Assembly: GCF_004324835.1 (NCBI RefSeq)
Contig: NW_021163190.1
Location: forward strand, 255,242-319,241
Length of the DNA: 64,000 nt
Source: Dendronephthya gigantea
Lineage: Eukaryota
Reading direction: 5' to 3'
Shown here: positions 1 to 64,000 of the stretch, piece after piece
How the letters are laid out: each line of letters begins with the position of its first letter
Numbering within the stretch: the first letter of the stretch is position 1
Made by a program: the position numbers and the translations under genes
The notes under the pieces: model-generated
Databases searched by the model: none
What the model saw: the letters and a program-made list of their open reading frames with translations, nothing else
What the model was told of the DNA's origin: nothing

Positions 1-12200: not shown

Positions 12201-15200
12201 TGGGGATAGTTTTGGTGAGGAATTCGCCTCGAGAGGCAAGTTTCAAGAGTTTTTCCCTAGAAATAAAAAGCGTTCTTCGTATGCAGCGAAGAGAACATTC
12301 ATTGAGACGATTAGTAGATGAGTTTTGAATAAGAATTTCTTTTAACAAGCGGAGAAGTATATACCTTTTGTTTTCACAGCCCCGAGGCTGACGCTAAACG
12401 GTGACTTGGAGAGCAAGGGTGGAGCAGCCCGGGCAGGCATTTCTTGTTCTTTTTGTGGTTGTTGTTTATGAGTTTGAACTTGCTGAATACCAAACGAAAA
12501 TCCTCCAAAGGTATCCTTCACCGAGACCTCATCTTCTTTTTTCTTCTGTTCAGGAGAATCTGTTAATATCAATGATAAAATAGAACTAAAGCGCGCCTCA
12601 CACGAGAGCTGGTAGCTGAGGTAAAGACCTCGCGAGGCTGTTAGCTCAGCAAGTTACTCTCGTGTGCGGATAGTTTTTCGTCAGGAATTCGTCTACATAG
12701 TTCGTCTACATAGTTTGTCGTGTGTTTTTACTCAGACGAATGATCTGTCAGATGGATCATTTGTCCAGACGGATAATCCGTCTCTAGTATCATTTGGGCC
12801 AACATTTAATCGACTGTTACAGCACTGTCCAGTTGCGGTTCGGTTGCGGGCGACCGATAAAAACCGCAGACGACCGCGAAGGAAAAAACACGACCGCGGT
12901 TGCCGTTCGCTTCTGAACGGAATGCTATGAACTGCTGAGAACAACAACACAATAATCATATCAAAAACATCCTAAGAAATATCAGTCAGACCGAGTTAGG
13001 CTGAGGTTTAACGTCCGTCTCACGGCGGTTCGTCCTCGGTCTGACCACGGTTCAACGGCGATCAGACCGAGGTTTCACCAAGGTTCTGGACAGTACTATA
13101 ATTATAGCAACTCGAGAATACTGATGAGTGACTATTATATGAAGTTTACATAAGTGACTAACAATAACGCAGGCACAGGTCAGCGGGCTCGACGGAGCAC
13201 ATGGAAACTCGAGCGAGATAACTTCGGATCAGTTGTCAAATAATTTTTTGTGTTCATATTTTTGTACAAGAGTTTTTCTCTAGAAATAAAAAGAGTTCTT
13301 CGTACACAACAATGAGAATATTCATTGTGACGATTAGTAGATGAGTTTCGAATAATCTTTTTTTCTAACAAGTGAAGAGGTATATACCTTTTGGTTCTGA
13401 AGCGTCATAGCATCGCGTAAAGGAACTGCTTGGCATAGGAGGTAGAGGGGGATTCCGTGATCTGGTGGATCTGCGGAGCAAGGGTGAAGCGGCGGGGGGT
13501 GGCGTTTCTTGTTCTTCTTGTGGTTGTTCTTTATCCGTCTGAACTTGCTGACTACCAAGAGACAACGCTACAACGTTCTCCGAAAGCCCATCTTCTTCTT
13601 TCTTCTCTTCAGGAGAATCTGTTGATTTCAATGATAAAATAGAACTAAAGCGCGTCGCACACGAGAGCTGGTAGCTGAGGTAAAGACCTCGCGAGGCTGT
13701 TAGCTCAGCAAGTTACTCTCGTGTGCGGATAGTTTTCAGGCTGAGTTAACTGCCTCGCGAGGTCGTTAGTTCAGCTGATAGCTCTCTTGTGCGGCTTGCT
13801 TAAGGCTATGTGGTGCATGCGAGCGTCATTTTCGAGTGTTTTCAGTATTCTTACCAGGTAAGGAAGGCTTGAAGTAGCTAGGTCTTCGTAGATTCTTTGG
13901 AACCTCATCTCGTATTAAGTGAGGTTTTGCTTCTCCATCAAAACCCCCACTGGAATCAGATTCGATTTCTATAAAATACAACAAAACGATGATGTGCATT
14001 GAATGCCCTAAATTCATAACTGCATATTTCAGATTTCCATGCACGTCTTTCCATGAACATTGACGCTACATTAAGAAGCAGAATAGGCTACTTTGAGAAT
14101 ATCACTATCATAAGACCGAACAACTTGTATACATTAAATTGATACGATGTATAATATAGGAACAGATTTTTCACCTGAATTTATATTTAGCCATTTGGGA
14201 CAAAAGGCTACCATTGTTAGGAGCTGTTTATATTGGAGCCAGGCTGGCTCGGCCGTGAAAACTATTCAAGTCTCTTAAAAGTTTAGAAAAACATCGGAAA
14301 GGGCGGTCGTGTGTTTCTCGAAAGATCTGTCATTATCTGCGGTTTCTTGTTGTTGGGGTTGTTTTAGTTTATGTGCTTTTGAACCACTGTTCGTTTCAAC
14401 ACTTTACAAAATAAGACTTCTTTCGGTCCACAAAATATTTATAATAAAGATATTCAACTTTGTAAACAGGCAATAAAAAAATTTAGTGCAAAGATTTGCT
14501 TTAACCCCGCCAGGGTTGGCTAAGCCAGGTTTTGAACGACGTGGCTCAGAGGATCGAACGTTGTAATAAGCAAGAGTTTTTCTCTAGAAATAACAAGTAC
14601 GATCAAACTACAGGGTGTCCCAAAAAAAACGAAAACTATTGAAATCACCCATAACAATGTAATTGTTAGAGTTTGAATGCCTAAGCACTCTGTTGGGCCC
14701 ACAAGTGTATAAATCGGGGTTGCCATAAGCATTTTTATGCATGCATATGATGCAGTCAAATTTGCTTGTTCGCAAAAATGATATTTATTAACAATATTTA
14801 CAATTTACAAATATGGATAACATTATTTAAAATTTAAATGTATGTGCATCTCAAGGACCATGACCTTCGACATGTCCCCTTTCTCTAGCAACACAAAGCA
14901 TTTAGCATTTTATAAGCTGCATTAAATCCCCACGGGCTGAAATTCGTGAACACGGCATTCAATTTTTAACAATGAGTGATTTCAATACTTTTCGGGTTTT
15001 TTGGGACACCCTGTATAGGCTGAATATTAATGATATGTATATATCATTTGCTGCAAATATATCAAGAATTGCTTGTAACTTGCTTCAAAGGTCAAAAGTA
15101 AAAATTCGAACTCCGTCAATCGATGCGGAATATTGCTTATAGAATAATTGTGCCAAGTTTCATTCCGATCAAACAAGTAATGATAGAGCCTTAGGGTTTT

Positions 15201-18200
15201 TTTAAAGAGCGTAGCCCCCTAACAACAACAACAACAGAAGATTAGCAGCGGTTACGGACCAGTTCCTGGTCCAAAAAGCGTTCCTCGTACACAGCGAAGA
15301 GAACATTCATTGTGACGATTAGTAAACGAATTTCGAATAAGAATTTTTTTATCAAGTGGAGAGGTACATACCTTCTCTATTCAAAATCCCAAAGCTTCGC
15401 CTACGGTAGGCGATGCTAAACGGTGACTTGGAGAACAGGCGTGGAGCGGCGGGGGGTGGTGTTTCTTGTTCTTCTTGTGGCTGTTTTTTATCTGTCTGAA
15501 CTTGCTGAATACCAAACGAAAATCCTCCAAAGGTATCGTTCTTGGACACCCCATCTTCTTCTTTCTTCTCTTCAGTAGAATCTGTTTATTTCAATGATAA
15601 AATAGAACTAAAGCCCTAAAGAATTCATATTAGGCACAGGAAATTCATCTTAGACAGGAAAGTTGATTGTAAAAACCCGTCTTAATATGACTTGGAATGG
15701 ATATAAAATTTACACGTGTGATGGGTCGGGTAATGCTAAAAAGGGTATCGTGATTATTACGATAATAATTTTGTTTATTTTCTCAGTTAAGCGCGCCTCA
15801 CACGAGAGCTGGTAGCTGAGGTAAAGACCTCGCGAGGCTGTTAGCTCAGCAAGTTACTTTCGTGTGCGGATAGTTTTTCGTGAGGAATTCGTCTACATAG
15901 TTCGTCTAGATAGTTTGTCGTGTGTTTTTACTCAGACGAATGATCTGTCAGATGGATCATTTGTCCAGACGGATAATCCGTCTCTAGTGTCATTTGGGCC
16001 AATATTTAATCGACTGTTACAGCACTGTCCAGTTGCGGTTCGGTTGTGGTCGACCGACAGAAACCGCAGACGACCGCAAGGGAAAAAATACGACCGCGGT
16101 TGCCGTTCGCTTCTGAACGGAATGCTATGAACAGCTGAGAACAACAACACAATAATCATATCAAAAACATCCTAAGAAATATCAGTCAGACCGAGCTAGG
16201 CCGAGGTTTAACGTCCGTCTCACCGCGGTTCGACCTCGGTTCAACTGCGATCAGACCGAGGTTTCACCAAGGTTCTGGACAGTACTATAATTATAGCAAC
16301 TCGAGAATACTGATGAGTGACTGTTACATGAAGTTTACATAAGTGACAAACAATAACGCAGGCACAGGTCAGCGTGCTCGACGGAGCACATGGAAACTCA
16401 AGCGAGATAACTTTGGATCAGTTGACATTATTTTACGTGTTCATATTTTTGTACAACAGTTTTTCTCTTTAAATAAAAATCGTTCGTCGTACACAACAAT
16501 GAGAATATTCTTTGTGACGATTAGTACATGAGTTTCAAATATGAATTTTTTTGACAAGCGGAGGGGTACATACCTTTCGGTTTTGAAGCGTCATAGCATG
16601 AAATAATAGAGGAACTGGCGCTAAGAGGTGTAGATATAGAGGGTGGAGAGGGTGGAGGCGAATGCCGTGACTCAACGTGCAGTGGTGAAGCGGTGGGGGA
16701 TGCCATCTTGACACTTCTCTTCGACTTAAGAGAATGAAACGATTCCAATGCTACAAATGCAAACAAAAGATGCTGTAGAAATTGCTGATGCAAGTCGCGC
16801 TTGTGGACGCCCCCTGCACTTCTCGTTTCTACAAAATTGTTTCAGTAGATGAGTTTTTTCAATCGATTTGTAGATGAGTTTCGAATAATATTCTTTTCTA
16901 ACAAGTGAAGAGGTATATACCTTTTGGTTTTGAAGCGCTATAGCATCGCAGAAAGGAACTGCTTGCCATAGGCGGTGGAGGGGGATCCCGTGACCTGATG
17001 CCGGACTTGGGCGGCAAGGGTGGAGCAGCCGGGGATGGTGTTTCTTGTTCTTCTTGTGGTTTTTGTTTAGCCGTCTGAGCTTGCTCAATACCAAACAAAA
17101 ATCCTCCAAAGGTATCGTTGTTGGACACCCCATCTTCTTCTTTCTTCTCTTCAGAAGAATCAGTTCATTTCAATGATAAAATAGAACTAAAGCGCGCCTC
17201 ACAGGAGAGCTGGTAGCTGAGGTAAAGACCTCGCGAGGCTGTTAGCTCAGCAAGTTACTCTCGTGTGCGGATAGTTTTTCGTGAGGAATTCGCCTCGAGA
17301 GGCAAGTTTCTATCGTGTGCGGATAGTTTTCAGGCTGAGTTAACTGCCTCGCGAGGTCGTTAGCTCAGCTGATAGCTCTCTTGTGCGGCGGGCTTAAGGT
17401 TATATGCGGTGCACGCTAGCTATAGCGTCATTTTCGAGCGATTTCAATATTCTTACCAGGTAAGGCAGACCTGCGGTAGGCAGAACTTCGCGAACGCGGT
17501 ATTAGAGCCTCATCTCTTATTGAGTGAGATATTTCTCCACCACCAAAAGTCTGTCTCAAATCAGGTACGATTTCTATAAAATACAACAAAACGATGATGT
17601 GTATTAATAATGCTCTAAATTCAAAACTGAATATTTCAGGGGCCGGTTGTATCAAGCCCGTTTAGCTTAAACGGCGGATAAGTTTAAAATAGAAAGCAAG
17701 TCTATCGTTTTATTCAACAAGCAAACAAAATGTTTCTAACCTTAATACAAAGATACTGCTCACAACTACATATTCAGTGCATAATATTCAAGTTGACTCA
17801 TTCAAGAGAGATGTAAGAGTGTTATTTAATTTTGACTTATCCACCGCTCAAACTCGTTTCGAACATGCACAACCGGACCTTGGTATATTTGATGGCCCCT
17901 TCACACATATTTTAGGGCTACACCCCTCCCCCCCCCGGTTTAAGTCAAACTTTTCAAGCTTCTTACCAAATGTCGGAGCGATCCTAGAGCTCGGAACAGG
18001 GGGAGGAGGGGGTGGTGGTGACGCTACACCTTCTTCTTTCGCACCACGAGATGGAACACCTCGTCTCAAAGATTTTTTGGACTTTATCTTTCCGAGGAGG
18101 GCATCAAGTTCTAATTTTGCTTGTGGATCCTCTACCAGTGAAAAGAAAGATGGTGTAGAAATTCTTTGACAACAAAGCAAAAGTAGTTCATGGTTGACAT

Positions 18201-21200
18201 GTACTGTATTTAGACCATACAGTTCCAGAATAACATCGGTGGTAAACCGCATAATATGGTAAACATACCATCATCAAAGCACATATCATCGCCTTCACTT
18301 TCATCATCATCATCATGTAAATCTGGGAAGAACAATTTGGAACTTCGAGAATCCACCTGACCTTATTTATGCCTCACTATATCACCTGAGTCACTATTGA
18401 TAGTTTCCGAGAACTTTCTTGCAAGTCCTGGGGCCGGTTGTATCAAGCCCGTTTAGCTTAAACGGTGGATAAGTTCAAAATAGAAAGCAAGTCTATCGTT
18501 TTACTCAACAAGCAAACTAAATGTTTTTAACCTTAATACAAAGATACTGTTTACAACTACATATTCAGTGCATAATATTCAAGTTGACTCATTCAAGAGA
18601 GATGTAAGAGTGTTATTTAATTTTGACTTATCCGCCGTTTAAGCTAAACGGGCTTGATACAACTGGCCCCAGATTTCCATGTCCTGTTTTCCACCAGGCG
18701 AATTTATTCGCGTGACGCGAAGCGATATCTGAAATCGGGTTATTGGATTGCTTTGCGAAAAAAATCGCCGCGAAAAAGTAGAAACGCTTCTTAAGGCGGA
18801 TTTCCACTTACAGCGAAATCGTTCGCTAGCGAAATATTTGCATATTTCCTTTTGAATTGAGAACAGTCAAGTCGAACTAATTTATTTATGCTGTTAAAAT
18901 TCAAAAGAAAACATGCAAATATTTCGCTGGCGAACGATTTCGCTGTAAGTGGAAATCGGCCTTTACTTTTTATATGTTCGCGCGAAAGGGCTAACACCCC
19001 CCCGGTTTAAGTCAAACTTTTCAAGCTTCTTACCTAATGTCTGTGCGTTCGTAGAGCTCGGAACAGGGGGAGGAGGGGGTGGTGGCGATGCTACATCTTC
19101 TTCTTTTGCACCACGAGATGGAACACCTCGTCTCAAAGATTTTTTGGACCTTAATTTTGCTTGTGGATCATCTACCAGTGAAAAGAAAGATGGTGAAGAA
19201 ATTCTTTGATAACAAAGCAAAAGTAGTTTATGGTTGACATGTATCGTATTTAGACCATACAGTTCCAGAATAACACGGGGTAAACTGCATAATATGGTTA
19301 ACATACCATCATCACTGAATAATCCAAAGCCATATCATGGCTTTACTTCATTCATTATCATCATGTAAATCTGAGAAGAACAATTTGGAATTTTGAGAAT
19401 CCACCTGACCTTACTTATGCATCACTATATCACAGAGTTGCAAAAAGAGTTCAACCTTCCTCCGGTAGGATTTCAAGTTTTGAAAACCTTCCTCAAAACG
19501 ACGTTACGTCAGTGAGTCAAGTGGCAACCAGCATAAACAAATATTTGTTTTTTTAATACATGCATGTGATCAATTAGAGTGCTCAACTTTGAACCTTCCT
19601 CACAAACCTCATTCAAAGCAAACCTTCCTCCGGGTGGTACCCGCGTACCCGCTGCTTTTTTGCAACTCTGCTATATCACCTGAGTCACTATTGATAGTCT
19701 CCGAGAATTTTCTTGCAAGTCCAGGGGCGTAGCCAAACGGGGAATGGGGTGTTCGGACTTTCTCCCCCCTGTTGTAATTTTCGTCTAGTAACATGTAGAG
19801 CTTAGTATACTTAATGGTTGCCCCCTGTTAATCTTAGGCTGCTCCGCCTCTGTTTAAGTGAAACTTTTCAAGCTTCGTACCTGGTGAGAATGTGTTCATA
19901 ACTGGAAATTCAGTACTCAAATATCGTCCGCTTGGTGCCCCTAAAAAGAAAAATGATGTGGAAATACAATAATCAAGAGTGAATATGGAGACAGAAACAC
20001 AATAATTAAGAGTGGATATGGAGAGTTAAATTTTTCAGTTTCATTGCAAGCCTCACCTAGATCTGGAGGCAAATCATCAAGTTCTTCAACATCATGTCCT
20101 GTGCATAACAAAATGAAAATAACAAATGAATAAACCGAAAGCAGATAATAATTTAGATATACTCATAAACTAGACACCGTGGCAATTGGTAAGAGTTGAT
20201 TTCATAAGTATCATTTAAATGATTTTAAACTTTTACGTGCGTTTAGGTACGTATAAAAAAAAACGAAAGTGGAAAACAGCCCTTAACCTACAAGCTAATT
20301 TACAAAGATTTCGTACTGTCTTGCTTCAAAGCATGAAATTTAAATTCTTGCAAGTTCAGGGGCGTAGCCAAACGGGAAATGGGGTGTTCTTAAGTGAAAC
20401 TTTTCAAGCTTCTTACCTGTTGAGAATGTGTTTATAATTGGAAATCTAGGACTTAAAGAACTTTCCCTTGGTGGCACTAAAAAGAAAAATGATGTGGAAA
20501 TACAATAATCAAGAGTGAATATGGAGACTGAAATTCTTTAGTTTCATTGCAGCCTCACCTATTACATAAATATCTTCAAAATCAGTCCTGGTATAACGAA
20601 GTGAAAATAACAAATAAATAAACCGAAAGCAGATAATAGTTTAGATATACTCATATACTGCATAGGACACCGTGGAAATTGGTAAGAGTTGATTTCATAA
20701 GTATCATTTAAATGATTTTAAACTTTTAACGTGCGTTTAGGTACGTAAAAAAACACGAAAGTGGAAAACAGCCCTTAAGCTACAAGCTAATTTACAAAGA
20801 TTTCGTACTGTTTTGCTTCAAAGCATGAAATTTAAATTCTCGCAAGTCCAGGGGCGTAGCCAAACGGGAAATGGGGTGTTTTTAAGTGAAACTTTTCAAG
20901 CTTCTTACCTGTTGAGAATGTGTTCATAATTGGAAATCCAGGACTTAAAGAACGTTCCTTTGGTGGCACTAAAAAGAAAAATGATGTGGAAATACAATAA
21001 TCAAGAGTGAATATGGAGACAGAAATACAAGAATCAAGAGTGGATATGGAGAGTTAAATTTTTCAGTTTCATTGCAAGCCTCACTTGCATCATGTCTTGT
21101 GCATAACAAAGTGAAAATAACAAATAAATAAACCGAAAGCAGATAATAATTTAGATATACTCATAAACTAGACACCGTGGATTTTAGTAAGAGTTGATTT

Positions 21201-24200
21201 CATAAGTATCATTTAAATGATTTTAAACTTTTAATTGCGTTTACATACGCACAAAAAACACGAAAGTGGAAGACAACCCTTAAGCCACAAGCTAATTTAC
21301 AAAGATTTCGTATTGTTTTCCTTTAAAACTTGAAATTTAAACATTCACTGAAGCTGGGAGAGTCTATGGAAAGTCTGCGAAATACAGATAATGTACAAAC
21401 GTCGACAGAATATCGGTCGACTTTTACGCTACTTTTATGACTATTTTTGGACTAAATTTAATGACGGCAGAAGTCAGTGAATATGGAGACAGAAGTTCAA
21501 TAATCAAGAGTGAATATGGAGAAGAATGTTGTGAATACCCAGAGAACATTCCAAAGAACATTTTTCTACGTCCATATCAAAACAAAGCTCGCTTGACCCT
21601 CCACCGAAACCATAAATTTCTTCATCACCTGTTCATGCCAGAGAAAAATAAGTTAATAATTTAGATTTACTGCGTATAGACAATACGTTCAGTTCTGGAG
21701 TAAAATGATAATATATATGTTATTTACCAGATTGGAGGTCTGTATAGGGAAATATTTCCCAAGGTCTCAAAAACAGCCCGAGCCCGAAGGCCGAGGGACG
21801 TTTTTAAGACCGAGGGAAATATTTCCATATACAGACCGACTAAACTGGTAAATAATAGATTTATTTTTTTTCTTGCGGTTTGAATTCGTATTTTAGCGTT
21901 GGCTCTGCGCTTTTAAATCTCGCCCGGTCCGTACGGCCTCATACGGACCGCTCGCGTAGCCAATCAGATTGCAGAAAACGCTAAAATATGAATTCGGACC
22001 GCAAGGAAAAAAAATATATCCAGTGCGAAACGTTTAGATTGTCATAAATTTTCTTTACCAGTAGAATCATATAATCGATGCGAAGAATCGAAATCCGTAA
22101 ATTCGGGAGAAAAATTACGCACCATCAAACCAGGATATGCAAGCTGTAAAAAATATTATTCATTTGAAATATGGCAAAGAGATAAAATATTTTTTTAGAG
22201 TTTCAGCACATTTAGGGACAGAAAATCATCCTAAGCTATATACTATAAATTCTACTGAAATACACGAATGTAGGTTAGGATTATGTTTTAGATTAGGTTC
22301 ATGGTTGATGAGGGTTAGCCTTAATCCTTAATCCTTAATCCTTAATCCTAACCCTAATCCACGGACATGGAATTATTAACAATTTGGGTTTGAGGATGGC
22401 AGCCAAGTTATCGTTCCAGTCTAAGTAGAGTTCAGTGTTACTTTATTAACAAACCTCATGAGCTGCGCCCAAAAGTTCATCAACATCACCAGAAGACAAT
22501 GATTCCTCCTCTGATTCATCCTCTGAGTCCTCTGATTCCCCCTCTGATTCCTCATCGTCCTCCTCGAACCCAATATATCCCAAGATATCCACATCTTCTC
22601 CATCAAGAATTTCGTCGACGTCCGGCGCAGTTGTCGAATCAAAGGTCTCGCCTTCTTCACGCTTTTCAATTGCGACAAAACTTGTGAACTTGGACGTGAC
22701 TGAGTATTTCTTGCTTATTTCAATAATATAATCTTTGCGAGACACCTTGACCGCCTGGAAAATAAGATTACAACGTCGTTCAAGAACAATTACAAAATTA
22801 AACCTCCATGAAAAAAAATTACGACAATTTTCCGTGAATTTTGATGCAAAGCCTTGTTTACACCTGCGATTTTCCCTGATGTGCGATTTTCTCCTTTCGA
22901 TAGATGCGAATGAACGAATAAGTTGCGGATGTTCATCTTAGGAGACTTATACATTAGAACATTGACAACTTTTGCTCGTTCCCATCTGTCAAAAGCAGAA
23001 AATCGCACTTAAAATTGCAGCAAAAATTGAAAGTCTAAATGGGCATAAACGTGGTGTTATAAGCATTTAGTTATAATCAAGACTAGTGTTATTAATAATC
23101 AAACAATATTGAAATACCAGCTAAAACAATAAGTGTAGTGGTTCAGCCTACACAGACCTGGTGATGGAGGTGGTCTGGGGCAAGTAATCCTTCTTCCCAA
23201 TCATTAATCAGTGCCCTGGCTGTCAGCTGATGCAAGGTTGAACCAGAGGTGATACTCAGTTCTGACGTTGAGACCATTGTTGAAATCTCCTTGCCATTTA
23301 TCATAGCTTTTAATGTCGCCTGGAAAAAACAAATAAGAGATGATCCTTACTGTACCTCTAGGAAGAACAGCTTAGAACTGATAGAGCTAACCACTATAAA
23401 TAAAGTTAGTTTAGTTTAGGTTTCCTCCTGTAGTAGCACTGGGTCAATAAGAGATGATCCTTACTGGATCTCTAGAAAGAACAGTTTAGAACTGATAGAG
23501 CTATCCAGTATAAATAAAGTTAGTTTAGTTTAGGTTTCCTCCTGTAGTAACACTGGAACAATAAGAGATGATCCTTACTAGACCTCTAGGAAGAACAGTT
23601 TAGAACTGATAGAGCTATCCAGTATAAATAAAGTTAGTTTAGTTTAGGTTTCCTCCTGTAGTAACACTGGAACAATAAGAGATGATCCTTACTGGACCTC
23701 TAGGAAGAACAGTTTAGAACTGATAGAGCTATCCAGTATAAATAAAGTTGGTTTAGTTTAGGTTTCCATACAGTTCAGATCTCCATACCTGGGTACAGTA
23801 AGGAACAAAGCCATACACCACTTGTCTCGAGCCATTGAAAAGCGATAATATTTGGCTTGGGGCCTGGATTGGAGTTGGTGCGTCATTATCAAACTGTTGC
23901 CAGGCAACAGATACTGACGTGAGGACAGGTTGTTGCGACCTCGAGATAAAAGACTCCACTTTTCTTTTCCATTTTGACTTGACTTTCTCGTCAAAGTATT
24001 CCGACGCGCCTGCGCCAACTTTTGCCAAAGTCCGCAAGAAATAACGATTTGCAGAAGAGCTATAAAATAGAAAGACATTGAATTCTAGTTTCTGCTCATC
24101 TCAACTCATTGCCGAGGTTTATGTGTTTACAATGGCAAGGAATTGGTTTGAATCCTGTTTCAAAGATTTGTTATCGAAATGTATTACGCTAGACTAACGC

Positions 24201-27200
24201 CTGTATTCTAAAAGCTAGACTAACGCCTGTATTCTAAAAGCTAGACTAACGCCTGTATTCTAAAAGCTTGACTAACGCCTGTATTCTAAAAGCTAGACTA
24301 ACGCCTGTATTCTAAAAGCTAGACCGACGCCTGTATTCTAAAAGCTAGACTAACGCCTGTATTCTAAAAGCTAGACTAACCCCTGTATTCTAAAAGCTAG
24401 ACTAACGCCTGTATTCTAAAAGCTAGACTAACGCCTGTATTCTAAAAGCTAGACTAACGCCTGTATTCTAAAAGCTAGACTAACGCCTGTATTCTAAAAG
24501 CTAGACTAACGCCTGTATTCTAAAAGCTAGACTAACGCCTGTATTCTAAAAGCTAGACTAACGCCTGTATTCTAAAAGCTAGACTAACGCCTGTATTCTA
24601 AAAGCTAGACTAACGCCTGTATTCTAAAAGCTAGACTAACGCCTGTATTCTAAAAGCTAGACTAACGCCTGTATTCTAAAAGCTAGACTAACGCCTGTAT
24701 TCTAAAAGCTAGACTAACGCCTGTATTCTAAAAGCTAGACTAACGCCTGTATTCTAAAAGCTAGACTAACGCCTGTATTCTAAAAGCTAGACTAACGCCT
24801 GTATTCTAAAGCTAGACTAACGCCTGTATTCTAAAGCTAGACTAACGCCTTATTCTAAAAGCTAGACTAACGCCTGTATTCTAAAAGCTAGACTAACGCC
24901 TGTATTCTAAAAGCTAGACCGACGCCTGTATTCTAAAAGCTAGACTAACGCCTGTATTCTAAAAGCTAGACTAACCCCTGTATTTTAAAAGCTAGACTAA
25001 CGCCTGTATTCTAAAAGCTAGACTAACGCCTGTATTCTATAAGCTCGCTCGCACTCAAACTCATTGAGTGGGAGGTCTTAAAATTCTCATAACGTTTCCA
25101 TAACGTTATTTTCAGTAGAATAGGGGCTTGATTTTCAGTGATTTACCTTCTGCCTCCAACTATTTAGAAAGAACTTTCTTATTGTCCAGCATTAACAAAA
25201 TATTTATGTCACACTCAATGAGATGAGTGTGAGTGTGCTTTTTGGATATGGGTGTATATCTCACGCTGCTTGTTCTAAGATTATTGACAAGTGTTCAAAG
25301 CCCAAAACAAAGAGATGTGCGTCCAGGGGCGTTACTAGAACGATGATTGGGGGGGGGGGTGAATATATTCATATATTCAGTTCTGCCCGACGGATTTCTA
25401 TTGTCAGCTATTGCAATTACAAAAAGAAATCCGTAGGGCAGAACTGGATATATGAATATTCACCCCCCCCCAATTATCGTTTTAGTTACGCCACTGTATG
25501 CGTCTTTTGTATCAAGTTATATCATCTTGATATGCGTTATGCCACCTTGAAAATATTCATCCATAAACACTGTAACTTACCCTACACCAAACGTGAATAT
25601 CCTGGTCTGAGCAAAGCCACTGGTTGCCAGTCTCAAAACCATCTCGGTTTCGGTCACGTGCCCATCACTGAGAACACACACGTTCCTCACGTGGACATTG
25701 GATCTCACCGGTAGTAGACTTAAAGCTCTTAAAATCTTCCAGAGATCAGTGGCTCCCATATCACTGGTGCGGTTCTAAATAGGAATGATAATGATTACAT
25801 GAAGTTTCCAACACAGCTAAAGTACGCGTTACTTTATAGTATTTTACTCTGTCTAATGTCAGATGATTTTACTCGTCAGTGGAAGAGTACTGTCAGTTAA
25901 TAAGTTAACAAAACTATCTGTCAGTGTCTCTTGTTAACCCATTAGCTTGCAATGCACCCAGATGTGGCCTTCTTTAGTATTTTACTCTGTCTAATGTCAG
26001 ATGATTTTACTCATCAGTGGAAGAGTAGTGTCAGTTAACAAGTTAACAAAACTATCTGTCAGTGTCTCTTGTTAACCCATTAGCTTGCAATGCATCCAGA
26101 TGTGACCTACTTTAGTATTTTACCTGTCTAATGCCAGATGATTTTACTCATCAGTGGAAGAGTACTGTCAGTTAATAAGTTAACAAAACTATCTGTCAGT
26201 GTCTCTTGTTAACCCATTAGCTTGCAATGCACCCAGATGTGACCTACTTTAGTATTTTACCTGTCTAATGCCAGATGATTTTACTCATCAGTGGAAGAGT
26301 ACTGTCAATTAATAAGTTAACAAAACTATCTGTCAGTGTCTCTTGTTAACCCATTAGCTTGCAATGCTCCCAGATGTGGCCTACTTTAGTATTTTACTCT
26401 GTCTAATGCCAGATGATTTTACTCATCAGTGGAAGAATACTGTCAGTTAATAAGTTAACAAAACTATCTGTCAATGTCTCTTGTTAACCCATTAGCTTGC
26501 AATGCACCCAGATGTGACCTACTTTAGCATTTTACTCTGTCTAAAGCCTGTCTAAAAAGTTGTTAAAACGTCCTTTGAACTTACTTTAACAAAAGCAGCA
26601 GCTTCTTTCATACTTTTCTCCGTCTTCTCAACACTTGACGGAAATAACTCCAACCATTGGTTTCCAAAAGCAACGATATTAAACCTAGCGTTTGCTGGTA
26701 GTTTGTTCAGGGCAAGAAGTAGAATTTTCTTTGCATTGTCAATAGAAGATCCCTGTATTGATAAAAACTCGATAAAATAGGTTTGAAAAATAAGAAAATT
26801 TAGTGTGAAGCTTGAATCTTCCATTAAACTGAACGATATGAAAGCCATGAATCGTTCCTACCTTCATTGAACAAGACACATCCAATAGGAAGACATATTC
26901 GACATTTTCAATCGGGTCTGCCTCGAATTCAGGGTAAAAAGACAACATACAAGCCTGGATAAAAACAAAAATGGCTGAAACGAAATGGCTGAACACGAAA
27001 AACAAAAACGTTTTTCGTGTCCTCATATAGGGGAAGCTTTTGGGTGGAAAAGGTGATTTTCATGAACGCGAGAAAAAACTCACAAATGCTTCAAAATCTT
27101 TAGTGATATCAGACAGTACAGTTTACAACTTTCAGAGTTTTCTGACCGTAAAAGTGCTGGACAAATGAAGCAAGAAAGAATCGCTTAATTTTAACATCAA

Positions 27201-30200
27201 AATTATGGTAATCGATCGAAGTTTGTTTCCAGAGTTTTCTCACCGTAAACGTGCTGGACAAATGAAGCAAGAATCGCTTAATTTGAACATCTAAATTATG
27301 GTAATTGTTCGAAGTTTGTTTCCTTAAAGAATACGACCAGCATGCAGATTTTCTTTATTAGAAAGTCAGAAATGATATTCAACCTGCGAGTCTGCGTTTT
27401 CGGGATGTCTCTCGGCCCACATTCGTGGAACGTGGATTTCCGCGAGACCAATCAACAATTGAAAACCATTGTCCAGTTTTTGACCTTCCTTCATCTCCAG
27501 AACCGCTTTTGTTGCTGTTTTCTGTAAGAAAGACTAGACATTTGAGTGTGTGCATGGTTGGTAGATAAGGTAGGGTGTAAAGGTGGGGGCACAGAGATGG
27601 GGGTGTAGAGTTGGGGGTACAGAATGGGGATGTAGAGGTCGGAGTGTGGAGGTGGGGGTGTAGAGATGCGGTGTAGAGGTGGCGGCTCAGAGATAGGGGT
27701 GTAGAGGTGGGGTGTAGAGGTGGGAGTGTAGAGATGCGATGCGGAGGTGGGGGATACAGATATGGAGGTGTAGAGGTACGGTGTAGAGATGCGATGCAGA
27801 GGTGGGGGTACAAAGATGAGGGTGTAGAGGTGGGTGTGTAGAGGTGGGTGTGTAGAAGTGGGGGTGTAGGGGTGGGGGTGCAGGCCACAGACCTTTAATC
27901 TAACAACGTGTGTAGGACAGTCCAGTGTTCTTATATCGAACGGCATCTCAACAGCAATGTGAACAGAAAGATCACAAGAATCATCATCACGAGCTTGAAA
28001 ACTCTGAAGAACATTCTATAGTACGGAAAACACCACAGTTAATTTAGAGGAAACATCAACTAAACTAACTTTATTTATACTGGATAGCTCTAACAGTTCT
28101 AAACTGTTCTTCCTAGAGATCCAGTAAGGATCATCTCTTATTGATCCAGTGTTACTACAGGAGGAAACCTAAACTAAACTAACTTTATTTATACTGGATA
28201 GCTCTAACAGTTCTAAACTGTTCTTCCTAGAGGTCCAGTAAGGATCATCTCTTATTGATCCAGTGTTACTACAGGAGGAAACCTAAACTAAACTAACTTT
28301 ATTTATACTGGATAACTCTATCAGTTCTAAACTGTTCTTCCTATGAACTTCACTATCGATCATTACAAAAGTAAACTATACGTAAAATCGTACTTGTGTG
28401 CTTTCTTTCAGCGCCTGATCACGTGACCATGGTGCGAGGGAACCGGGGAGACTGAACACTATATTCTCATCTTCAACAGCAAGCTCAGCAACGTACGTTA
28501 TTTTGATCAAGACGGTCGCTCCGGGAGGGATATTACCAACACTAACCGTAAACACATCCTGCGATGAAAACAGACCAAAATACATAAAATATTCTCATCT
28601 ACCGATGTTTCAGAATATCTCGCCAATTTTTTAAAAAAAACTACATGCGGACTACCAAACTTAACCAATGATAATCAACCGATTATTGGGGAAATTAAAA
28701 GTGTCAGAAAACCTACTGAATCGATATCAAAATCACTAGGTCTTGCTTGGTCGGGAGACTATGATTCACTTAAACTGTTTGTTGCTGAATCACTAAGGTT
28801 ACAGGGTACCTGGACTCAACCTGGCGGGGATAGAAAAGTGTTTAATTTTTACTAAAGCAATAAGATGATGACGTGAACTTACTGGCGTCTCCTCGTCCAT
28901 CAAATAAGCCCCATGCCCCTCGCTGATGGCTTTCTTGTACTCCTTGTGGGCTTGTTCTTTCTCCTTTACTTCACCAACGATATGTTTACCATTGATAAAT
29001 GCCTCAAAACCACACACTAGAGAAAGATAGTTTAGTTTAGGTTTCCTCCTGTAGTAACATTAGATCAATAAGAGATGATCCTTACTGGATCTCTAGGAAG
29101 AACAGTTTAGAACTGATAGAGCTATCCAGTATAAATAAAGTTAGCTTAGTTTAGGTTTCCTCCTGTAGTAACACTGGATCAATAAGAGATGATCCTTACT
29201 GGACCTCTAGGAAGAACAGTTTAGAACTGATAGAACTATCCAGTATAAATAAAGTTAGTTTAGTTTAGGTTTCCTTCTGTAGTAACACTGGATCAATAAG
29301 AGATGATCCTTACTTGATCTCAATAAAAAAATCTTGAAAAAATAAGAAGATTTAAATCTATACCAGCAGCCATGTCATCCAATGGAAAAACATATTTGGC
29401 TTCAATTGGTTTGTCACTTGAATTCTTATAAACTTGCATGACAACAACTTTCGCACAGAGGTCCAAAAGTTTCGCTCTAATATGAACGGACTTTAAAGGC
29501 ACCAAGGTGTCTCCATCAGATCGCAATCCTGGTTTCACTTTGGTCAGTGGATCTTCAAGAGCCTCGATATCAGAGGTTGTAATATTTGGAGCAAATTCTT
29601 CTTCATCCGATGATGACATTGCTTCCTCGTCAAGAGAAATTGCTGTTGTGGGTTCAACGAGAACATCTTCACTAAAAATTGTTGGGAAAAGAGAGATGCA
29701 AAATGTCTTTCTCTGAAGGCCAATATTTCTTGCAACTTGCAATGCAATTCTACTTTTGAGAGATCTAAATTTGGCCACCAGGAAACTTTTCTGTTTATTA
29801 CACTCCACGTTCGTTTCTTACACTTACATTTTGAATACTCTGTACTAAATCACATGTCTTAAAAGTAGGATTGCATTGCATTAAGTTGCAAGAAAAATTG
29901 CACCGTGAAACACAACCTCGTTAACGCACCGTCTTGAGCACAAAAGACCCTGGGAACGAGGTAAGCGTGTAACACGGCTTTGACCTCGCTTGAACCTCGT
30001 TCCCCGAGCCCACGATTCCTCTGGCGAGAAAACAAAGGCTCTGGGATAATCTGAACCGGTTTGTAACCGTTTTCTGTATTTCAAAATTGGAACGGCGTGA
30101 ACGACTAATCAGAATAACTTCTGTTCAGGAATTTCCTTAACAAATCATTCAATATATATTCTTTCTTAGTACGATACAATAAAAATTTTTTACCGTTAAT

Positions 30201-33200
30201 CTATACATTTTTCTGTAATCTCAGGTCAATAGCGATGGTTTACAAGCAAATTTGTGGCGCTTTCTTGCTATATGGGAAAGCGAAAATCTTTCATTAATCA
30301 TAACCCTGATTTAAACCATTATTGAAATATTTGAAAAATGATTGTTTATATTCTTGTTTGCTTCTACAAAGAATCAAATTTCTAAAAACTAAATGTTTTG
30401 AAATTTAGGAACCACTTATTACGAGTTTTGTGCCATAGTTCTTTGCGAAAAACATGCATAAAATTACATGATCTACAATTACAATGCATAAAATTACATG
30501 ATCTACAATGATACATATCTACAATCAAATATTTTGAATATCAACTCCAAATAGTTCATATTATGATTATGGCGATATTTCACATAAACGAGCTAATCAA
30601 CATCCTACGTCAATTTTCACACAACAACAGCAGTGGACATCCATCTTCCTTGAGACATTTCTGGAAGTTCTTCCCAAGAATACCTTTCAAAGTTGAAACC
30701 TTCAACTGACTTCAGCATTCCTTGCCCACCCCACCCTCCCAGGACTACAATGTTGTTTTCAATAACACCTGCAGTACATGTACTCCTCTTACATCTCATT
30801 GATGGCAGCATGTGACTTTGTTCTGTCTTGACATTGTATATGATAACTGTATTTAATGTGTTGCCATGTTTGTCATCACCACCAATAACAACAATGTTGT
30901 CTCCCCATCTCACAGTTGCCATGAGACTCACCTCATACGGCAGTGGTGACAACTGTTTCAGCTCATTCTTCTTTATATCGTACAGTACGACACTGCTGAG
31001 GCTGTCTTTGTAACCGCCAGTTGTACTTCCACCAACTATCAACAAATTATCATCAAATATTTCCATGCTGTGATATAGTCTTGGTTCTGGCATTCTTGAT
31101 AAGGTCTTCACAGTATAGGGAGGAACAAGCTGGACTGCTCTGATCAAGTCAGAGAAACCATTTCCATTACCACCTCCAGAGACTATCAACTGATCATTAT
31201 ACAGCACACTGCTGTGGTCTCGCAACTTCTCAGGTAGTTTAACAGCACAGTCACTCCAGTGTGTTGAGAGATCAGGGTTTGGGTCAATATTCATTCTAAT
31301 CATATCATCAACACTGCCAGACCCACCACAGTCACCCCCAGCTATAGTCATATGATTGTTATAAATAAATGAAGTCGCTCCAAATCGTTTCTTTGGCATT
31401 GATTGTAATGGTGACCATGTTCTTTGACGCCAGTTAAACATCTCTACAGAGTTAGTCAATTAACCTCCAGCAACAATAATATTTTCCTTATCACCACTTG
31501 GTCTATTTATTACTTTTCTTGTGTTTTCCTCTATCTTGCCCTCCATCGTGAAAAGAACGTCCTTCATTTCATCAAAAGCTCTGACCAAAGCTGTTTTCAA
31601 TCCTTTGACTTCGTTGTTAACCGCTTCGAGTTTTCCTTCCATATCTGATTTCATATCTGCTTTTAAATCCGCAGTATTTTTGTCTATTTTTCTCTCTAAA
31701 TTTGTTATTTTAGTTTCAATTGTTATATTATTCTGCGCCATTCTTTCCTCCATATCTGCCAAAGTTTTCGTCATTTCTCCGCACGAGTGACACTTCAACT
31801 TTCGGAATTCACAGACTTCATTTTCATGGTGAATAAGATCACACTTGTTGACAATTAAACCACAGCCTTGGTTTCTACAAACGGCTGGTGTATATCCACA
31901 TGTATCTTCATGGCGGTCAAGATGCTGTAATTCTACAACTTCTTGACAACCTCTGTCGATGTAAACGCAACGAATTTTTGATTCATTCAAATAATCTTTT
32001 ATCATTCTTTGTGGTTCGGCCAAAGTCTCTACGGTCAGTTCATCAGCACACGTTGGGCATGTTTCAGAATTTTCCAGATGTTTCGTAATGCAACAACGGC
32101 AAAAAGAATGCTGGTTTCTCGAACACATAACCGGCTCTTTCAAGACATTGAAGCAAATCTGACAGAGGAAATTTTGATTGATTTTGTCCACAAACCTTTC
32201 TTCATCGTAGCCTTGTATGTATGAAGCCATATTTCACGTCGTTCTTGTGTCGTAATAATAAAGCAAGTTCTGTGTTGTTTGTAGCTCTGTAGTATAAACC
32301 TCGCTGTATAGACTGAATATAGATACAGTGTTCGTTCTTGGAGAAGTCTGTGTATTTGCTTGAAATCTTTTGATCGGTTTAGAAAATGGAGACAAATATT
32401 GCTTCCCCTTCGGTAAGGTGTTTAAAGCGTCTTTATGAAAAAAAATATATTTTTGTCAGGTCTTGTGACGAAAGGTCATCACCTCTTGTTCAAATACTGA
32501 CTTGCAATTGGTTGTGTTTTAGTGTATATATTGGCAGGAATTTCTTATATCATTATATGGAAATGAGTTCGAAGAAAACGATACTTTAAACCAAGAAATA
32601 TCAATCATAATAATGAAATATTTAGACTAGAAATATCAATCATAATAATGAAATATTTAGACTAAGTCTAAGTACATTGTAATCGATGTTGATAAAGTCT
32701 GCATCAGAATTTGTCTCAAATCTTTTACAAAATCATGTGTTAAAACATACAAACTGCCTTTATTTTAAAATATTTCACACAACGCTACACAGACTGACAT
32801 ATATTTTGTTTAAAATATCGCAACGGGTGGTCGCCAGGCAATATTATTATTGGTTTCAACTGGTTTTATCAGTGAGGGTTTTTAATTGCAGTGTTTTAAC
32901 GTTTTAACAGTCGACTAATTCCTAAGTATTAAGACGTGTCTTACTGACGTTTGTCGTAGCTTATTTGCTAGAAAAAAATGTCGCCATTATGAAATTTTGC
33001 AACAACTTTGTTGCAAAATATCAGGATTTGTAATTGTTCAGCGAAATAATATATGAGAATGATATTCCTCGGTCTGTTGTATAAAAAGGTATTGAATCAC
33101 AATTGGTCAATCACAATTCCGTATTCTGTAGTTAACTACGATAATTATCTGTCGCATTGCATTGGATCAATCCTTTTATATAATTTAAACTCACATTCGC

Positions 33201-36200
33201 TCTTGTCAGCTTACTCCGTACAATGTATATAGCTCAGTGACCAGAGCTGTTCACGTCATCGCTCATGACGTAATGTTTGATTTCTGAAGGAAGCCTGGAA
33301 GTCTGGTAATTGCTAAATTCTTCTCAACTGTCCCAAGGTTAGGACTTAAAACTATATAAATTTCACTCGATTTTCCATCAACCAAAAACTCACACGTAAA
33401 AATGGTTCGATTCGACTCAAATGAAAAATAATTTTGCCATTTGTACGAGAGTTTTCCTACGAATTTAGAAATAACTTTGTAAGAAAGTGTCTTTATAACC
33501 AAACTTATCCATGCAAAAAGGAATAAAAATATTGACAATGGATCGTTTAGGGATTTCCTTAATAAATCATTTAATATTTATTCTTTCTTAGTACGATACA
33601 ATATGAAAATTTTTACCATTAATCTATTTACAAACATTTTGCTGTAATTTCAAGTAAATAGCGATGGTTTACAAGCAAATTTGTGGCGCTTTCTTGCTAT
33701 ATGGGAAAGCGAAAGTCTTTCGTTAATCATAATCCTGATTTGAACCGTTATTGAAATATTTGAAAAATGATTGTTTATATTCTTGTTTGCTCCTACAAAG
33801 AATCAAATTTGTCTAAAAACTAAATGTTTTGAAATCTAGAAACCACTTGTTACGAACTTTGTGCCATAGTTCTTTGCGAAAAAACATGCATAAAATGACA
33901 TAATATATCTACAACTAAATATTTTGAATATCTACTCTAAATAGTTCATATTATGATTATGGCGATACTTCACATAAACGAGCTCATCAACATCCTACGT
34001 CAATTTTCACACAACAACAGCAGTGGACATCCATCTTCCTTGAGACATTTCTGGAAAATCTTCCCAAGAATACCTTTCAAAGTTGAAACCTTCAACTGAC
34101 TTTAGGTCTCCTCCCTCACCCGACCCTCCCAGGACTACAATGTTGTTTTCAATAACAACTGCAGTACATCCCGACCTCTTACATCTCATTGATGGCAGCA
34201 TGTGACTTTGTTCTGTCTTGACATTGTAAATGATAACTGTATCAAATGCATTGTTATGTTTGTCAACACCACCAATAAAAACGATTTTGTCTCCCCATCT
34301 CACAGTTGCCATGTGACTCACTTCATACGGCAGTGGTGACAACTGTTTCAGCTCATTCTTCTTCATATCGTACAGTACGACACTGCTGAGGCTGTCTTTA
34401 AACTTGTGAGTTGTTCTTCCACCAACGATCAACAAATTATCATCAAATATTTCCATGCTGTGATATCTTCTTGGTTCTGGCATTCTTGATAAGGTCTTCA
34501 CAGTATAGGGAGGAACAAGCTGGACTGCTCTGATCAAGTCAGATGAACCATTTCCATTATCACCTCCAGAGACTATCAACTGATCATTATACAGCACACT
34601 GCTGTGGTGACACAACTTATCAGGTAGTTTAACAGGACAGACACTCCAGTGTGTTGAGAGATCAGGGTTTGGGTCAATATTCATTCTAATCATATCATCA
34701 ACAATGCCAGACCCATCACAGAGACCCCCAACTATAGTCATATGATTGTTATAAATAAACGAAGTCGCTCCATCACGATTCTCTGGCATTGATTGTAATG
34801 GCGACCATGTTCTTTGACGCCAGTTAAACATCTCTACAGAGTTAGTTTTATAACCTCCAGCAACAATTATATTTTCCTTATCACCACTTGGTTTATTTAC
34901 TTCTTTTCTTTTGTTTTCTTCTTGCTTGCCCTCCATCGTGATAAGAACGTCCTTCATTTCATCAAAAGCTCTGACCAAAGCTGTTTTCAAACCTTTGACT
35001 TCGTTGTTAACCGCTTCGAGTTTTCCTTCCATATCTGCTTTTATATCTGCGACAGCGGTACTTCTTGCCATATTCCTCTGTAAATTTGTAATTTTAGTTT
35101 CAATTATTACATTATTCGTCTCGATATTTCCCATTCTTTCATCCATATCTGCCAAAGTTTTCGTCATTTCTCTGCACGAGTGAGACTTCAACTTTCGGAA
35201 TTCACAGACTTCACTTTCATGGTGAATAAGATCACGCTTGTTGACAATTAAACCACAGCCTTGGTTTGTACAAACGGCTGGTGTATATCCACATGTATCT
35301 TCATGCCGGTCAAGATGCTGTAATTCTACAACTTCTTGACAACCTCTGTCGATGTAAACGCAACGAATTTTTAACTCATTTATAAGATCTTTTACCATTC
35401 TTTGTGGTTCGGCCAAAGTCTCTACGGTCAGTTCATCAGCACATGTTGGGCATGTTTGAGAATTTTCCAGATGTATCGTAATACAACAACGGCAAAAAGA
35501 ATGCTGGTTTCTCGAACACATAACCGGCTCTTTCAAGACGTTGAAGCAAATCTGACAATGAAAATTTTGATTGATTTTGTCCACAAACCTTTCTTCATCG
35601 TAGCCTAGTATATATGAAGCCATATTTCACGTCGTTCTTGTGTCGTAATAATAAAGCAAGTTCTGTGTTGTTTGTCGCTCTGTAGTATAAACCTCGCTTT
35701 ATAGACTGAATATATATACAGTGTTCGTTCTTAGAGAAGTCTGTGTATTTGCTTGAAATCTTTTGATCGGTTTAGAAAAGGCAGACAAATATCGCTTCGG
35801 TATAAAGTGTTGAAAGCGTCTTTTGTTGACAGGAATTTGTAGTATGAAAAAAGATATTTTTAACATGTCTTCATTGTCTTGTGACAAAAGCTCAGCATCT
35901 CGTATTCAAATACTGACTTGCAACTGGTTGTGTTTATATTGGTAGGAATTTCTTATTTCATTATATGGAAAGAAAAATCAATCATAATAATAAAATATTT
36001 AGACGAAGTACATTGTAATCAATGTTGATAAAGTCTGTATCAGAATTTGTCTCACATCTTTTACAAAATCATGTGTTAAAACATACAAACTGCCTTTGTT
36101 TAAAAATATTTCACACAACGCTACACAGACTGATATATATTTTGTTTATAATATTGCAACGGGTGGTTGCCAGGCAATATTATTATTGGTTTCAACTGGT

Positions 36201-39200
36201 TTTATCAGTGAGGATTTTTAATACCAGTGTTTTAACGTTCTAATAGTCGGCTAATTCCTAAGTATTAAGACGTGATTTACTGACGTTTGTTGTAGCTTAT
36301 TTGCTACCGAAAAATGTCGCCATTATGAAATCAGGAACTACTTTAAGGAAATTATCAGGATTTGTAATTGTTCGGCGCATTATTGCGAGGAGAGTCCAAA
36401 TAACATCATCTTGGAAACTCAAGATTTGAGTTCGTAGAACTCTCGTTATGTTTCGACTTTATTCCAAAGTTTTTGTCCATGGGTTTGACAGTGACTTTGG
36501 AATAACAGATTTTCTTCTTTTGATGGATGTGATCGAGTTGATAAATTAGGAATGCTTGAAATAAGAGCAATTGTATACACAAAGCATTCATAACTATTCA
36601 CTCGTTTCCATCTGTCACTTGTCGCTTTGCGAATATATGTGAAAAGACTGATAGCCTGGTTTTTCGCCTTTGCTTCTACCCGCAAATTTTAGGGCGGGTG
36701 AAACGTAGGTCTGTGTTCAGGCTAAATTCACCGGCGAAGTCCGGTTTTCATTTCATCGTAATTGTCGTGAAGAAGTCATTTTCACCGATGAGAAATAGTC
36801 CGGATGTAAATTTGTCTTTATTTCAGTGTTTAAATCGGTCATTGTCGACTACACACACATAGAGATACTCTCAATCACATCAAACACCTTGACATGTTCA
36901 CGACACTCACGAATAAACGGAAACCAGAAGCCAGGGGCCGGTTGTTCGAAAGGCGTTTAGCTTAAACGGTGGATAAGTTCAAAAAAAAAAACCAAATTAA
37001 CAATTTATTGAACAACTGAGCTGAAATATTTCGATGTAAATAGTTTAATTGTCAATGGAAGTACACATTGAATGCATAAGATGCAGGTTCAGTCATTCAC
37101 AAGATGTATTAGAGTATTTTTAAACTTTGGCTTATCCACCGTTTAAGCTAAACGCCTTTCGAACAACTAGCCCCAGTTGTTCAAAGCTGGGTTAGCGCTA
37201 ACCCTGGGTTAAATTTTAATCCACTTTTAAGTGCTTCAGAGCCGCTGTTCGTTTTAAAATCTTTACAAAATATGGCTTTGCCAGTTCAGAAAATGTTTAT
37301 GGAAAAGATATTCAACTTTGTGAACAAGCGATGAAAAATATTGATGTAAAGATTTTCTTTAACCAAGGGTTAGGCTAACCTACTTTTGAACAACTGGTCC
37401 CAGGCATAAATGAAATTCAGCCCTTAGGAGCTGTTGTTGAACGATGGTTAAAGGATTAGAAATTGATTAAACACGCACCCAGGCCCCTCTCCTCCTACCT
37501 TCCACGTCCAATGACAGTATCATCGATGATGACATCCGTTACATCGTCTTCTGGTAAACTAAACTCGACCAAATATCGAATCCTTTGTTGGTTGACAGAG
37601 TAAACAACATATTCGTCTTCTTCAAATTCTGATGGACAAGAATTTGGTTGGTTTTTGACACCGTGACAGCTCTGGTAGCCATCGGGCGCATGCTCCAAAT
37701 CATAGGTGAATTCTGTGAAGTCCTGGAAACGAAAGACCAATTCATTATTGAACATGCGGTCAGTAATGAGAGTAGTTGACTTTCTCCAAGTCTCGCTCAA
37801 AATGGTTTTAGATTTTGATAGGTCTATCCGCGGTAATTTTGAGATCAGTGCGTACTACAGATCTCAAGATTACCCTGGATAGACCTATCGAAATCTAAAA
37901 CCATTTTGAGCGAGGCTTGGAACAAATCTATGAGACTAGTGGATATTGAAACTGAATGAAGAGTTTGTGATGATTTGTGATGGTGCTATAACTCTGTCTC
38001 TGAGTTACCAGCCACGCAAGATGTAAGACTTGCTTTACCACTGTGGGAATCGAACCAGCGACCTTTGCTTTGCTAGTCCACCTCACGTGATGGACAATCA
38101 CAATTCACCTTATACCCACATTCACTATCACTTTAAGACACACAGGTATGGCAGGGACTAGATCAGTTGAACACCGCAGAAATTGGTGTTTATGAAGTTT
38201 CAAGCCGGAAATCTATAAACACTGGTTCGCAATTGTGCATTTCTGTATCGCTATCAAAGAGAAAACTATTGAATAACTTTGAAAAGTTCAATTTTTCTTC
38301 TAAATACGCATTCTGCAATCTTTTGACAGCTCATCATACACATCTGACAGCTGTGAAATGGCCATTTTGAGGCTTGAAGTATACACAAGGTTATTAATTC
38401 AGACGATTCGTTTTTGCCATGTGCAAGCTTCAAATCTTTTGTGCAAGACATATTTTGCTCAGTATTTATGCAGCGGTTTTCTCACCAAGTTTGAAGCCAA
38501 AGTACTGAGAATTGCAGGTTAGTCTTACCAATTTTTGCGGTGTCAATTATTTGACTTTCAGAGTCAAAGATAGATTCAGCAATTAAAAATAATAGCTATT
38601 TACCTTGACACGCCCTAACGCAACCTCGCATATGAGAAGTAACCGTGTTCCCCGAGTTTTTCCTGGGGACGAGTACTTCACACTCGTCGTCGCATCCGAA
38701 CCGAAGTAGATTCCAGTCCCCAAGTTACCAGCGTCCGAGCGCTCACCTCCGAAATCACGGACCACAATTTTGGGGGGAAGAAGACCCCGGGATAAAATAC
38801 CCAGGAAATTTTGCGCTTTCGAGGAATGGAAGAGTTGACGAATGTTTCCAAGATGGGATTCGAAATGCGCTGACTCGGCTGGACGTTGGCATGAAAATAT
38901 GTTCTGTACTTTGATATTCCTAGAAAAAAATGTATAAATAAAGTTGTCTTAGTTTAGGTTTCCTCTTGTAGTAACACTGGATCAATAAGAGATGATCCTT
39001 ACTGGACCTTTAGGAGAATAGTTTAGAACTGATAGAGCTATCCAGTATAAATAAAGTTAGTTTAGTTTAGGTTTCCTCCTGTAGTAACACTGGATCAATA
39101 AGAAATGATCCTTACTGGACCTCCAGGAAGAACAGTTTAAAACTGATAGAGCTATCCAGTATAAATAAAGTTAGTTTAGTTTAGGTTTCCTCCTGTAGTA

Positions 39201-42200
39201 ACACTGGATCAATAAGAGATGATCCTTACTGGACCTCTAGGAAGAACAGTTTAGAACTGATAGAGCTATCCAGTATAAATAAAGTTAGTTTAGTTTAGGT
39301 TTCCTCCTGTAGTAAAACTGGATCAATAACAGATTATCCTTGCTGGACCTTTAGGAAGAACAGCTTAGAACTAAAATAAATCTTAGAGGAACCTATGTGA
39401 TTTCAATTTTAGGAGAAAATAGCTGGCAAATATTTCCTTACCTGGTCGAGGATGACAGCACTTTATTGACAATGTTCAAGTATTCGTCTGTTGTCTTCGA
39501 AAGACTTTCAAGATGACAACCGCACGCTTTGTATTTTGCTTCGTCGCTGCTTCGCGTTGAGAAATTCGTCGCTTCGTTTACATTTAAGATGTCTTTAATT
39601 AACTAAAGAAGAATAAAAATTAGCCTCGATAAATTGGAAATCTATTTTTAATATTTTGAGTATTTTATTATATACCTTTGGGGGAAAAATAGTCAAATTT
39701 AACCAAAATATTGTCGATATAAAAAAGAGCGGGAAAACTTCCGTCAATTTCCGGAATGATACGAGAACTTCCCGCGCTTTCCGATACTAACTCGCGGCCT
39801 TTGATTGGCTTAGGAACAGATTTCACTTGTTCGCTTGACCAATCAGATTATCTGTTCGGTAATGTTAGCCAATCAGAACGTACCTGACAGAGATCCTGTT
39901 TTTCTGCAATAACTCGCTTTGTTTTAATTTCTTTCACGTATTCCTCGTTGTGTGGAACGAGCGAGTAAAACTCCTGAGAATATTTCCCCAAATTTTCATC
40001 CGAAGCATCGCCTTTGTCGAGAATTTCTCGAATAGCTTGCAATACTCCTTCAGCTTTTGAGATATCTTCCAGTTTGAGCTGTTCAACCGAATCGCTGAGT
40101 AGAGAACTCAGCTCTCCGATCGCTTCAGACGAGATGCTGTGAACAAGCGCCTTCACAGGAGGAGACAGATTTTCTTTGTTCAATACTTCACTGGATATAT
40201 TGTTCTGAAATGAGTCAAAATACAAACTTAAAATCAGTAAGCTCTGTTCTAAGCTGTTCTACCTAGAGGTCCAGTAATGATCATCTCTTATTGATCCAGT
40301 GTTACTACAGGAGGAAACCTAAACTAAACTAACTTTATTTATACTGGATAACTCTATCAGTTCTAAACTGTTCTTCCTAGAGGTCCAGTAAGGATCATCT
40401 CTTATTGATCCAGTGTTACTACAGGAGGAAACCTAAACTAAACTAACTTTATTTATACTGGATAGCTCTATCAGTTCTAAACTGTTCTTCCTAGAGGTCC
40501 AGTAAGGATCATCTTTTATTGATCCAGTGTTACTACAGGAGGAAACCTAAACTAAACTAACTTTATTTATACTGGATAGCTCTATCAGTTCAAAACCTTT
40601 TCATGACTTACAGAAATCATTTTATGCGATCCAACACCAGGAGGAAAGGCTGAGAATTGCCGACGGTATTCGGGCTGTTGTTGTGAACAGAAAAGGGAAT
40701 ACAATTGCTCAGCAGTATCGGAGTTGTCGGCAAAACGACATTCCTTTTTGTCAGGTTTCTCATTCACATCAATTCCCTGAAAGAAAGCAACGTTTTAAAT
40801 GAAGAAAATAAAATTCAAACTACAAAATTACCGCGAAAGCTTACACTACAAGAACTTAAATGTAACCTACTGGGGCTGGTTGTATCAAGCCCGTTTAGCT
40901 TAAACGGTGGATAAGTCAAAATTAAATAACACTTTTACACTGAACTCTCTTGAATGAGTCAACTTGAATTCTATGCACTGAATATGTAGTTGTAAACAGT
41001 ATCTTTGTATTAAGGTTAAAAACATTTAGTTCGCTTGTTAAATAATTCGATAAACTTGCTTTTTATTTTGAACTTGTCCACCGTGTAAGTTAAACGGGCT
41101 TGATACAACCGGCCCCTGTACACTGAGAGATAATGCTAAGCCAAGAAGAAGCTGTTTTAAACGGTACAATCTAACAAGTTCTCCGCTTGTCAAACCTTTT
41201 GAAGGATTCCAGAATGAGAGAATATACGATGACTTGGATGTGATTTTTCGATGTCAATCTCACCTTCCTTGGCAGTACTGATATGCAGTTCAATAGCGAC
41301 AAAACGAAACAAACCATTTTTGTCAGATTTCTAGAAAATATTTAAGTATTCCTTGTTAGTTTACGGGTCAGGTAATCCGTTTTCAATCTTCATCAAAATG
41401 CGTGTCCATGCAGTAGTCACGTATAGCTTAGCCTAGAGCTAGCCTTTCAAGCGAAGAAACTTTCTATAACCGGTTATTTAAACGATATTGGAGCAAGTTA
41501 GCCGTTAGTTAGTTTTGAGATTTGTGTGGCGTTACCTTGTGGGCAAAATTTAAGAGGAAGTTACCTTAAACCACGAATGTTTAACGATTTCAAAATCATC
41601 AGATGGAAAGAAAGGAATAGACTCGTTATCTTGATTAAACTGATAAACCCTACGGTAGAAAAGTACATTTGAAACGTCAAACTATTACAGAAGGAAAATA
41701 TAGGGGAAATTATATGCATTCTACGAATACGGCAGGGGCCCGGCGGTTGTATCAAGCCCGTTTAGCTAAACGGTGGATACGTTCAAAATAGAAAGCAAGT
41801 CTGCCGTTTTATTCAACAAGCAACTAAATGTTTTCAACCTTTAATACAAAGATAGTGTTTACAATACATATTCAGTGCATAATATTCAAGTTGACTCATT
41901 CAAGAGAGATGTAAGAGTGTTATTTAATTTTGACTTATCCACCGTTTAAGCTAAACGGGCTTGATACAACCGGCCGCAGGTATACACAGTTTTTGAACGC
42001 GAACTTTTTCAAAACAAAACAAATTTCAGTTGTAAATTTCTTCGCGTAATAAATTTGGCGCCAACGGATAAACCCAGTGCGCTGATTGGTCAAAAATTGG
42101 CGGGCAATTACTAAACGAGCCGCGCTGATTGGTCGAATTTAGTCCCCCGTGATGCCTGACGACAGCAAGAAAGAAGAACACTTCGCAAACTCGAAATTTC

Positions 42201-44594
42201 CAGCGATTTTCAATCATTTCAGCGTTTTCAAAAGCTTTTTGGGAGAGATTTTGAGCTTTTGCAGGTAAATTATCGAGAAAAAAAGAAAACTGTGGGTTAC
42301 GAAAGGGGTATGGGACAACGCGAAGAGCGGTCTAGTCTCTAGACAGCAATAAATACGCCGAAAATTGTGCAATCGCCTGGAAAAACGAAGAAAATCGCAA
42401 AGCTGAAAATTAAAATGCAGGTAAAAAGGTGTAAATGTGAGAAAATGTTAGGTTAATTTCCTTGATCTAATCATACGAAGATGTTGTTTCCTTAGTTTTC
42501 ATAAGATTTCAGTACATTCTTCGCATTTGAAAGTATTAAAGTTGTAAAAATGATGGAAAATCCGTTGTCATATTTGTCATTTATAGAGCAAAATGTCTAT
42601 TGGTTTTGTGAAAAAAAGCATAACCATGTTCATAGACCTTTAGAAGGGCTAAATACTTTTGAATGGAAGCAGGCTGATGATTTTATTGACTGGATTCACC
42701 TTAAATTCAGGGGGGGATGCTTCTGAAAGAGGGGGTGCAACTGTCCCCCAACCCACTTCACATATCTATGCCCATGTTAAAATAATTCAATGATTCATCA
42801 TTACCTTGTAGCTCTAAGATTTGCCAATGTCAGGGGCTTTTGTGTCTTTTGTTTCGAGACATTCGGTGTCTTGGAAGCTGCTGGTAAAACAGAAATATAA
42901 CCAAAAATTAGGTTTAAATTACAAAATTATACTTAATTGTGGTGGTGAGGAATGCCAAAGAATATTTTTGTTTAATACATAACAAATATAATCTAATTTA
43001 GTATCAATATCTTTTTTAAATAATGCTCAAAATGCCACTAACTTTGCAATTGCTAGATTAATGTATGGACACAATCAACTTATTTCTCAATTAATCAGCT
43101 AATTAGCAACCAATTCACTTTGTTATGGTATTTAACTACAAATTAGTAATCCAAATGTCAGCATCTACGAAATCTAGTTAACTTGATAGTTTCCTAATTA
43201 TTTAGTTAGTGTAATTGATAATCCTGGTTATGAATCGAATTCTACAGACATTCTGACTAAAACTAATATTAAATTAAAAATTAATAAATTCATTAGTATG
43301 CTTATTATTAGCCTGATAAAATTACTGGATGCTGATTGGTCAAGAAGAGTACAGTTATTTCGTTAATTGTACATGCATTGGTGTACCTAGAACTATAATT
43401 GGGGGGGGGGTGTATTCATATACTTGTGATATGCTGTCCAGATTCATTTCTTTTCTATTAACATGAATATATGAACATTGGCCCCCAAATTATCAATGCT
43501 GGCTAGGCCTCGGTGGACATGTACAGTATACACACGGTACAATTAACGATTTTGACAAAATAAACAAAATGGCTGAATGTTATTGCATGCACACTAAACA
43601 GCCCTGGAGGAAATAAAAATGCTTAAAGTACCATTCAGTCATACAATTATAATCCCAAATTCCATTCACCATCACATGACCATAGCTATATTAATCTGTA
43701 CATGCTAACTCATTTCTAGAAGAGAACCATAATATATAAAAGTTCTACCTTTGATGATACCAGAGGAAAACTGGTTGGCCAAGGACTTGCCAATCGTGAG
43801 ATATTCATCGCTTTCCAACAACTTCTGCTGTTCCGCGCAGTCGTCAATAAATGACAATGACACAATCGGTATACCAAGTTTCAGAGCTGCCCTGCCCTTG
43901 TATGTGTCGTCTACCTCTTTGTTTTCTGAGACGAAGTACTTGGTCTGAAATAATATACCATATAAATATATATATATGATTGTCCAGTTGTAGGACCCTG
44001 GAAGTTAAAACTAGTACAATTTTATGTTAAAATTAGCCAGTAGCTTTAAACTTGGAAATTAAAACTAGTACAATTTTACACTAGCCAGTAGATCAAAACT
44101 TGGAAGTTAGAACTAGAACAATTTGATGTTAGCCAGTAGATTTAAACTGGCTACAACACAACAGAATTGTATAAAAACAACTGATAAACCTTTCTGTACT
44201 ATACTAAAGGGGTAAAGGCTGTATTAAGGCGACTACCAAACTTTAAACTTCCTTGTGTAAACATGATAGGTCCTTTAAATTTAGCACATTGATTATTGCG
44301 AGCCTTTGTACTCATTTAAATGCACTCAATGTACTTGGAAATGTACTCATTTACCATAAAGGGAGAAGATTTTCATAATTGAAAATTGAAAATTTGCATT
44401 GCTTGCAGAGAAATGGGAATATTTCATAGCCCGGACACATGTTTAACTATTTAGCAAACCTTGTTATTCAGTATGTACGAAATTGTTCCTCCATGGTCAA
44501 CGATATTTCGACGGATTTCTTGCTTTCGTTTGTAAGCAAAGTGCTTGGAAGTAAAATCCACCGTGAACTGGCAATCCTTGAAGAATAAAACCAT
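8936..44594 (-). CDS. PARP4: vault poly(ADP-ribose) polymerase (PARP4/vPARP) homolog, multi-exon gene span. Exons found (minus strand, approx): 44460-44594 (ATG), 43749-43944, [missing exons], 40612-40776, 39884-40204, 39442-39602, 38604-38919, 37499-37722, 29364-29671, 28883-29016, 28394-28558, 27893-28015, 27384-27521, 26862-26954, 26585-26752, 25581-25774, 23789-24059, 23158-23319, 22446-22754, [repeat-exon region 11.2-21.3 kb], 10348-10469, 9636-9738, 8936-9240 (stop)
   Basis: Domain order on one strand: BRCT (MVLFFKDCQFTVDF...GIPIVSLSFIDDC); PARP helical domain (KYSQEFYSLVPH...KQDLCQ|LIKDILNV); catalytic domain (GNLGTGIYFGSDATTSVKYS...TRLLLICEVALG; EDEYVVYSVNQQRIRYLVEFS); VIT (DTLVPLKSVHIRAK...IEAKYVFPLDD...CGFEAFINGKHIVGEVKEKE...GHGAYLM...DVFTVSVGN); VWA (VFLLDVSCSM...ATDLWK...VLSDGH); C-terminal region (ATLKAMINGKEISTMVSTSEL..LTARALINDWEEG; FTSFVAIEKR); C-terminal tail (DGSWNLT...GSKSLGVRTFKTLCKMVATLLVLAYL...LCTRLQLGNNWEE). 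Splice phases are compatible across all listed exons. Confidence 0.75.
9636..9738 (-). CDS. PARP4: PARP4-like exon (DGSWNLTDSRLDNYLPVNASEIEKMLVDCGSKSL|G), phase 0-1
   Basis: Acceptor cttcttctag, donor G|GTAAGTTT; joins in frame to the last exon to give SLGV. Confidence 0.65.
9788..10335. repeat. SatA tandem array (unit about 115 bp, about 5 copies) filling the intron between exons 9636-9738 and 10348-10469
   Basis: Direct tandem copies of ...agtttagtttaggtttcctcctgtagtaacactggatcaataagagatgatccttactggacctctaggaagaacagtttagaactgatagagctatccagtataaataaagtt. Confidence 0.9.
10348..10469 (-). CDS. PARP4: PARP4-like exon (..PPIGVFLLQDE), phase 1-0
   Basis: Acceptor tttgcaaatag, donor GATGAG|GTAATAT; open frame; aligns to ..ELLSLQTE| preceding DGFWKLT in vPARP. 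Confidence 0.5.
10574..10800. mobile_element. MITE family 2 (TIR GGGGCAGTTGTTCAAAGCTAGGTGGGCGCTAACCCTGGGTTAAA)
   Basis: Related copies at 37183-37396 (complete, both TIRs) and 14370-14535 (partial). Confidence 0.5.
11646..11880 (-). CDS. PARP4: repeat exon copy 1 (Pro-rich; FG motif lost: SENVVALSLGSQQVQTDKEQ...PPPPPV), phase 1-1
   Basis: ORF 11624-11917; acceptor ..atcag|cag, donor AAAAG|GTATATAC. Confidence 0.35.
12363..12565 (-). CDS. PARP4: repeat exon copy 2 (DSPEQKKKEDEVSVKDTFGGFSFGIQQVQTHKQQPQKEQEMP...), phase 1-1
   Basis: ORF 12342-12572; acceptor tattaacag|, donor AAAAG|GTATATAC. Confidence 0.35.
13386..13625 (-). CDS. PARP4: repeat exon copy 3 (FG lost; Pro-rich)
   Basis: ORF 13365-13631; same splice-site context as copies 1 and 2. 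Confidence 0.3.
14370..14535. mobile_element. partial MITE family 2 copy
   Basis: Matches the internal and 3' part of 10574-10800. Confidence 0.4.
15372..15580 (-). CDS. PARP4: repeat exon copy 4 (NDTFGGFSFGIQQVQTDKKQPQEEQETPPPAAP)
   Basis: ORF 15352-15549 extended to the acceptor; donor AG|GTATGTACC. Confidence 0.3.
16916..17160 (-). CDS. PARP4: repeat exon copy 6 (NDTFGGFLFGIEQAQTAKQKPQEEQETPSPAAPPLPPKSG...PPPPP)
   Basis: ORF 16898-17128; same acceptor and donor context. Confidence 0.3.
17639..17865. mobile_element. MITE family 1 copy with a degenerate 3' TIR
   Basis: 5' TIR ggggccggttgtatcaagcccgtttagcttaaacgg; body matches 18430-18670. Confidence 0.5.
17963..18178 (-). CDS. PARP4: poly-Pro/WH2-like exon (..RISTPSFFSLVEDPQAKLELDALLGKIKSKKSLRRGVPSRGAKEEGVASPPPPPPPVPSSRIAPTF|G)
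   Basis: ORF 17848-18252; strong donor TTTG|GTAAGAAG; candidate acceptor ..ttgtcaaag|. Confidence 0.3.
18430..18670. mobile_element. complete MITE family 1 element (about 241 bp) with 45-bp terminal inverted repeats
   Basis: ggggccggttgtatcaagcccgtttagcttaaacggtggataagt ... acttatccgccgtttaagctaaacgggcttgatacaactggcccc. Confidence 0.7.
19034..19210 (-). CDS. PARP4: second copy of the poly-Pro/WH2-like exon (lacks the ELDALLGKIK segment)
   Basis: ORF 18963-19304; unit 18960-19700 duplicates 17870-18430. Confidence 0.25.
19700..21330. repeat. three tandem units of about 490 bp derived from the exon-intron junction of the 17963-18178 exon; each carries a 60-nt phase 1-1 pseudo/mini-exon ending ..NTFSP|gtacgaagcttgaaaag
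   Basis: Units at about 19850, 20340 and 20830 share ..cttgcaagtccaggggcgtagccaaacggg...ttaagtgaaacttttcaagcttcttacctg with the junction region 17940-17990. Confidence 0.7.
21720..22030. mobile_element. foldback element with two nested inverted repeats
   Basis: gtctgtatagggaaatatttccc / gggaaatatttccatatacagac and ttcttgcggtttgaattcgtattttagcgtt / aacgctaaaatatgaattcggaccgcaag around the central palindrome ggtccgtacggcc..ggaccg. Confidence 0.5.
22290..22345. repeat. degenerate telomere-like island in head-to-head arrangement (TTAGG-like run followed by CCTTAAT x3 and CCTAACCCTAATCC)
   Basis: Seen directly; interstitial, inside a PARP4 intron. Confidence 0.6.
22446..22754 (-). CDS. PARP4: PARP4-like exon (AVKVSRKDYIIEISKKYSVTSKFTSFVAIEKREEGE...acidic), phase-0 start; ends either at a stop or at the donor CATGAG|GTTTGT
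   Basis: ORF 22446-22745; acceptor cttattttccag|GCGGTC. Confidence 0.6.
   Translation of the reverse strand, partial: AVKVSRKDYIIEISKKYSVTSKFTSFVAIEKREEGETFDSTTAPDVDEILDGEDVDILGYIGFEEDDEESEGESEDSEDESEEESLSSGDVDELLGAAHEVC
23158..23319 (-). CDS. PARP4: PARP4-like exon (ATLKAMINGKEISTMVSTSELSITSGSTLHQLTARALINDWEEGLLAPDHLHHQ), phase 0-0
   Basis: Acceptor ttttttccag|GCGACA (polypyrimidine tract supplied by SatA), donor CAG|GTCTGT. Confidence 0.65.
23341..23765. repeat. SatA array (about 3.7 units) filling the intron 23320-23788
   Basis: Tandem copies of the SatA unit. Confidence 0.9.
23789..24059 (-). CDS. PARP4: PARP4-like exon (SSANRYFLRTLAKVGAGASEYFDEKVKSKWKRK...VAWQQFDNDAPTPIQAPSQILSLFNGSRQVVYGFVPYCTQ)
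   Basis: ORF 23753-24037 extended to the acceptor ctattttatag|; donor CAG|GTATGG. Confidence 0.65.
24170..25040. repeat. 26-bp minisatellite (ctagactaacgcctgtattctaaaag) with about 33 tandem copies, inside a PARP4 intron
   Basis: Seen directly; minor variants (ccgacg, accc). Confidence 0.95.
25325..25495. mobile_element. palindromic hairpin element with G-rich TIRs (gttactagaacgatgattggggggggggtgaatatattcatatattcagttctgccc ...)
   Basis: Near-perfect inverted repeat of about 80 bp arms; partial relative at 43390-43490. Confidence 0.5.
25581..25774 (-). CDS. PARP4: PARP4-like VWA exon (NRTSDMGATDLWKILRALSLLPVRS...VLSDGHVTETEMV...TRIFTFGVG), phase 0-2
   Basis: ORF 25577-25759; acceptor cctatttag|, donor GG|GTAAGTTAC overlapping TAA. 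Confidence 0.65.
25795..26545. repeat. SatB array (unit about 148 bp, about 5 copies) filling the intron 25775-26584
   Basis: Tandem copies of ..agtattttactctgtctaatgtcagatgattttactcatcagtggaagagtactgtcagttaataagttaacaaaactatctgtcagtgtctcttgttaacccattagcttgcaatgcacccagatgtgacctacttt. Confidence 0.9.
26585..26752 (-). CDS. PARP4: PARP4-like VWA exon (GSSIDNAKKILLLALNKLPANARFNIVAFGNQWLELFPSSVEKTEKSMKEAAAFVK), phase 0-0
   Basis: ORF 26552-26848; acceptor caatacag|, donor AAA|GTAAGTTCA. Confidence 0.65.
26862..26954 (-). CDS. PARP4: PARP4-like VWA exon (ACMLSFYPEFEADPIENVEYVFLLDVSCSMK), phase 0-0
   Basis: ORF 26739-27026; acceptor tttttatccag|, donor AAG|GTAGGAACG; DxSxS MIDAS motif. Confidence 0.65.
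27384..27521 (-). CDS. PARP4: PARP4-like exon (KTATKAVLEMKEGQKLDNGFQLLIGLAEIHVPRMWAERHPENADSQ), phase 0-0
   Basis: Acceptor tctttcttacag|, donor CAG|GTTGAAT; aligns to the vPARP stretch ..KAVISTMEG..LPRMWVEKHPE. Confidence 0.6.
27540..27890. repeat. G-rich minisatellite ((GGTGTAGAGGTGGGG)-like units of 15-22 bp) in a PARP4 intron
   Basis: Seen directly; explains the spurious Pro/Thr-rich minus-strand ORFs 27379-27946. Confidence 0.85.
27893..28015 (-). CDS. PARP4: PARP4-like exon (NVLQSFQARDDDSCDLSVHIAVEMPFDIRTLDCPTHVVRLK), phase 0-0
   Basis: Acceptor ccgtactatag|, donor AAG|GTCTGTGGCC. Confidence 0.6.
28055..28345. repeat. SatA array (reverse orientation, about 2.5 units) filling the intron 28016-28393
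   Basis: Reverse complement of the SatA unit. Confidence 0.9.
28394..28558 (-). CDS. PARP4: PARP4-like VIT exon (DVFTVSVGNIPPGATVLIKITYVAELAVEDENIVFSLPGSLAPWSRDQALKESTQ), phase 0-0
   Basis: ORF 28376-28585; acceptor tcatcgcag|, donor CAA|GTACGATT. Confidence 0.7.
28883..29016 (-). CDS. PARP4: PARP4-like VIT exon (V)CGFEAFINGKHIVGEVKEKEQAHKEYKKAISEGHGAYLMDEETP, phase 1-0
   Basis: ORF 28799-29017; acceptor tctttctctag| (10 nt from SatA), donor CCA|GTAAGTTCA. Confidence 0.7.
29028..29315. repeat. SatA array (about 2.5 units) filling the intron 29017-29363
   Basis: Tandem SatA units. Confidence 0.9.
29364..29671 (-). CDS. PARP4: PARP4-like VIT exon (S)EDVLVEPTTAISLDEEAMSSSDEEEF...DTLVPLKSVHIRAKLLDLCAKVVVMQVYKNSSDKPIEAKYVFPLDDMAA(G), phase 2-1
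   Basis: ORF 29320-29808; acceptor ctcttttcccaacaatttttag|; donor GCTG|GTATAG; phase matches the donor of exon 37499-37722 across an intron of about 7.8 kb. Confidence 0.6.
30617..32230 (-). pseudogene. RING-finger/TRAF-type zinc finger/coiled-coil/6-blade Kelch propeller gene, copy B, interrupted by an in-frame stop (TAT to TAA at about 31458)
   Basis: ORFs 31460-32230 and 30617-31459 are collinear with the 538-aa copy A; the stop lies in ..ENIIVAGG*LTNSVEM where copy A has ..AGGYKTNSVEM. Confidence 0.6.
34007..35623 (-). CDS. intact intronless 538-aa protein: C3HC4 RING (CQICFNVLKEPVMCSRNQHSFCRCCI...CPTC), TRAF-type zinc finger, coiled coil, six Kelch-like blades (hhhVGG ... W)
   Basis: Single long ORF; motifs seen directly; nested in a PARP4 intron on the same strand. 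Confidence 0.75.
   Translation of the reverse strand: MASYILGYDEERFVDKINQNFHCQICFNVLKEPVMCSRNQHSFCRCCITIHLENSQTCPTCADELTVETLAEPQRMVKDLINELKIRCVYIDRGCQEVVELQHLDRHEDTCGYTPAVCTNQGCGLIVNKRDLIHHESEVCEFRKLKSHSCREMTKTLADMDERMGNIETNNVIIETKITNLQRNMARSTAVADIKADMEGKLEAVNNEVKGLKTALVRAFDEMKDVLITMEGKQEENKRKEVNKPSGDKENIIVAGGYKTNSVEMFNWRQRTWSPLQSMPENRDGATSFIYNNHMTIVGGLCDGSGIVDDMIRMNIDPNPDLSTHWSVCPVKLPDKLCHHSSVLYNDQLIVSGGDNGNGSSDLIRAVQLVPPYTVKTLSRMPEPRRYHSMEIFDDNLLIVGGRTTHKFKDSLSSVVLYDMKKNELKQLSPLPYEVSHMATVRWGDKIVFIGGVDKHNNAFDTVIIYNVKTEQSHMLPSMRCKRSGCTAVVIENNIVVLGGSGEGGDLKSVEGFNFERYSWEDFPEMSQGRWMSTAVVV
36940..37183. mobile_element. MITE family 1 variant (TIR ggggccggttgttcgaaaggcgtttagcttaaacggtggataagt)
   Basis: Complete TIRs at both ends. 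Confidence 0.6.
37183..37396. mobile_element. complete MITE family 2 element, directly abutting the previous MITE
   Basis: TIRs cagttgttcaaagctgggttagcgctaaccctgggttaaa / tttaaccaagggttaggctaacctacttttgaacaactgg. Confidence 0.6.
37499..37722 (-). CDS. PARP4: PARP4-like last catalytic-domain exon (DFTEFTYDLEHAPDGYQSCHGVKNQPNSCPSEFEEDEYVVYSVNQQRIRYLVEFSLPEDDVTDVIIDDTVIGRG + AG), phase 0-2
   Basis: ORF 37495-37800; acceptor tttcgtttccag|; donor GGAAG|GTAGGAGG, whose intronic GTAG completes an in-frame TAG stop if unspliced. Confidence 0.7.
38160..38540. repeat. dispersed repeat, copy 2 of 2 (see 8040-8420)
   Basis: High identity to 8040-8420. Confidence 0.5.
38604..38919 (-). CDS. PARP4: PARP4-like catalytic exon (NIKVQNIFSCQRPAESAHFESHLGNIRQLFHSSKAQNFLGILSRGLLPPKIVVRDFGGERSDAGNLGTGIYFGSDATTSVKYSSPGKTRGTRLLLICEVALGRVK), phase 2-0
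   Basis: ORF 38583-38765 extended; acceptor ttcctag|, donor AAG|GTAAATAGC; PARP signature motifs. Confidence 0.75.
38938..39375. repeat. SatA array (about 3.8 units) filling most of the intron 38920-39441
   Basis: Tandem SatA units. Confidence 0.9.
39442..39602 (-). CDS. PARP4: PARP4-like exon (LIKDILNVNEATNFSTRSSDEAKYKACGCHLESLSKTTDEYLNIVNKVLSSST+AG), phase 0-2
   Basis: Acceptor cttctttag|TTAATT, donor CAG|GTAAGGAAAT; joins DLCQ|LIKD as in vPARP DLCQLIRD. Confidence 0.65.
39730..39900. promoter_or_regulatory. cluster of three CCAAT boxes (gattgg, gaccaatcag, agccaatcag) plus an E2F-like cttcccgcgctttcc inside a PARP4 intron
   Basis: Motifs seen directly; function unknown. Confidence 0.2.
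39884..40204 (-). CDS. PARP4: PARP4-like helical (PRD) domain exon (NNISSEVLNKENLSPP...LEDISKAEGVLQAIREILDKGDASDENLGKYSQEFYSLVPHNEEYVKEIKTKRVIAEKQDLCQ), phase 0-0
   Basis: ORF 39848-40225; acceptor tcatttcag|, donor CAG|GTACGTTC. Confidence 0.7.
40245..40600. repeat. SatA array (reverse orientation, about 3 units) filling the intron 40205-40611
   Basis: Reverse-complement SatA units. Confidence 0.9.
40612..40776 (-). CDS. PARP4: PARP4-like exon (GIDVNEKPDKKECRFADNSDTAEQLYSLFCSQQQPEYRRQFSAFPPGVGSHKMIS), phase 0-0
   Basis: ORF 40585-40767; acceptor ctttctttcag|, donor TCT|GTAAGTCATG. Confidence 0.5.
40872..41117. mobile_element. complete MITE family 1 copy
   Basis: Both TIRs present (ggggctggttgtatcaagcccgtttagc ... 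gggcttgatacaaccggcccc). Confidence 0.65.
41745..41984. mobile_element. complete MITE family 1 copy
   Basis: Both TIRs present. Confidence 0.65.
42040..42140. promoter_or_regulatory. two inverted CCAAT boxes (gcgctgattggtc x2) plus an E2F-like ttggcgggcaa, followed by a possible non-coding first exon ending at gcag|gtaaatt (42264)
   Basis: Motifs seen directly, inside a PARP4 intron. Confidence 0.2.
43749..43944 (-). CDS. PARP4: PARP4-like BRCT exon 2 (TKYFVSENKEVDDTYKGRAALKLGIPIVSLSFIDDCAEQQKLLESDEYLTIGKSLANQFSSGIIK+G), phase 0-1
   Basis: Acceptor tattatttcag|, donor AAAG|GTAGAAC; BRCT C-terminal consensus (GIP.VS..f..DC). Confidence 0.65.
44460..44594 (-). CDS. PARP4: PARP4-like exon 1 with the start codon (MVLFFKDCQFTVDFTSKHFAYKRKQEIRRNIVDHGGTISYILNNK)
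   Basis: ATG at 44594-44592; donor AAG|GTTTGC; aligns to the vPARP N-terminus (MVMGIFANCIFCLKVKYLP...ENGGKFSFSLN). Confidence 0.6.
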
Positions 44595-45395
44595 GCTTAA
44601 TCGATGAAAAAACCCTCAGCGTTTTGCAAGAAATGCTGCAAATGTTGTTGTTACATTTACATTTCAAAACATTGCTAAATATTAAAATTATGACGCAATT
44701 TGACAATTGACTCCGTCTTCTTCCTGTTCCTGTTTGGGGAAGAACCGGCGGCCACTACAAACGTCCGGGTATATTTTGAAATTTTTGAGAAAATTTGATA
44801 GAAAATTCATATTAGGCACGGGAAACTATTTCCTATTTCATTATATGAAAACGGTTCTAAAATCTAAGATATTGATACCTTATAACAAGAAAATTCGATC
44901 GTAATAATGTGTCTAGAAACTGTCAAATTGCTATAGTCCAGGCCAGAATCAGAAAATCGATTAAAGACCAACAAACACTGTATAAATATTGTATAGTGTT
45001 ATTTCCCACCACCAAAAGGTACATCTAGCCCTTTTACCGTATCTACAAACTTTAGTTGCATAAACTAGTAATTTTTCAATATATTTTTACGTTTTCAAGC
45101 AATGGTTTATACTATGTAATGAACTATGTACTCTAGTCCATTGTCCTTGTGCCCTTTATGTTTCTTGCGGTTTAAAACAATACCTGAGTGAAGTAATCTT
45201 AAAATTCGTTTTTGCTTAAAGAAAAGGAATAAACTTCAAAATGAAATGTTGTAGATCCTAATCTCATCTCTTTTAAGCAATCAATTCCCTTATACAAATA
45301 TATACTACTTTACAGTCGGTAAGATAGAAATATATTTAGTGTTGTATTATGTAGCAGTGACCGAATGATTACGTCCTTTTTTTGAATGTGGTCGT

Positions 45396-45453
45396 TTAGT
45401 TTGACCCATCTTTTACTGTAAGACCTCTTCTGATTTTTCCCCAGCCAATTAAT
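45396..45453 (-). CDS. EIF2S3: EIF2S3 exon 14 (stop TAA at 45396-45398)
   Basis: cttttag|ATTAATTGGCTGGGGAAAAATCAGAAGAGG...TCAAACTAA. Confidence 0.85.
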
Positions 45454-48400
45454 CTAAAAGTGAAGAAACAGGTAACGTAAATAAACTGATAAATAAGCAA
45501 GTAAACAAAAACAAGTTATGGAAAACAAATAAACAAACAAACAGAGGAATACAAGAACAAATATTCTTCATTCAAACCTCCAATGTTTTTCCACTCTTCG
45601 ACTTAATGCAATCTTTTCACCAATTTCCGTACAGACAGGTTGTGTCAACACGATCTTTGCCAAATCAACTTTGACTGCGAGAACTCGACCACCAGTTGAT
45701 AGTGAACCAATGTTGACCATCAGAACTTCGTTTTTCGCTAGTTTTTGAACCTGGATAAAGATTATGGAGGAATCAATATTCATCCAATGTCACCACAGGA
45801 GGAAATCTGATCAATCCAGAATAGCTTTACCAGTTCTAAACTGTTCTTCCTAGAGGTCCAGTAAGGATCATCTCTTATTGATCCAGAGTTACTACAGGAG
45901 AAAACCTAAACTAAACTAACTTTATTTATACTGGATAGTTCTATCAGTTCTAAACTGTTCTTCCTAGAGGTCTGTTACATGATACATAATATCATGTAAT
46001 TAGATCGTATAATAATATAGAGTCATATACTTAGCTAGTATAAATATATATACCTTTTAGTTAGTTAACCTTATTCTCGCAAGACTTACATGCATGAGTA
46101 AGCAAAATAGGTATAAGCATGAGCAGGCAATAGCTATGTCCACGCCTAACCGCAAGTGCGTAGCTTGGTGTCAACCACAAAGCCATGGTAGCATGCGCTA
46201 CAACGCTCTGAATTGCGTAGGGGAAATTACTTGTTGTTTTGCAGTTTCTCTTAGCAAGCGTATATAAGTCGATCCGAGCGCAAATAGATATAAGCAAGCG
46301 ATTACAGCCATTACAAGATGCCATAACTGACGATGCTAATTTAAGCTGACGGCTGACCAAATGAACATTATAACATAGATGGATGTATGATGGATTTTCA
46401 ACTATGGAGCTATTCACTGTTACTCTTACCAGATAAGTTAATGTTAGGAAATAGGATATTGTTAATGTGCTTTGTAAAGTTTAAGTTGTTTATTGCTCAC
46501 TATAATTCACTAAATGTTTTAAAATGCTCAACACTGTTCTCATTTTTTGTTCGTTCTCACCGGCGAACGTAACAGGTCTAGTAAGGATTATCTCTTATTG
46601 ATCCAGTGTTACTACAGGAGGAAACCTAAACTAAACTAACTTTATTTATACTGGATAGTTCTATCAGTTCTAAACTGTTCTTCCTAGAGGTCCAGTAAGG
46701 ATCATCTCTTATTGATCCAGTGTTACTACAGGAGGAAACCTAAACTAAACTAACTTTATTTATACTGGATAGCTCTATCAGTTCTAAACTGTTCTTCCTA
46801 GAGGTCCAGTAAGGATCATCTCTTATTGATCCAGTGTTACTACAGGAGGAAACCTGAACTAAACTAACTTTATTTATGCTGGATAGCTCTATCAGTTCTA
46901 AACTGTTCTTCCTAGAGGTCTAGTAAGGATCATCTCTTATTGATCCAGTGTTACTACAGGAGGAACCTAAACTATTTTATCCAGAAACATTTAACATCAC
47001 ATATTGTATGTTTACTCTACCTTGGCAGCTTTTTTGTCACCCTCTGTTCGAACACCCAGCAACCTCCTCAACAAGAAATAACTGATTTCCAGTTCTGTGT
47101 AGATTTCTGGCAACGCATCAGCTGCTCCCAAAACCTTACCAAAGAAAATAAAATATTTTGTCAAAAGGAATTGAAAGCTGTAAATAATGAAACCTAAATG
47201 AAATTCTGTACTTACATGGCCAACCATTCTGTCAGCTCTGCAGAGAGTTGGGTCAATTTTCGTTCCAACACCTGGTTTATAATGAAGATAAATGATTATG
47301 AAATGCTGCTTTTTACATGTTTTAATGCAATGGAAATTTGATCAGATATCCCCCAATGCTCGAGTTGTCTGACACAAAAGGTCTACATGTGTCTTGGGTA
47401 AAGTTTGACAGATCTTTCTGCAAAGAGTTGGGTCAATTTTCGTTCCAACAACTAGCTTAAAATGAAGATAAATGGAATATGAAATGCAGTTTTTCACATG
47501 GTTTAAATGGAATGAAAAGTTTGATGAAATATCCCTGATACAAAAGACATGTTTCTTGGGTAAAGTTTGATGGATATTCTTACCAATTAGTCCACCAGGT
47601 ACGGCGTACTGAAGATCATTTTGTTCGGCGAACAACGAAACAATCACAGAACAGATTGGTTCCCAACGCAGTTTTCCTTTCTCATCTTTGGAAACAATGC
47701 CTGGACGTACTTCAATCTCTTGACCAACCTAAAATGTTGAATTAGAAATGAATGAAAAGTATAGACCTGCTTCAAATCAGACCTATTGCATCCTTTAAAG
47801 TTCTGGTAAGAGTAATAATTTAGTAGAGCTTTGTAGGTGGAGCTATCAATTGTACGCATTTCCACAACAATGTAAACTTGGAGTAGCTGGGAAGATCTCA
47901 AAGAAGCTGGTTAATTCGACTTGTTTGTTATGGAATGGGGACAGCAAAAAGTGATCAACCATACCTTTAAGACACCTTGGAGAATGCTTCCTCCAGCAAC
48001 ACCTCCTTTAAGGTCTTGTACTTCGCATCCAGGCTTATTCACGTCAAAAGAACGGATCACTGAAATCAAGCAAGTATTTCAAGGTTTAAATTGTGAATAA
48101 TTCTTCAACCAAAGCAAGATACAGTTTCATTACACCATTCATTCAACTGCAAATGATTCTACAGTATTTGGTTATAGTCATGTTGGTCAGTCATCTCACC
48201 AATGAGCCTTGGTTGTGATGTGAAGTCTCGTCTTGGGATGGGTATTTTCTTGCAAATATATTCACAGATGACTTCAATGTTGTATTTCAACTGCGCCGAG
48301 ATTGGAACAACTGGAGCTCCTTCAGCAACTGTACCTTTGGTAAGGATAACACACAAAATTATATTTTGTTTCAAACTGTTCTTCTAGAGGTTTAGTGAGG

Positions 48401-51400
48401 ATAATCTCTTATTGATCCAGTGTTACTACAGGAGAAAACCTAAACTAAACTAACTTTATTTATACTGGATAACTCTATCAGTTCTAAACTGTTCTTCCTA
48501 GAGGTCCAGTAAGGATCATCTCTTATTGATCCAGTGTTACTGCAGGAGGAAACCTAAACAAAACTAACTTTATTTATAAATGTAGGACAAAGCAAATACC
48601 TTCAACAAATTTCAGAATTTCTTTATACTGGTCCTTTGCTTGACTTTCTCGTACAAGATCAATTTTGTTTTGCAAGATGATAATATGTTCAAGTTTCATG
48701 ATCTCGATTGCTGCCAAATGTTCTGATGTCTGAGGTTGGGGGCACGATTCATTGCCAGCTGGAATAAAGATTGAAGAATACAGTTATGTACATGCCATAA
48801 AACTGTCACTTGTCAACTCTCATGCAACTCTTGTTCTGGTTTGATCAAGCAATGATAGTTGATGAAACTCTCATGTAAACTCTCACTTGTCAACTCTCAT
48901 GCAACTCTTGTTCTCGTTTGATCAAGCAATGATAGTTGATGAAACTCTCATGTAAACTCTCGCTTGTCAACTCTCATGCAACTCTTGTTCTCGTTTGATC
49001 AAGCAATGATAGTTGATGAAACTCCCATGTAAACTCTCGCTTGTCAACTCTCATGCAAGTCTTGTTCTTATTTGATCAAGCAATGATAGTTGATGAAACT
49101 CTCATATAAACTCTCGCTTGTCAACTCTCATGCAACTCTTGTTCTCGTTTGATCAAGCAATGATACTTGATGAAACTCTCATGTAAACTCTCGCTTGTCA
49201 ACTCTCATGCAACTCTTGTTCTCGTTTGATCAAGCAATGATAGTTGATGAAACTCCCATGTAAACTCTCGCTTGTCAACTCTCATGCAACTCTTGTTCTC
49301 GTTTGATCAAGCAATGATAGTTGATGAAACTCTCATGTAAACTCTCGCTTGTCAACTCTCATACAACTCTTGTTCTCGTTTGATCAAGCAATGATAGTTG
49401 ATGAAACTCCCATGTAAACTCTCGCTTGTCAACTCTCATGCAACTCTTGTTCTCGTTTGATCAAGCAATGATAGTTGATGAAACTCCCATGTAAACTCTC
49501 GCTTGTCAACTCTCATGCAACTCTTGTTCTCGTTTGATCAAGCAATGATAGTTGATGAAACTCCCATGTAAACTCTCGCTTGTCAACTCTCATGCAACTC
49601 TTGTTCTCGTTTGATCAAGCAATGATAGTTGATGAAACTCTCATGTAAACTCTCACTTGTCAACTCTCATGCAACTCTTGTTCTCGTTTGATCAAGCAAT
49701 GATAGTTGATGAAACTCCCATGTAAACTCTCGCTTGTCAACTCTCATGCAACTCTTGTTCTCGTTTGATCAAGCAATGATAGTTGATGAAACTCTCATGT
49801 AAACTCTCACTTGTCAACTCTCATGCAACTCTTGTTCTCGTTTGATCAAGCAATGATAGTTGATGAAACTCCCATGTAAACTCTCGCTTGTCAACTCTCA
49901 TGCAACTCTTGTTCTCGTTTGATCAAGCAATGATAGTTGATGAAACTCTCATGTAAACTCTCGCTTGTCAACTCTCATGCAACTCTTGTTCTCGTTTGAT
50001 CAAGCAATAATAGTTGATGAAACTCTCATGTAAACTCTCACTTATCAACTCTCATGCAACTCTTGTTCTCGTTTGATCAAGCAATGATAGTTGATGAAAC
50101 ATTTAACCCTCCCATTTTAACACATTGGAATGGAAATCTCACCAATTAGCAACATTGCGGCGTCCATAACGGCTGCTCCGTTCAACATGGTTGCCATAAG
50201 AATGTCGTGACCTGGGCAATCCACGAAAGAAACATGTCTACAAAATAAACAATCATTTCTCTATGAATAGATTTTAGAAAGTGTTCTATCAAGATTTACA
50301 ACGCACAAAAATTCATGGTTTGTAAGAGTTTATGTACACAAACCTCACTAACTGCGATTTACCCTGGCAACCTGGTCTTTCACATGGTATGATGTCTTCG
50401 CGAGCGCTTCCTGCTGATCGATAACAGCTGGGCCTCTGACAACTGGGGTTGCTGCATTTGTAGATCTAAGAAATATTTTTCTTGAAATATGGGGTAGATA
50501 CTGTAGGCATTCTATTTTCTGCAATGAACTACATATATTCTTTGAAATATGCTACAGCAATGGGTAAGGTAAGGAAAATTATCCAGAGTTTCTGATTTCT
50601 TTTGTCTGTCAGTGAAGAAATATTAAAATTGTATGGCTAATTCCAAGGCTAATTGTCGGTGGAGTAAATAAACTTTTGGGTAAAAATAAATAAGAAATGT
50701 TCGGAATAGAATTATCTTGTGTTAATCAAGGGCAAATCTAAACAAAAATCAGTCTAGTTGAGAGGCCTTGGGTTTGTTGCAAATGCACTAGACTTAAATA
50801 TTAAGCTTAGTGGCTCTTGTTTTAGTTGATAGGTTCTTCTAATATTTTAGATCCATACATTCAAGACGAAATGTCAAGTCTATAACTATCAATATATGTA
50901 GTGATCATTGTACAGTACGTGATTAATTAAAGGTCTGTTCACACAATACAAATTTATCAGATCCAATTCACTTCTGATGGATTTTTTATAATCTGTTGAC
51001 TTGCAAAGTATACGGGCAGCAAATCAACTGAAGCCAATGCAGACTGTTTTATCAATAACAAACTATATTCCATACATCAGAAGTGAGTTGGACCCGACAA
51101 AGTTGTACAGTCTGAACAGGCCTTAATTTGTTTAAGTATTTATATAACCATAGTACCTTTGCATTAGCATAGCCAAGCTTGATTGTGATATTTCGTTCAA
51201 GTTCGTTTTTAAATCGGACAGTCTGGAAAATAAACAAGCATATAGCAGGTTGTCGCAAAATTTGATGACAACATAAAATGCTGTTTATAATGTCTGAGAT
51301 TTATATCTTTCAGAAGTCGCAGTTTTGACGGAAGATGAACTTTGCTACCAAGTTATTATGATAGCTCTCTATTCTAACTCAGGCAAAATGCCATGATAAA

Positions 51401-51636
51401 ACTTGCTATCAAAGCTGTTTTCTACTTCAACCATATTGTAGCATAACGTAGCGTATTTCTTTGTTTCCGAAGTATTCGACCAGAACTAATGACTTTAAAA
51501 CAATGAGATATCCGAGGTTTTGCTACAATACAGTTGAAGTGGAAGACAATGTAAAACAACGCAAGCTTTGCAATGTCTGAGATTTCTTTCGAACAATCTT
51601 ATACACAATACCTGAACACCAGATAAAGCTTTTACA

Positions 51637-51676
<40 letters not shown>

Positions 51677-52497
51677 GAAATTAATGAAATTTACATTATT
51701 GAAATATATTATTTCCTGCAATTGCATAAGCCTTCAGAGGCAAGATTACATCTTAAACCTGTTCATTGCAAATCCATGAAGACGTACATGGTGTAGAGAG
51801 TTGAAACTAAGTAATCATATTTTAACTTTGTCATCATTGGTAGAGCAATACTAACCAATATTTATAGTTGCTTGACGGCTGATTACTTCTGGTGTTAGAG
51901 GATTTAGTTCCTCGATTTTCTATAAAATTTAAAAGACATAACCTTTTCAGCTCAGGCATTAGCTTGCAATGCACCCAGATGTGGCCTACTTTAGTATTTT
52001 ACTCTGTCTAATGTCAGATGATTTTACTCATCAGTGGAAGAGTACTGTCAGTTAATAAGTTAACAAAACTATCTGTCAGTGTCTCTTGTTAACCCATTAG
52101 CTTGCAATGCACCCAGCAACTGATCTGGTTAACTTGCACACGAATCTTTGCACAAATATTTTACCAAAAACAGCCTGAGATTGCCTTAACTTCTATTTAA
52201 ATATCTTACAAATAGTTTAGTTTACAAAGAAGAATCAACCATTCCACAATAATAAGAATTCAAAGCATTATTAGATCTCGAAATAAGACTCATTCCTGAG
52301 TCAGATCATGCCGTAGAAACCACATAAAAAGCGATAATTTTTGCAGTATAAACTCACTTCATATCTACAAAGGTAAAACTATACATAGGGACCAAGATCT
52401 TTGTAGGACGGGGAAAGGATTGGAATAAAATGAATATGCTTACCAATTTTGATAAATCCTGCTTTGATAAGCGAGGCTGGCCTACCTCGGTGCTCAT
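45396..52497 (-). CDS. EIF2S3: eukaryotic translation initiation factor 2 subunit gamma, complete 14-exon gene. Exons: 52444-52497, 51856-51919, 51612-51673, 51157-51222, 50344-50465, 50143-50237, 48600-48758, 48200-48334, 47965-48059, 47584-47728, 47216-47271, 47021-47134, 45578-45750, 45396-45453
   Basis: Spliced product [18 protein letters not shown]|[22 protein letters not shown]|[20 protein letters not shown]|[22 protein letters not shown]|[17 protein letters not shown]...[15 protein letters not shown]|[31 protein letters not shown]|[36 protein letters not shown]...|[22 protein letters not shown]...|[14 protein letters not shown]...|[20 protein letters not shown]...[21 protein letters not shown]|[18 protein letters not shown]|[38 protein letters not shown]|[23 protein letters not shown]...[11 protein letters not shown]|[18 protein letters not shown]; all junctions have GT-AG and consistent phases. 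Confidence 0.92.
45578..45750 (-). CDS. EIF2S3: EIF2S3 exon 13
   Basis: ORF 45568-45783; ctttatccag|GTTCAAAAACTAGCG...CATTGGAG|GTTTGA. Confidence 0.9.
45826..45965. repeat. SatA (reverse, about 1.2 units, plus a degenerate copy 30 nt from the exon-13 acceptor) in EIF2S3 intron 12
   Basis: SatA homology. Confidence 0.8.
46575..46975. repeat. SatA array (reverse, about 3.5 units) in EIF2S3 intron 12, ending 45 nt from the exon-12 donor
   Basis: SatA homology. Confidence 0.9.
47021..47134 (-). CDS. EIF2S3: EIF2S3 exon 12
   Basis: ORF 47012-47227; ttctttggtaag|GTTTTGGGAGCAGCT...GCCAAG|GTAGAG. Confidence 0.9.
47216..47271 (-). CDS. EIF2S3: EIF2S3 exon 11
   Basis: ataaaccag|GTGTTGGAACGAAAATTGACCC...GGCCAT|GTAAGTAC. 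Confidence 0.85.
47216..47520. repeat. local tandem duplication (two units of about 180 bp) carrying EIF2S3 exon 11 plus a degenerate second copy (pseudo-exon at about 47400-47460) in intron 10
   Basis: 47395-47520 aligns to 47215-47340 (agagttgggtcaattttcgttccaaca..aatgaagataaatg...ttgggtaaagtttga). Confidence 0.7.
47584..47728 (-). CDS. EIF2S3: EIF2S3 exon 10
   Basis: ORF 47342-47647 extended; cattttag|GTTGGTCAAGAG...CTAATTG|GTAAGAAT. Confidence 0.9.
47965..48059 (-). CDS. EIF2S3: EIF2S3 exon 9
   Basis: tgatttcag|TGATCCGTTCTTTTGACG...TTAAAG|GTATGG. Confidence 0.9.
48200..48334 (-). CDS. EIF2S3: EIF2S3 exon 8
   Basis: ORF 48159-48374; ttaccaaag|GTACAGTTGCTGAAGG...CTCATTG|GTGAGA. Confidence 0.9.
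48365..48585. repeat. SatA (reverse, about 2 units) filling EIF2S3 intron 7 (48335-48599)
   Basis: SatA homology. Confidence 0.9.
48600..48758 (-). CDS. EIF2S3: EIF2S3 exon 7 (NKID motif)
   Basis: ttattccag|CTGGCAATGAATCG...GTTGAAG|GTATTTGC. Confidence 0.9.
48790..50090. repeat. 78-bp minisatellite, about 16 copies (caactctcatgcaactcttgttctcgtttgatcaagcaatgatagttgatgaaactc[ct]catgtaaactctcgcttgt), filling EIF2S3 intron 6
   Basis: Seen directly; motif related to the subterminal repeats of the MITE at 56020-56450. Confidence 0.95.
50143..50237 (-). CDS. EIF2S3: EIF2S3 exon 6 (DCPGH switch region)
   Basis: ttttgtag|ACATGTTTCTTTCGTGGATTGCCCAGGTCAC...ATTG|GTGAGA. Confidence 0.9.
50344..50465 (-). 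CDS. EIF2S3: EIF2S3 exon 5 (zinc-ribbon Cys cluster)
   Basis: tttcttag|ATCTACAAATGC...TTAGTGAG|GTTTGT. Confidence 0.8.
51157..51222 (-). CDS. EIF2S3: EIF2S3 exon 4
   Basis: ttttccag|ACTGTCCGATTTAAAAACGAA...GCAAAG|GTACTA. Confidence 0.9.
51612..51673 (-). CDS. EIF2S3: EIF2S3 exon 3 (G1 motif GHVAHGKST)
   Basis: tttctag|GCACAATTGGTCACGTGGCTCATGGAAAGTCAACG...CAG|GTATTG. Confidence 0.9.
51856..51919 (-). CDS. EIF2S3: EIF2S3 exon 2
   Basis: ttttatag|AAAATCGAGG...ATATTG|GTTAGT. Confidence 0.85.
51955..52115. repeat. SatB (about 1.1 units) in EIF2S3 intron 1
   Basis: SatB homology. Confidence 0.85.
52444..52497 (-). CDS. EIF2S3: EIF2S3 exon 1 (ATG at 52497)
   Basis: ATGAGCACCGAGGTAGGCCAGCCTCGC...AAATTG|GTAAGC. 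Confidence 0.85.
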
Positions 52498-52608
52498 GAT
52501 TGCATCAACAAGGTTTTGTTGATGAAATAAAAATGAAATTTTTCTTGCGTAAAAAAGCAAAAAATGAGCGAAATTCTGCTTCGAGCTGATGCAATACACG
52601 AGTGACGG

Positions 52609-52970
52609 TCAGTGACCATTGATCTCTGTAACTGGAGTGATCACGAGAGATGCACTGAGGGATAAACAACACTGGAGTGATAAAAGAGCACCCACTGAGA
52701 GACAAGTGTAACTGGAGTGATCACAGAAGATACACTGAGAGATAAGTATAACTGGAGTGATCACAGAAGACGCACTGAGAGATAAACATACTGGAGTGAT
52801 AACAAAAGACGCCCTGAGAGATAAGCACAACTGGAGTGACTACAGAAGACGCACTGAGAGATAAGTATAACTGGAGTGACTACAGCCAGACGCACTGAGA
52901 GATAATTATAACTGGAGTGATAAAGAAGACACACTGAGAGATAAAGCATTACTGGAGTGATCAAGTGTAA
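52609..52970. repeat. 39-bp minisatellite, about 9 copies (actggagtgatcacagaagacgcactgagagataagtata), 110-470 bp upstream of the EIF2S3 ATG
   Basis: Seen directly. Confidence 0.9.
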
Positions 52971-53559
52971 GCATTACTGAAAAGATACATTACCCACATC
53001 TTAACGGCTATCTAAGGGGAAGATGCACTACGGCCCCCAGACCATGATGTATGTGCACCTAACCGTTACGTCTCAGTGAGAAACAGAGTATGCATTGCCA
53101 CAAGCCTAGCGCGTCATAGACGAATCAGCTACAATGACAAGCCTTGAGAGCGAAGATAAATTTAACGTATTTAAGCTTTCCATTGTGACTCACCAAAAAA
53201 CTTTCATTTTTCCACACGGAATAGTTTTAATGTACACTAATAAGTATATCTACATAAAATCATGGTGCAACTAATTAAAGAGATCTATACATTTACTGAG
53301 GACGGTGATCTTCAATACAAGATGTTGAACTTAAAAGTGTACATATAAGTGCAAAAATAATCAAATTTTATCTTACAACAAACTAATATATTTCATCGCA
53401 AGGTTAAAATCAAAAGTGTGCAGTCTGTGAGGTATATTTTTTCAGTCAATAAAACTATACGAAATTATGTCACGGTTAGGCTAGAATAAACACGGCTAAT
53501 ATCAAGTCTATAATGAATTAAGACGAGAAGTTGAATATTTTGAAGACGCATTCTTATGG

Positions 53560-53820
53560 TTAAGCAATCAGCACTTCTTTGTCGTCAAAGGCCAGTTTTT
53601 CAGGCAACGGCTCAGCTTCGTCATCCTCCATTTCAAATTCAGCCTTAAAATCGTTGCCCTTGCTGATTTCATAAGCTTTCTTGCTCTTGCGACAGCAACA
53701 CATAGCACAGCACATCATGGATGCCAAGACGACAAGGACCAAGCCGACAAGAATTGCAACTCGCGCGCCAAATGGAAGCTTATGGAAACTGGAACAAAGG
53801 CTTTTGCCGTGGTGATGTTT
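53560..53820 (-). CDS. TM-protein exon 6 (TM helix and cytoplasmic tail, stop at 53560-53562)
   Basis: ORF 53560-53742 extended to the acceptor ttatctag|AAACATCACCAC. Confidence 0.55.
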   Translation of the reverse strand, partial: KHHHGKSLCSSFHKLPFGARVAILVGLVLVVLASMMCCAMCCCRKSKKAYEISKGNDFKAEFEMEDDEAEPLPEKLAFDDKEVLIA

Positions 53821-56800
53821 CTAGATAATGTAGATATTTATTACATATTATATTTATTACATATTATATTTATTACATATTAAATTTATTACATATTATA
53901 TTTAAGGGTAGATATTTACTACAACCTGAGGCGGTTCGAGGTTTAAATAACAAAGAGGAATTTCATTTTAAACTAATCGGTGTATTTGGTGACATTTTTG
54001 AGGGAAAGCCAATCAGAATGCGTACATTTTAATTACTTCATGTAAAATGGTACATATTGTACTTTTTATCAAAATTTATGCATTCTGATTGGCTTACTGA
54101 AAATGTAAACAAACTTGCTGATTGGCTAAAACGAAATTCTAAATAAATCGATTGAAATCGTCTGAAAAACCACGAAAAAAATCGATTTTTTAAAGTTTTT
54201 TTTTAAGTCCTGGCAAAATATTGCTGTAAGAATAAACTTCACGCATACGAATTCAAAAGTTTACTCTAGAAAGCAATCGTATTTTGGTATAATACTAATC
54301 CTAATATTCACAAAAAGCATTTTCTTAAAAATAAACCGTACAAATTCTCCGCTATTAAACATGAGCCCGGTTACCGAGATTTAAAGAAGCGTTAAATTGA
54401 CTTTGAGTTTTTGAAATGAGTAAATAACATGATCCTGGTAGTCGTGAAGTCATTCTAACAATAGCATGCAATGTTTCTGTTTCAAAAAGACTTTTCTCAA
54501 TACTTAAAATTCCGTTTTACGCTTCGTTAAATCTCCGTAACCTGGCTCATGCGAAGAACGTTTAAAATAAGAATTTGTTTACTTTCTCAGGCTTAGGGCG
54601 TGTTTATATGATCCCGTCTAGCCGGGACGGGATGTTTTCATCCCGCTTAGCCGGGAAACTCGCCTACGCGGGATGGCGTGTTTATATGGAGTTCATTTTG
54701 TGGTGCAGGTTCCTTCGACGGCATGTTTTATTGTAGAAAACGAGTATGCCAATATATACACATGCTCCTAATGTATGTTAATCGCGAATCATCTCGGCCA
54801 AGCGGGATGGAGTGTTTATATGGCAATTTCTCGTCCTGTCTAAGCGGGATCCCGGCAAGAAGTGCCGAAGAAAAGTGGTCATATAAACACTAATTAGCGT
54901 TTGTACTACAAGCGGGATCTCGGAAACTGTCCCGTCCCGGCTAGACGGGATCATATAAACAGGCCCTAAGTTGAGCTACCGTTGAATCAAGGACATATGC
55001 TCCACTTTGCTAAAAAGCATCTTCGATAGTTACTAATACTACGCTATTTTGTTTAAATGTGACTGAGTTTTGAACTTTACGACAGTGGTATGAATTTTAT
55101 CCACACATTTTATACAAAACTTTTGAAAGCTTACATGATGATGACCATATCCTTTCTCGTCTGGCAGAGATGGATCCAAAAATCTTTTCGGCTTTTTGTC
55201 ATCTAGAAGTTTCAAATAGTTCGGATATTGTTACCAAATTTAGCTCCATCAGTTCTAAACTGTTCTTCCTAGAGGTCCAGTAAGGATCATCTCTTATTGA
55301 TCCAGTGTTACTACAGGAGGAAACCTAAACTAAACTAACTTTATTTATACTGGATAGCTCTATCAGTTCTAAACTGTTCTTTCTAGAGATCCAGTAAGGA
55401 TCATCTCTTATTGACCCAGTGTTGCTACAGGAGGAAACCTAAACTAAACTAACTTTATTTATACTGGATAGCTCTATCAGTTCTAAACTGTTCTTCCTAG
55501 AGGTCCAGGAGGGATCATCTCTTATTGATCCAGTGTTACTACAGGAGGAAACCTAAACTAAACTAACTTTATTTATACTGGATAGCTCTATCAGTTCTAA
55601 ACTGTTCTTCCTAGAGGTCCAGTAAGGATCATCTCTTATTGATCCAGTGTTACTACAGGAGGAAACCTAAACTAAACTAACTTTATTTATACTGGATAAC
55701 TCTATCAGTTCTGAACTGTTCCTCCTAGAGGTCCAGTAAGGATCATCTCTTATTGATCCAGTGTTACTACAGGAGGAAACCTAAACTATATTTATATTGG
55801 ATGAACAAGATACAATAACATACTTTTTCCACAGTATCTGGACAACTCAGCTTTTTTAATGTTTGATTCCTCGAACTTAACCGCAGCAATTGTTCGTCTG
55901 AATTCTTTGCCATTCACATCCATATGAATTGTCAGCACCTGAGTAGATTAGATTGATTTTTAAAGCTATTAAAGTGTTTAATATCCTTATGCATTCAACA
56001 GGACTCTTGATTCTTAAGCCCTGGTCAAACGAGAATGATAGTTGATGAGAGTTGAGAAGCGAGAGTTTGCACGAGAGTTTTCCAAACTCTCGATGCGCCG
56101 GTCAAACGAGAATGAGAGTTGAGAACGAGAGTTGATTACGGCGCGCATTAATTTCGTCCTTACTCCACTTCGTTTTGCTATTTTTTTGTTTCTGCCCGTT
56201 GTTTTCAGAAGATTTCTTTTTTTTTTTCAAAAAAATTGCAAACCGCTAGCTGTTTTGCAACTCTCATCAACTCTCATGACCGATCAAACGCGCCCAAACT
56301 CTCATCAACTCTCATCAAAATTTGAACCAGTTCAAAGTCAATGAGAGTTGATGAGAGTGCACGAGAGTGTATGAGAGTTCGCGGTCAAACGCAAGCGAGA
56401 GTTGCAACTCTCATCAACTCTCATTCTCGTTTGACCAGGGCTTAAAGGTTTCATCCATAAAAATTACCTGAACATCGACTTGTTCAACTCGCTTTTCATT
56501 GATGAATTGCACTTGTTCTTCGATCAAATATTGATGTCCCGATTCCAGCTCCTTTCTCATCACCATTACGTGAATTATGACAGGAAGAATGCGAACATCT
56601 TTGGCAGAGTAAACTGTGAAATGAATACACAACAATTAGCCCAGAACTTATCCAAATCTTCTCTGTCAAAAGAATTTAGGCTGTATGCACATGAAGGTAA
56701 ATCAGTTATGATTTTTGGCACTTCACTCGAGGTAGGTAAATTCTAATGGTTCTTAGGGTGTTAATTTCGAGTGGAATTATACACACTTCAAATTCAAGCC

Positions 56801-58765
56801 AGGAACAGTTGATGGAAAATGAGTCAACTATCGGTCCTCCGGCAGAAATCGAACCTATGCTTTTGCGATGCCGGTGCAATGCTCTTGCCACTGAGCTACA
56901 GAGGTAGCTGACAAGAGCAAGCGTGGTTAGTGTGCACATGATGGTAATCATCTGTGTGCACATGAGCGTCGTTTTCGAACATTCTCAAAATCGTTTTCAT
57001 CCAGATTATTGCTTTGACACTTTGTCAACATGATCCAAGGGAAAATATGCTGAATATGTTAAATTAGCTTCAAATTGACTGTGTTTGAAACAGTTTGAAA
57101 TGAAAACGAAAATGTAAATGCGTGCACATGCATAGCCTTAGAATGAAAAAGCTGAACCTGACTGCACCATTAGTGGAAGGTGTAAAGTCTGATTCAAAAG
57201 CTATGCTGGAAACTTAGTTTCAAAATATCACTGCTGTAGAAAACATTCAAAGTGAAGAATATATTTATAATAGCAAATAAATTTAGGTTGTTCGTACCAA
57301 TCTCAGCAGTGAGGTCGTACTTCGTAAGAACATCTAGTTCTGTGAGTTTCCCATTAATTCTGACACTGTCTTCCTGGATTGTAATGTTCAATTTCACCTG
57401 AGAATTAATACAACAGCATTGTGAGCAATAAATTATTTATTAAATGTTAAAGTAGGTCACATCTGGGTGCATTGCAAGCTAATGGGTTAACAAGAGACAC
57501 TGACAGATAGTTTTGTTAACTTATTAACTGACAGTACTCTTCCACTGATGAGTAAAATCATCTGGCATTAGACAGAGTAAAATACTAAAGTAGATCACAT
57601 CTGGGTGCATTGCAAGCTAATGGTTATCACAGATAGTTTTGTTTACTTGGTAATGACAATGATCAAGTGGTGAGTAAAATCATCTGGCTGATGGAACTTA
57701 TAAAATAAATAAACGTTTATAAAAGTACATTTAGAGACGCCTACTATTGCAAAGTCATTGCTAAATTCAGCTGAGGCAATCTTAAAGACACAGCTAGCAA
57801 CTTTGAGGAATTTTTCCCGTTAACAAGAGGCAAAATTGTGCTTTGTCATGTTTTTGTGGGGGAGGAATTTCATCAACAACACGCAATAATAGTTATGTAA
57901 TAACTTGCTTTCTATAACGTTATATAAAAATATAGATTAAGAAAACTTCCGACCGCAAATTTCCCACTTAAAACGACTATCTGAAGACGTGCAGGTGTTT
58001 TCAAAAAGGGTATTAAAACAAGACTTGTACAATATGAATAATGTTCAGATATTGACACATGCTGGGAATATTTCGTCGCTTTTATTTTGCGATTTTATGA
58101 ACAACGATCTTAGTTGATAAAACCAAGTTTCGTTTCGATTAAAAGCAGGAGATTTTGAAGCGATGTTTTGAAGCTTCGATCGCAGTTTTGTTCAGATCAA
58201 TCGAAGCAATTTTTGCGTTTTAAAAGGAAAAAGATTAGAGAAAGTTTTGGCAGCTAAAGGCGCCATAGACAAGGACATGTCACAACTTATTTCCTTCTTT
58301 CCCAAATTGGATTCCCGGTTACAAAAGAAAACAAAACAAAGTACCAACGTTTCCTCGAAGAAAATACACTGCAATTCAACTGCCTTGGCTGCAGATTTTC
58401 GTTTTGATTCAAAACGAAACAATCTGAACTTTGTGTGAAAGCCGTGTCGCAGTTAAATTCAAAGTATTTTAAGCTCTTTCTATGCCGAATATAAACGCCG
58501 CATTTCTATGTTTACAAATACAAGACTCTATCATCCATTACTGGGCTACTTTTAACTAGTTTTCTCTTCGAATTCATGCACAAATACTTACAATAACTTC
58601 GGTTTCTCGTCTGCCGTTTGCGGAGTCTTCCTCCTCGATGATTTTCACAGAGATAGAGAGCTTCTCTTTTGAATGTTTTGTGCCAGATTTGAGGTCGTTT
58701 TCGCCGGCAAAAACTGCCTGGAATATCGCCAAAAACAAGACGAAATGGCCAAGCACTTCAAACAT
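53560..58765 (-). CDS. type-I single-pass membrane protein of unknown family, 6 exons (58592-58765, 57298-57397, 56468-56613, 55824-55938, 55135-55202, 53560-53820), about 285 aa
   Basis: Exon 1 has the signal peptide MFEVLGHFVLFLAIFQAVFAG; beta-rich ectodomain exons (VKLNITIQEDSVRINGKLTELDV..; VYSAKDVRILPVIIHVMVMRKELESGHQYLIEEQVQF...; VLTIHMDVNGKEFRRTIAAVKF..); His-rich juxtamembrane segment; TM helix VAILVGLVLVVLASMMCCAMCCC with a Cys cluster; acidic cytoplasmic tail ..EFEMEDDEAEPLPEKLAFDDKEVLIA*; all junctions GT-AG with matching phases. Confidence 0.55.
54591..54966. mobile_element. TIR element (about 375 bp): ggcttagggcgtgtttatatgatcccgtctagccgggacggg ... cccgtcccggctagacgggatcatataaacaggccctaag, with internal cgggatgg[ac]gtgtttatatgg direct repeats
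   Basis: Terminal inverted repeats of about 40 bp seen directly; lies in the intron 53821-55134. Confidence 0.55.
55135..55202 (-). CDS. TM-protein exon 5
   Basis: aacttctag|ATGACAAAAAGCCG...CATCATCAT|GTAAGC. Confidence 0.5.
55235..55795. repeat. SatA array (reverse, about 5 units) filling the TM-protein intron 55203-55823
   Basis: SatA homology; starts 35 nt from one exon and ends 30 nt from the other. Confidence 0.9.
55824..55938 (-). CDS. TM-protein exon 4
   Basis: ctactcag|GTGCTGACAATTCAT...GGAAAAA|GTATGTTA. Confidence 0.5.
56020..56450. mobile_element. MITE (about 430 bp) with TIR gccctggtcaaacgagaatgagagttgatgagagttg and (gagagttga)n subterminal repeats
   Basis: Inverted termini ccctggtcaaacgagaatga.. 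/ ..tcattctcgtttgaccaggg; internal motifs match the 78-bp minisatellite at 48790-50090. Confidence 0.6.
56468..56613 (-). CDS. TM-protein exon 3
   Basis: ORF 56414-56635; ttcacag|TTTACTCTGCC...GTTCAG|GTAATTTT. Confidence 0.5.
56826..56905 (-). other. tRNA-like sequence (D-arm GTAGCTCAGTGGCAAGAGCA and T-loop GGTTCGATTTC) without a convincing acceptor stem; probably a tRNA-derived SINE fragment or pseudogene
   Basis: Motifs and spacing seen on the minus strand; similar tRNA-like 3' half at 38030-38100 (GGTCGCTGGTTCGATTCCCACAGTGG). Confidence 0.25.
57298..57397 (-). CDS. TM-protein exon 2
   Basis: attctcag|GTGAAATTGAAC...GAGATTG|GTACGAAC. Confidence 0.5.
57435..57665. repeat. SatB (reverse, about 1.5 units) in TM-protein intron 1
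   Basis: SatB homology. Confidence 0.85.
58592..58765 (-). CDS. TM-protein exon 1 (signal peptide)
   Basis: ORF 58574-58765; donor ATT|GTAAGTATT. Confidence 0.45.
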
Positions 58766-59079
58766 GGTTTATTTGCTCAAAAAACAGATATAAAAGCGAT
58801 AATATTGAACAGGAGAAGCACAGCGCGAATGCGGATTGCAATATGTAAACAGCTTGGAAAAGCTGTATAATATTTACATATTAACTCGTTGCAAGGGTGA
58901 TAACTATTGTTATTAATACTATCGGTTAATAATTAATGACCATATATAGAGCCAAGATTCAACGTATTATACATATGCGGATAATCCCTTAGATAATCCG
59001 GTAAAGTTAATCCGGTAGAATTAATCAGTAGCAGTAATCAGTGAGCTCACTGGCAGTAATATCCAGATTCAACGAATGT

Positions 59080-59230
59080 GATCCTAAACCCTAGAGAATT
59101 AGGTTTAAAATAGATTAAGGATTAGACTAACTCATTAAAGATTAGATTAGATTCGGTCAATGGTTAGAACTTAGAATGAAAGCTTGCATTGTAGAATATG
59201 GATATAGGATTATCTGATTTAATTTCGTTG
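59080..59230. repeat. degenerate telomere-like island (cctaaaccctag, attaggttt, attaaggattag, agattagattag, tggttag) with an inverted ataggattatctg / cagataatcctat pair, directly upstream of the FDX2 promoter
   Basis: Seen directly; contains AAACCCTA. Confidence 0.5.
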
Positions 59231-59279
59231 AGATCCAGATAATCCTATGTCTATGTTAATAATATATACAATGCAAGCC

Positions 59280-59610
59280 TTATCTAGATATGGTAGCCCA
59301 CCCCATAGGGAACACCAGCTACATGATCAGTGATGGTACCACTACACGTTAACGATACCCCCCGCCCTCCTCATAGCCCACAGACGTCACTCGAGTTTTT
59401 TAAATTTCAATGAAGTAATATTACCCTCCTATATTGACCGCCAACCCACGCCACAAGGCCAGAGGGCCCCGCCCCTCCCCCTATCGCGTGCGACCCCCTC
59501 TGGCAAGCAGTTCAAGTATGCCTAAAGTACTTGACCTTTGTACGTTGGAGCTCTCTTTATATCTCATTTCCATATTTCATTGAAATTTGAATAAATATTC
59601 AATACAAATA
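59280..59610 (+). promoter_or_regulatory. GC-rich putative FDX2 promoter (GC-box ggccccgcccctcccc, CRE-like gacgtcac)
   Basis: Only GC-rich, CpG-containing stretch in the region, immediately 5' of the ATG at 59613. Confidence 0.3.
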
Positions 59611-59612
59611 AA

Positions 59613-59779
59613 ATGGCTCATCTTCGAAGACTCGCATCGCTTTCCACGAGAAGATCTTTGAGGAAATCCTTGTCAAGTTACTTGTATTCGTCTTCGACAA
59701 AACTTCAAAACAACGTCGCTTTATGTGGTACCACTTATCGTCATGTTAGTTCGAGTGGAGCAAAATTACAGCCGGACAC
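59613..59779 (+). CDS. FDX2: FDX2 exon 1
   Basis: ATG at 59613; donor GTAAGT at 59780. Confidence 0.75.
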
Positions 59780-61158
59780 GTAAGTCGATGAAAATGTATA
59801 TTTAAATATGTATATATTTCACGTTTTAGTGTTTACTCGAAGTCATATGGCGATTGAGTGATTAATTAAAACGAATTCCCGTTTTTATGTAATTCTTCAA
59901 TGTTCACTTGGCTATATTTTGCTAAAAAAAACGACACCAACAATAATTTTACTCATGGGAAGAGTTGTTAACCCATTAGCTTGCAATGCACCCAGATGTG
60001 ACCTATTTAAGTATTTTACTCTGTCTAATGTCAGATGATTTTACTCATCAGTGGAAGAATACTGTCAGTTAATAAGTTAACAAAACTATCTGTCAGTGTC
60101 TCTTGTTAACCCATTAGCTTGCAATGCACCCAGATGTGACCTATTTAAGTATTTTACTCTGTCTAATGTCAGATGATTTTACTCATCAGTGGAAGAGTAC
60201 TGTCAGTTAATAAGTTAACAAAACTATCTGTCAGTGTCTCTTGTTAACCCATTAGCTTGCAATGCACCCAGATGTGTTTTTTTAGTTTTCAAATAATTTA
60301 GGAGGATATTGCCTCCTTTTGACTGGCCAACCAGTGACTGGCACCGGATTTCACGGCTTCAAAGGTTTGTTTGTTTCTTCTCCAGAGCATCAATCACATT
60401 TCACGATCGAGATGGCGACAAGAAAACAGTTTCAGCCAAATATGGAGATTCACTTCTTGATGTTGCAAAGAATAATGATATTGATTTGGAAGGTAAGAAT
60501 GACTACACTGCTCTCTTTTAGCCATGAGTTTATTAACACGTTTTGAATATCTTCTCTTCATCAAATTTCACATCGAGGTGCTTGTGAAGGAACTCTGAGC
60601 TGTTCAACTTGTCATCTTATATTTGATCCGGACGAATTTGCCAAGTTGGATCTACCTGAACCAGATGATGAAGAACTAGATATGCTTGATCTGGCCTATG
60701 GTTTGACACCAACGTAAGAGATGATCCTTACTGGACCTCTAGGAAGAACAGTTTAGAACTGATAGAACTATCCAGTATAAATAAAGTTAGTTTAGTTTAG
60801 GTTTCCTCCTGTAGTAACATTGGATCAATAAGAGATGATCCTTACTGGAACTCTAGGAAGAACAGTTAAGAACTGATAGAGTTATCCAGTATAAATAAAG
60901 TTAGTTTAGTTTAGGTTTCCTCCTGTAGTAACACTGGATCAATAAGAGAAGATCCTTACTGGACCTCTAGGAAGAACAGTTTAGAACTGATAGAGCTATC
61001 CAGTATAAATAAAGTTAGTTTAGTTTAGGTTTCCTCCTGTAGTAACACTGGATTTTTTCTCCAGATCAAGACTAGGATGTCAGGTTGACGTAACTGAAAA
61101 GTTTGATGGAATTACTGTAAAAGTACCTGAAGCAACGAGAGACGCAAGAGATTTGTAA
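59613..61158 (+). CDS. FDX2: mitochondrial [2Fe-2S] ferredoxin (adrenodoxin-type, FDX2-like), 4 exons: 59613-59779, 60302-60492, 60578-60713, 61065-61158
   Basis: Spliced product [20 protein letters not shown]... (transit peptide) ...[109 protein letters not shown]; cluster-ligating Cys motif [11 protein letters not shown]...C; junctions cacg|GTAAGT, tttag|G, GAAG|GTAAGA, cgag|GT, ACG|GTAAGAG, ttctccag|A with consistent phases. Confidence 0.85.
59965..60285. repeat. SatB (about 2.2 units) filling most of FDX2 intron 1
   Basis: SatB homology. Confidence 0.9.
60302..60492 (+). CDS. FDX2: FDX2 exon 2
   Basis: ORF 60309-60521 frame; donor GTAAGA at 60493. Confidence 0.8.
60578..60713 (+). CDS. 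FDX2: FDX2 exon 3 (Cys ligands)
   Basis: Acceptor catcgag|; donor GT at 60714, which is the first base pair of a SatA unit. Confidence 0.85.
60717..61060. repeat. SatA (about 3 units) making up essentially the whole of FDX2 intron 3 (60714-61064)
   Basis: The intron starts gtaagagatgatccttactgg (the SatA unit has caataagagatgatccttactgg) and ends ..tagtaacactggattttttctccag. Confidence 0.9.
61065..61158 (+). CDS. FDX2: FDX2 exon 4 (stop TAA at 61156-61158)
   Basis: Acceptor ttttttctccag|ATCAAGACTAGGATGTCAGG. Confidence 0.85.
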
Positions 61159-61574
61159 CCGCCTCTGGAAATGGAATTTACTGTGGATGTAACATTAAAT
61201 ATTCTAAACATGCTACAAACGTGTGAAACTTCTAGCAATAAATTTTATTATTTTAATAATTTATTGTACCTGAGGATGGCCGCGCTATTGACATAATTTT
61301 TCTGTCTTCCAAATACTACAGTATTTTGATAATAATAAATGTATTTTATTATTTCTGGTTTCTTCTGTGGCAATATCATTGAATGAAGAGTATTTAGAAT
61401 ATTGTGAATGTTTTATCAGTTGAGATTATGTACAAACATAAATATGTCTAATGTTTACTAAGTCATTTTCTGCAGTCCATTGCTCAAGTCAGACATAACC
61501 AATGCCTACATCAATACAATTTCCTGATAAATATGTACTCTCTCATATTTCCAACATTATAACAATTTTCTCAG

Positions 61575-61925
61575 TTAATAGTTAACAAAACTATCTGTCA
61601 GTGTCTCTTGTTAACCCATTAGCTTGCAATGCACCCAGATGTGACATACTTTAGTATTTTACTCGGTCTAATGTCAGATGATTTTACTCATCAGTGGAAG
61701 AGTATTGTCAGTTAATAAGTTAACAAAACTATCTGTCAGTGTCTCTTGTTAACCCATTAGCTTGCAATGCACCCAGATGTGGCCTACTTTAGTATTCTAC
61801 TCTGTCTAATGTCAGATGATTTTACTCTTCAGTGAAAGAGTACTGTCAGTTAATGAGTTAACAAAACTATCTGTCAGTGTCTCTTGTTAACCCATTAGCT
61901 TGCAATGCATCTGAATGTAATCTAT
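61575..61925. repeat. SatB array (about 2.4 units)
   Basis: SatB homology. Confidence 0.9.
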
Positions 61926-62149
61926 TAAGACATTAAGTTATGTTTCTTCATTTTTTCACTGTCTATTATTGACCAATCTCATGATGAAGCACCCCACAGT
62001 TCCTGTCAGCTCTCATTCGTCTGATCATCGCCTGGTGCCTTCTTCTCATTGTGTGTTCCTAAAATGTCCTTTTCAACCTCTTCTAGACTGATATTTTTAT
62101 CATTCAAGGCCTTCTACAAAACAAACAATAGGAAATCTATCAAAATTAT

Positions 62150-62760
62150 ATCTTTTGTTAACTCATTAGCTTGCAATGCACCCAGATATGACCTATTTTA
62201 GTATTTTACTCTGTCTAATGCCAGATGATTTTACTCATCAGTGGAAGAGTACTGTCAGTTAATAAGTTAACAAAACTATCTGTCAGTGTCTCTTGTTAAC
62301 CCATTAGCTTGCAATGCACCCAGATGTGACCTACTTTAGTATTTTACTCTGTCTAATGTGAGATGATTTTACTCATCAGTGAAAGAGTACTGTCAGTTAA
62401 TAAGTTAACAAAACATCTGTCAGTGTCTTTTGTTAACCCATTAGCTTGCAATGCACCCAGATGTGACCTACTTTAGTATTTTACTCTGTCTAATGCCAGA
62501 TGATTTTACTCATCAGTGGAAGAGTACTGTCAGTTAATAAGTTAACAAAACATCTGTCAGTGTCTTTTGTTAACCCATTAGCTTGCAATGCACCCAGATG
62601 TGACCTACTTTAGTATTTTACTCTGTCTAATGCCAGATGATTTTACTCATCAGTGGAAGAGTACTGTCAGTTAATAAGTTAACAAAACATCTGTCAGTGT
62701 CTTTTGTTAACCCATTAGCTTGCAATGCACCCAGATGTGACCTACTTTAGTGTTTTATAA
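62150..62760. repeat. SatB array (about 4 units)
   Basis: SatB homology. Confidence 0.9.
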
Positions 62761-63039
62761 ATCTTTGTGTTAATCTGAGCTTACCAAGACACAGGCCCGA
62801 TACGACTTGAACAATTTTTCACATGGTTCTGATTTAGTGTCGCCACGAAGGAAGTTTTCTGTGTACCAAGTATTGAAACATATATCATATTTTTTCTTTA
62901 GGTCATTGCATTCTTCAGAAATACTGTTCATGATTTCTTTAATACAATGTTTCAGTTTTCACCACCCCTCTAATGATTAAAATTGGAACAAATTTTATGT
63001 TTGAGTTTGACAGTACAGCATATATAAAGCTCAGTTGAA

Positions 63040-63260
63040 AAATCTGGCAATAATAATCCATGCTCAGCAAATCCTAATCCACGAATTTAATCCATGAGAT
63101 TAAGCTAGGATTAATTCAGGTTTTGTTCTGATTGGTTCTGATTGCGACTTCTGAGAATCTGAGCAATCACAGAATTCTCAATTTTTTATTTTATGGTTAC
63201 ATTTAGGATTAGGGGTGTGACTAATCATCCACAACCTAATCTAAGCCCTAATCCGAACCT
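63040..63260. repeat. degenerate telomere-like island (aatcctaatcc..., ttaggattagggg, ccctaatcc, cctaatc) flanking a central pair of CCAAT boxes (ctgattggttctgattg), directly upstream of the MSTO1 start
   Basis: Seen directly. Confidence 0.5.
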
Positions 63261-63324
63261 AATCTCAAGGAATAAACTCGTGTATTTAGGATTACGGAAT
63301 CTGTTTCGTGAGGTCAATTCAGAA

Positions 63325-63915
63325 ATGGCGGATCAAGGAGAAAGTCTGGATTTAGCTTCTCCTAAAGAGAGAGAAGTTATCACTTTTCAAGTTGGAAATT
63401 ACAGCAATTTTGTCGGCGGACACTACTGGAATTTACAAGAGAGCTTGTTCAAAGAGGCCTCTGCTAAAAAGAACTCTTTTAATGAACTCTCGCAGGATAT
63501 TTTGTACAGACACGGGTTGAATTTTGAAACTGGTCGAAGCTCATATAAGCCTCGTGTTGTATCATTTGACTTGAAAGAAAACGTTAGAAACTTTCCTAGC
63601 GCAGATGAAACGGCAACAGACGATACTGATGATGGTATTTTTTGGGATGGAAATGTGGAGAAATACGACAGAGGAAGTAAAAATAGCGGTTCAAATACAG
63701 CCGATGAAGTTGGTTTATTTTGGACAGATTTCACGTTGTCTTGTTTCCACGATAAATCTTCGCAAGTCGTTGACCTTCTGCATAATCAGATGTCTGAAGG
63801 ATTTGATCATTTTGGCTGTGGAGAGATGCTCTTTAAGTCTGGAAAGTTTTACAACGAGTTCGAGGACAGGCTGCACTTTTTTTCAGAGGAGTGCGATAGG
63901 TTACAAGGCTTTCAG
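63325..63915 (+). CDS. MSTO1: misato (MSTO1/DML1) homolog, first coding exon (197 codons); the gene continues beyond the window
   Basis: ORF 63193-63951; Met at 63325 begins MADQGESLDLASPKEREVITFQVGNYSNFVGGHYWNLQE (misato N-terminal tubulin-like motif); ..EFEDRLHFFSEECDRLQGFQ| then donor GTCTGT at 63916. Confidence 0.85.
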
Positions 63916-63919
63916 GTCT

Positions 63920-64000
63920 GTTTTTTACAGTACTCTTCCACTGATGAGTAAAATCATTTGACATTAGACAGAGTAAAATACTAAAGTAGGTCACATCTGG
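63920..64000. repeat. SatB (reverse orientation) starting 4-10 nt downstream of the MSTO1 exon-1 donor
   Basis: gtactcttccactgatgagtaaaatcatttgacattagacagagtaaaatactaaagtaggtcacatctgg is the reverse complement of the SatB unit. Confidence 0.85.

Follow-up and report, generated by a model that had tools for sequence, protein, structure and literature searches.

A tandem repeat lodged in introns of Dendronephthya gigantea is probably an array-forming descendant of a CMITE-type piggyBac MITE

In a 64,000-nt stretch of Dendronephthya gigantea DNA, here called the window, short tandem-repeat arrays are found in the introns of six genes, some of them filled almost from end to end. Did the repeat create these introns, or did it settle in introns that were already there? 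The first-pass annotation had described the family concerned, SatB, as mirroring the behaviour of another repeat, SatA, and had proposed that intron and tandem repeat are generally one and the same thing at this locus.

TRF and blastn analyses agree that SatB is a second family alongside SatA (114-bp unit) and unrelated to it in sequence, and place its tandem unit at 138 bp (137-138) rather than the ~148 bp first reported. The window holds seven SatB blocks (Table 1) with lengths of 77-719 nt, or 0.6-5.2 units each, and all of them match a single consensus at 96.8-98.8% identity. These copies are arrays or array pieces, no solitary MITE being seen in the window, and block 1 continues as a degenerate, internally deleted end piece to ~26571. 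Five of the seven blocks are confined to 6.6 kb, and an all-against-all comparison of the 150-nt flanks of the seven blocks revealed no shared flanking sequence. The reported likeness to SatA in behaviour was borne out: SatB is mostly intronic (six of seven blocks, block 5 being the exception) and sometimes lies a few bases from splice signals. It runs in both orientations with respect to its host genes (4 to 2).

Table 1. SatB blocks, host introns and associated gene models in the window (positions in nt from its first letter).
Feature	Position	Strand	Extent	Evidence and remarks
SatB block 1	25830-26548	+	5.2 units	97.4% to consensus; TRF period 138, 96% matches; blastn
SatB block 2	51957-52116	+	1.16 units	98.8% to consensus; blastn, nhmmer
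SatB block 3	57442-57688	-	1.8 units	first unit internally rearranged; blastn, nhmmer
SatB block 4	59945-60276	+	2.4 units	first piece deleted; 97.8-99% to consensus; TRF, blastn, nhmmer
SatB block 5	61571-61908	+	2.45 units	blastn
SatB block 6	62151-62757	+	4.4 units	97.7% to consensus; blastn, nhmmer
SatB block 7	63924-64000	-		cut by window end; blastn
PARP4 VWA-domain intron	25775-26585	-	811 nt	GTAAGT and TTTAG splice signals; Pfam
EIF2S3 intron 1	51920-52443	-	524 nt	sequence reading; Pfam GTP_EFTU
Presumed intron 1, signal-peptide/TM-like gene	57398-58589	-	1192 nt	ORFs and splice signals only
FDX2 intron 1	59780-60385	+	606 nt	SatB 332 of 606 nt; spliced CDS
FDX2 CDS exons	59613-59779, 60386-60492, 60578-60713, 61065-61158	+		
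TRIAP1-like gene	62006-62931	-		exon 1 62785-62931, exon 2 62006-62113; Pfam UPF0203, E 2.7e-25
TRIAP1-like sole intron	62114-62784	-	671 nt	90% SatB (block 6)

With the PARP4 exons on either side of the VWA-domain intron spliced together, Pfam VWA_3 aligns without a break (E 3.7e-11). SatB fills this intron, as had been claimed, but to the extent of 719 nt (89%) and not 750 of 810 nt, leaving gaps of 36 nt to the donor and 55 nt to the acceptor. Its reported presence in three first introns was likewise found. These are the first introns of FDX2, the spliced translation of which is identical to XP_028415274.1 (Dendronephthya gigantea); of EIF2S3, where SatB takes up 160 nt, block 2 ends 37 nt from the acceptor and the exon 2 peptide runs into GHVAHGKST; and, presumably, of a signal-peptide/TM-like gene (exon 1 ~58590-58765), where it covers 247 nt. 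The last is the least certain of the gene models, since no Pfam match was obtained for it. Exon 1 of MSTO1 has its last base at 63916 and intron 1 begins at 63917, the junction reading GTCTGTTTTTTACAG in the exon and TACTCTTCC in the intron; SatB does adjoin this donor, its homology beginning 7-11 nt past the end of the exon where 4-10 nt had been given. Only two introns are truly filled by SatB (PARP4, 89%; TRIAP1, 90%), the share in three others being 21-55%. In every intron the donor and the acceptor lie outside the repeat (6-901 nt away). The 5' margins between array and splice site measure 6-36 nt in three introns, and 165 and 901 nt in two; the 3' margins measure 37-109 nt.

The stretch 61575-62760 had been read as one array between FDX2 and MSTO1, with the proposal that an unannotated transcript be sought at 61.5-62.8 kb. 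This check revealed a TRIAP1-like gene (Pfam UPF0203), transcribed divergently from MSTO1 and convergently with FDX2, and conserved and syntenic in four loci of other species (L003, L063, L064 and L065). Its exon 2 splits the supposed single array into two blocks, and the segment occupied by block 6 is not intergenic but part of the intron of this gene, with margins of 27 nt to the donor and 37 nt to the acceptor. Block 5 lies between FDX2 and TRIAP1; it begins 97 nt beyond the TRIAP1-like stop codon, on the 3' side, and its location is either 3' UTR or intergenic.

Chance falls far short of explaining the repeat itself, but not its intronic placement. By a rough estimate, introns make up ~80-85% of the non-coding DNA between 23.7 and 64 kb, and six intronic blocks of seven are therefore about what chance would provide. 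First introns host five of the six intronic blocks, a post hoc count from few genes; this excess is unexplained by random settling and may reflect a preference for 5' gene ends or open chromatin.

The unit is built in the order TTAA, 105-nt MITE body, TTAA and 25-nt spacer (CAAAACTATCTGTCAGTGTCTCTTG), and the body comprises a left terminal repeat (CCCATTAGCTTGCAATGCAC), a CMITE core (ATTTTACTCTGTCTAATGCCAGATGATTTTACTC) and a decayed right terminal repeat. CMITEs are a group of ~100-bp TTAA/piggyBac MITEs of Acropora millepora and A. palmata (Wang et al. 2010, PLoS One 5:e10700; PMC2872659). Their internal region (~60-75 bp, common to the families) is more conserved than the terminal repeats, which start with CC[C/T]T and end in ..GGG, the CCC start being a piggyBac hallmark (PMC2872659). 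The published 34-nt Acropora core matched ten SatB units, against an expectation of 0, with 2-3 mismatches in each: 32 of the 34 positions are identical, or 31 in units with the TGTCAG variant. Both mismatches of the commonest SatB form are CG to TG changes relative to the Acropora core, and a longer stretch is identical at 45 of 51 positions. The left end of the unit, CCCATTAGCTTGC, starts with CCCA and not CC[C/T]T, and resembles the AmiPB4 terminal repeat, which its CCCATT matches. The right end lacks the terminal GGG in every unit of the window (..CAGTTAATAAG; ..AATAAG followed by TTAA).

A CMITE profile made from 13 metagenome copies matched every SatB unit in nhmmer searches, each unit of block 1 included, with E-values of 1e-10 to 7e-14 that are inflated in the core because the contigs had been picked by an exact 25-nt SatB match. 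The Acropora consensus from the literature and the collinearity of the flanks are evidence independent of this selection. The profile alignment spans TTAACCC, the core, GTTAA and the A-rich spacer, and the metagenome copies have the canonical form TTAA-CCCTTTAAGCCC...GGGCTTAAAGGG-TTAA. Furthermore, the SatB spacer also lies between CMITE copies, or behind them, in other contigs from Anthozoa: its motif lies to the right of 7 and to the left of 6 of 42 metagenome copies (~0.5 expected), and tandem CMITE copies with the same motif occur in metagenome contigs. Both terminal repeats are kept at L065 and, less cleanly and in part, at L063 (CCCATTAAGCTGCAA... / ...CAATGGG), and L064 carries a solitary canonical copy flanked by TTAA.

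SatB shares with the Acropora CMITEs the core, the ~100-bp body between TTAA motifs, the CCC start, head-to-tail arrays (some of those in Acropora being gapped) and intronic occurrence. In Acropora, TTAA target duplications and one intronic copy were reported, and the tandem arrays, gapped and ungapped, were ascribed to slippage (PMC2872659). SatB differs in its host, an octocoral and not a stony coral; in its terminal-repeat family, of which the right repeat is decayed in all copies; in the fixed spacer that gives its 138-bp period; in its arbitrary block edges, which lack visible TTAA duplications; and in occurring as arrays or array pieces rather than as solitary MITEs. The composite CMITE-IN consists of a CMITE between direct repeats of ~23 bp, the joins being marked by TTAA (PMC2872659). 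If direct repeats of this kind exchanged unequally, the product would have exactly the order MITE, TTAA, spacer and TTAA and a period of ~135-138 bp; this layout, which is that of SatB, suggests a possible link between SatB and CMITE-IN.

We consider it quite probable that SatB descends from a CMITE-type piggyBac/TTAA MITE by tandem amplification into a satellite-like family, lodged in old introns. Ancestral copies would have reached TTAA sites by piggyBac-type transposition, a step deduced from relatives and the literature, since the 13 block edges visible in the window are all free of TTAA duplications and MITE termini and no autonomous piggyBac element was seen at any window block; canonical copies with intact terminal repeats persist in relatives. 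Units of MITE plus spacer may have multiplied head-to-tail by replication slippage or unequal exchange, and the same multiplication has been proposed for Acropora CMITE arrays (PMC2872659). Recent spread and homogenisation in D. gigantea may have involved gene conversion, template switching or re-insertion of array fragments. The loss of GGG from every unit, the 97-99% identity and the arbitrary edges without TTAA make this spread look transposase-independent, and a recombination-like process is the somewhat likelier course, though the irregular edges could instead be due to later erosion. The spread also looks largely local, because so many of the blocks (five of seven) lie so close together. 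Introns would have been occupied because they make up most of the tolerated non-coding space in a gene-dense region. The introns concerned would be old and short at first, and arrays would grow only to the margins that splicing needs.

An introner-like origin, in which SatB insertion created the host introns, would suit the two introns that are ~90% SatB, the repeat that starts so close to the MSTO1 exon, and the UUAACUGACAG carried by the minus-orientation unit, which is like a branch site plus AG. Introners of Micromonas, fungi and dinoflagellates, and the MITE-derived introns of Fritillaria, also make up most of the intron; but introners create the intron, carry or generate splice sites and are usually strand-biased, and SatB does none of these. 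All four syntenic loci have the TRIAP1 intron at the same position but no SatB array in it, its length ranging from 84 nt (L003) to ~1540 nt against 671 nt in the window, and L003 has intron 1 of MSTO1 (~120 nt) and of FDX2 (397 nt) at the same positions, both SatB-free. These SatB-free introns argue that SatB invaded old introns, and they already contradict the introner reading in half of the host introns (three of six). With splice sites outside the repeat in all introns, both orientations represented, one non-intronic block and three introns only 21-55% SatB, we regard such an origin as extremely improbable; to judge from the orthologous loci, SatB appears to have settled in pre-existing introns rather than creating them. 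The first-pass equation of intron with tandem repeat, or a joint origin of the two, finds no support: against it stand the SatB-free orthologous introns, the mixed orientation, the absence of splice sites from SatB, block 5 and the known transposon kin.

SatB might still be moved by a piggyBac-like transposase as TTAA-bounded units or arrays, the ragged edges being later deletions. Its units are delimited by TTAA and keep the CCC start at the left end, related species have canonical copies flanked by TTAA, and the TRIAP1-FDX2 gap received independent insertions, differing in orientation, in different lineages. PiggyBac prefers the 5' ends of genes, a preference that the first-intron bias would suit. 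Against continued transposition stand the disappearance of the right-repeat GGG from every D. gigantea unit, the score of 0 out of 13 edges for a TTAA duplication or MITE terminus, and a visual check of the lists of window ORFs of at least 45 aa, among which no transposase was noticed; we judge it unlikely. It is very improbable that the arrays are retained for host use, whether as a ribozyme or snoRNA-like RNA from the introns or as a module in 5' introns that binds protein or regulates. Such retention would accord with a 34-nt core nearly unchanged between octocoral and Acropora, with the prominence of first introns (five of six intronic blocks) and with a weak SNORD59-like match. A further point comes from the related-species locus L001, which has the MSTO1-SatB junction, orientation and unit phase in common with the window at a 4-fold-site identity of 0.66: the D. 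gigantea copies are at the ancestral consensus despite this divergence. The L001 copies, however, are 84-90% identical to the window consensus and 74-80% to one another, decaying star-like, and orthologous introns elsewhere manage without SatB. Nor is any Rfam family found at threshold; the fold is insignificant (z -1.9 and -0.07), the arrays run in both orientations relative to transcription, and core conservation is already a trait of the mobile-element family, selection for mobility being the simpler explanation. Since the core is conserved between Octocorallia and Hexacorallia, the blocks are at the ancestral consensus in six genes and first introns are favoured, the core could be a conserved module bound by a transposase or host factor, driving homogenisation between loci or serving the host near 5' gene ends; we hold this to be doubtful.

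SatB was also compared with other known systems. An occurrence of CTGATGAG in the minus orientation prompted a ribozyme scan, and a ribozyme repeat (retrozyme, hammerhead satellite) was rejected, as Rfam cmscan returned no ribozyme family at E up to 10. An intron-encoded snoRNA cluster was rejected as well: the best match, SNORD59, scored 17 bits against a gathering threshold of 45 (E 2.5), no significant fold was found and SatB lies in both orientations. Classical satellite DNA forms long homogeneous arrays in heterochromatin or at centromeres, whereas the SatB blocks visible in the window are short (77-719 nt). In DTC84 of Donax trunculus (PMC3879986) and in Crassostrea gigas (PMC7492417), the repeats occupy the centre of a larger element, between conserved modules. 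No common modules flank the seven SatB blocks, and a composite transposable element of this DTC84/Helentron type was set aside. SatB resembles the Helentron-borne or MITE arrays of bivalves in being short and dispersed in euchromatin or gene regions, in monomer size (100-170 bp) and in mobile-element ancestry. It departs from DTC84/Helentron arrays in that its unit is a whole MITE plus spacer.

Annotators should record SatB as a CMITE-derived array of piggyBac-type MITEs rather than as an unknown satellite or introner, and a TRIAP1-like gene belongs at 62.0-62.9 kb. One candidate case of intron creation is thereby removed. The element type and its array-forming habit are already known, and the surprise is moderate. 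SatB nonetheless offers a clean case of a MITE turned satellite-like family, one that enlarges short introns eight-fold with splice signals undisturbed. If the core were a conserved module, of which we see a slim chance, the intronic CMITE arrays of octocorals would be more than decaying junk. CMITE, so far described only in Acropora, is now extended to an octocoral, so that its puzzling core is conserved on both sides of the deepest split of the Anthozoa.

Analysis of the window with Tandem Repeats Finder gave SatB a period of 137-138 bp, so that the unit is 138 bp and not the ~148 bp claimed in the first-pass annotation. Seven SatB blocks were located by blastn with a consensus dimer, all of them 96.8-98.8% identical to a single consensus, and this search returned no copy upstream of 25.8 kb in the window. 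Eleven more blocks of SatA, an unrelated 114-bp tandem repeat, were detected by blastn. None of the six reading frames of SatB is free of stop codons. The features of the locus, and of the related-species loci with which it was compared (L-numbers), are compiled in the table.

Features of the window and of related-species loci (positions refer to the window unless a locus is named; for SatB blocks, located by blastn, the strand is that of the consensus)
Feature	Positions	Strand	Details
SatB block	25830-26548	+	
SatB block	51957-52116	+	
SatB block	57442-57688	-	
SatB block	59965-60276	+	from 59945 counting deleted first piece
SatB block	61571-61908	+	
SatB block	62151-62757	+	
SatB block	63924-64000	-	cut by window end
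Tandem Repeats Finder array	25837-26548		5.2 copies, 96% matches
Tandem Repeats Finder array	59965-60276		2.3 copies, 99% matches
Tandem Repeats Finder array	61571-62757		period 137-138 bp
PARP4 intron (VWA region)	25775-26585		811 nt, SatB share 89%
EIF2S3 intron 1	51920-52443		524 nt, SatB share 31%
Signal-peptide/TM-like gene, presumed intron 1	57398-58589		1192 nt, SatB share 21%
FDX2 exons	59613-59779, 60386-60492, 60578-60713, 61065-61158		spliced by eye
FDX2 intron 1	59780-60385		606 nt, SatB share 55%
TRIAP1-like exon 2	62006-62113	-	
TRIAP1-like intron	62114-62784	-	671 nt, SatB share 90%
TRIAP1-like exon 1	62785-62931	-	
TRIAP1-like/MSTO1 shared interval	62931-63325		~390 bp
MSTO1 intron 1	starts 63917		cut by window end
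tRNA gene	56834-56905	-	Rfam tRNA, 36 bits
SatA, last FDX2 intron	60715-61053; L003 8012-8258; L063 6075-6379; L064 1367-1534 and 6646-6884; L065 6897-7727		
Foldback element	L065 7080-7430		inverted repeat
Second SatA array	55241-55788; L003 3340-4130		94-98% identical across species
TM-protein conserved last exon	53560-53814; L003 2572-2829		
Array, PARP4 intron	24188-25045		26 bp x 33
Array, EIF2S3 intron	48800-50100		77 bp x 17
Array just upstream of EIF2S3 start codon	52629-52963		40/80 bp
Tandem repeat, gap 3' of TRIAP1	L003 8690-9130		unit about 62 nt
RING/TRAF-zinc-finger plus kelch genes	30620-32233, 34010-35626	PARP4 strand	two paralogues
Large near-duplicate segments	11000-19300		short repeats 12688-12782 recur at 15888-15982

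When metagenomes were scanned for a 25-nt SatB motif, 59 contigs were recovered. The motif is there part of a ~100-bp element, TTAA-CCCTTTAAGCCCTAAG...core...CTTAGGGCTTAAAGGG-TTAA, often repeated head-to-tail with a short spacer, AAAAACTATCTCCC. This element is the CMITE group known from Acropora. CMITEs were described there as piggyBac/TTAA MITEs of ~100 bp, linked to piggyBac-like transposons and better conserved in their internal region than in their terminal repeats (Wang, Zhang, Meyer and Matz 2010; PMC2872659). The same report recorded one intronic copy and noted that CMITEs are unusual in forming tandem arrays, with or without gaps, which it ascribed to replication slippage. Literature searches on later CMITE work and on intronic tandem repeats of octocorals or D. 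gigantea yielded only that paper.

The published Acropora core, which was taken from the publication and not chosen by us, matched ten SatB units with 2-3 mismatches (0 expected). The two positions at which this core differs from the commonest SatB form are both CG-to-TG changes, and 45 of 51 aligned positions of the Acropora CMITE and SatB are identical. A profile of 13 metagenome copies matched every SatB unit at E values of 1e-10 to 7e-14, the alignment being collinear over the left TTAACCC, the core and the right GTTAA and extending into the spacer. Selection of the contigs by exact SatB match inflates these E values in the core; the independent evidence for CMITE homology is the collinear flanks and the Acropora consensus. 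The SatB unit consists of TTAA, a 105-nt MITE body, a second TTAA and a 25-nt spacer, and the spacer motif adjoins 13 of 42 distinct metagenome copies (~0.5 expected per side). The terminal repeats of this family (CCCATTAAGCTGCAA... / ...CAATGGG) are kept in L065 and, less cleanly, in L063; L064 holds a canonical TTAA-flanked copy with another terminal-repeat family. Every SatB unit of D. gigantea ends on the right in ..AATAAG, not ..GGG. SatB is neither an intron-making element nor an unknown satellite but a new octocoral member of a known array-forming MITE family, settled in old introns.

The product of the spliced FDX2 exons matches XP_028415274.1 of the octocoral Dendronephthya gigantea exactly, and Pfam VWA_3 is continuous over the splice flanking the SatB block at 25.8-26.5 kb. 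The gene names proposed earlier were borne out by Pfam (VWA_3, PARP, VIT, Fer2 and GTP_EFTU) and by the Misato domains on record for MSTO1 homologues; the TM-like gene was modelled from ORFs and splice signals only. Exact-protein look-ups with the MSTO1 exon ORF, XP_028415274.1 and its cluster mate gave no contig on record. The earlier description of SatB was largely right, and its suggestion of an unannotated transcript at 61.5-62.8 kb led to a real gene, an overlooked minus-strand TRIAP1-like gene (Pfam UPF0203, E 2.7e-25). Consequently, of the SatB assigned to the space between FDX2 and MSTO1, only the block at 61571-61908 lies in a gap, where FDX2 and TRIAP1 converge, and it begins 97 nt downstream of the stop codon of TRIAP1; the block at 62151-62757 occupies 607 of the 671 nt of the TRIAP1 intron. 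The TRIAP1-like gene (minus) and MSTO1 (plus) diverge from their shared interval, a layout kept in L003, L063, L064 and L065.

SatB lies 6-36 nt from the donor in three introns; for FDX2 intron 1 and the TM-like gene the distance is 165 and 901 nt, respectively. In MSTO1 intron 1 the homology starts 7-11 nt inside the intron. Margins of 37-109 nt before the acceptor leave room for splicing signals. SatB units in minus orientation present UUAACUGACAG, a good look-alike of a branch site plus AG. This orientation was found in four host genes, for example at 63917-63935 and throughout the minus-strand reading of 25830-26548 and 62151-62757; in MSTO1 the look-alike directly follows the donor (GUCUGUUUUUUACAG).

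The equation of intron with tandem repeat, if understood as intron creation, was examined at syntenic loci of five related species, obtained by an MSTO1 exon 1 search and contig look-ups. FDX2, TRIAP1 and MSTO1 have the same order in L003, L063, L064 and L065, and all four loci carry the TRIAP1 intron at the same codon, the L003 copy being 84 nt long and the other three about 360, 860 and 1540 nt; none of these four introns contains a SatB array. MSTO1 intron 1 (~120 nt) and FDX2 intron 1 (397 nt) of L003 are likewise SatB-free. The orientation of SatB relative to the host gene is mixed (four one way, two the other), the splice sites lie outside SatB in all cases, and one block is not intronic. 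The introns were therefore not made by SatB, at least for the three that are testable (TRIAP1, MSTO1 and FDX2). In the closer species, represented by L001 (4-fold-site identity to the window 0.66), SatB follows the MSTO1 exon-1 donor in the same unit phase and orientation as in the window (GTCCGTTGACAG|TTCTCTT in L001 versus GTCTGTTTTTTACAG|TACTCTT), and this shared junction implies that the insertion predates the split of the two species.

Is an intronic location then special? By a rough count, the region 23.7-64 kb comprises about 12 kb of exon, 4.5-5 kb of intergenic DNA and about 24 kb of intron, so that some 80-85% of its non-coding DNA is intronic and the presence of six of seven SatB blocks in introns is near chance expectation. 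Chance leaves unexplained the bias to first introns, which hold five of the six intronic blocks, and the concentration of five of the seven SatB blocks in a 6.6-kb interval (57.4-64 kb), although both patterns are post hoc and involve few genes.

A hammerhead or other ribozyme, a snoRNA or a miRNA was rejected as the identity of SatB, there being no relevant Rfam family, either at gathering thresholds over the whole window or at E up to 10 for the PARP4 array; the output comprised only a tRNA and a SNORD59-like match (E 2.5). RNA folding of the unit, in both orientations, was no better than that of shuffles. The tRNA gene, the only match in the window at gathering thresholds, lies between or within minus-strand genes near 56.4-58.8 kb.

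Other repeats are also abundant here. All five related species have SatA in their last FDX2 intron, always in one orientation and 80-98% identical to the window consensus. Comparison of L003 with the window shows saturation at 4-fold synonymous sites (identity 0.33-0.47), and a single inspection by eye revealed no similarity in the adjacent FDX2 intron 2, which is unique sequence. In the window, only one nucleotide of the intron precedes this array (CAAC|GTAAGAGATG), and 11 nt separate its end from the acceptor; in L065 it is broken by a nested foldback element. A second SatA array, at a comparable distance from the TM-protein conserved last exon in both species, may be orthologous between the window and L003. 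Further arrays of other units indicate that several tandem families are common in the non-coding DNA of the locus. The small gap 3' of TRIAP1 has been struck repeatedly: where the window has a SatB block, L003 has a different tandem repeat and L064 its canonical CMITE. In L063 and L065 the TRIAP1-FDX2 gap contains a CMITE-like element of 1.2 units, and since its orientation is opposite to that in the window, conservation of the block was rejected and the insertions were counted as independent. Two paralogous kelch genes, one of them a single 539-aa ORF, seem to lie nested within the large intron that separates the PARP and VIT exons of PARP4. The stretch 11000-19300, upstream of the locus studied here, contains multiple occurrences of proline-rich ORFs and resembles a region of segmental duplication or of repeated gene fragments.

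As to how SatB spread, a transposase might still move the blocks, their edges having since eroded. In the window, the blocks begin and end at many different positions within the unit, with no TTAA duplication at their edges; the seven blocks have no common flanking sequence, on which ground a larger composite transposon was rejected. All blocks have the decayed right end in common, yet they are 97-99% identical to one consensus. In L001, identity of the copies is 84-90% to the window consensus but only 74-80% among themselves, the star-like pattern left when old copies decay from an ancestor near the D. gigantea consensus. In the history that we infer, the family would have been seeded in the ancestors by a piggyBac-type insertion, after which MITE-plus-spacer units would have multiplied by slippage or unequal exchange; CMITE-IN of the 2010 paper, a MITE between direct repeats, is a structure that would yield a SatB-like period. 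Lastly, pieces of arrays would have spread or been homogenised in D. gigantea, recently and for the most part locally, and not by canonical transposition. Of what remains, the most interesting point is that the CMITE core is nearly identical on the two sides of the octocoral-hexacoral split, for which the much better preserved SatA family offers a parallel.

Follow-up and report, generated by a model that had tools for sequence, protein, structure and literature searches.

The TRIM5, finTRIM and btr proteins combine a RING, a B-box, a coiled coil and a B30.2 domain. The loops of the B30.2 domain are under diversifying selection, and the genes occur in lineage-specific tandem arrays with frequent pseudogenes. 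Nematode MATH-BTB and F-box proteins and plant F-box-Kelch proteins are expanded families of substrate adaptors, which show positive selection and birth-and-death evolution. Here, we analyzed a window of 64,000 nucleotides from Dendronephthya gigantea (contig NW_021163190.1), which holds two neighboring genes, copies A and B, that encode a RING, zinc fingers, a coiled-coil segment and a Kelch propeller (Table 1). We propose that this two-gene array probably reflects birth-and-death turnover in an octocoral family of TRAF-like RING-Kelch proteins, with copy B as a young casualty.

Table 1 Features of the RING-Kelch locus and its host gene (positions within the window; aa, amino acids).
Feature	Positions	Strand	Evidence
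Host ORF with start of VIT domain	29320..29808	-	Pfam VIT, E 3.7e-9; downstream of both RING-Kelch genes
Duplicated block 1	30123..33043	-	Holds copy B and conserved flanks
Copy B, CDS collinear with A, single premature stop	30617..32230	-	tblastn, 85.9% identity over 540 columns; alignment
Premature TAA in copy B	31460..31462	-	Aligns with TAT (Tyr258) of copy A, directly after the first GG doublet
Residual copy B ORF, 256 aa: RING, zinc fingers and coiled coil without propeller	31460..32230	-	ORF list; Pfam
Spacer between the duplicated blocks, unshared, ~0.5 kb	33044..33544	.	Self-blastn, no match
Duplicated block 2	33545..36377	-	Copy A and conserved flanks; self-blastn to 30123-33043, 86.9%, 2968 columns
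Copy A, intact intronless CDS, 538 aa, ending in TGA	34007..35623	-	ORF list; end-to-end match with full-length homologues
Copy A six-bladed Kelch propeller, aa 250-538, hypervariable BC and DA loops	34010..34876	-	Pfam Kelch_1, E 3e-30
Copy A helical / coiled-coil segment, aa ~153-245, length-variable in the family	34889..35167	-	AF2 long helices; variable columns 166-195
Copy A two TRAF/Sina-type zinc fingers, aa 88-140	35204..35362	-	C88, C95, H107, C111 and C118, C123, H135, C140
Copy A RING finger, aa 23-61	35441..35557	-	Pfam zf-C3HC4_2, E 2e-7; phmmer to TRAF6 RING-ZnF 3hct/7l3l, E 1.5e-8
Host ORF with end of PARP catalytic domain (PARP4-like exon)	37495..37800	-	Pfam PARP positions 168-198/199, E 6.5e-5
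Host ORF with PARP regulatory domain	39848..40225	-	Pfam PARP_reg, E 4.6e-9; homologues in other assemblies

Pfam identifies a RING, Kelch repeats and, weakly, zinc fingers of the Sina/TRAF type within a CDS that is a single ORF, in agreement with the intronless RING/TRAF-zf/coiled-coil/Kelch architecture read from the letters in the earlier note. The RING match (zf-C3HC4_2) scores 31 bits, above the Pfam cut-off of 27, and the zf-TRAF (18.4 bits) and Sina_ZnF (23.7 bits) matches both fall under their curated cut-offs. None of the eight zinc-ligand residues, which form two C-x-C-x11-H-x-C units, varies among 100 sequences, and the TRAF5 RING-ZnF structure matches residues 10–143 (phmmer, E 6e-8). 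The coiled-coil region was predicted by AF2 as long helices, at low confidence as a monomer, and this model carries no conclusion on the oligomeric state or on the C147/C150 half-motif. The propeller was predicted with pLDDT above 90 and is similar to the propellers of KLHL12, KLHL20 and KEAP1 (Foldseek, TM ~0.9, RMSD ~2 Å). The Pfam scan found no MATH (TRAF-C) domain, and a Kelch propeller occupies the C-terminus. Thus, the protein is TRAF-like, rather than a TRAF. The same scan found no BTB or BACK at E ≤ 0.01, and neither zf-B_box nor SPRY/B30.2 was detected.

Comparison of the two duplicated blocks reveals 86.9% identity with gaps counted (self-blastn), and this 2.9-kb match cannot be due to chance. 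The proteins are collinear over their whole length and are 85.9% identical. The indels in copy B relative to copy A (-3 and +2 codons) are all in frame, and both lie in the coiled coil. The distance between the starts of the two copies is 3336–3431 nt, depending on the indels. Thus, the tandem duplicate spaced by about 3.43 kb, the intact 538-residue ORF of copy A and the collinearity of copy B, all of which had been claimed from inspection of the sequence, were recovered. So were the conserved flanks of several hundred base pairs: the 3′ flank extends over 494 nt at 93.1% identity (K2P 0.073), and the 5′ flank over 813 nt at 90.8% (K2P 0.099). The duplication had also been called recent, which stands only as a relative term. 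Synonymous divergence between the copies is 0.097, and a neutral divergence of ~0.07–0.10 per site indicates that the duplication is not very recent. A tblastn search of the 64-kb window for a third member of the family found only copies A and B.

Both genes are nested in a host gene. The window contains ORFs with PARP_reg, PARP and VIT domains in this order on the minus strand, which is the order known from vault PARP (PARP4), with the PARP match at 23.0 bits lying under its curated cut-off of 26.7. The VIT ORF lies downstream of both RING-Kelch genes, and so the two genes sit in an intron of the PARP4-like gene, on the same strand. A homologous PARP exon is found just upstream of a family member in loci L006–L009. 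These members occupy the orthologous site within PARP4 in two other assemblies and are disrupted, decayed or frameshifted.

A family search with copy A returned 1698 matches, and at E ≤ 1e-30 the family forms 276 clusters at 50% identity. The best 120 matches are 67–74% identical to copy A, and 118 of them cover 100% of the query (P0001 covers 84% and P0066 98%). All of the named matches, the subset on which the octocoral assignment rests, are from octocorals, namely Paramuricea clavata or, for a second subfamily, Dendronephthya gigantea. Family members are single ORFs in their genomic loci, and head-to-tail arrays of 2–4 copies at 3–5 kb spacing are present in four other assemblies (loci L001, L003, L004 and L005). 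Copies A and B share full-length collinearity, domain order, intronless CDS and tandem layout with the Paramuricea "RING finger 151-like" family. Together, these data bear out the lineage-specific expansion that had been suggested for this architecture. We searched the open-access literature for a description of the family and found none; the RING-ZnF-CC-Kelch family is apparently undescribed.

Every GG doublet is directly followed by hypervariable columns of the family, and every DA loop contains some; in the AF2 model all of these columns map to predicted loops. KEAP1 binds its substrate through this BC/DA face, on the basis of a KEAP1 sequence and contact list from the literature. Ten of the 16 KEAP1 substrate-contact residues align directly to hypervariable positions. 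Only these ten map directly because the automated pairwise alignment with KEAP1 mis-registers blades 2–4, and the remaining contacts were mapped by eye via the GG-doublet register.

We compared copies A and B across these positions. They differ at 25 of the 42 hypervariable Kelch codons and at 13 of the 247 scaffold codons (Fisher p 8e-16). At the hypervariable codons dN is 0.54, which is 5.6 times the overall dS (Fisher p 4e-11 against synonymous sites and 1e-14 against the flanks). Among nine neighboring paralogue pairs from five assemblies, eight show fast hypervariable codons and a constrained scaffold. Amino-acid variability, with copies A and B excluded, served to define the hypervariable class, and therefore the A/B test is independent, while the result for the other eight pairs is partly circular. 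The best explanation for these sequence patterns appears to be that the variable face of the propeller evolves under diversifying selection and the scaffold under purifying selection. Targeted hypermutation of the loop codons was rejected, since synonymous divergence there is not consistently raised across the nine pairs.

The clustering of A/B differences might instead stem from gene conversion, in patches, with other members of the family, rather than from positive selection on point mutations. Short-tract exchange would also cluster differences at variable codons, and conversion tracts would be visible only there, since the framework codons are near-identical in DNA across paralogues. Such exchange would fit the multi-nucleotide differences within codons, as at the premature stop, where four successive nucleotides differ (TATAAA in copy A, TAATTG in copy B). 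It would also fit the raised local dS of the A/B hypervariable codons (0.24–0.36 versus 0.06–0.10 elsewhere). However, this rise is inconsistent across the other eight pairs, and divergence is fairly even along the 2.9-kb unit, with no long identical or highly divergent tracts. Moreover, gene conversion only redistributes variation, and the diversity of the loops across the family would still need diversifying selection. We regard conversion as a credible but doubtful source of the pattern.

The premature TAA is the sole in-frame stop and the sole defect in the 1614 nt of copy B, which carries no frameshifts. The earlier note had correctly recognized a nonsense change, although its position is 31460–31462 and not about 31458. 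The proposed direction from TAT to TAA is not established: column 258 is the most variable of the family (19 residue types in 118 homologues, 3.9 bits of entropy) and the codon that follows differs at all three bases (AAA in copy A, TTG in copy B). As had been stated, only the propeller is lost from the truncated ORF, which still spans the RING, the zinc fingers and the coiled coil. Stop-codon reassignment or readthrough found no support, since copies A and B both terminate with TGA and position 258 is a sense codon in the family. Copies disabled by a single nonsense codon were seen twice, in copy B at hypervariable position 258 and in L010 at the conserved Q277, which is too few to judge whether stops are enriched at hypervariable codons.

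Apart from the stop codon, copy B shows no decay in its propeller scaffold. We counted derived residues at sites with a family consensus of at least 80%, polarized by a consensus from other species at ~70% identity, and found 18 in copy A and 9 in copy B, an asymmetry that is not significant (p 0.12). Copy A, though intact, is not better preserved than copy B, and its changes include C147S, at a cysteine that is 98% conserved. In the Kelch scaffold, copy B has 4–5 derived replacements, as read from the table (3 at a consensus of at least 0.8), and copy A has 8–9. Neutral evolution since the duplication would give ~28 such replacements in copy B (Poisson p 2e-7). At the sequence level, copy B carries a disabling frame mutation, as a pseudogene would, and lacks the relaxed scaffold constraint (omega near 1, excess derived changes) that is another hallmark. 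Since the propeller scaffold has not decayed, we take the stop to be of recent origin, or else an error or a null allele. Under birth-and-death turnover, we read copy B as a pseudogene of very recent date or as a null allele that segregates, and its stop as gained well after the duplication.

Copy B could also be intact in the organism, with the TAA arising from a base-call or assembly error or representing one allele of a heterozygous site. The otherwise open frame would agree with this, as would a scaffold conserved at least as well as that of copy A, with a Kelch scaffold omega of 0.25–0.41. Against an error, the sequence around the stop, GGTTAATTGAC, has no long homopolymer, and substitution errors are uncommon in polished assemblies. 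In addition, otherwise intact copies with one disabling change occur in other assemblies (a frameshift in L001 and a nonsense codon in L010), which makes a real young null in copy B unremarkable. We consider an intact copy B unlikely.

A dominant-negative role of the truncated product, raised in the earlier note, is conceivable, but no observation supports it, and it is very unlikely that this product is expressed and selected as a regulator that co-oligomerizes with full-length paralogues. Premature stops in an intronless CDS should not trigger exon-junction-dependent mRNA decay, and the copy B transcript should thus escape it. The RING, zinc fingers and coiled coil are intact, SPRY-less TRIM5 isoforms that act as dominant negatives provide a precedent, and propeller-less ORFs of similar length recur in L006 (272 aa) and L010 (277 aa). 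However, the Kelch DNA past the stop of copy B is fully preserved, and there has been no time for, or there is no sign of, selection on the short form. The short copy in L006 is 58% identical and has a decayed propeller, which speaks for degeneration and not for conservation. No two of the stops in copy B, L006 and L010 share a codon, and the N-terminal half of copy B has derived changes at the conserved sites 84, 119, 130 and 137. Lastly, the idea that copy B has been dead since the duplication, its differences from copy A being neutral decay, draws on an A/B dN/dS of 0.78 overall and 1.09 in the Kelch half, but was rejected as extremely improbable on the Poisson test and the scaffold omega of 0.25–0.47, since the high ratio comes entirely from the 42 predefined hypervariable codons, copy B has no frameshifts and derived changes are more numerous in copy A.

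Thus, the duplicate with a stop is an ordinary product of the birth-and-death process that we favor, and its truncated product needs no special function. The proteins of this family are putative E3 ubiquitin ligases, in which the RING and zinc fingers would recruit an E2, the coiled coil would oligomerize the protein, and the top face of the propeller, formed by the BC and DA loops, would bind the target, with the Kelch propeller taking the place of the MATH domain of true TRAFs. The repertoire would evolve through tandem duplication, divergence and loss. Since the variable face appears to diversify while the scaffold is purified, the family may act like a germline-encoded set of specificities for substrates or ligands, which probably serves innate immunity or the recognition of non-self. 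More tentatively, it is possible that hundreds of self-contained E3s form a germline-diversified repertoire against pathogens or non-self, a cnidarian counterpart of TRIM5 and finTRIM, in which nulls such as copy B, originating at exactly those codons that undergo diversification, would give presence/absence polymorphism between individuals. The fusion of a TRAF-type ligase module to a Kelch propeller with a hypervariable predicted binding face, multiplied in tandem across octocorals, is noteworthy in itself. If the targets are foreign or non-self, the family would add a new candidate repertoire for innate immunity or allorecognition to a group in which few receptors are known, and its intronless modular genes would lend themselves to testing.

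Comparison with described proteins indicates which parts of this architecture are shared. As in TRAF6 and TRAF5, an N-terminal RING is followed by zinc fingers, probably of the TRAF type, and then by a helical coiled-coil segment, and some Paramuricea members are annotated as "TRAF6-like". Besides the exchange of MATH/TRAF-C for a Kelch propeller, the octocoral proteins differ from TRAFs in having no more than two complete zinc fingers, together with a conserved KCHSCGE half-motif, and in being encoded by intronless, tandem genes in very many copies. RNF151, RNF41 (NRDP1) and PDZRN3, from which automatic names of Paramuricea members are taken, also have an N-terminal RING and TRAF/Sina-type zinc fingers. 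To our knowledge they have no Kelch propeller and are single-copy in vertebrates, and the names mirror N-terminal similarity only. The propeller fold is shared with the KLHL proteins and KEAP1, and the variable positions, both those that follow the GG doublets and those within the DA loops, coincide with KEAP1 contacts from the literature. The octocoral protein lacks the BTB and BACK domains of these proteins, and ubiquitin-ligase activity would therefore come from its own RING, not from Cullin-3. TRIM5, finTRIM and btr proteins share the plan of a RING E3 with a coiled coil and a C-terminal recognition domain with hypervariable loops, but in the octocoral family, where no B-box or SPRY/B30.2 was detected, recognition would be by the Kelch propeller. 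In the nematode and plant families, too, the part of the ubiquitin system that recognizes substrates has undergone a large lineage-specific expansion. Whereas these are adaptors of Cullin ligases, the octocoral proteins hold the ligase and recognition domains in one polypeptide.

The window contains two tandem copies of an intronless gene, A and B, on the reverse strand. Copy A is uninterrupted, while copy B, which the ORF scan divides in two, translates in a single frame across 30617-32230 and is collinear with A from end to end, with one internal stop after ...IIVAGG. The proteins are 85.9% identical by tblastn of A against the window, which matched A and B only, with no third copy in the window. 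An unshared 0.5-kb spacer separates the duplicated blocks, and corresponding points of the two copies are 3336-3431 nt apart. The indels between A and B are all in frame (-3 and +2 codons) and lie in the coiled coil, and TGA terminates both. The tandem pair with one stop-bearing copy, described in an earlier note, is borne out by the ORF scan, tblastn and self-blastn. That note also placed the stop at about 31458 as one TAT-to-TAA change. The stop is present, opposite TAT (Tyr258) of A, but it is a TAA at 31460-31462 (-) and the change is not a single one, since the following codon shares no base with its counterpart (AAA versus TTG), giving four consecutive differing nucleotides in all. The distal 5' flank of both copies (32700-33043 and 36040-36377) is conserved at ~93-96%, with an indel-richer stretch separating it from the ATG-proximal block, and may represent either a promoter or an untranslated first exon with a 5'-UTR intron after it.

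Features of the window, of the protein encoded by copy A and of the family alignment
Feature	Position	Strand	Details
Copy A, intact ORF	34007-35623	-	538 aa; ORF scan
Copy B, 5' ORF	31460-32230	-	256 aa; ORF scan
Copy B, 3' ORF	30617-31459	-	280 aa, abuts the 256-aa ORF; ORF scan
Duplicated blocks	30123-33043 and 33545-36377	-	86.9% identity counting gaps; self-blastn
PARP_reg ORF	39848-40225	-	Pfam
ORF with PARP catalytic domain end	37495-37800	-	Pfam
ORF with VIT domain start	29320-29808	-	Pfam
114-bp unit	9794-10336, 23332-23767, 28047-28343, 29023-29321, 38932-39372, 40246-40596, 45821-45972, 46574-46974, 48373-48578, 55241-55788, 60715-61053		
Tandem array, 77 bp x 16.9 copies	48800-50100		97% identity
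Tandem array, 26 bp x 33 copies	24188-25045		
138-bp repeat, several sites	25837-26548, 59965-60276, 61571-62757		
G-rich 14-bp minisatellite (GGGTGTAGAGGTGG)	27573-27880		
ORF with Misato segment II tubulin-like domain	63193-63951	+	E 2e-25
RING, C3HC4	aa 23-61 of A		Pfam
Sina/TRAF zinc fingers	aa 81-156 of A		Pfam, sub-threshold matches
Kelch repeats	aa 250-538 of A		Pfam
Hypervariable columns right after each GG doublet	258-259, 301-307, 355-357, 403-409, 453-459, 501-506		
Hypervariable columns ~30 positions later per blade	282/284, 338/339, 386/387, 437, 484/485, 528-532		One or two residues each
KEAP1 contact to family column	Y334 to 258; S363 to 284; Y525 to 453; Q530 to 458; S555/A556 to 484/485; Y572 to 501; F577 to 506; S602/G603 to 531/532		Direct alignment

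Both copies lie between PARP and VIT exons, with which they share their strand, and are thus nested in an intron of their host, which is, judged by its domain order (PARP_reg, PARP, VIT), a PARP4-like (vault PARP) gene at 29320-40225 (-). Several copies of a 114-bp unit lie in introns of this predicted gene and flank A and B on both sides. The unit recurs 2.6-4.8 times per short tandem run (94-97% identity) at no fewer than 11 dispersed sites in both orientations, and looks like a mobile satellite-bearing element. Elsewhere, 11242-17639 holds complex internal direct repeats of 0.3-0.8 kb (74-92% identical) with higher GC (0.44). The Misato-like ORF probably represents exon 1 of a Misato/MSTO1 homologue. 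Two reverse-strand ORFs (100-540 and 4460-5044; 146 and 194 aa) resemble paralogues on visual inspection, as both the hydrophobic stretches at their N-termini and their C-terminal ends are alike; the Pfam scan returned no match for either.

We used AF2 with 100 family sequences to model the protein encoded by A. The propeller was predicted with pLDDT >90 and the RING and zinc fingers with pLDDT 75-91, while confidence was low for the long helical segment (aa ~146-248), an expected outcome when a coiled coil is modelled as a monomer. Among PDB sequences, the N-terminus matched structures comprising the RING and zinc fingers of TRAF6 over aa 5-113 (E 1.5e-8) and of TRAF5 over aa 10-143 (E 6e-8), and the C-terminus matched the Kelch domains of KLHL20, KLHL2/3/12, IVNS1ABP and KEAP1. 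Foldseek matched the propeller to KLHL12, KLHL20, KLHL3 and KEAP1 (target TM ~0.9, rmsd ~2 Å). Two C-x-C-x11-H-x-C units, C88/C95/H107/C111 and C118/C123/H135/C140, show no variation among the 100 family sequences, and the Pfam scan of A gave no hit to BTB, BACK, B-box or SPRY domains. Thus, the Pfam, PDB and fold matches indicate a TRAF-like RING/zinc-finger/coiled-coil module joined to a Kelch propeller.

A search of 5.8 billion proteins with A returned 1698 matches, the best 120 of which are 514-631 residues long and 67-74% identical, with the whole query covered (exceptions: one at 84%, one at 98%). The named matches come from Paramuricea clavata alone, annotated as "RING finger 151-like", "NRDP1" or "kinase". 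Matches frequently share a contig, with 5-8 per contig among the matches listed. A second subfamily of identical architecture shows 34% identity to A, and its named members are from octocorals only, P. clavata ("TRAF6-like", "PDZRN3-like") and Dendronephthya gigantea. A library clustered at 50% identity contains 276 clusters that match at E<=1e-30, of which ~25 are full-length at 35-49% identity. Four other assemblies carry arrays in which two to four uninterrupted ORFs follow one another head to tail, spaced at 3-5 kb. On these sequence comparisons, the A/B pair is a small array of an octocoral RING-ZnF-coiled-coil-Kelch family, of which we found no published description in the available literature.

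We compared A and B to date their duplication. The coding sequences differ with a dS of 0.097 and a dN of 0.075 (Nei-Gojobori). For the non-coding flanks, K2P is 0.073 over 452 aligned nt on the 3' side and 0.099 over 727 aligned nt on the 5' side. Identity along the duplicated unit ranges from 84% to 97% in 150-nt windows, a scan in which no long identical tracts were seen. The flank distances, dS and even window identity thus indicate a moderately old duplication (~7-10% neutral divergence) without recent homogenisation.

An alignment of 118 homologues, from which A and B were left out, consists mostly of near-invariant columns with a small set of highly variable ones, all of which fall in loops of the model after strand B or before strand A of the next blade (BC and DA loops). 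For human KEAP1 we relied on the sequence and Nrf2-contact list of the literature, with a numbering that is self-consistent for 16 known residues. Ten of these 16 contacts align directly onto hypervariable columns; for the remaining six, the automatic alignment mis-registers their blades and the variable columns are reached only via the GG-doublet register. This mapping places the variable residues on the face with which Kelch adaptors bind their substrates.

A and B differ at 25/42 hypervariable Kelch codons versus 13/247 scaffold codons (p 8e-16; class defined without A and B). Their dN at hypervariable codons is 0.54, exceeding the overall dS by a factor of 5.6 (Fisher p 4e-11 versus synonymous sites, 1e-14 versus flanks). 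For the scaffold, omega is 0.47 in the N-terminal half and 0.25-0.41 across the Kelch domain. Nine pairs of neighbouring paralogues were compared in five assemblies, and hypervariable dN/dS exceeds 1 in eight of them (range 0.9-5.6; the site class is not independent for pairs other than A/B), with scaffold omega of 0.16-0.47. Synonymous divergence at hypervariable codons is higher in A/B and shows no consistent rise in the other pairs, so that diversifying selection on the loops is the favoured explanation; short gene-conversion tracts may have made some contribution to the loop differences.

Disabled copies are normal in this family, as indicated by damaged members at several loci in other assemblies. 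The PARP_reg and PARP exons have homologues in two further octocoral assemblies, where family members, all damaged, likewise lie within ~1 kb downstream. The one at locus L006, on the same strand, shows only 58% identity and has stops as well as a decayed propeller, and that at loci L007-L009, on the opposite strand, has a frameshift at codon 139; in L007 it is broken again at codon 276. The four-member array at L001 includes one copy with a frameshift near codon 483. The L010 member (4001-5617 of ENA ERZ25073802 ctg15005) is intact save one in-frame stop at the conserved Gln277 (SPLQS to SPL*S), which splits it into a 277-aa RING/zinc-finger/coiled-coil ORF and a 243-aa Kelch ORF. The earlier note proposed that the truncated product of B could act as a dominant-negative. 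This has a reasonable mechanistic basis, since nonsense-mediated decay is unlikely for an intronless CDS and the RING, zinc fingers and coiled coil of B are all intact; however, no observation demands such a role, and comparable short copies elsewhere decay rather than being conserved.

The stop in B falls at column 258, the most variable of the protein (19 residue types, 3.9 bits), among codons whose DNA is near-identical across species. Given this extreme variability, TAT to TAA is only one possible direction of change. We polarised the A/B differences by the family consensus at positions where it reached at least 80%, giving 18 derived residues in A and 9 in B, an asymmetry that is not significant (p 0.12), and 8 and 3 in the Kelch part only. 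Among those in A is C147S (codon 35183-35185), at a 98%-conserved Cys of the KCHSCGE motif that follows the second zinc finger; B retains this Cys. Neutrality of B since the duplication is ruled out by its four to five Kelch-scaffold replacements versus ~28 expected (p 2e-7), the 95% upper bound on a neutral period being ~40% of the branch. This deficit indicates that B was under constraint for most of its history, which leaves a young stop, an allele or an error to explain the TAA. The best-supported reading is that B is a young null within the birth-and-death evolution of a diversifying ligase family.

The stop-bearing tandem copy is real but ordinary, and the interest lies in the family to which it belongs. 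Its members, we infer from homology and from the pattern of evolution, would have E3 activity, oligomerise and bind ligands through the variable face, and may play an immune role. Whereas TRAFs carry a MATH domain, a Kelch propeller takes its place here, after the TRAF-like RING/zinc-finger/coiled-coil module. With its predicted E3 activity, the family is a putative variant of a known theme, in which E3 ligase families have expanded and their recognition domain is hypervariable.

Follow-up and report, generated by a model that had tools for sequence, protein, structure and literature searches.

Introduction

Introners place near-identical sequence in many introns of a single genome, and many of their families, though not all, carry target-site duplications or terminal inverted repeats. 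Under a working definition, family members must resemble one another in register up to the two exon-intron boundaries (within about 10 intronic nt) in four or more introns, and the secondary insertion of repeats into existing introns is treated as a class of false positives in introner screens (Gozashti et al. 2022, PMC9860276). Tandem repeats can also reach introns as dispersed short satellite arrays. TCAST-like satellites in Tribolium, euchromatic human alpha-satellite, and Drosophila 1.688 are reported to consist of head-to-tail monomers of ~100 to 170 bp in arrays of 1 to 7 units, located at many loci in or beside genes and highly similar from locus to locus (PMC3411249, PMC7719264, PMC7642928). 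In marine invertebrates, short dispersed arrays that vary in copy number and show star-like similarity are reported between the conserved ends of oyster Helentrons or of the clam MITE DTC84 (PMC7492417, PMC3879986). In the octocoral Dendronephthya gigantea, tandem repeats make up 7.24% of the genome (PMC6447388).

Here we describe an intron of D. gigantea that consists almost entirely of a 114-bp tandem repeat, SatA, within a 64-kb stretch of DNA (referred to as the window; all coordinates are positions in it). A preliminary description of the sequence took this intron to have been either made or wholly overwritten by a proliferating repeat. We consider the best explanation, with a probability of roughly 0.8, to be an ancient GT-AG intron of an FDX1-type gene in which a fragment of dispersed SatA has taken the place of the interior.

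Results and discussion

A ferredoxin intron filled with SatA

The host gene lies on the + strand in four exons, which together encode a protein of 167 aa that matches Pfam Fer2. Exon 1 (59613 to 59779, placed by translation of the spliced coding sequence) provides the start codon and presequence. Intron 1 (59780 to 60385, + strand; 606 nt, phase 2) contains 2.3 copies of a second repeat, SatB, with a 138-bp unit (59965 to 60276). Exon 2 (60386 to 60492, + strand) is followed by the repeat-free intron 2 (60493 to 60577, + strand; 85 nt, phase 1), which gives the size of an array-less intron in this gene. Exon 3 (60578 to 60713, + strand) ends in the codons ..GGT TTG ACA CCA AC, and exon 4 (61065 to 61158, + strand) encodes SRLGCQ..ARDL and the stop; the cysteine of SRLGCQ is presumably, as in adrenodoxin, the fourth Fe-S ligand. 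The gene had initially been labeled FDX2. In comparisons with PDB, however, the 167-aa protein scored 121.8 bits (E = 2.6e-34) against adrenodoxin (FDX1) chains and 88 to 89 bits against ferredoxin-2 chains 8rmc and 2y5c, and its closest named homologs are annotated as adrenodoxin or 2Fe-2S ferredoxin-like. By these similarity scores, which speak to resemblance rather than strict orthology, the predicted gene is adrenodoxin/FDX1-like and the FDX2 label a misnomer.

Intron 3 (60714 to 61064, + strand; 351 nt, phase 2, GT..AG) falls inside the Thr codon between ..GLTP(T) and SRLGCQ... That it is filled by about three SatA units was confirmed in two ways. Tandem Repeats Finder reported a period of 114, 3.0 copies, 96% matches, 0 indels, and a score of 636 for positions 60715 to 61053, and alignment to the family consensus resolved this array (+ strand, sense to the gene) into 2.97 units (60715 to 60828, 60829 to 60942, and 60943 to 61053), with its first base at unit phase 0 and its last at phase 110. 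The units are 97.4 to 99.1% identical to the family consensus and have no variants in common. This is not a chance repeat, since the same unit forms 10 further arrays in the 64-kb window. SatA accounts for 97% of the intron, from position +2 to −12, and the non-repeat part amounts to 12 nt: the G at 60714 and an 11-nt 3′ end, TTTTTCTCCAG (61054 to 61064, + strand), comprising a polypyrimidine tract and the AG. The 3′ end is probably a leftover of the old intron; in the octocoral Paramuricea clavata, intron 3 ends in ..TCTTTCTCAG.

The origin of the 5′ splice site, GTAAGAG (60714 to 60720, + strand), was found to differ from its first reading, in which a single change from caataagag to cgtaagag let the repeat supply the GT donor. 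The CAACG upstream of T60715 has 0 of 5 bases in common with the corresponding ATCAA of the unit, every ortholog examined uses the +1 G as its donor base, and CCAAC is conserved coding sequence. In Paramuricea the junction reads accaac followed by the donor GTAAGT, within unique sequence, so that the TAAG at +2 to +5 could come from the old intron as well as from the repeat. The exon bases and the G at +1 are ancestral, and only the AG at +6 and +7 is, as judged from this alignment, clearly SatA derived, with +2 to +7 as the largest share of the donor that the repeat could have contributed.

Intron positions shared with a jellyfish and a bird

To date the intron, ortholog exon structures were mapped on genomic loci (n = 4), with the spliced translation required to reproduce the protein. 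The orthologs came from two octocorals (Paramuricea clavata and Xenia sp.), one scyphozoan jellyfish (Rhopilema esculentum), and one bird (adrenodoxin of the pigeon, Columba livia). All three ferredoxin introns have identical positions and phases in these four species, and in all five species, D. gigantea included, intron 3 interrupts the Thr codon of GLTxT^SRLGCQ in phase 2. Its length is 351 nt in D. gigantea, 822 nt in Paramuricea, 64 nt in Xenia, 685 nt in Rhopilema, and 4,562 nt in Columba, and no repeat was found in the 64-nt intron of Xenia. Synteny with Xenia was limited to genes downstream of the ferredoxin gene.

These gene structures indicate that intron 3 is a conserved GT-AG intron older than the cnidarian/bilaterian split, with the boundaries and the ortholog-shared placement of a conserved U2-type spliceosomal intron. 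The preliminary description had proposed this comparison and named a conserved intron at the same position in distant orthologs as the result that would refute intron gain, and conservation extends to jellyfish and bird. Of its two options, the creation of the intron by the repeat is thus refuted by the position and phase shared with four orthologs, while the overwriting of the intron is supported.

SatA arrays in other introns of the window

SatA occurs in the window as 11 dispersed arrays of 1.7 to 5.0 units each (period 114, no indels, and 94 to 97% matches in Tandem Repeats Finder), all of them with long open reading frames on both sides. Five lie in introns of PARP4, in either orientation. 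Antisense arrays were found at 23332 to 23767 (+ strand; 3.8 units) in intron 23320 to 23788 of the − strand host (phase 0), at 29023 to 29321 (+ strand; 2.6 units) in intron 29017 to 29363 (phase 1), where the 3′ unique flank measures 6 nt, and at 38932 to 39372 (+ strand; 3.9 units) in intron 38920 to 39441 (phase 2). Sense arrays were found at 28047 to 28363 (− strand; 2.8 units) in intron 28016 to 28393 (phase 0) and at 40243 to 40596 (− strand; 3.1 units) in intron 40205 to 40611 (phase 0). Two more arrays share an eIF2-gamma intron (45751 to 47020; phase 0, between AAK and VQKL), one at 45777 to 45972 (− strand; ~1.7 units, with a degenerate edge) and one in sense orientation at 46574 to 46974 (− strand; 3.5 units), and a third eIF2-gamma array occupies 48373 to 48578 (− strand; 1.8 units) in sense orientation in intron 48335 to 48599 (phase 1). 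The remaining two, at 9791 to 10336 (+ strand; 4.8 units) and 55241 to 55802 (− strand; 5.0 units), lie in putative host introns, the former at 9761 to 10362 (+ strand).

The ages of these hosts were assessed by mapping PARP4 in Porites evermanni (a stony coral) and Branchiostoma (amphioxus) and eIF2-gamma in the fish Danionella. All five PARP4 host introns have the same position and phase in Porites (that of the array at 28047 at aa 782, phase 0), and three of them, those holding the arrays at 23332, 38932, and 40243, are also found in amphioxus. Both eIF2-gamma hosts correspond to Danionella introns. Together with FDX1 intron 3, 8 of 8 host introns tested are at ancient positions, out of 10 in the window; the putative hosts of the arrays at 9791 and 55241 were left out of this count.

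Near-complete occupation by the repeat is common among these introns. The SatA share is 78 to 97% in eight of the nine introns with defined boundaries and 47% in the ninth, the eIF2-gamma intron with two arrays. Unique flanks measure 1 to 69 nt on the 5′ side and 6 to 38 nt on the 3′ side. Since the 3′ flank is 12 nt or less in four SatA introns, FDX1 intron 3 included, use of the repeat as a branch site would not be special to the ferredoxin gene. Intron 3 is the extreme case of a general SatA pattern. Among 16 mapped PARP4 introns, about 10 contain a tandem array of some kind (SatA, SatB, or units of 26, 93, or 96 bp), and about 5 contain SatA; the former proportion agrees with the published tandem repeat content of 7.24% (PMC6447388). 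Targeting of introns by SatA is unsupported. Introns make up most of the noncoding DNA in this gene-dense window, and by a rough estimate the intronic location of 11 of 11 arrays is therefore not clearly above chance. Variation along the unit is uneven (chi-square P of about 2e-6), with a transition-to-transversion ratio of 83:43 and a consensus that lacks CpG; this unevenness is compatible with mutational heterogeneity and is no proof of constraint.

The data on host introns bear directly on an introner-like origin, in which insertion of SatA into a continuous exon would have made intron 3, with the repeat providing the splice signals. Some features of the intron invite such a reading, as the repeat spans +2 to −12, the ATAAGAG of the unit is one substitution away from a donor, and the unit also contains pyrimidine-tract/TAG and TAAC motifs. 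Against this, the same codon is interrupted in the same phase by a repeat-free intron in Xenia and by introns in jellyfish and bird, every SatA host intron tested is ancient, and the arrays stand out of register with the intron ends and without target-site duplications. Measured by the working definition of introners (PMC9860276), SatA falls outside, with flanks of 1 to 69 nt (5′) and 6 to 38 nt (3′) and with junction phases that differ among introns. It belongs instead to the false-positive class of secondary insertions, and we regard an introner-like gain of intron 3 as extremely improbable.

Probable arrival of SatA as multi-unit pieces

SatA monomers differ by 1 to 3% from one consensus, and the changes are mostly private to single units, which gives the family a star-like structure. 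Mean identity is the same within arrays (96.1%) as between arrays (95.9%). Growth of each array in place from a single inserted unit was rejected on these grounds, as private variants shared among the units of an array were absent and identity within arrays equaled that between them. The same two observations suggest a homogeneous source from which SatA came in pieces already several units long.

The junctions were searched for traces of the route. An all-against-all comparison of the 150-nt flanks of the 11 arrays yielded one 12-nt chance match as the only shared sequence. Target-site duplications, which the preliminary description had suggested looking for, did not appear around SatA arrays in the window: direct repeats at the junctions measured 0 to 2 nt in 10 of the 11 arrays, the remaining array had a 5-nt A-rich direct repeat, and nothing consistent emerged among them. 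The phases at which arrays start and end vary across the whole unit. Given the lack of shared termini and target-site duplications and the arbitrary junction phases, SatA pieces may have been integrated by end-joining or microhomology at breaks rather than by a transposase. The true termini of SatA could have eroded, and it is from negative evidence on 11 arrays that we infer this route.

The same junctions help to judge whether SatA could represent the internal repeats of a nonautonomous transposon, of the Helentron/Helitron type or a tandem-repeat MITE, whose ends were lost or overlooked. Such elements are a documented route for the spread of short satellite-like arrays in oyster and clam (PMC7492417, PMC3879986). 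In the window, start phases are loosely clustered (6 of 11 between unit phases 55 and 78), and the Paramuricea array described below has TCCA on both sides. The flanks nevertheless share no sequence over 150 nt in the 11 arrays, direct repeats at the junctions are inconsistent, and the start and end phases cover the entire unit. We consider a transposon of this kind an improbable carrier of SatA.

For intron 3, replacement of the old interior by a SatA fragment might have proceeded as follows. The ancestral intron would have been short, as suggested by the 64 nt of the Xenia intron and the 85 nt of the repeat-free intron 2 in D. gigantea. Insertion of the fragment would have been accompanied or followed by loss of nearly all of the old interior, because the 12 unique nt now present are too few for a working intron and most of the original sequence must have gone at or after insertion. 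The 5′ junction would fall within the TAAG common to the old donor (GTAAGT, as in Paramuricea) and to the unit (ATAAGAG).

A near-identical array in Paramuricea

Intron 3 of Paramuricea also contains a SatA array, in the same sense orientation and with 6.96 units. Its unique flanks are GTAAGTTCCA and TCCATTATCTTTCTCAG (10 + 17 nt, compared with 1 + 11 nt in D. gigantea). The occurrence of the same arrangement in an independent assembly, and the position of the array between conserved exons, make an assembly artifact or contamination unlikely. The two consensus sequences are equal at 113 of 114 positions, and monomer identity across the two species is 95.0%, equal to the within-species level, with monomers 2.4% and 3.4% away from one shared consensus. 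In comparison, the ferredoxin and TRIAP1-like genes of the two species show differences at 39 of 62 fourfold-degenerate sites, which amounts to saturation, and introns 1 and 2 align no better than shuffled sequence. This comparison covers one 7-kb locus, and its 62 fourfold sites should be read on that scale.

Horizontal transfer of transposons is usually recognized by an identity far higher than that of host synonymous sites. A consensus equal at 113 of 114 positions despite saturated fourfold sites would point to horizontal transfer between octocoral lineages or to a strongly constrained source. Searches of 20.8 kb of Xenia and of the Porites, Rhopilema, and amphioxus loci found no SatA, and no SatA or SatB sequence was found in the literature. 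A viral or environmental source was rejected, as two SatA 27-mers had no match in IMG/VR or in JGI metagenome contigs.

The array could have entered intron 3 once, before the split between Dendronephthya and Paramuricea, with unequal exchange and edge deletions later producing three units in one species and seven in the other, among them a deletion at the microhomology between two TAAG motifs, after which the array lay next to the donor G. The two species do share the intron, the sense orientation, and the near-total replacement of the interior, and a single TAAG-to-TAAG deletion would turn the Paramuricea 5′ junction into that of D. gigantea. Furthermore, the D. gigantea array has six variants, of which two, A at column 21 and T at column 53, are also present among the Paramuricea units; the estimated chance probability of this is roughly 0.07. 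Other observations are difficult to reconcile with a single old entry. Junction phases are unlike at both ends (0/110 in D. gigantea versus 22/17 in Paramuricea), and monomers remain 95.0% identical across species at a divergence that has changed 39 of 62 fourfold sites and left introns 1 and 2 unalignable, and at which orthologous neutral DNA would be expected to be unrecognizable. Co-occupancy of one intron by chance is also plausible, given that about 5 of 16 mapped PARP4 introns hold SatA. In addition, a SatB-like copy in intron 1 has opposite orientations in the two species, which indicates that independent insertions into one small intron do occur at such repeat densities. A single entry before the split, as opposed to an insertion in the Dendronephthya lineage, is a possibility that we hold to be doubtful.

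Two accounts of the similarity can be stated, namely, either recent independent colonization from a near-identical source (transferred horizontally, or "frozen" by constraint) or an orthologous array that was kept uniform. As a tentative proposal, which we would not put forward as the likely one, SatA may be a "naked" mobile tandem repeat that lacks transposon ends and has lately spread in two octocoral genera from an all but identical source, by horizontal transfer or under constraint at that source. Such a repeat would be tolerated in short introns and able to take them over, its units carrying donor-, branch-point-, and pyrimidine-tract-like motifs.

Probable splicing of the replaced intron and the public gene model

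Between D. gigantea and Paramuricea, exon 4 has 14 codons with synonymous-only changes and 4 with amino acid changes, which indicates purifying selection on the exon; judging from this exon conservation, intron 3 is probably still spliced out. With only 11 unique nt at the 3′ end, the branch site must be in the repeat. The candidate branch point GTAGTAAC (61039 to 61046, + strand) lies in the last SatA unit and includes TAGTAAC (61040 to 61046), the only TAAC-type branch candidate within range of the acceptor. Its putative branch A (position 61045) precedes the final base of the 3′ splice-site AG (G at 61064) by 19 nt. The allele may have persisted because SatA in sense orientation replaced the lost signals with a donor extension, GTAAGAG, and with the TAGTAAC candidate, while the pyrimidine tract and AG would be the old ones. 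Internal copies of CCTCCTGTAG are conceivable cryptic acceptors in intron 3.

The repeat also appears to have affected the public annotation. The best database match of the 167-aa product is D. gigantea LOC114541667 (uncharacterized), with 100% identity across 137 aa. This 137-aa protein, the sole D. gigantea match in the search, is exactly what read-through of the donor into the TAA of GTAAGAG would give, which counts against the splicing proposed above. The public model appears to be truncated at a stop codon that SatA helped to form. Each SatA unit of the intron contains an AATAAA motif (60780 to 60785, also at 60894 and 61008; + strand), a possible intronic polyadenylation signal, and it is speculative to link these motifs with the truncated model.

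A functional RNA in the intron was also considered. No Rfam family matched intron 3 at an E value of ≤5, and folding of the SatA unit was ordinary compared with shuffled sequences (z = −0.8 in sense and −0.6 in antisense orientation); an intronic snoRNA or other structured RNA was rejected on this basis. A by-eye C/D box reading was discarded as well, as the C-box-like GATGAT, the CTGA, and a 7-bp stem are inconsistent with the C/D consensus. One hand-picked 90-nt subwindow gave a folding z of −2.7.

Comparison with known systems

Intron 3 had looked like an animal intron built from a repeat, and recognizing it as an ancient intron with a replaced interior removes a tempting false positive of the class that introner screens must filter. 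If the signals proposed above are the ones in use, an intron can function with ~12 nt of its original sequence, provided that the incoming repeat brings suitable splice motifs. Introns of D. gigantea have short tandem arrays among their main constituents, and gene annotation is affected as a consequence.

SatA resembles introners in placing near-identical sequence in many introns of one genome, nearly reaching both splice sites, and adding bases to them. It is unlike introners in that its host introns are ancient and its similarity is out of register with the intron ends; the target-site duplications or terminal inverted repeats seen in many introner families also have no counterpart around SatA in the form of duplications. 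The resemblance to oyster Helentron-associated arrays and the clam DTC84 MITE extends to short dispersed arrays, variable copy number, star-like similarity, and a marine invertebrate host (PMC7492417, PMC3879986). In those systems the arrays lie between conserved element ends, whereas SatA has no conserved flanks or target-site duplications. With "frozen" or library satellites, and with horizontally transferred transposons, SatA has in common a consensus nearly unchanged while neutral sites diverged strongly.

In array structure SatA is like the TCAST-like, alpha-satellite, and 1.688 arrays, which are reported to have, as it does, the head-to-tail monomers, the low unit numbers, the many loci in or beside genes, and the high similarity between loci (PMC3411249, PMC7719264, PMC7642928). 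SatA differs from them in its density (11 arrays in 64 kb), in filling 78 to 97% of most host introns, and in contributing splice-relevant motifs from the repeat. In the 64-kb window and the few kb from one relative, no long heterochromatic array that could serve as a source of the monomer was seen. With head-to-tail monomers of constant length at many loci and 95.9% identity between arrays, SatA is dispersed short-array satellite DNA, and intron 3 is another example of a known phenomenon, the presence of dispersed short satellite arrays in introns.

SatB arrays in the window and gene order around the ferredoxin gene

A second dispersed tandem family, SatB, has a 138-bp unit and forms seven arrays in the window, at 25833 to 26544, 51957 to 52116, 57447 to 57686, 59965 to 60276, 61571 to 61926, 62151 to 62757, and 63927 to 64000. 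Its units are 94 to 99% alike, both within and between arrays. In D. gigantea, SatB occupies ferredoxin intron 1 and also fills the sole intron of the adjoining TRIAP1-like (UPF0203) gene, which is ~620 nt long compared with ~65 nt in Xenia. Single decayed SatB-like units (77 to 84% identity) were found in Paramuricea in the 3′ spacer, in the intron of TRIAP1, and in the corresponding ferredoxin intron 1, where the orientation is opposite to that of the D. gigantea copy.

The order ferredoxin, TRIAP1-like (− strand), and Misato/tubulin_3 is kept in D. gigantea and Xenia (window 61900 to 64000 compared with 10933 to 13142 of the Xenia locus, L005), and Paramuricea has ferredoxin and TRIAP1-like in the same order. 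The synteny between D. gigantea and Xenia does not extend to the genes upstream of ferredoxin.

Other repeats and genes in the window

Tandem arrays of some family were present in ~10 of the 16 mapped introns of the PARP4 (vault PARP) gene (22566 to 44594, − strand); one intron of this gene, at 29659 to 37551, is ~7.9 kb long. The arrays include a 26-bp unit repeated 33 times (24188 to 25045), a 93-bp unit repeated twice (27133 to 27323), and a G-rich array with 14/96-bp periodicity (27573 to 27880). A 1.3-kb array of a 77-bp repeat (48800 to 50100; 16.9 copies, 97% matches) adjoins the mapped eIF2-gamma exons on their upstream side in gene orientation, and short CAACTCTCAT-type repeats related to it occur at 56108 to 56424. 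Between 11400 and 21300, nested long direct repeats, in 200- to 300-nt blocks that are 89 to 96% alike, recur at spacings of ~0.5, 1.0, 1.7, and 3.2 kb, a pattern suggestive of either a composite repeat or the tandem duplication of a segment with several exons. ARAGORN placed a tRNA-Ala gene (anticodon GGC) at 56833 to 56905 on the − strand (Rfam tRNA, 36.1 bits), the only match to Rfam at the gathering threshold across the whole window.

SatA in ferredoxin intron 3

The only D. gigantea product that the search returned for the ferredoxin gene was LOC114541667 (137 amino acids). Its C-terminal end, ..GLTPT, equals read-through of the intron 3 donor into the TAA of ac/GTAAgag (60712 to 60717); exon 4 is missing from the protein, and with it the SRLGCQ cysteine. 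This short form reflects either mis-annotation stemming from the repeat-filled intron or genuine intron retention or intronic polyadenylation. Every SatA unit of the intron contains AATAAA (60780, 60894, and 61008).

The orthologous intron of Paramuricea clavata (3218 to 4039 of the ferredoxin locus, L001) holds a SatA array of 6.96 units, bordered by TCCA at either end. The SatA consensuses of the two species are identical at 113 of 114 positions, in contrast to fourfold sites, which are saturated (39 of 62 different).

SatA was sense to the host gene in 8 of the 11 arrays in the window, too few for significance. The sense strand carries AATAAA and a GT-rich tail, yet this orientation is the commoner one in the window. 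Intronic repeats are usually biased to antisense, and the SatA trend in the window runs opposite.
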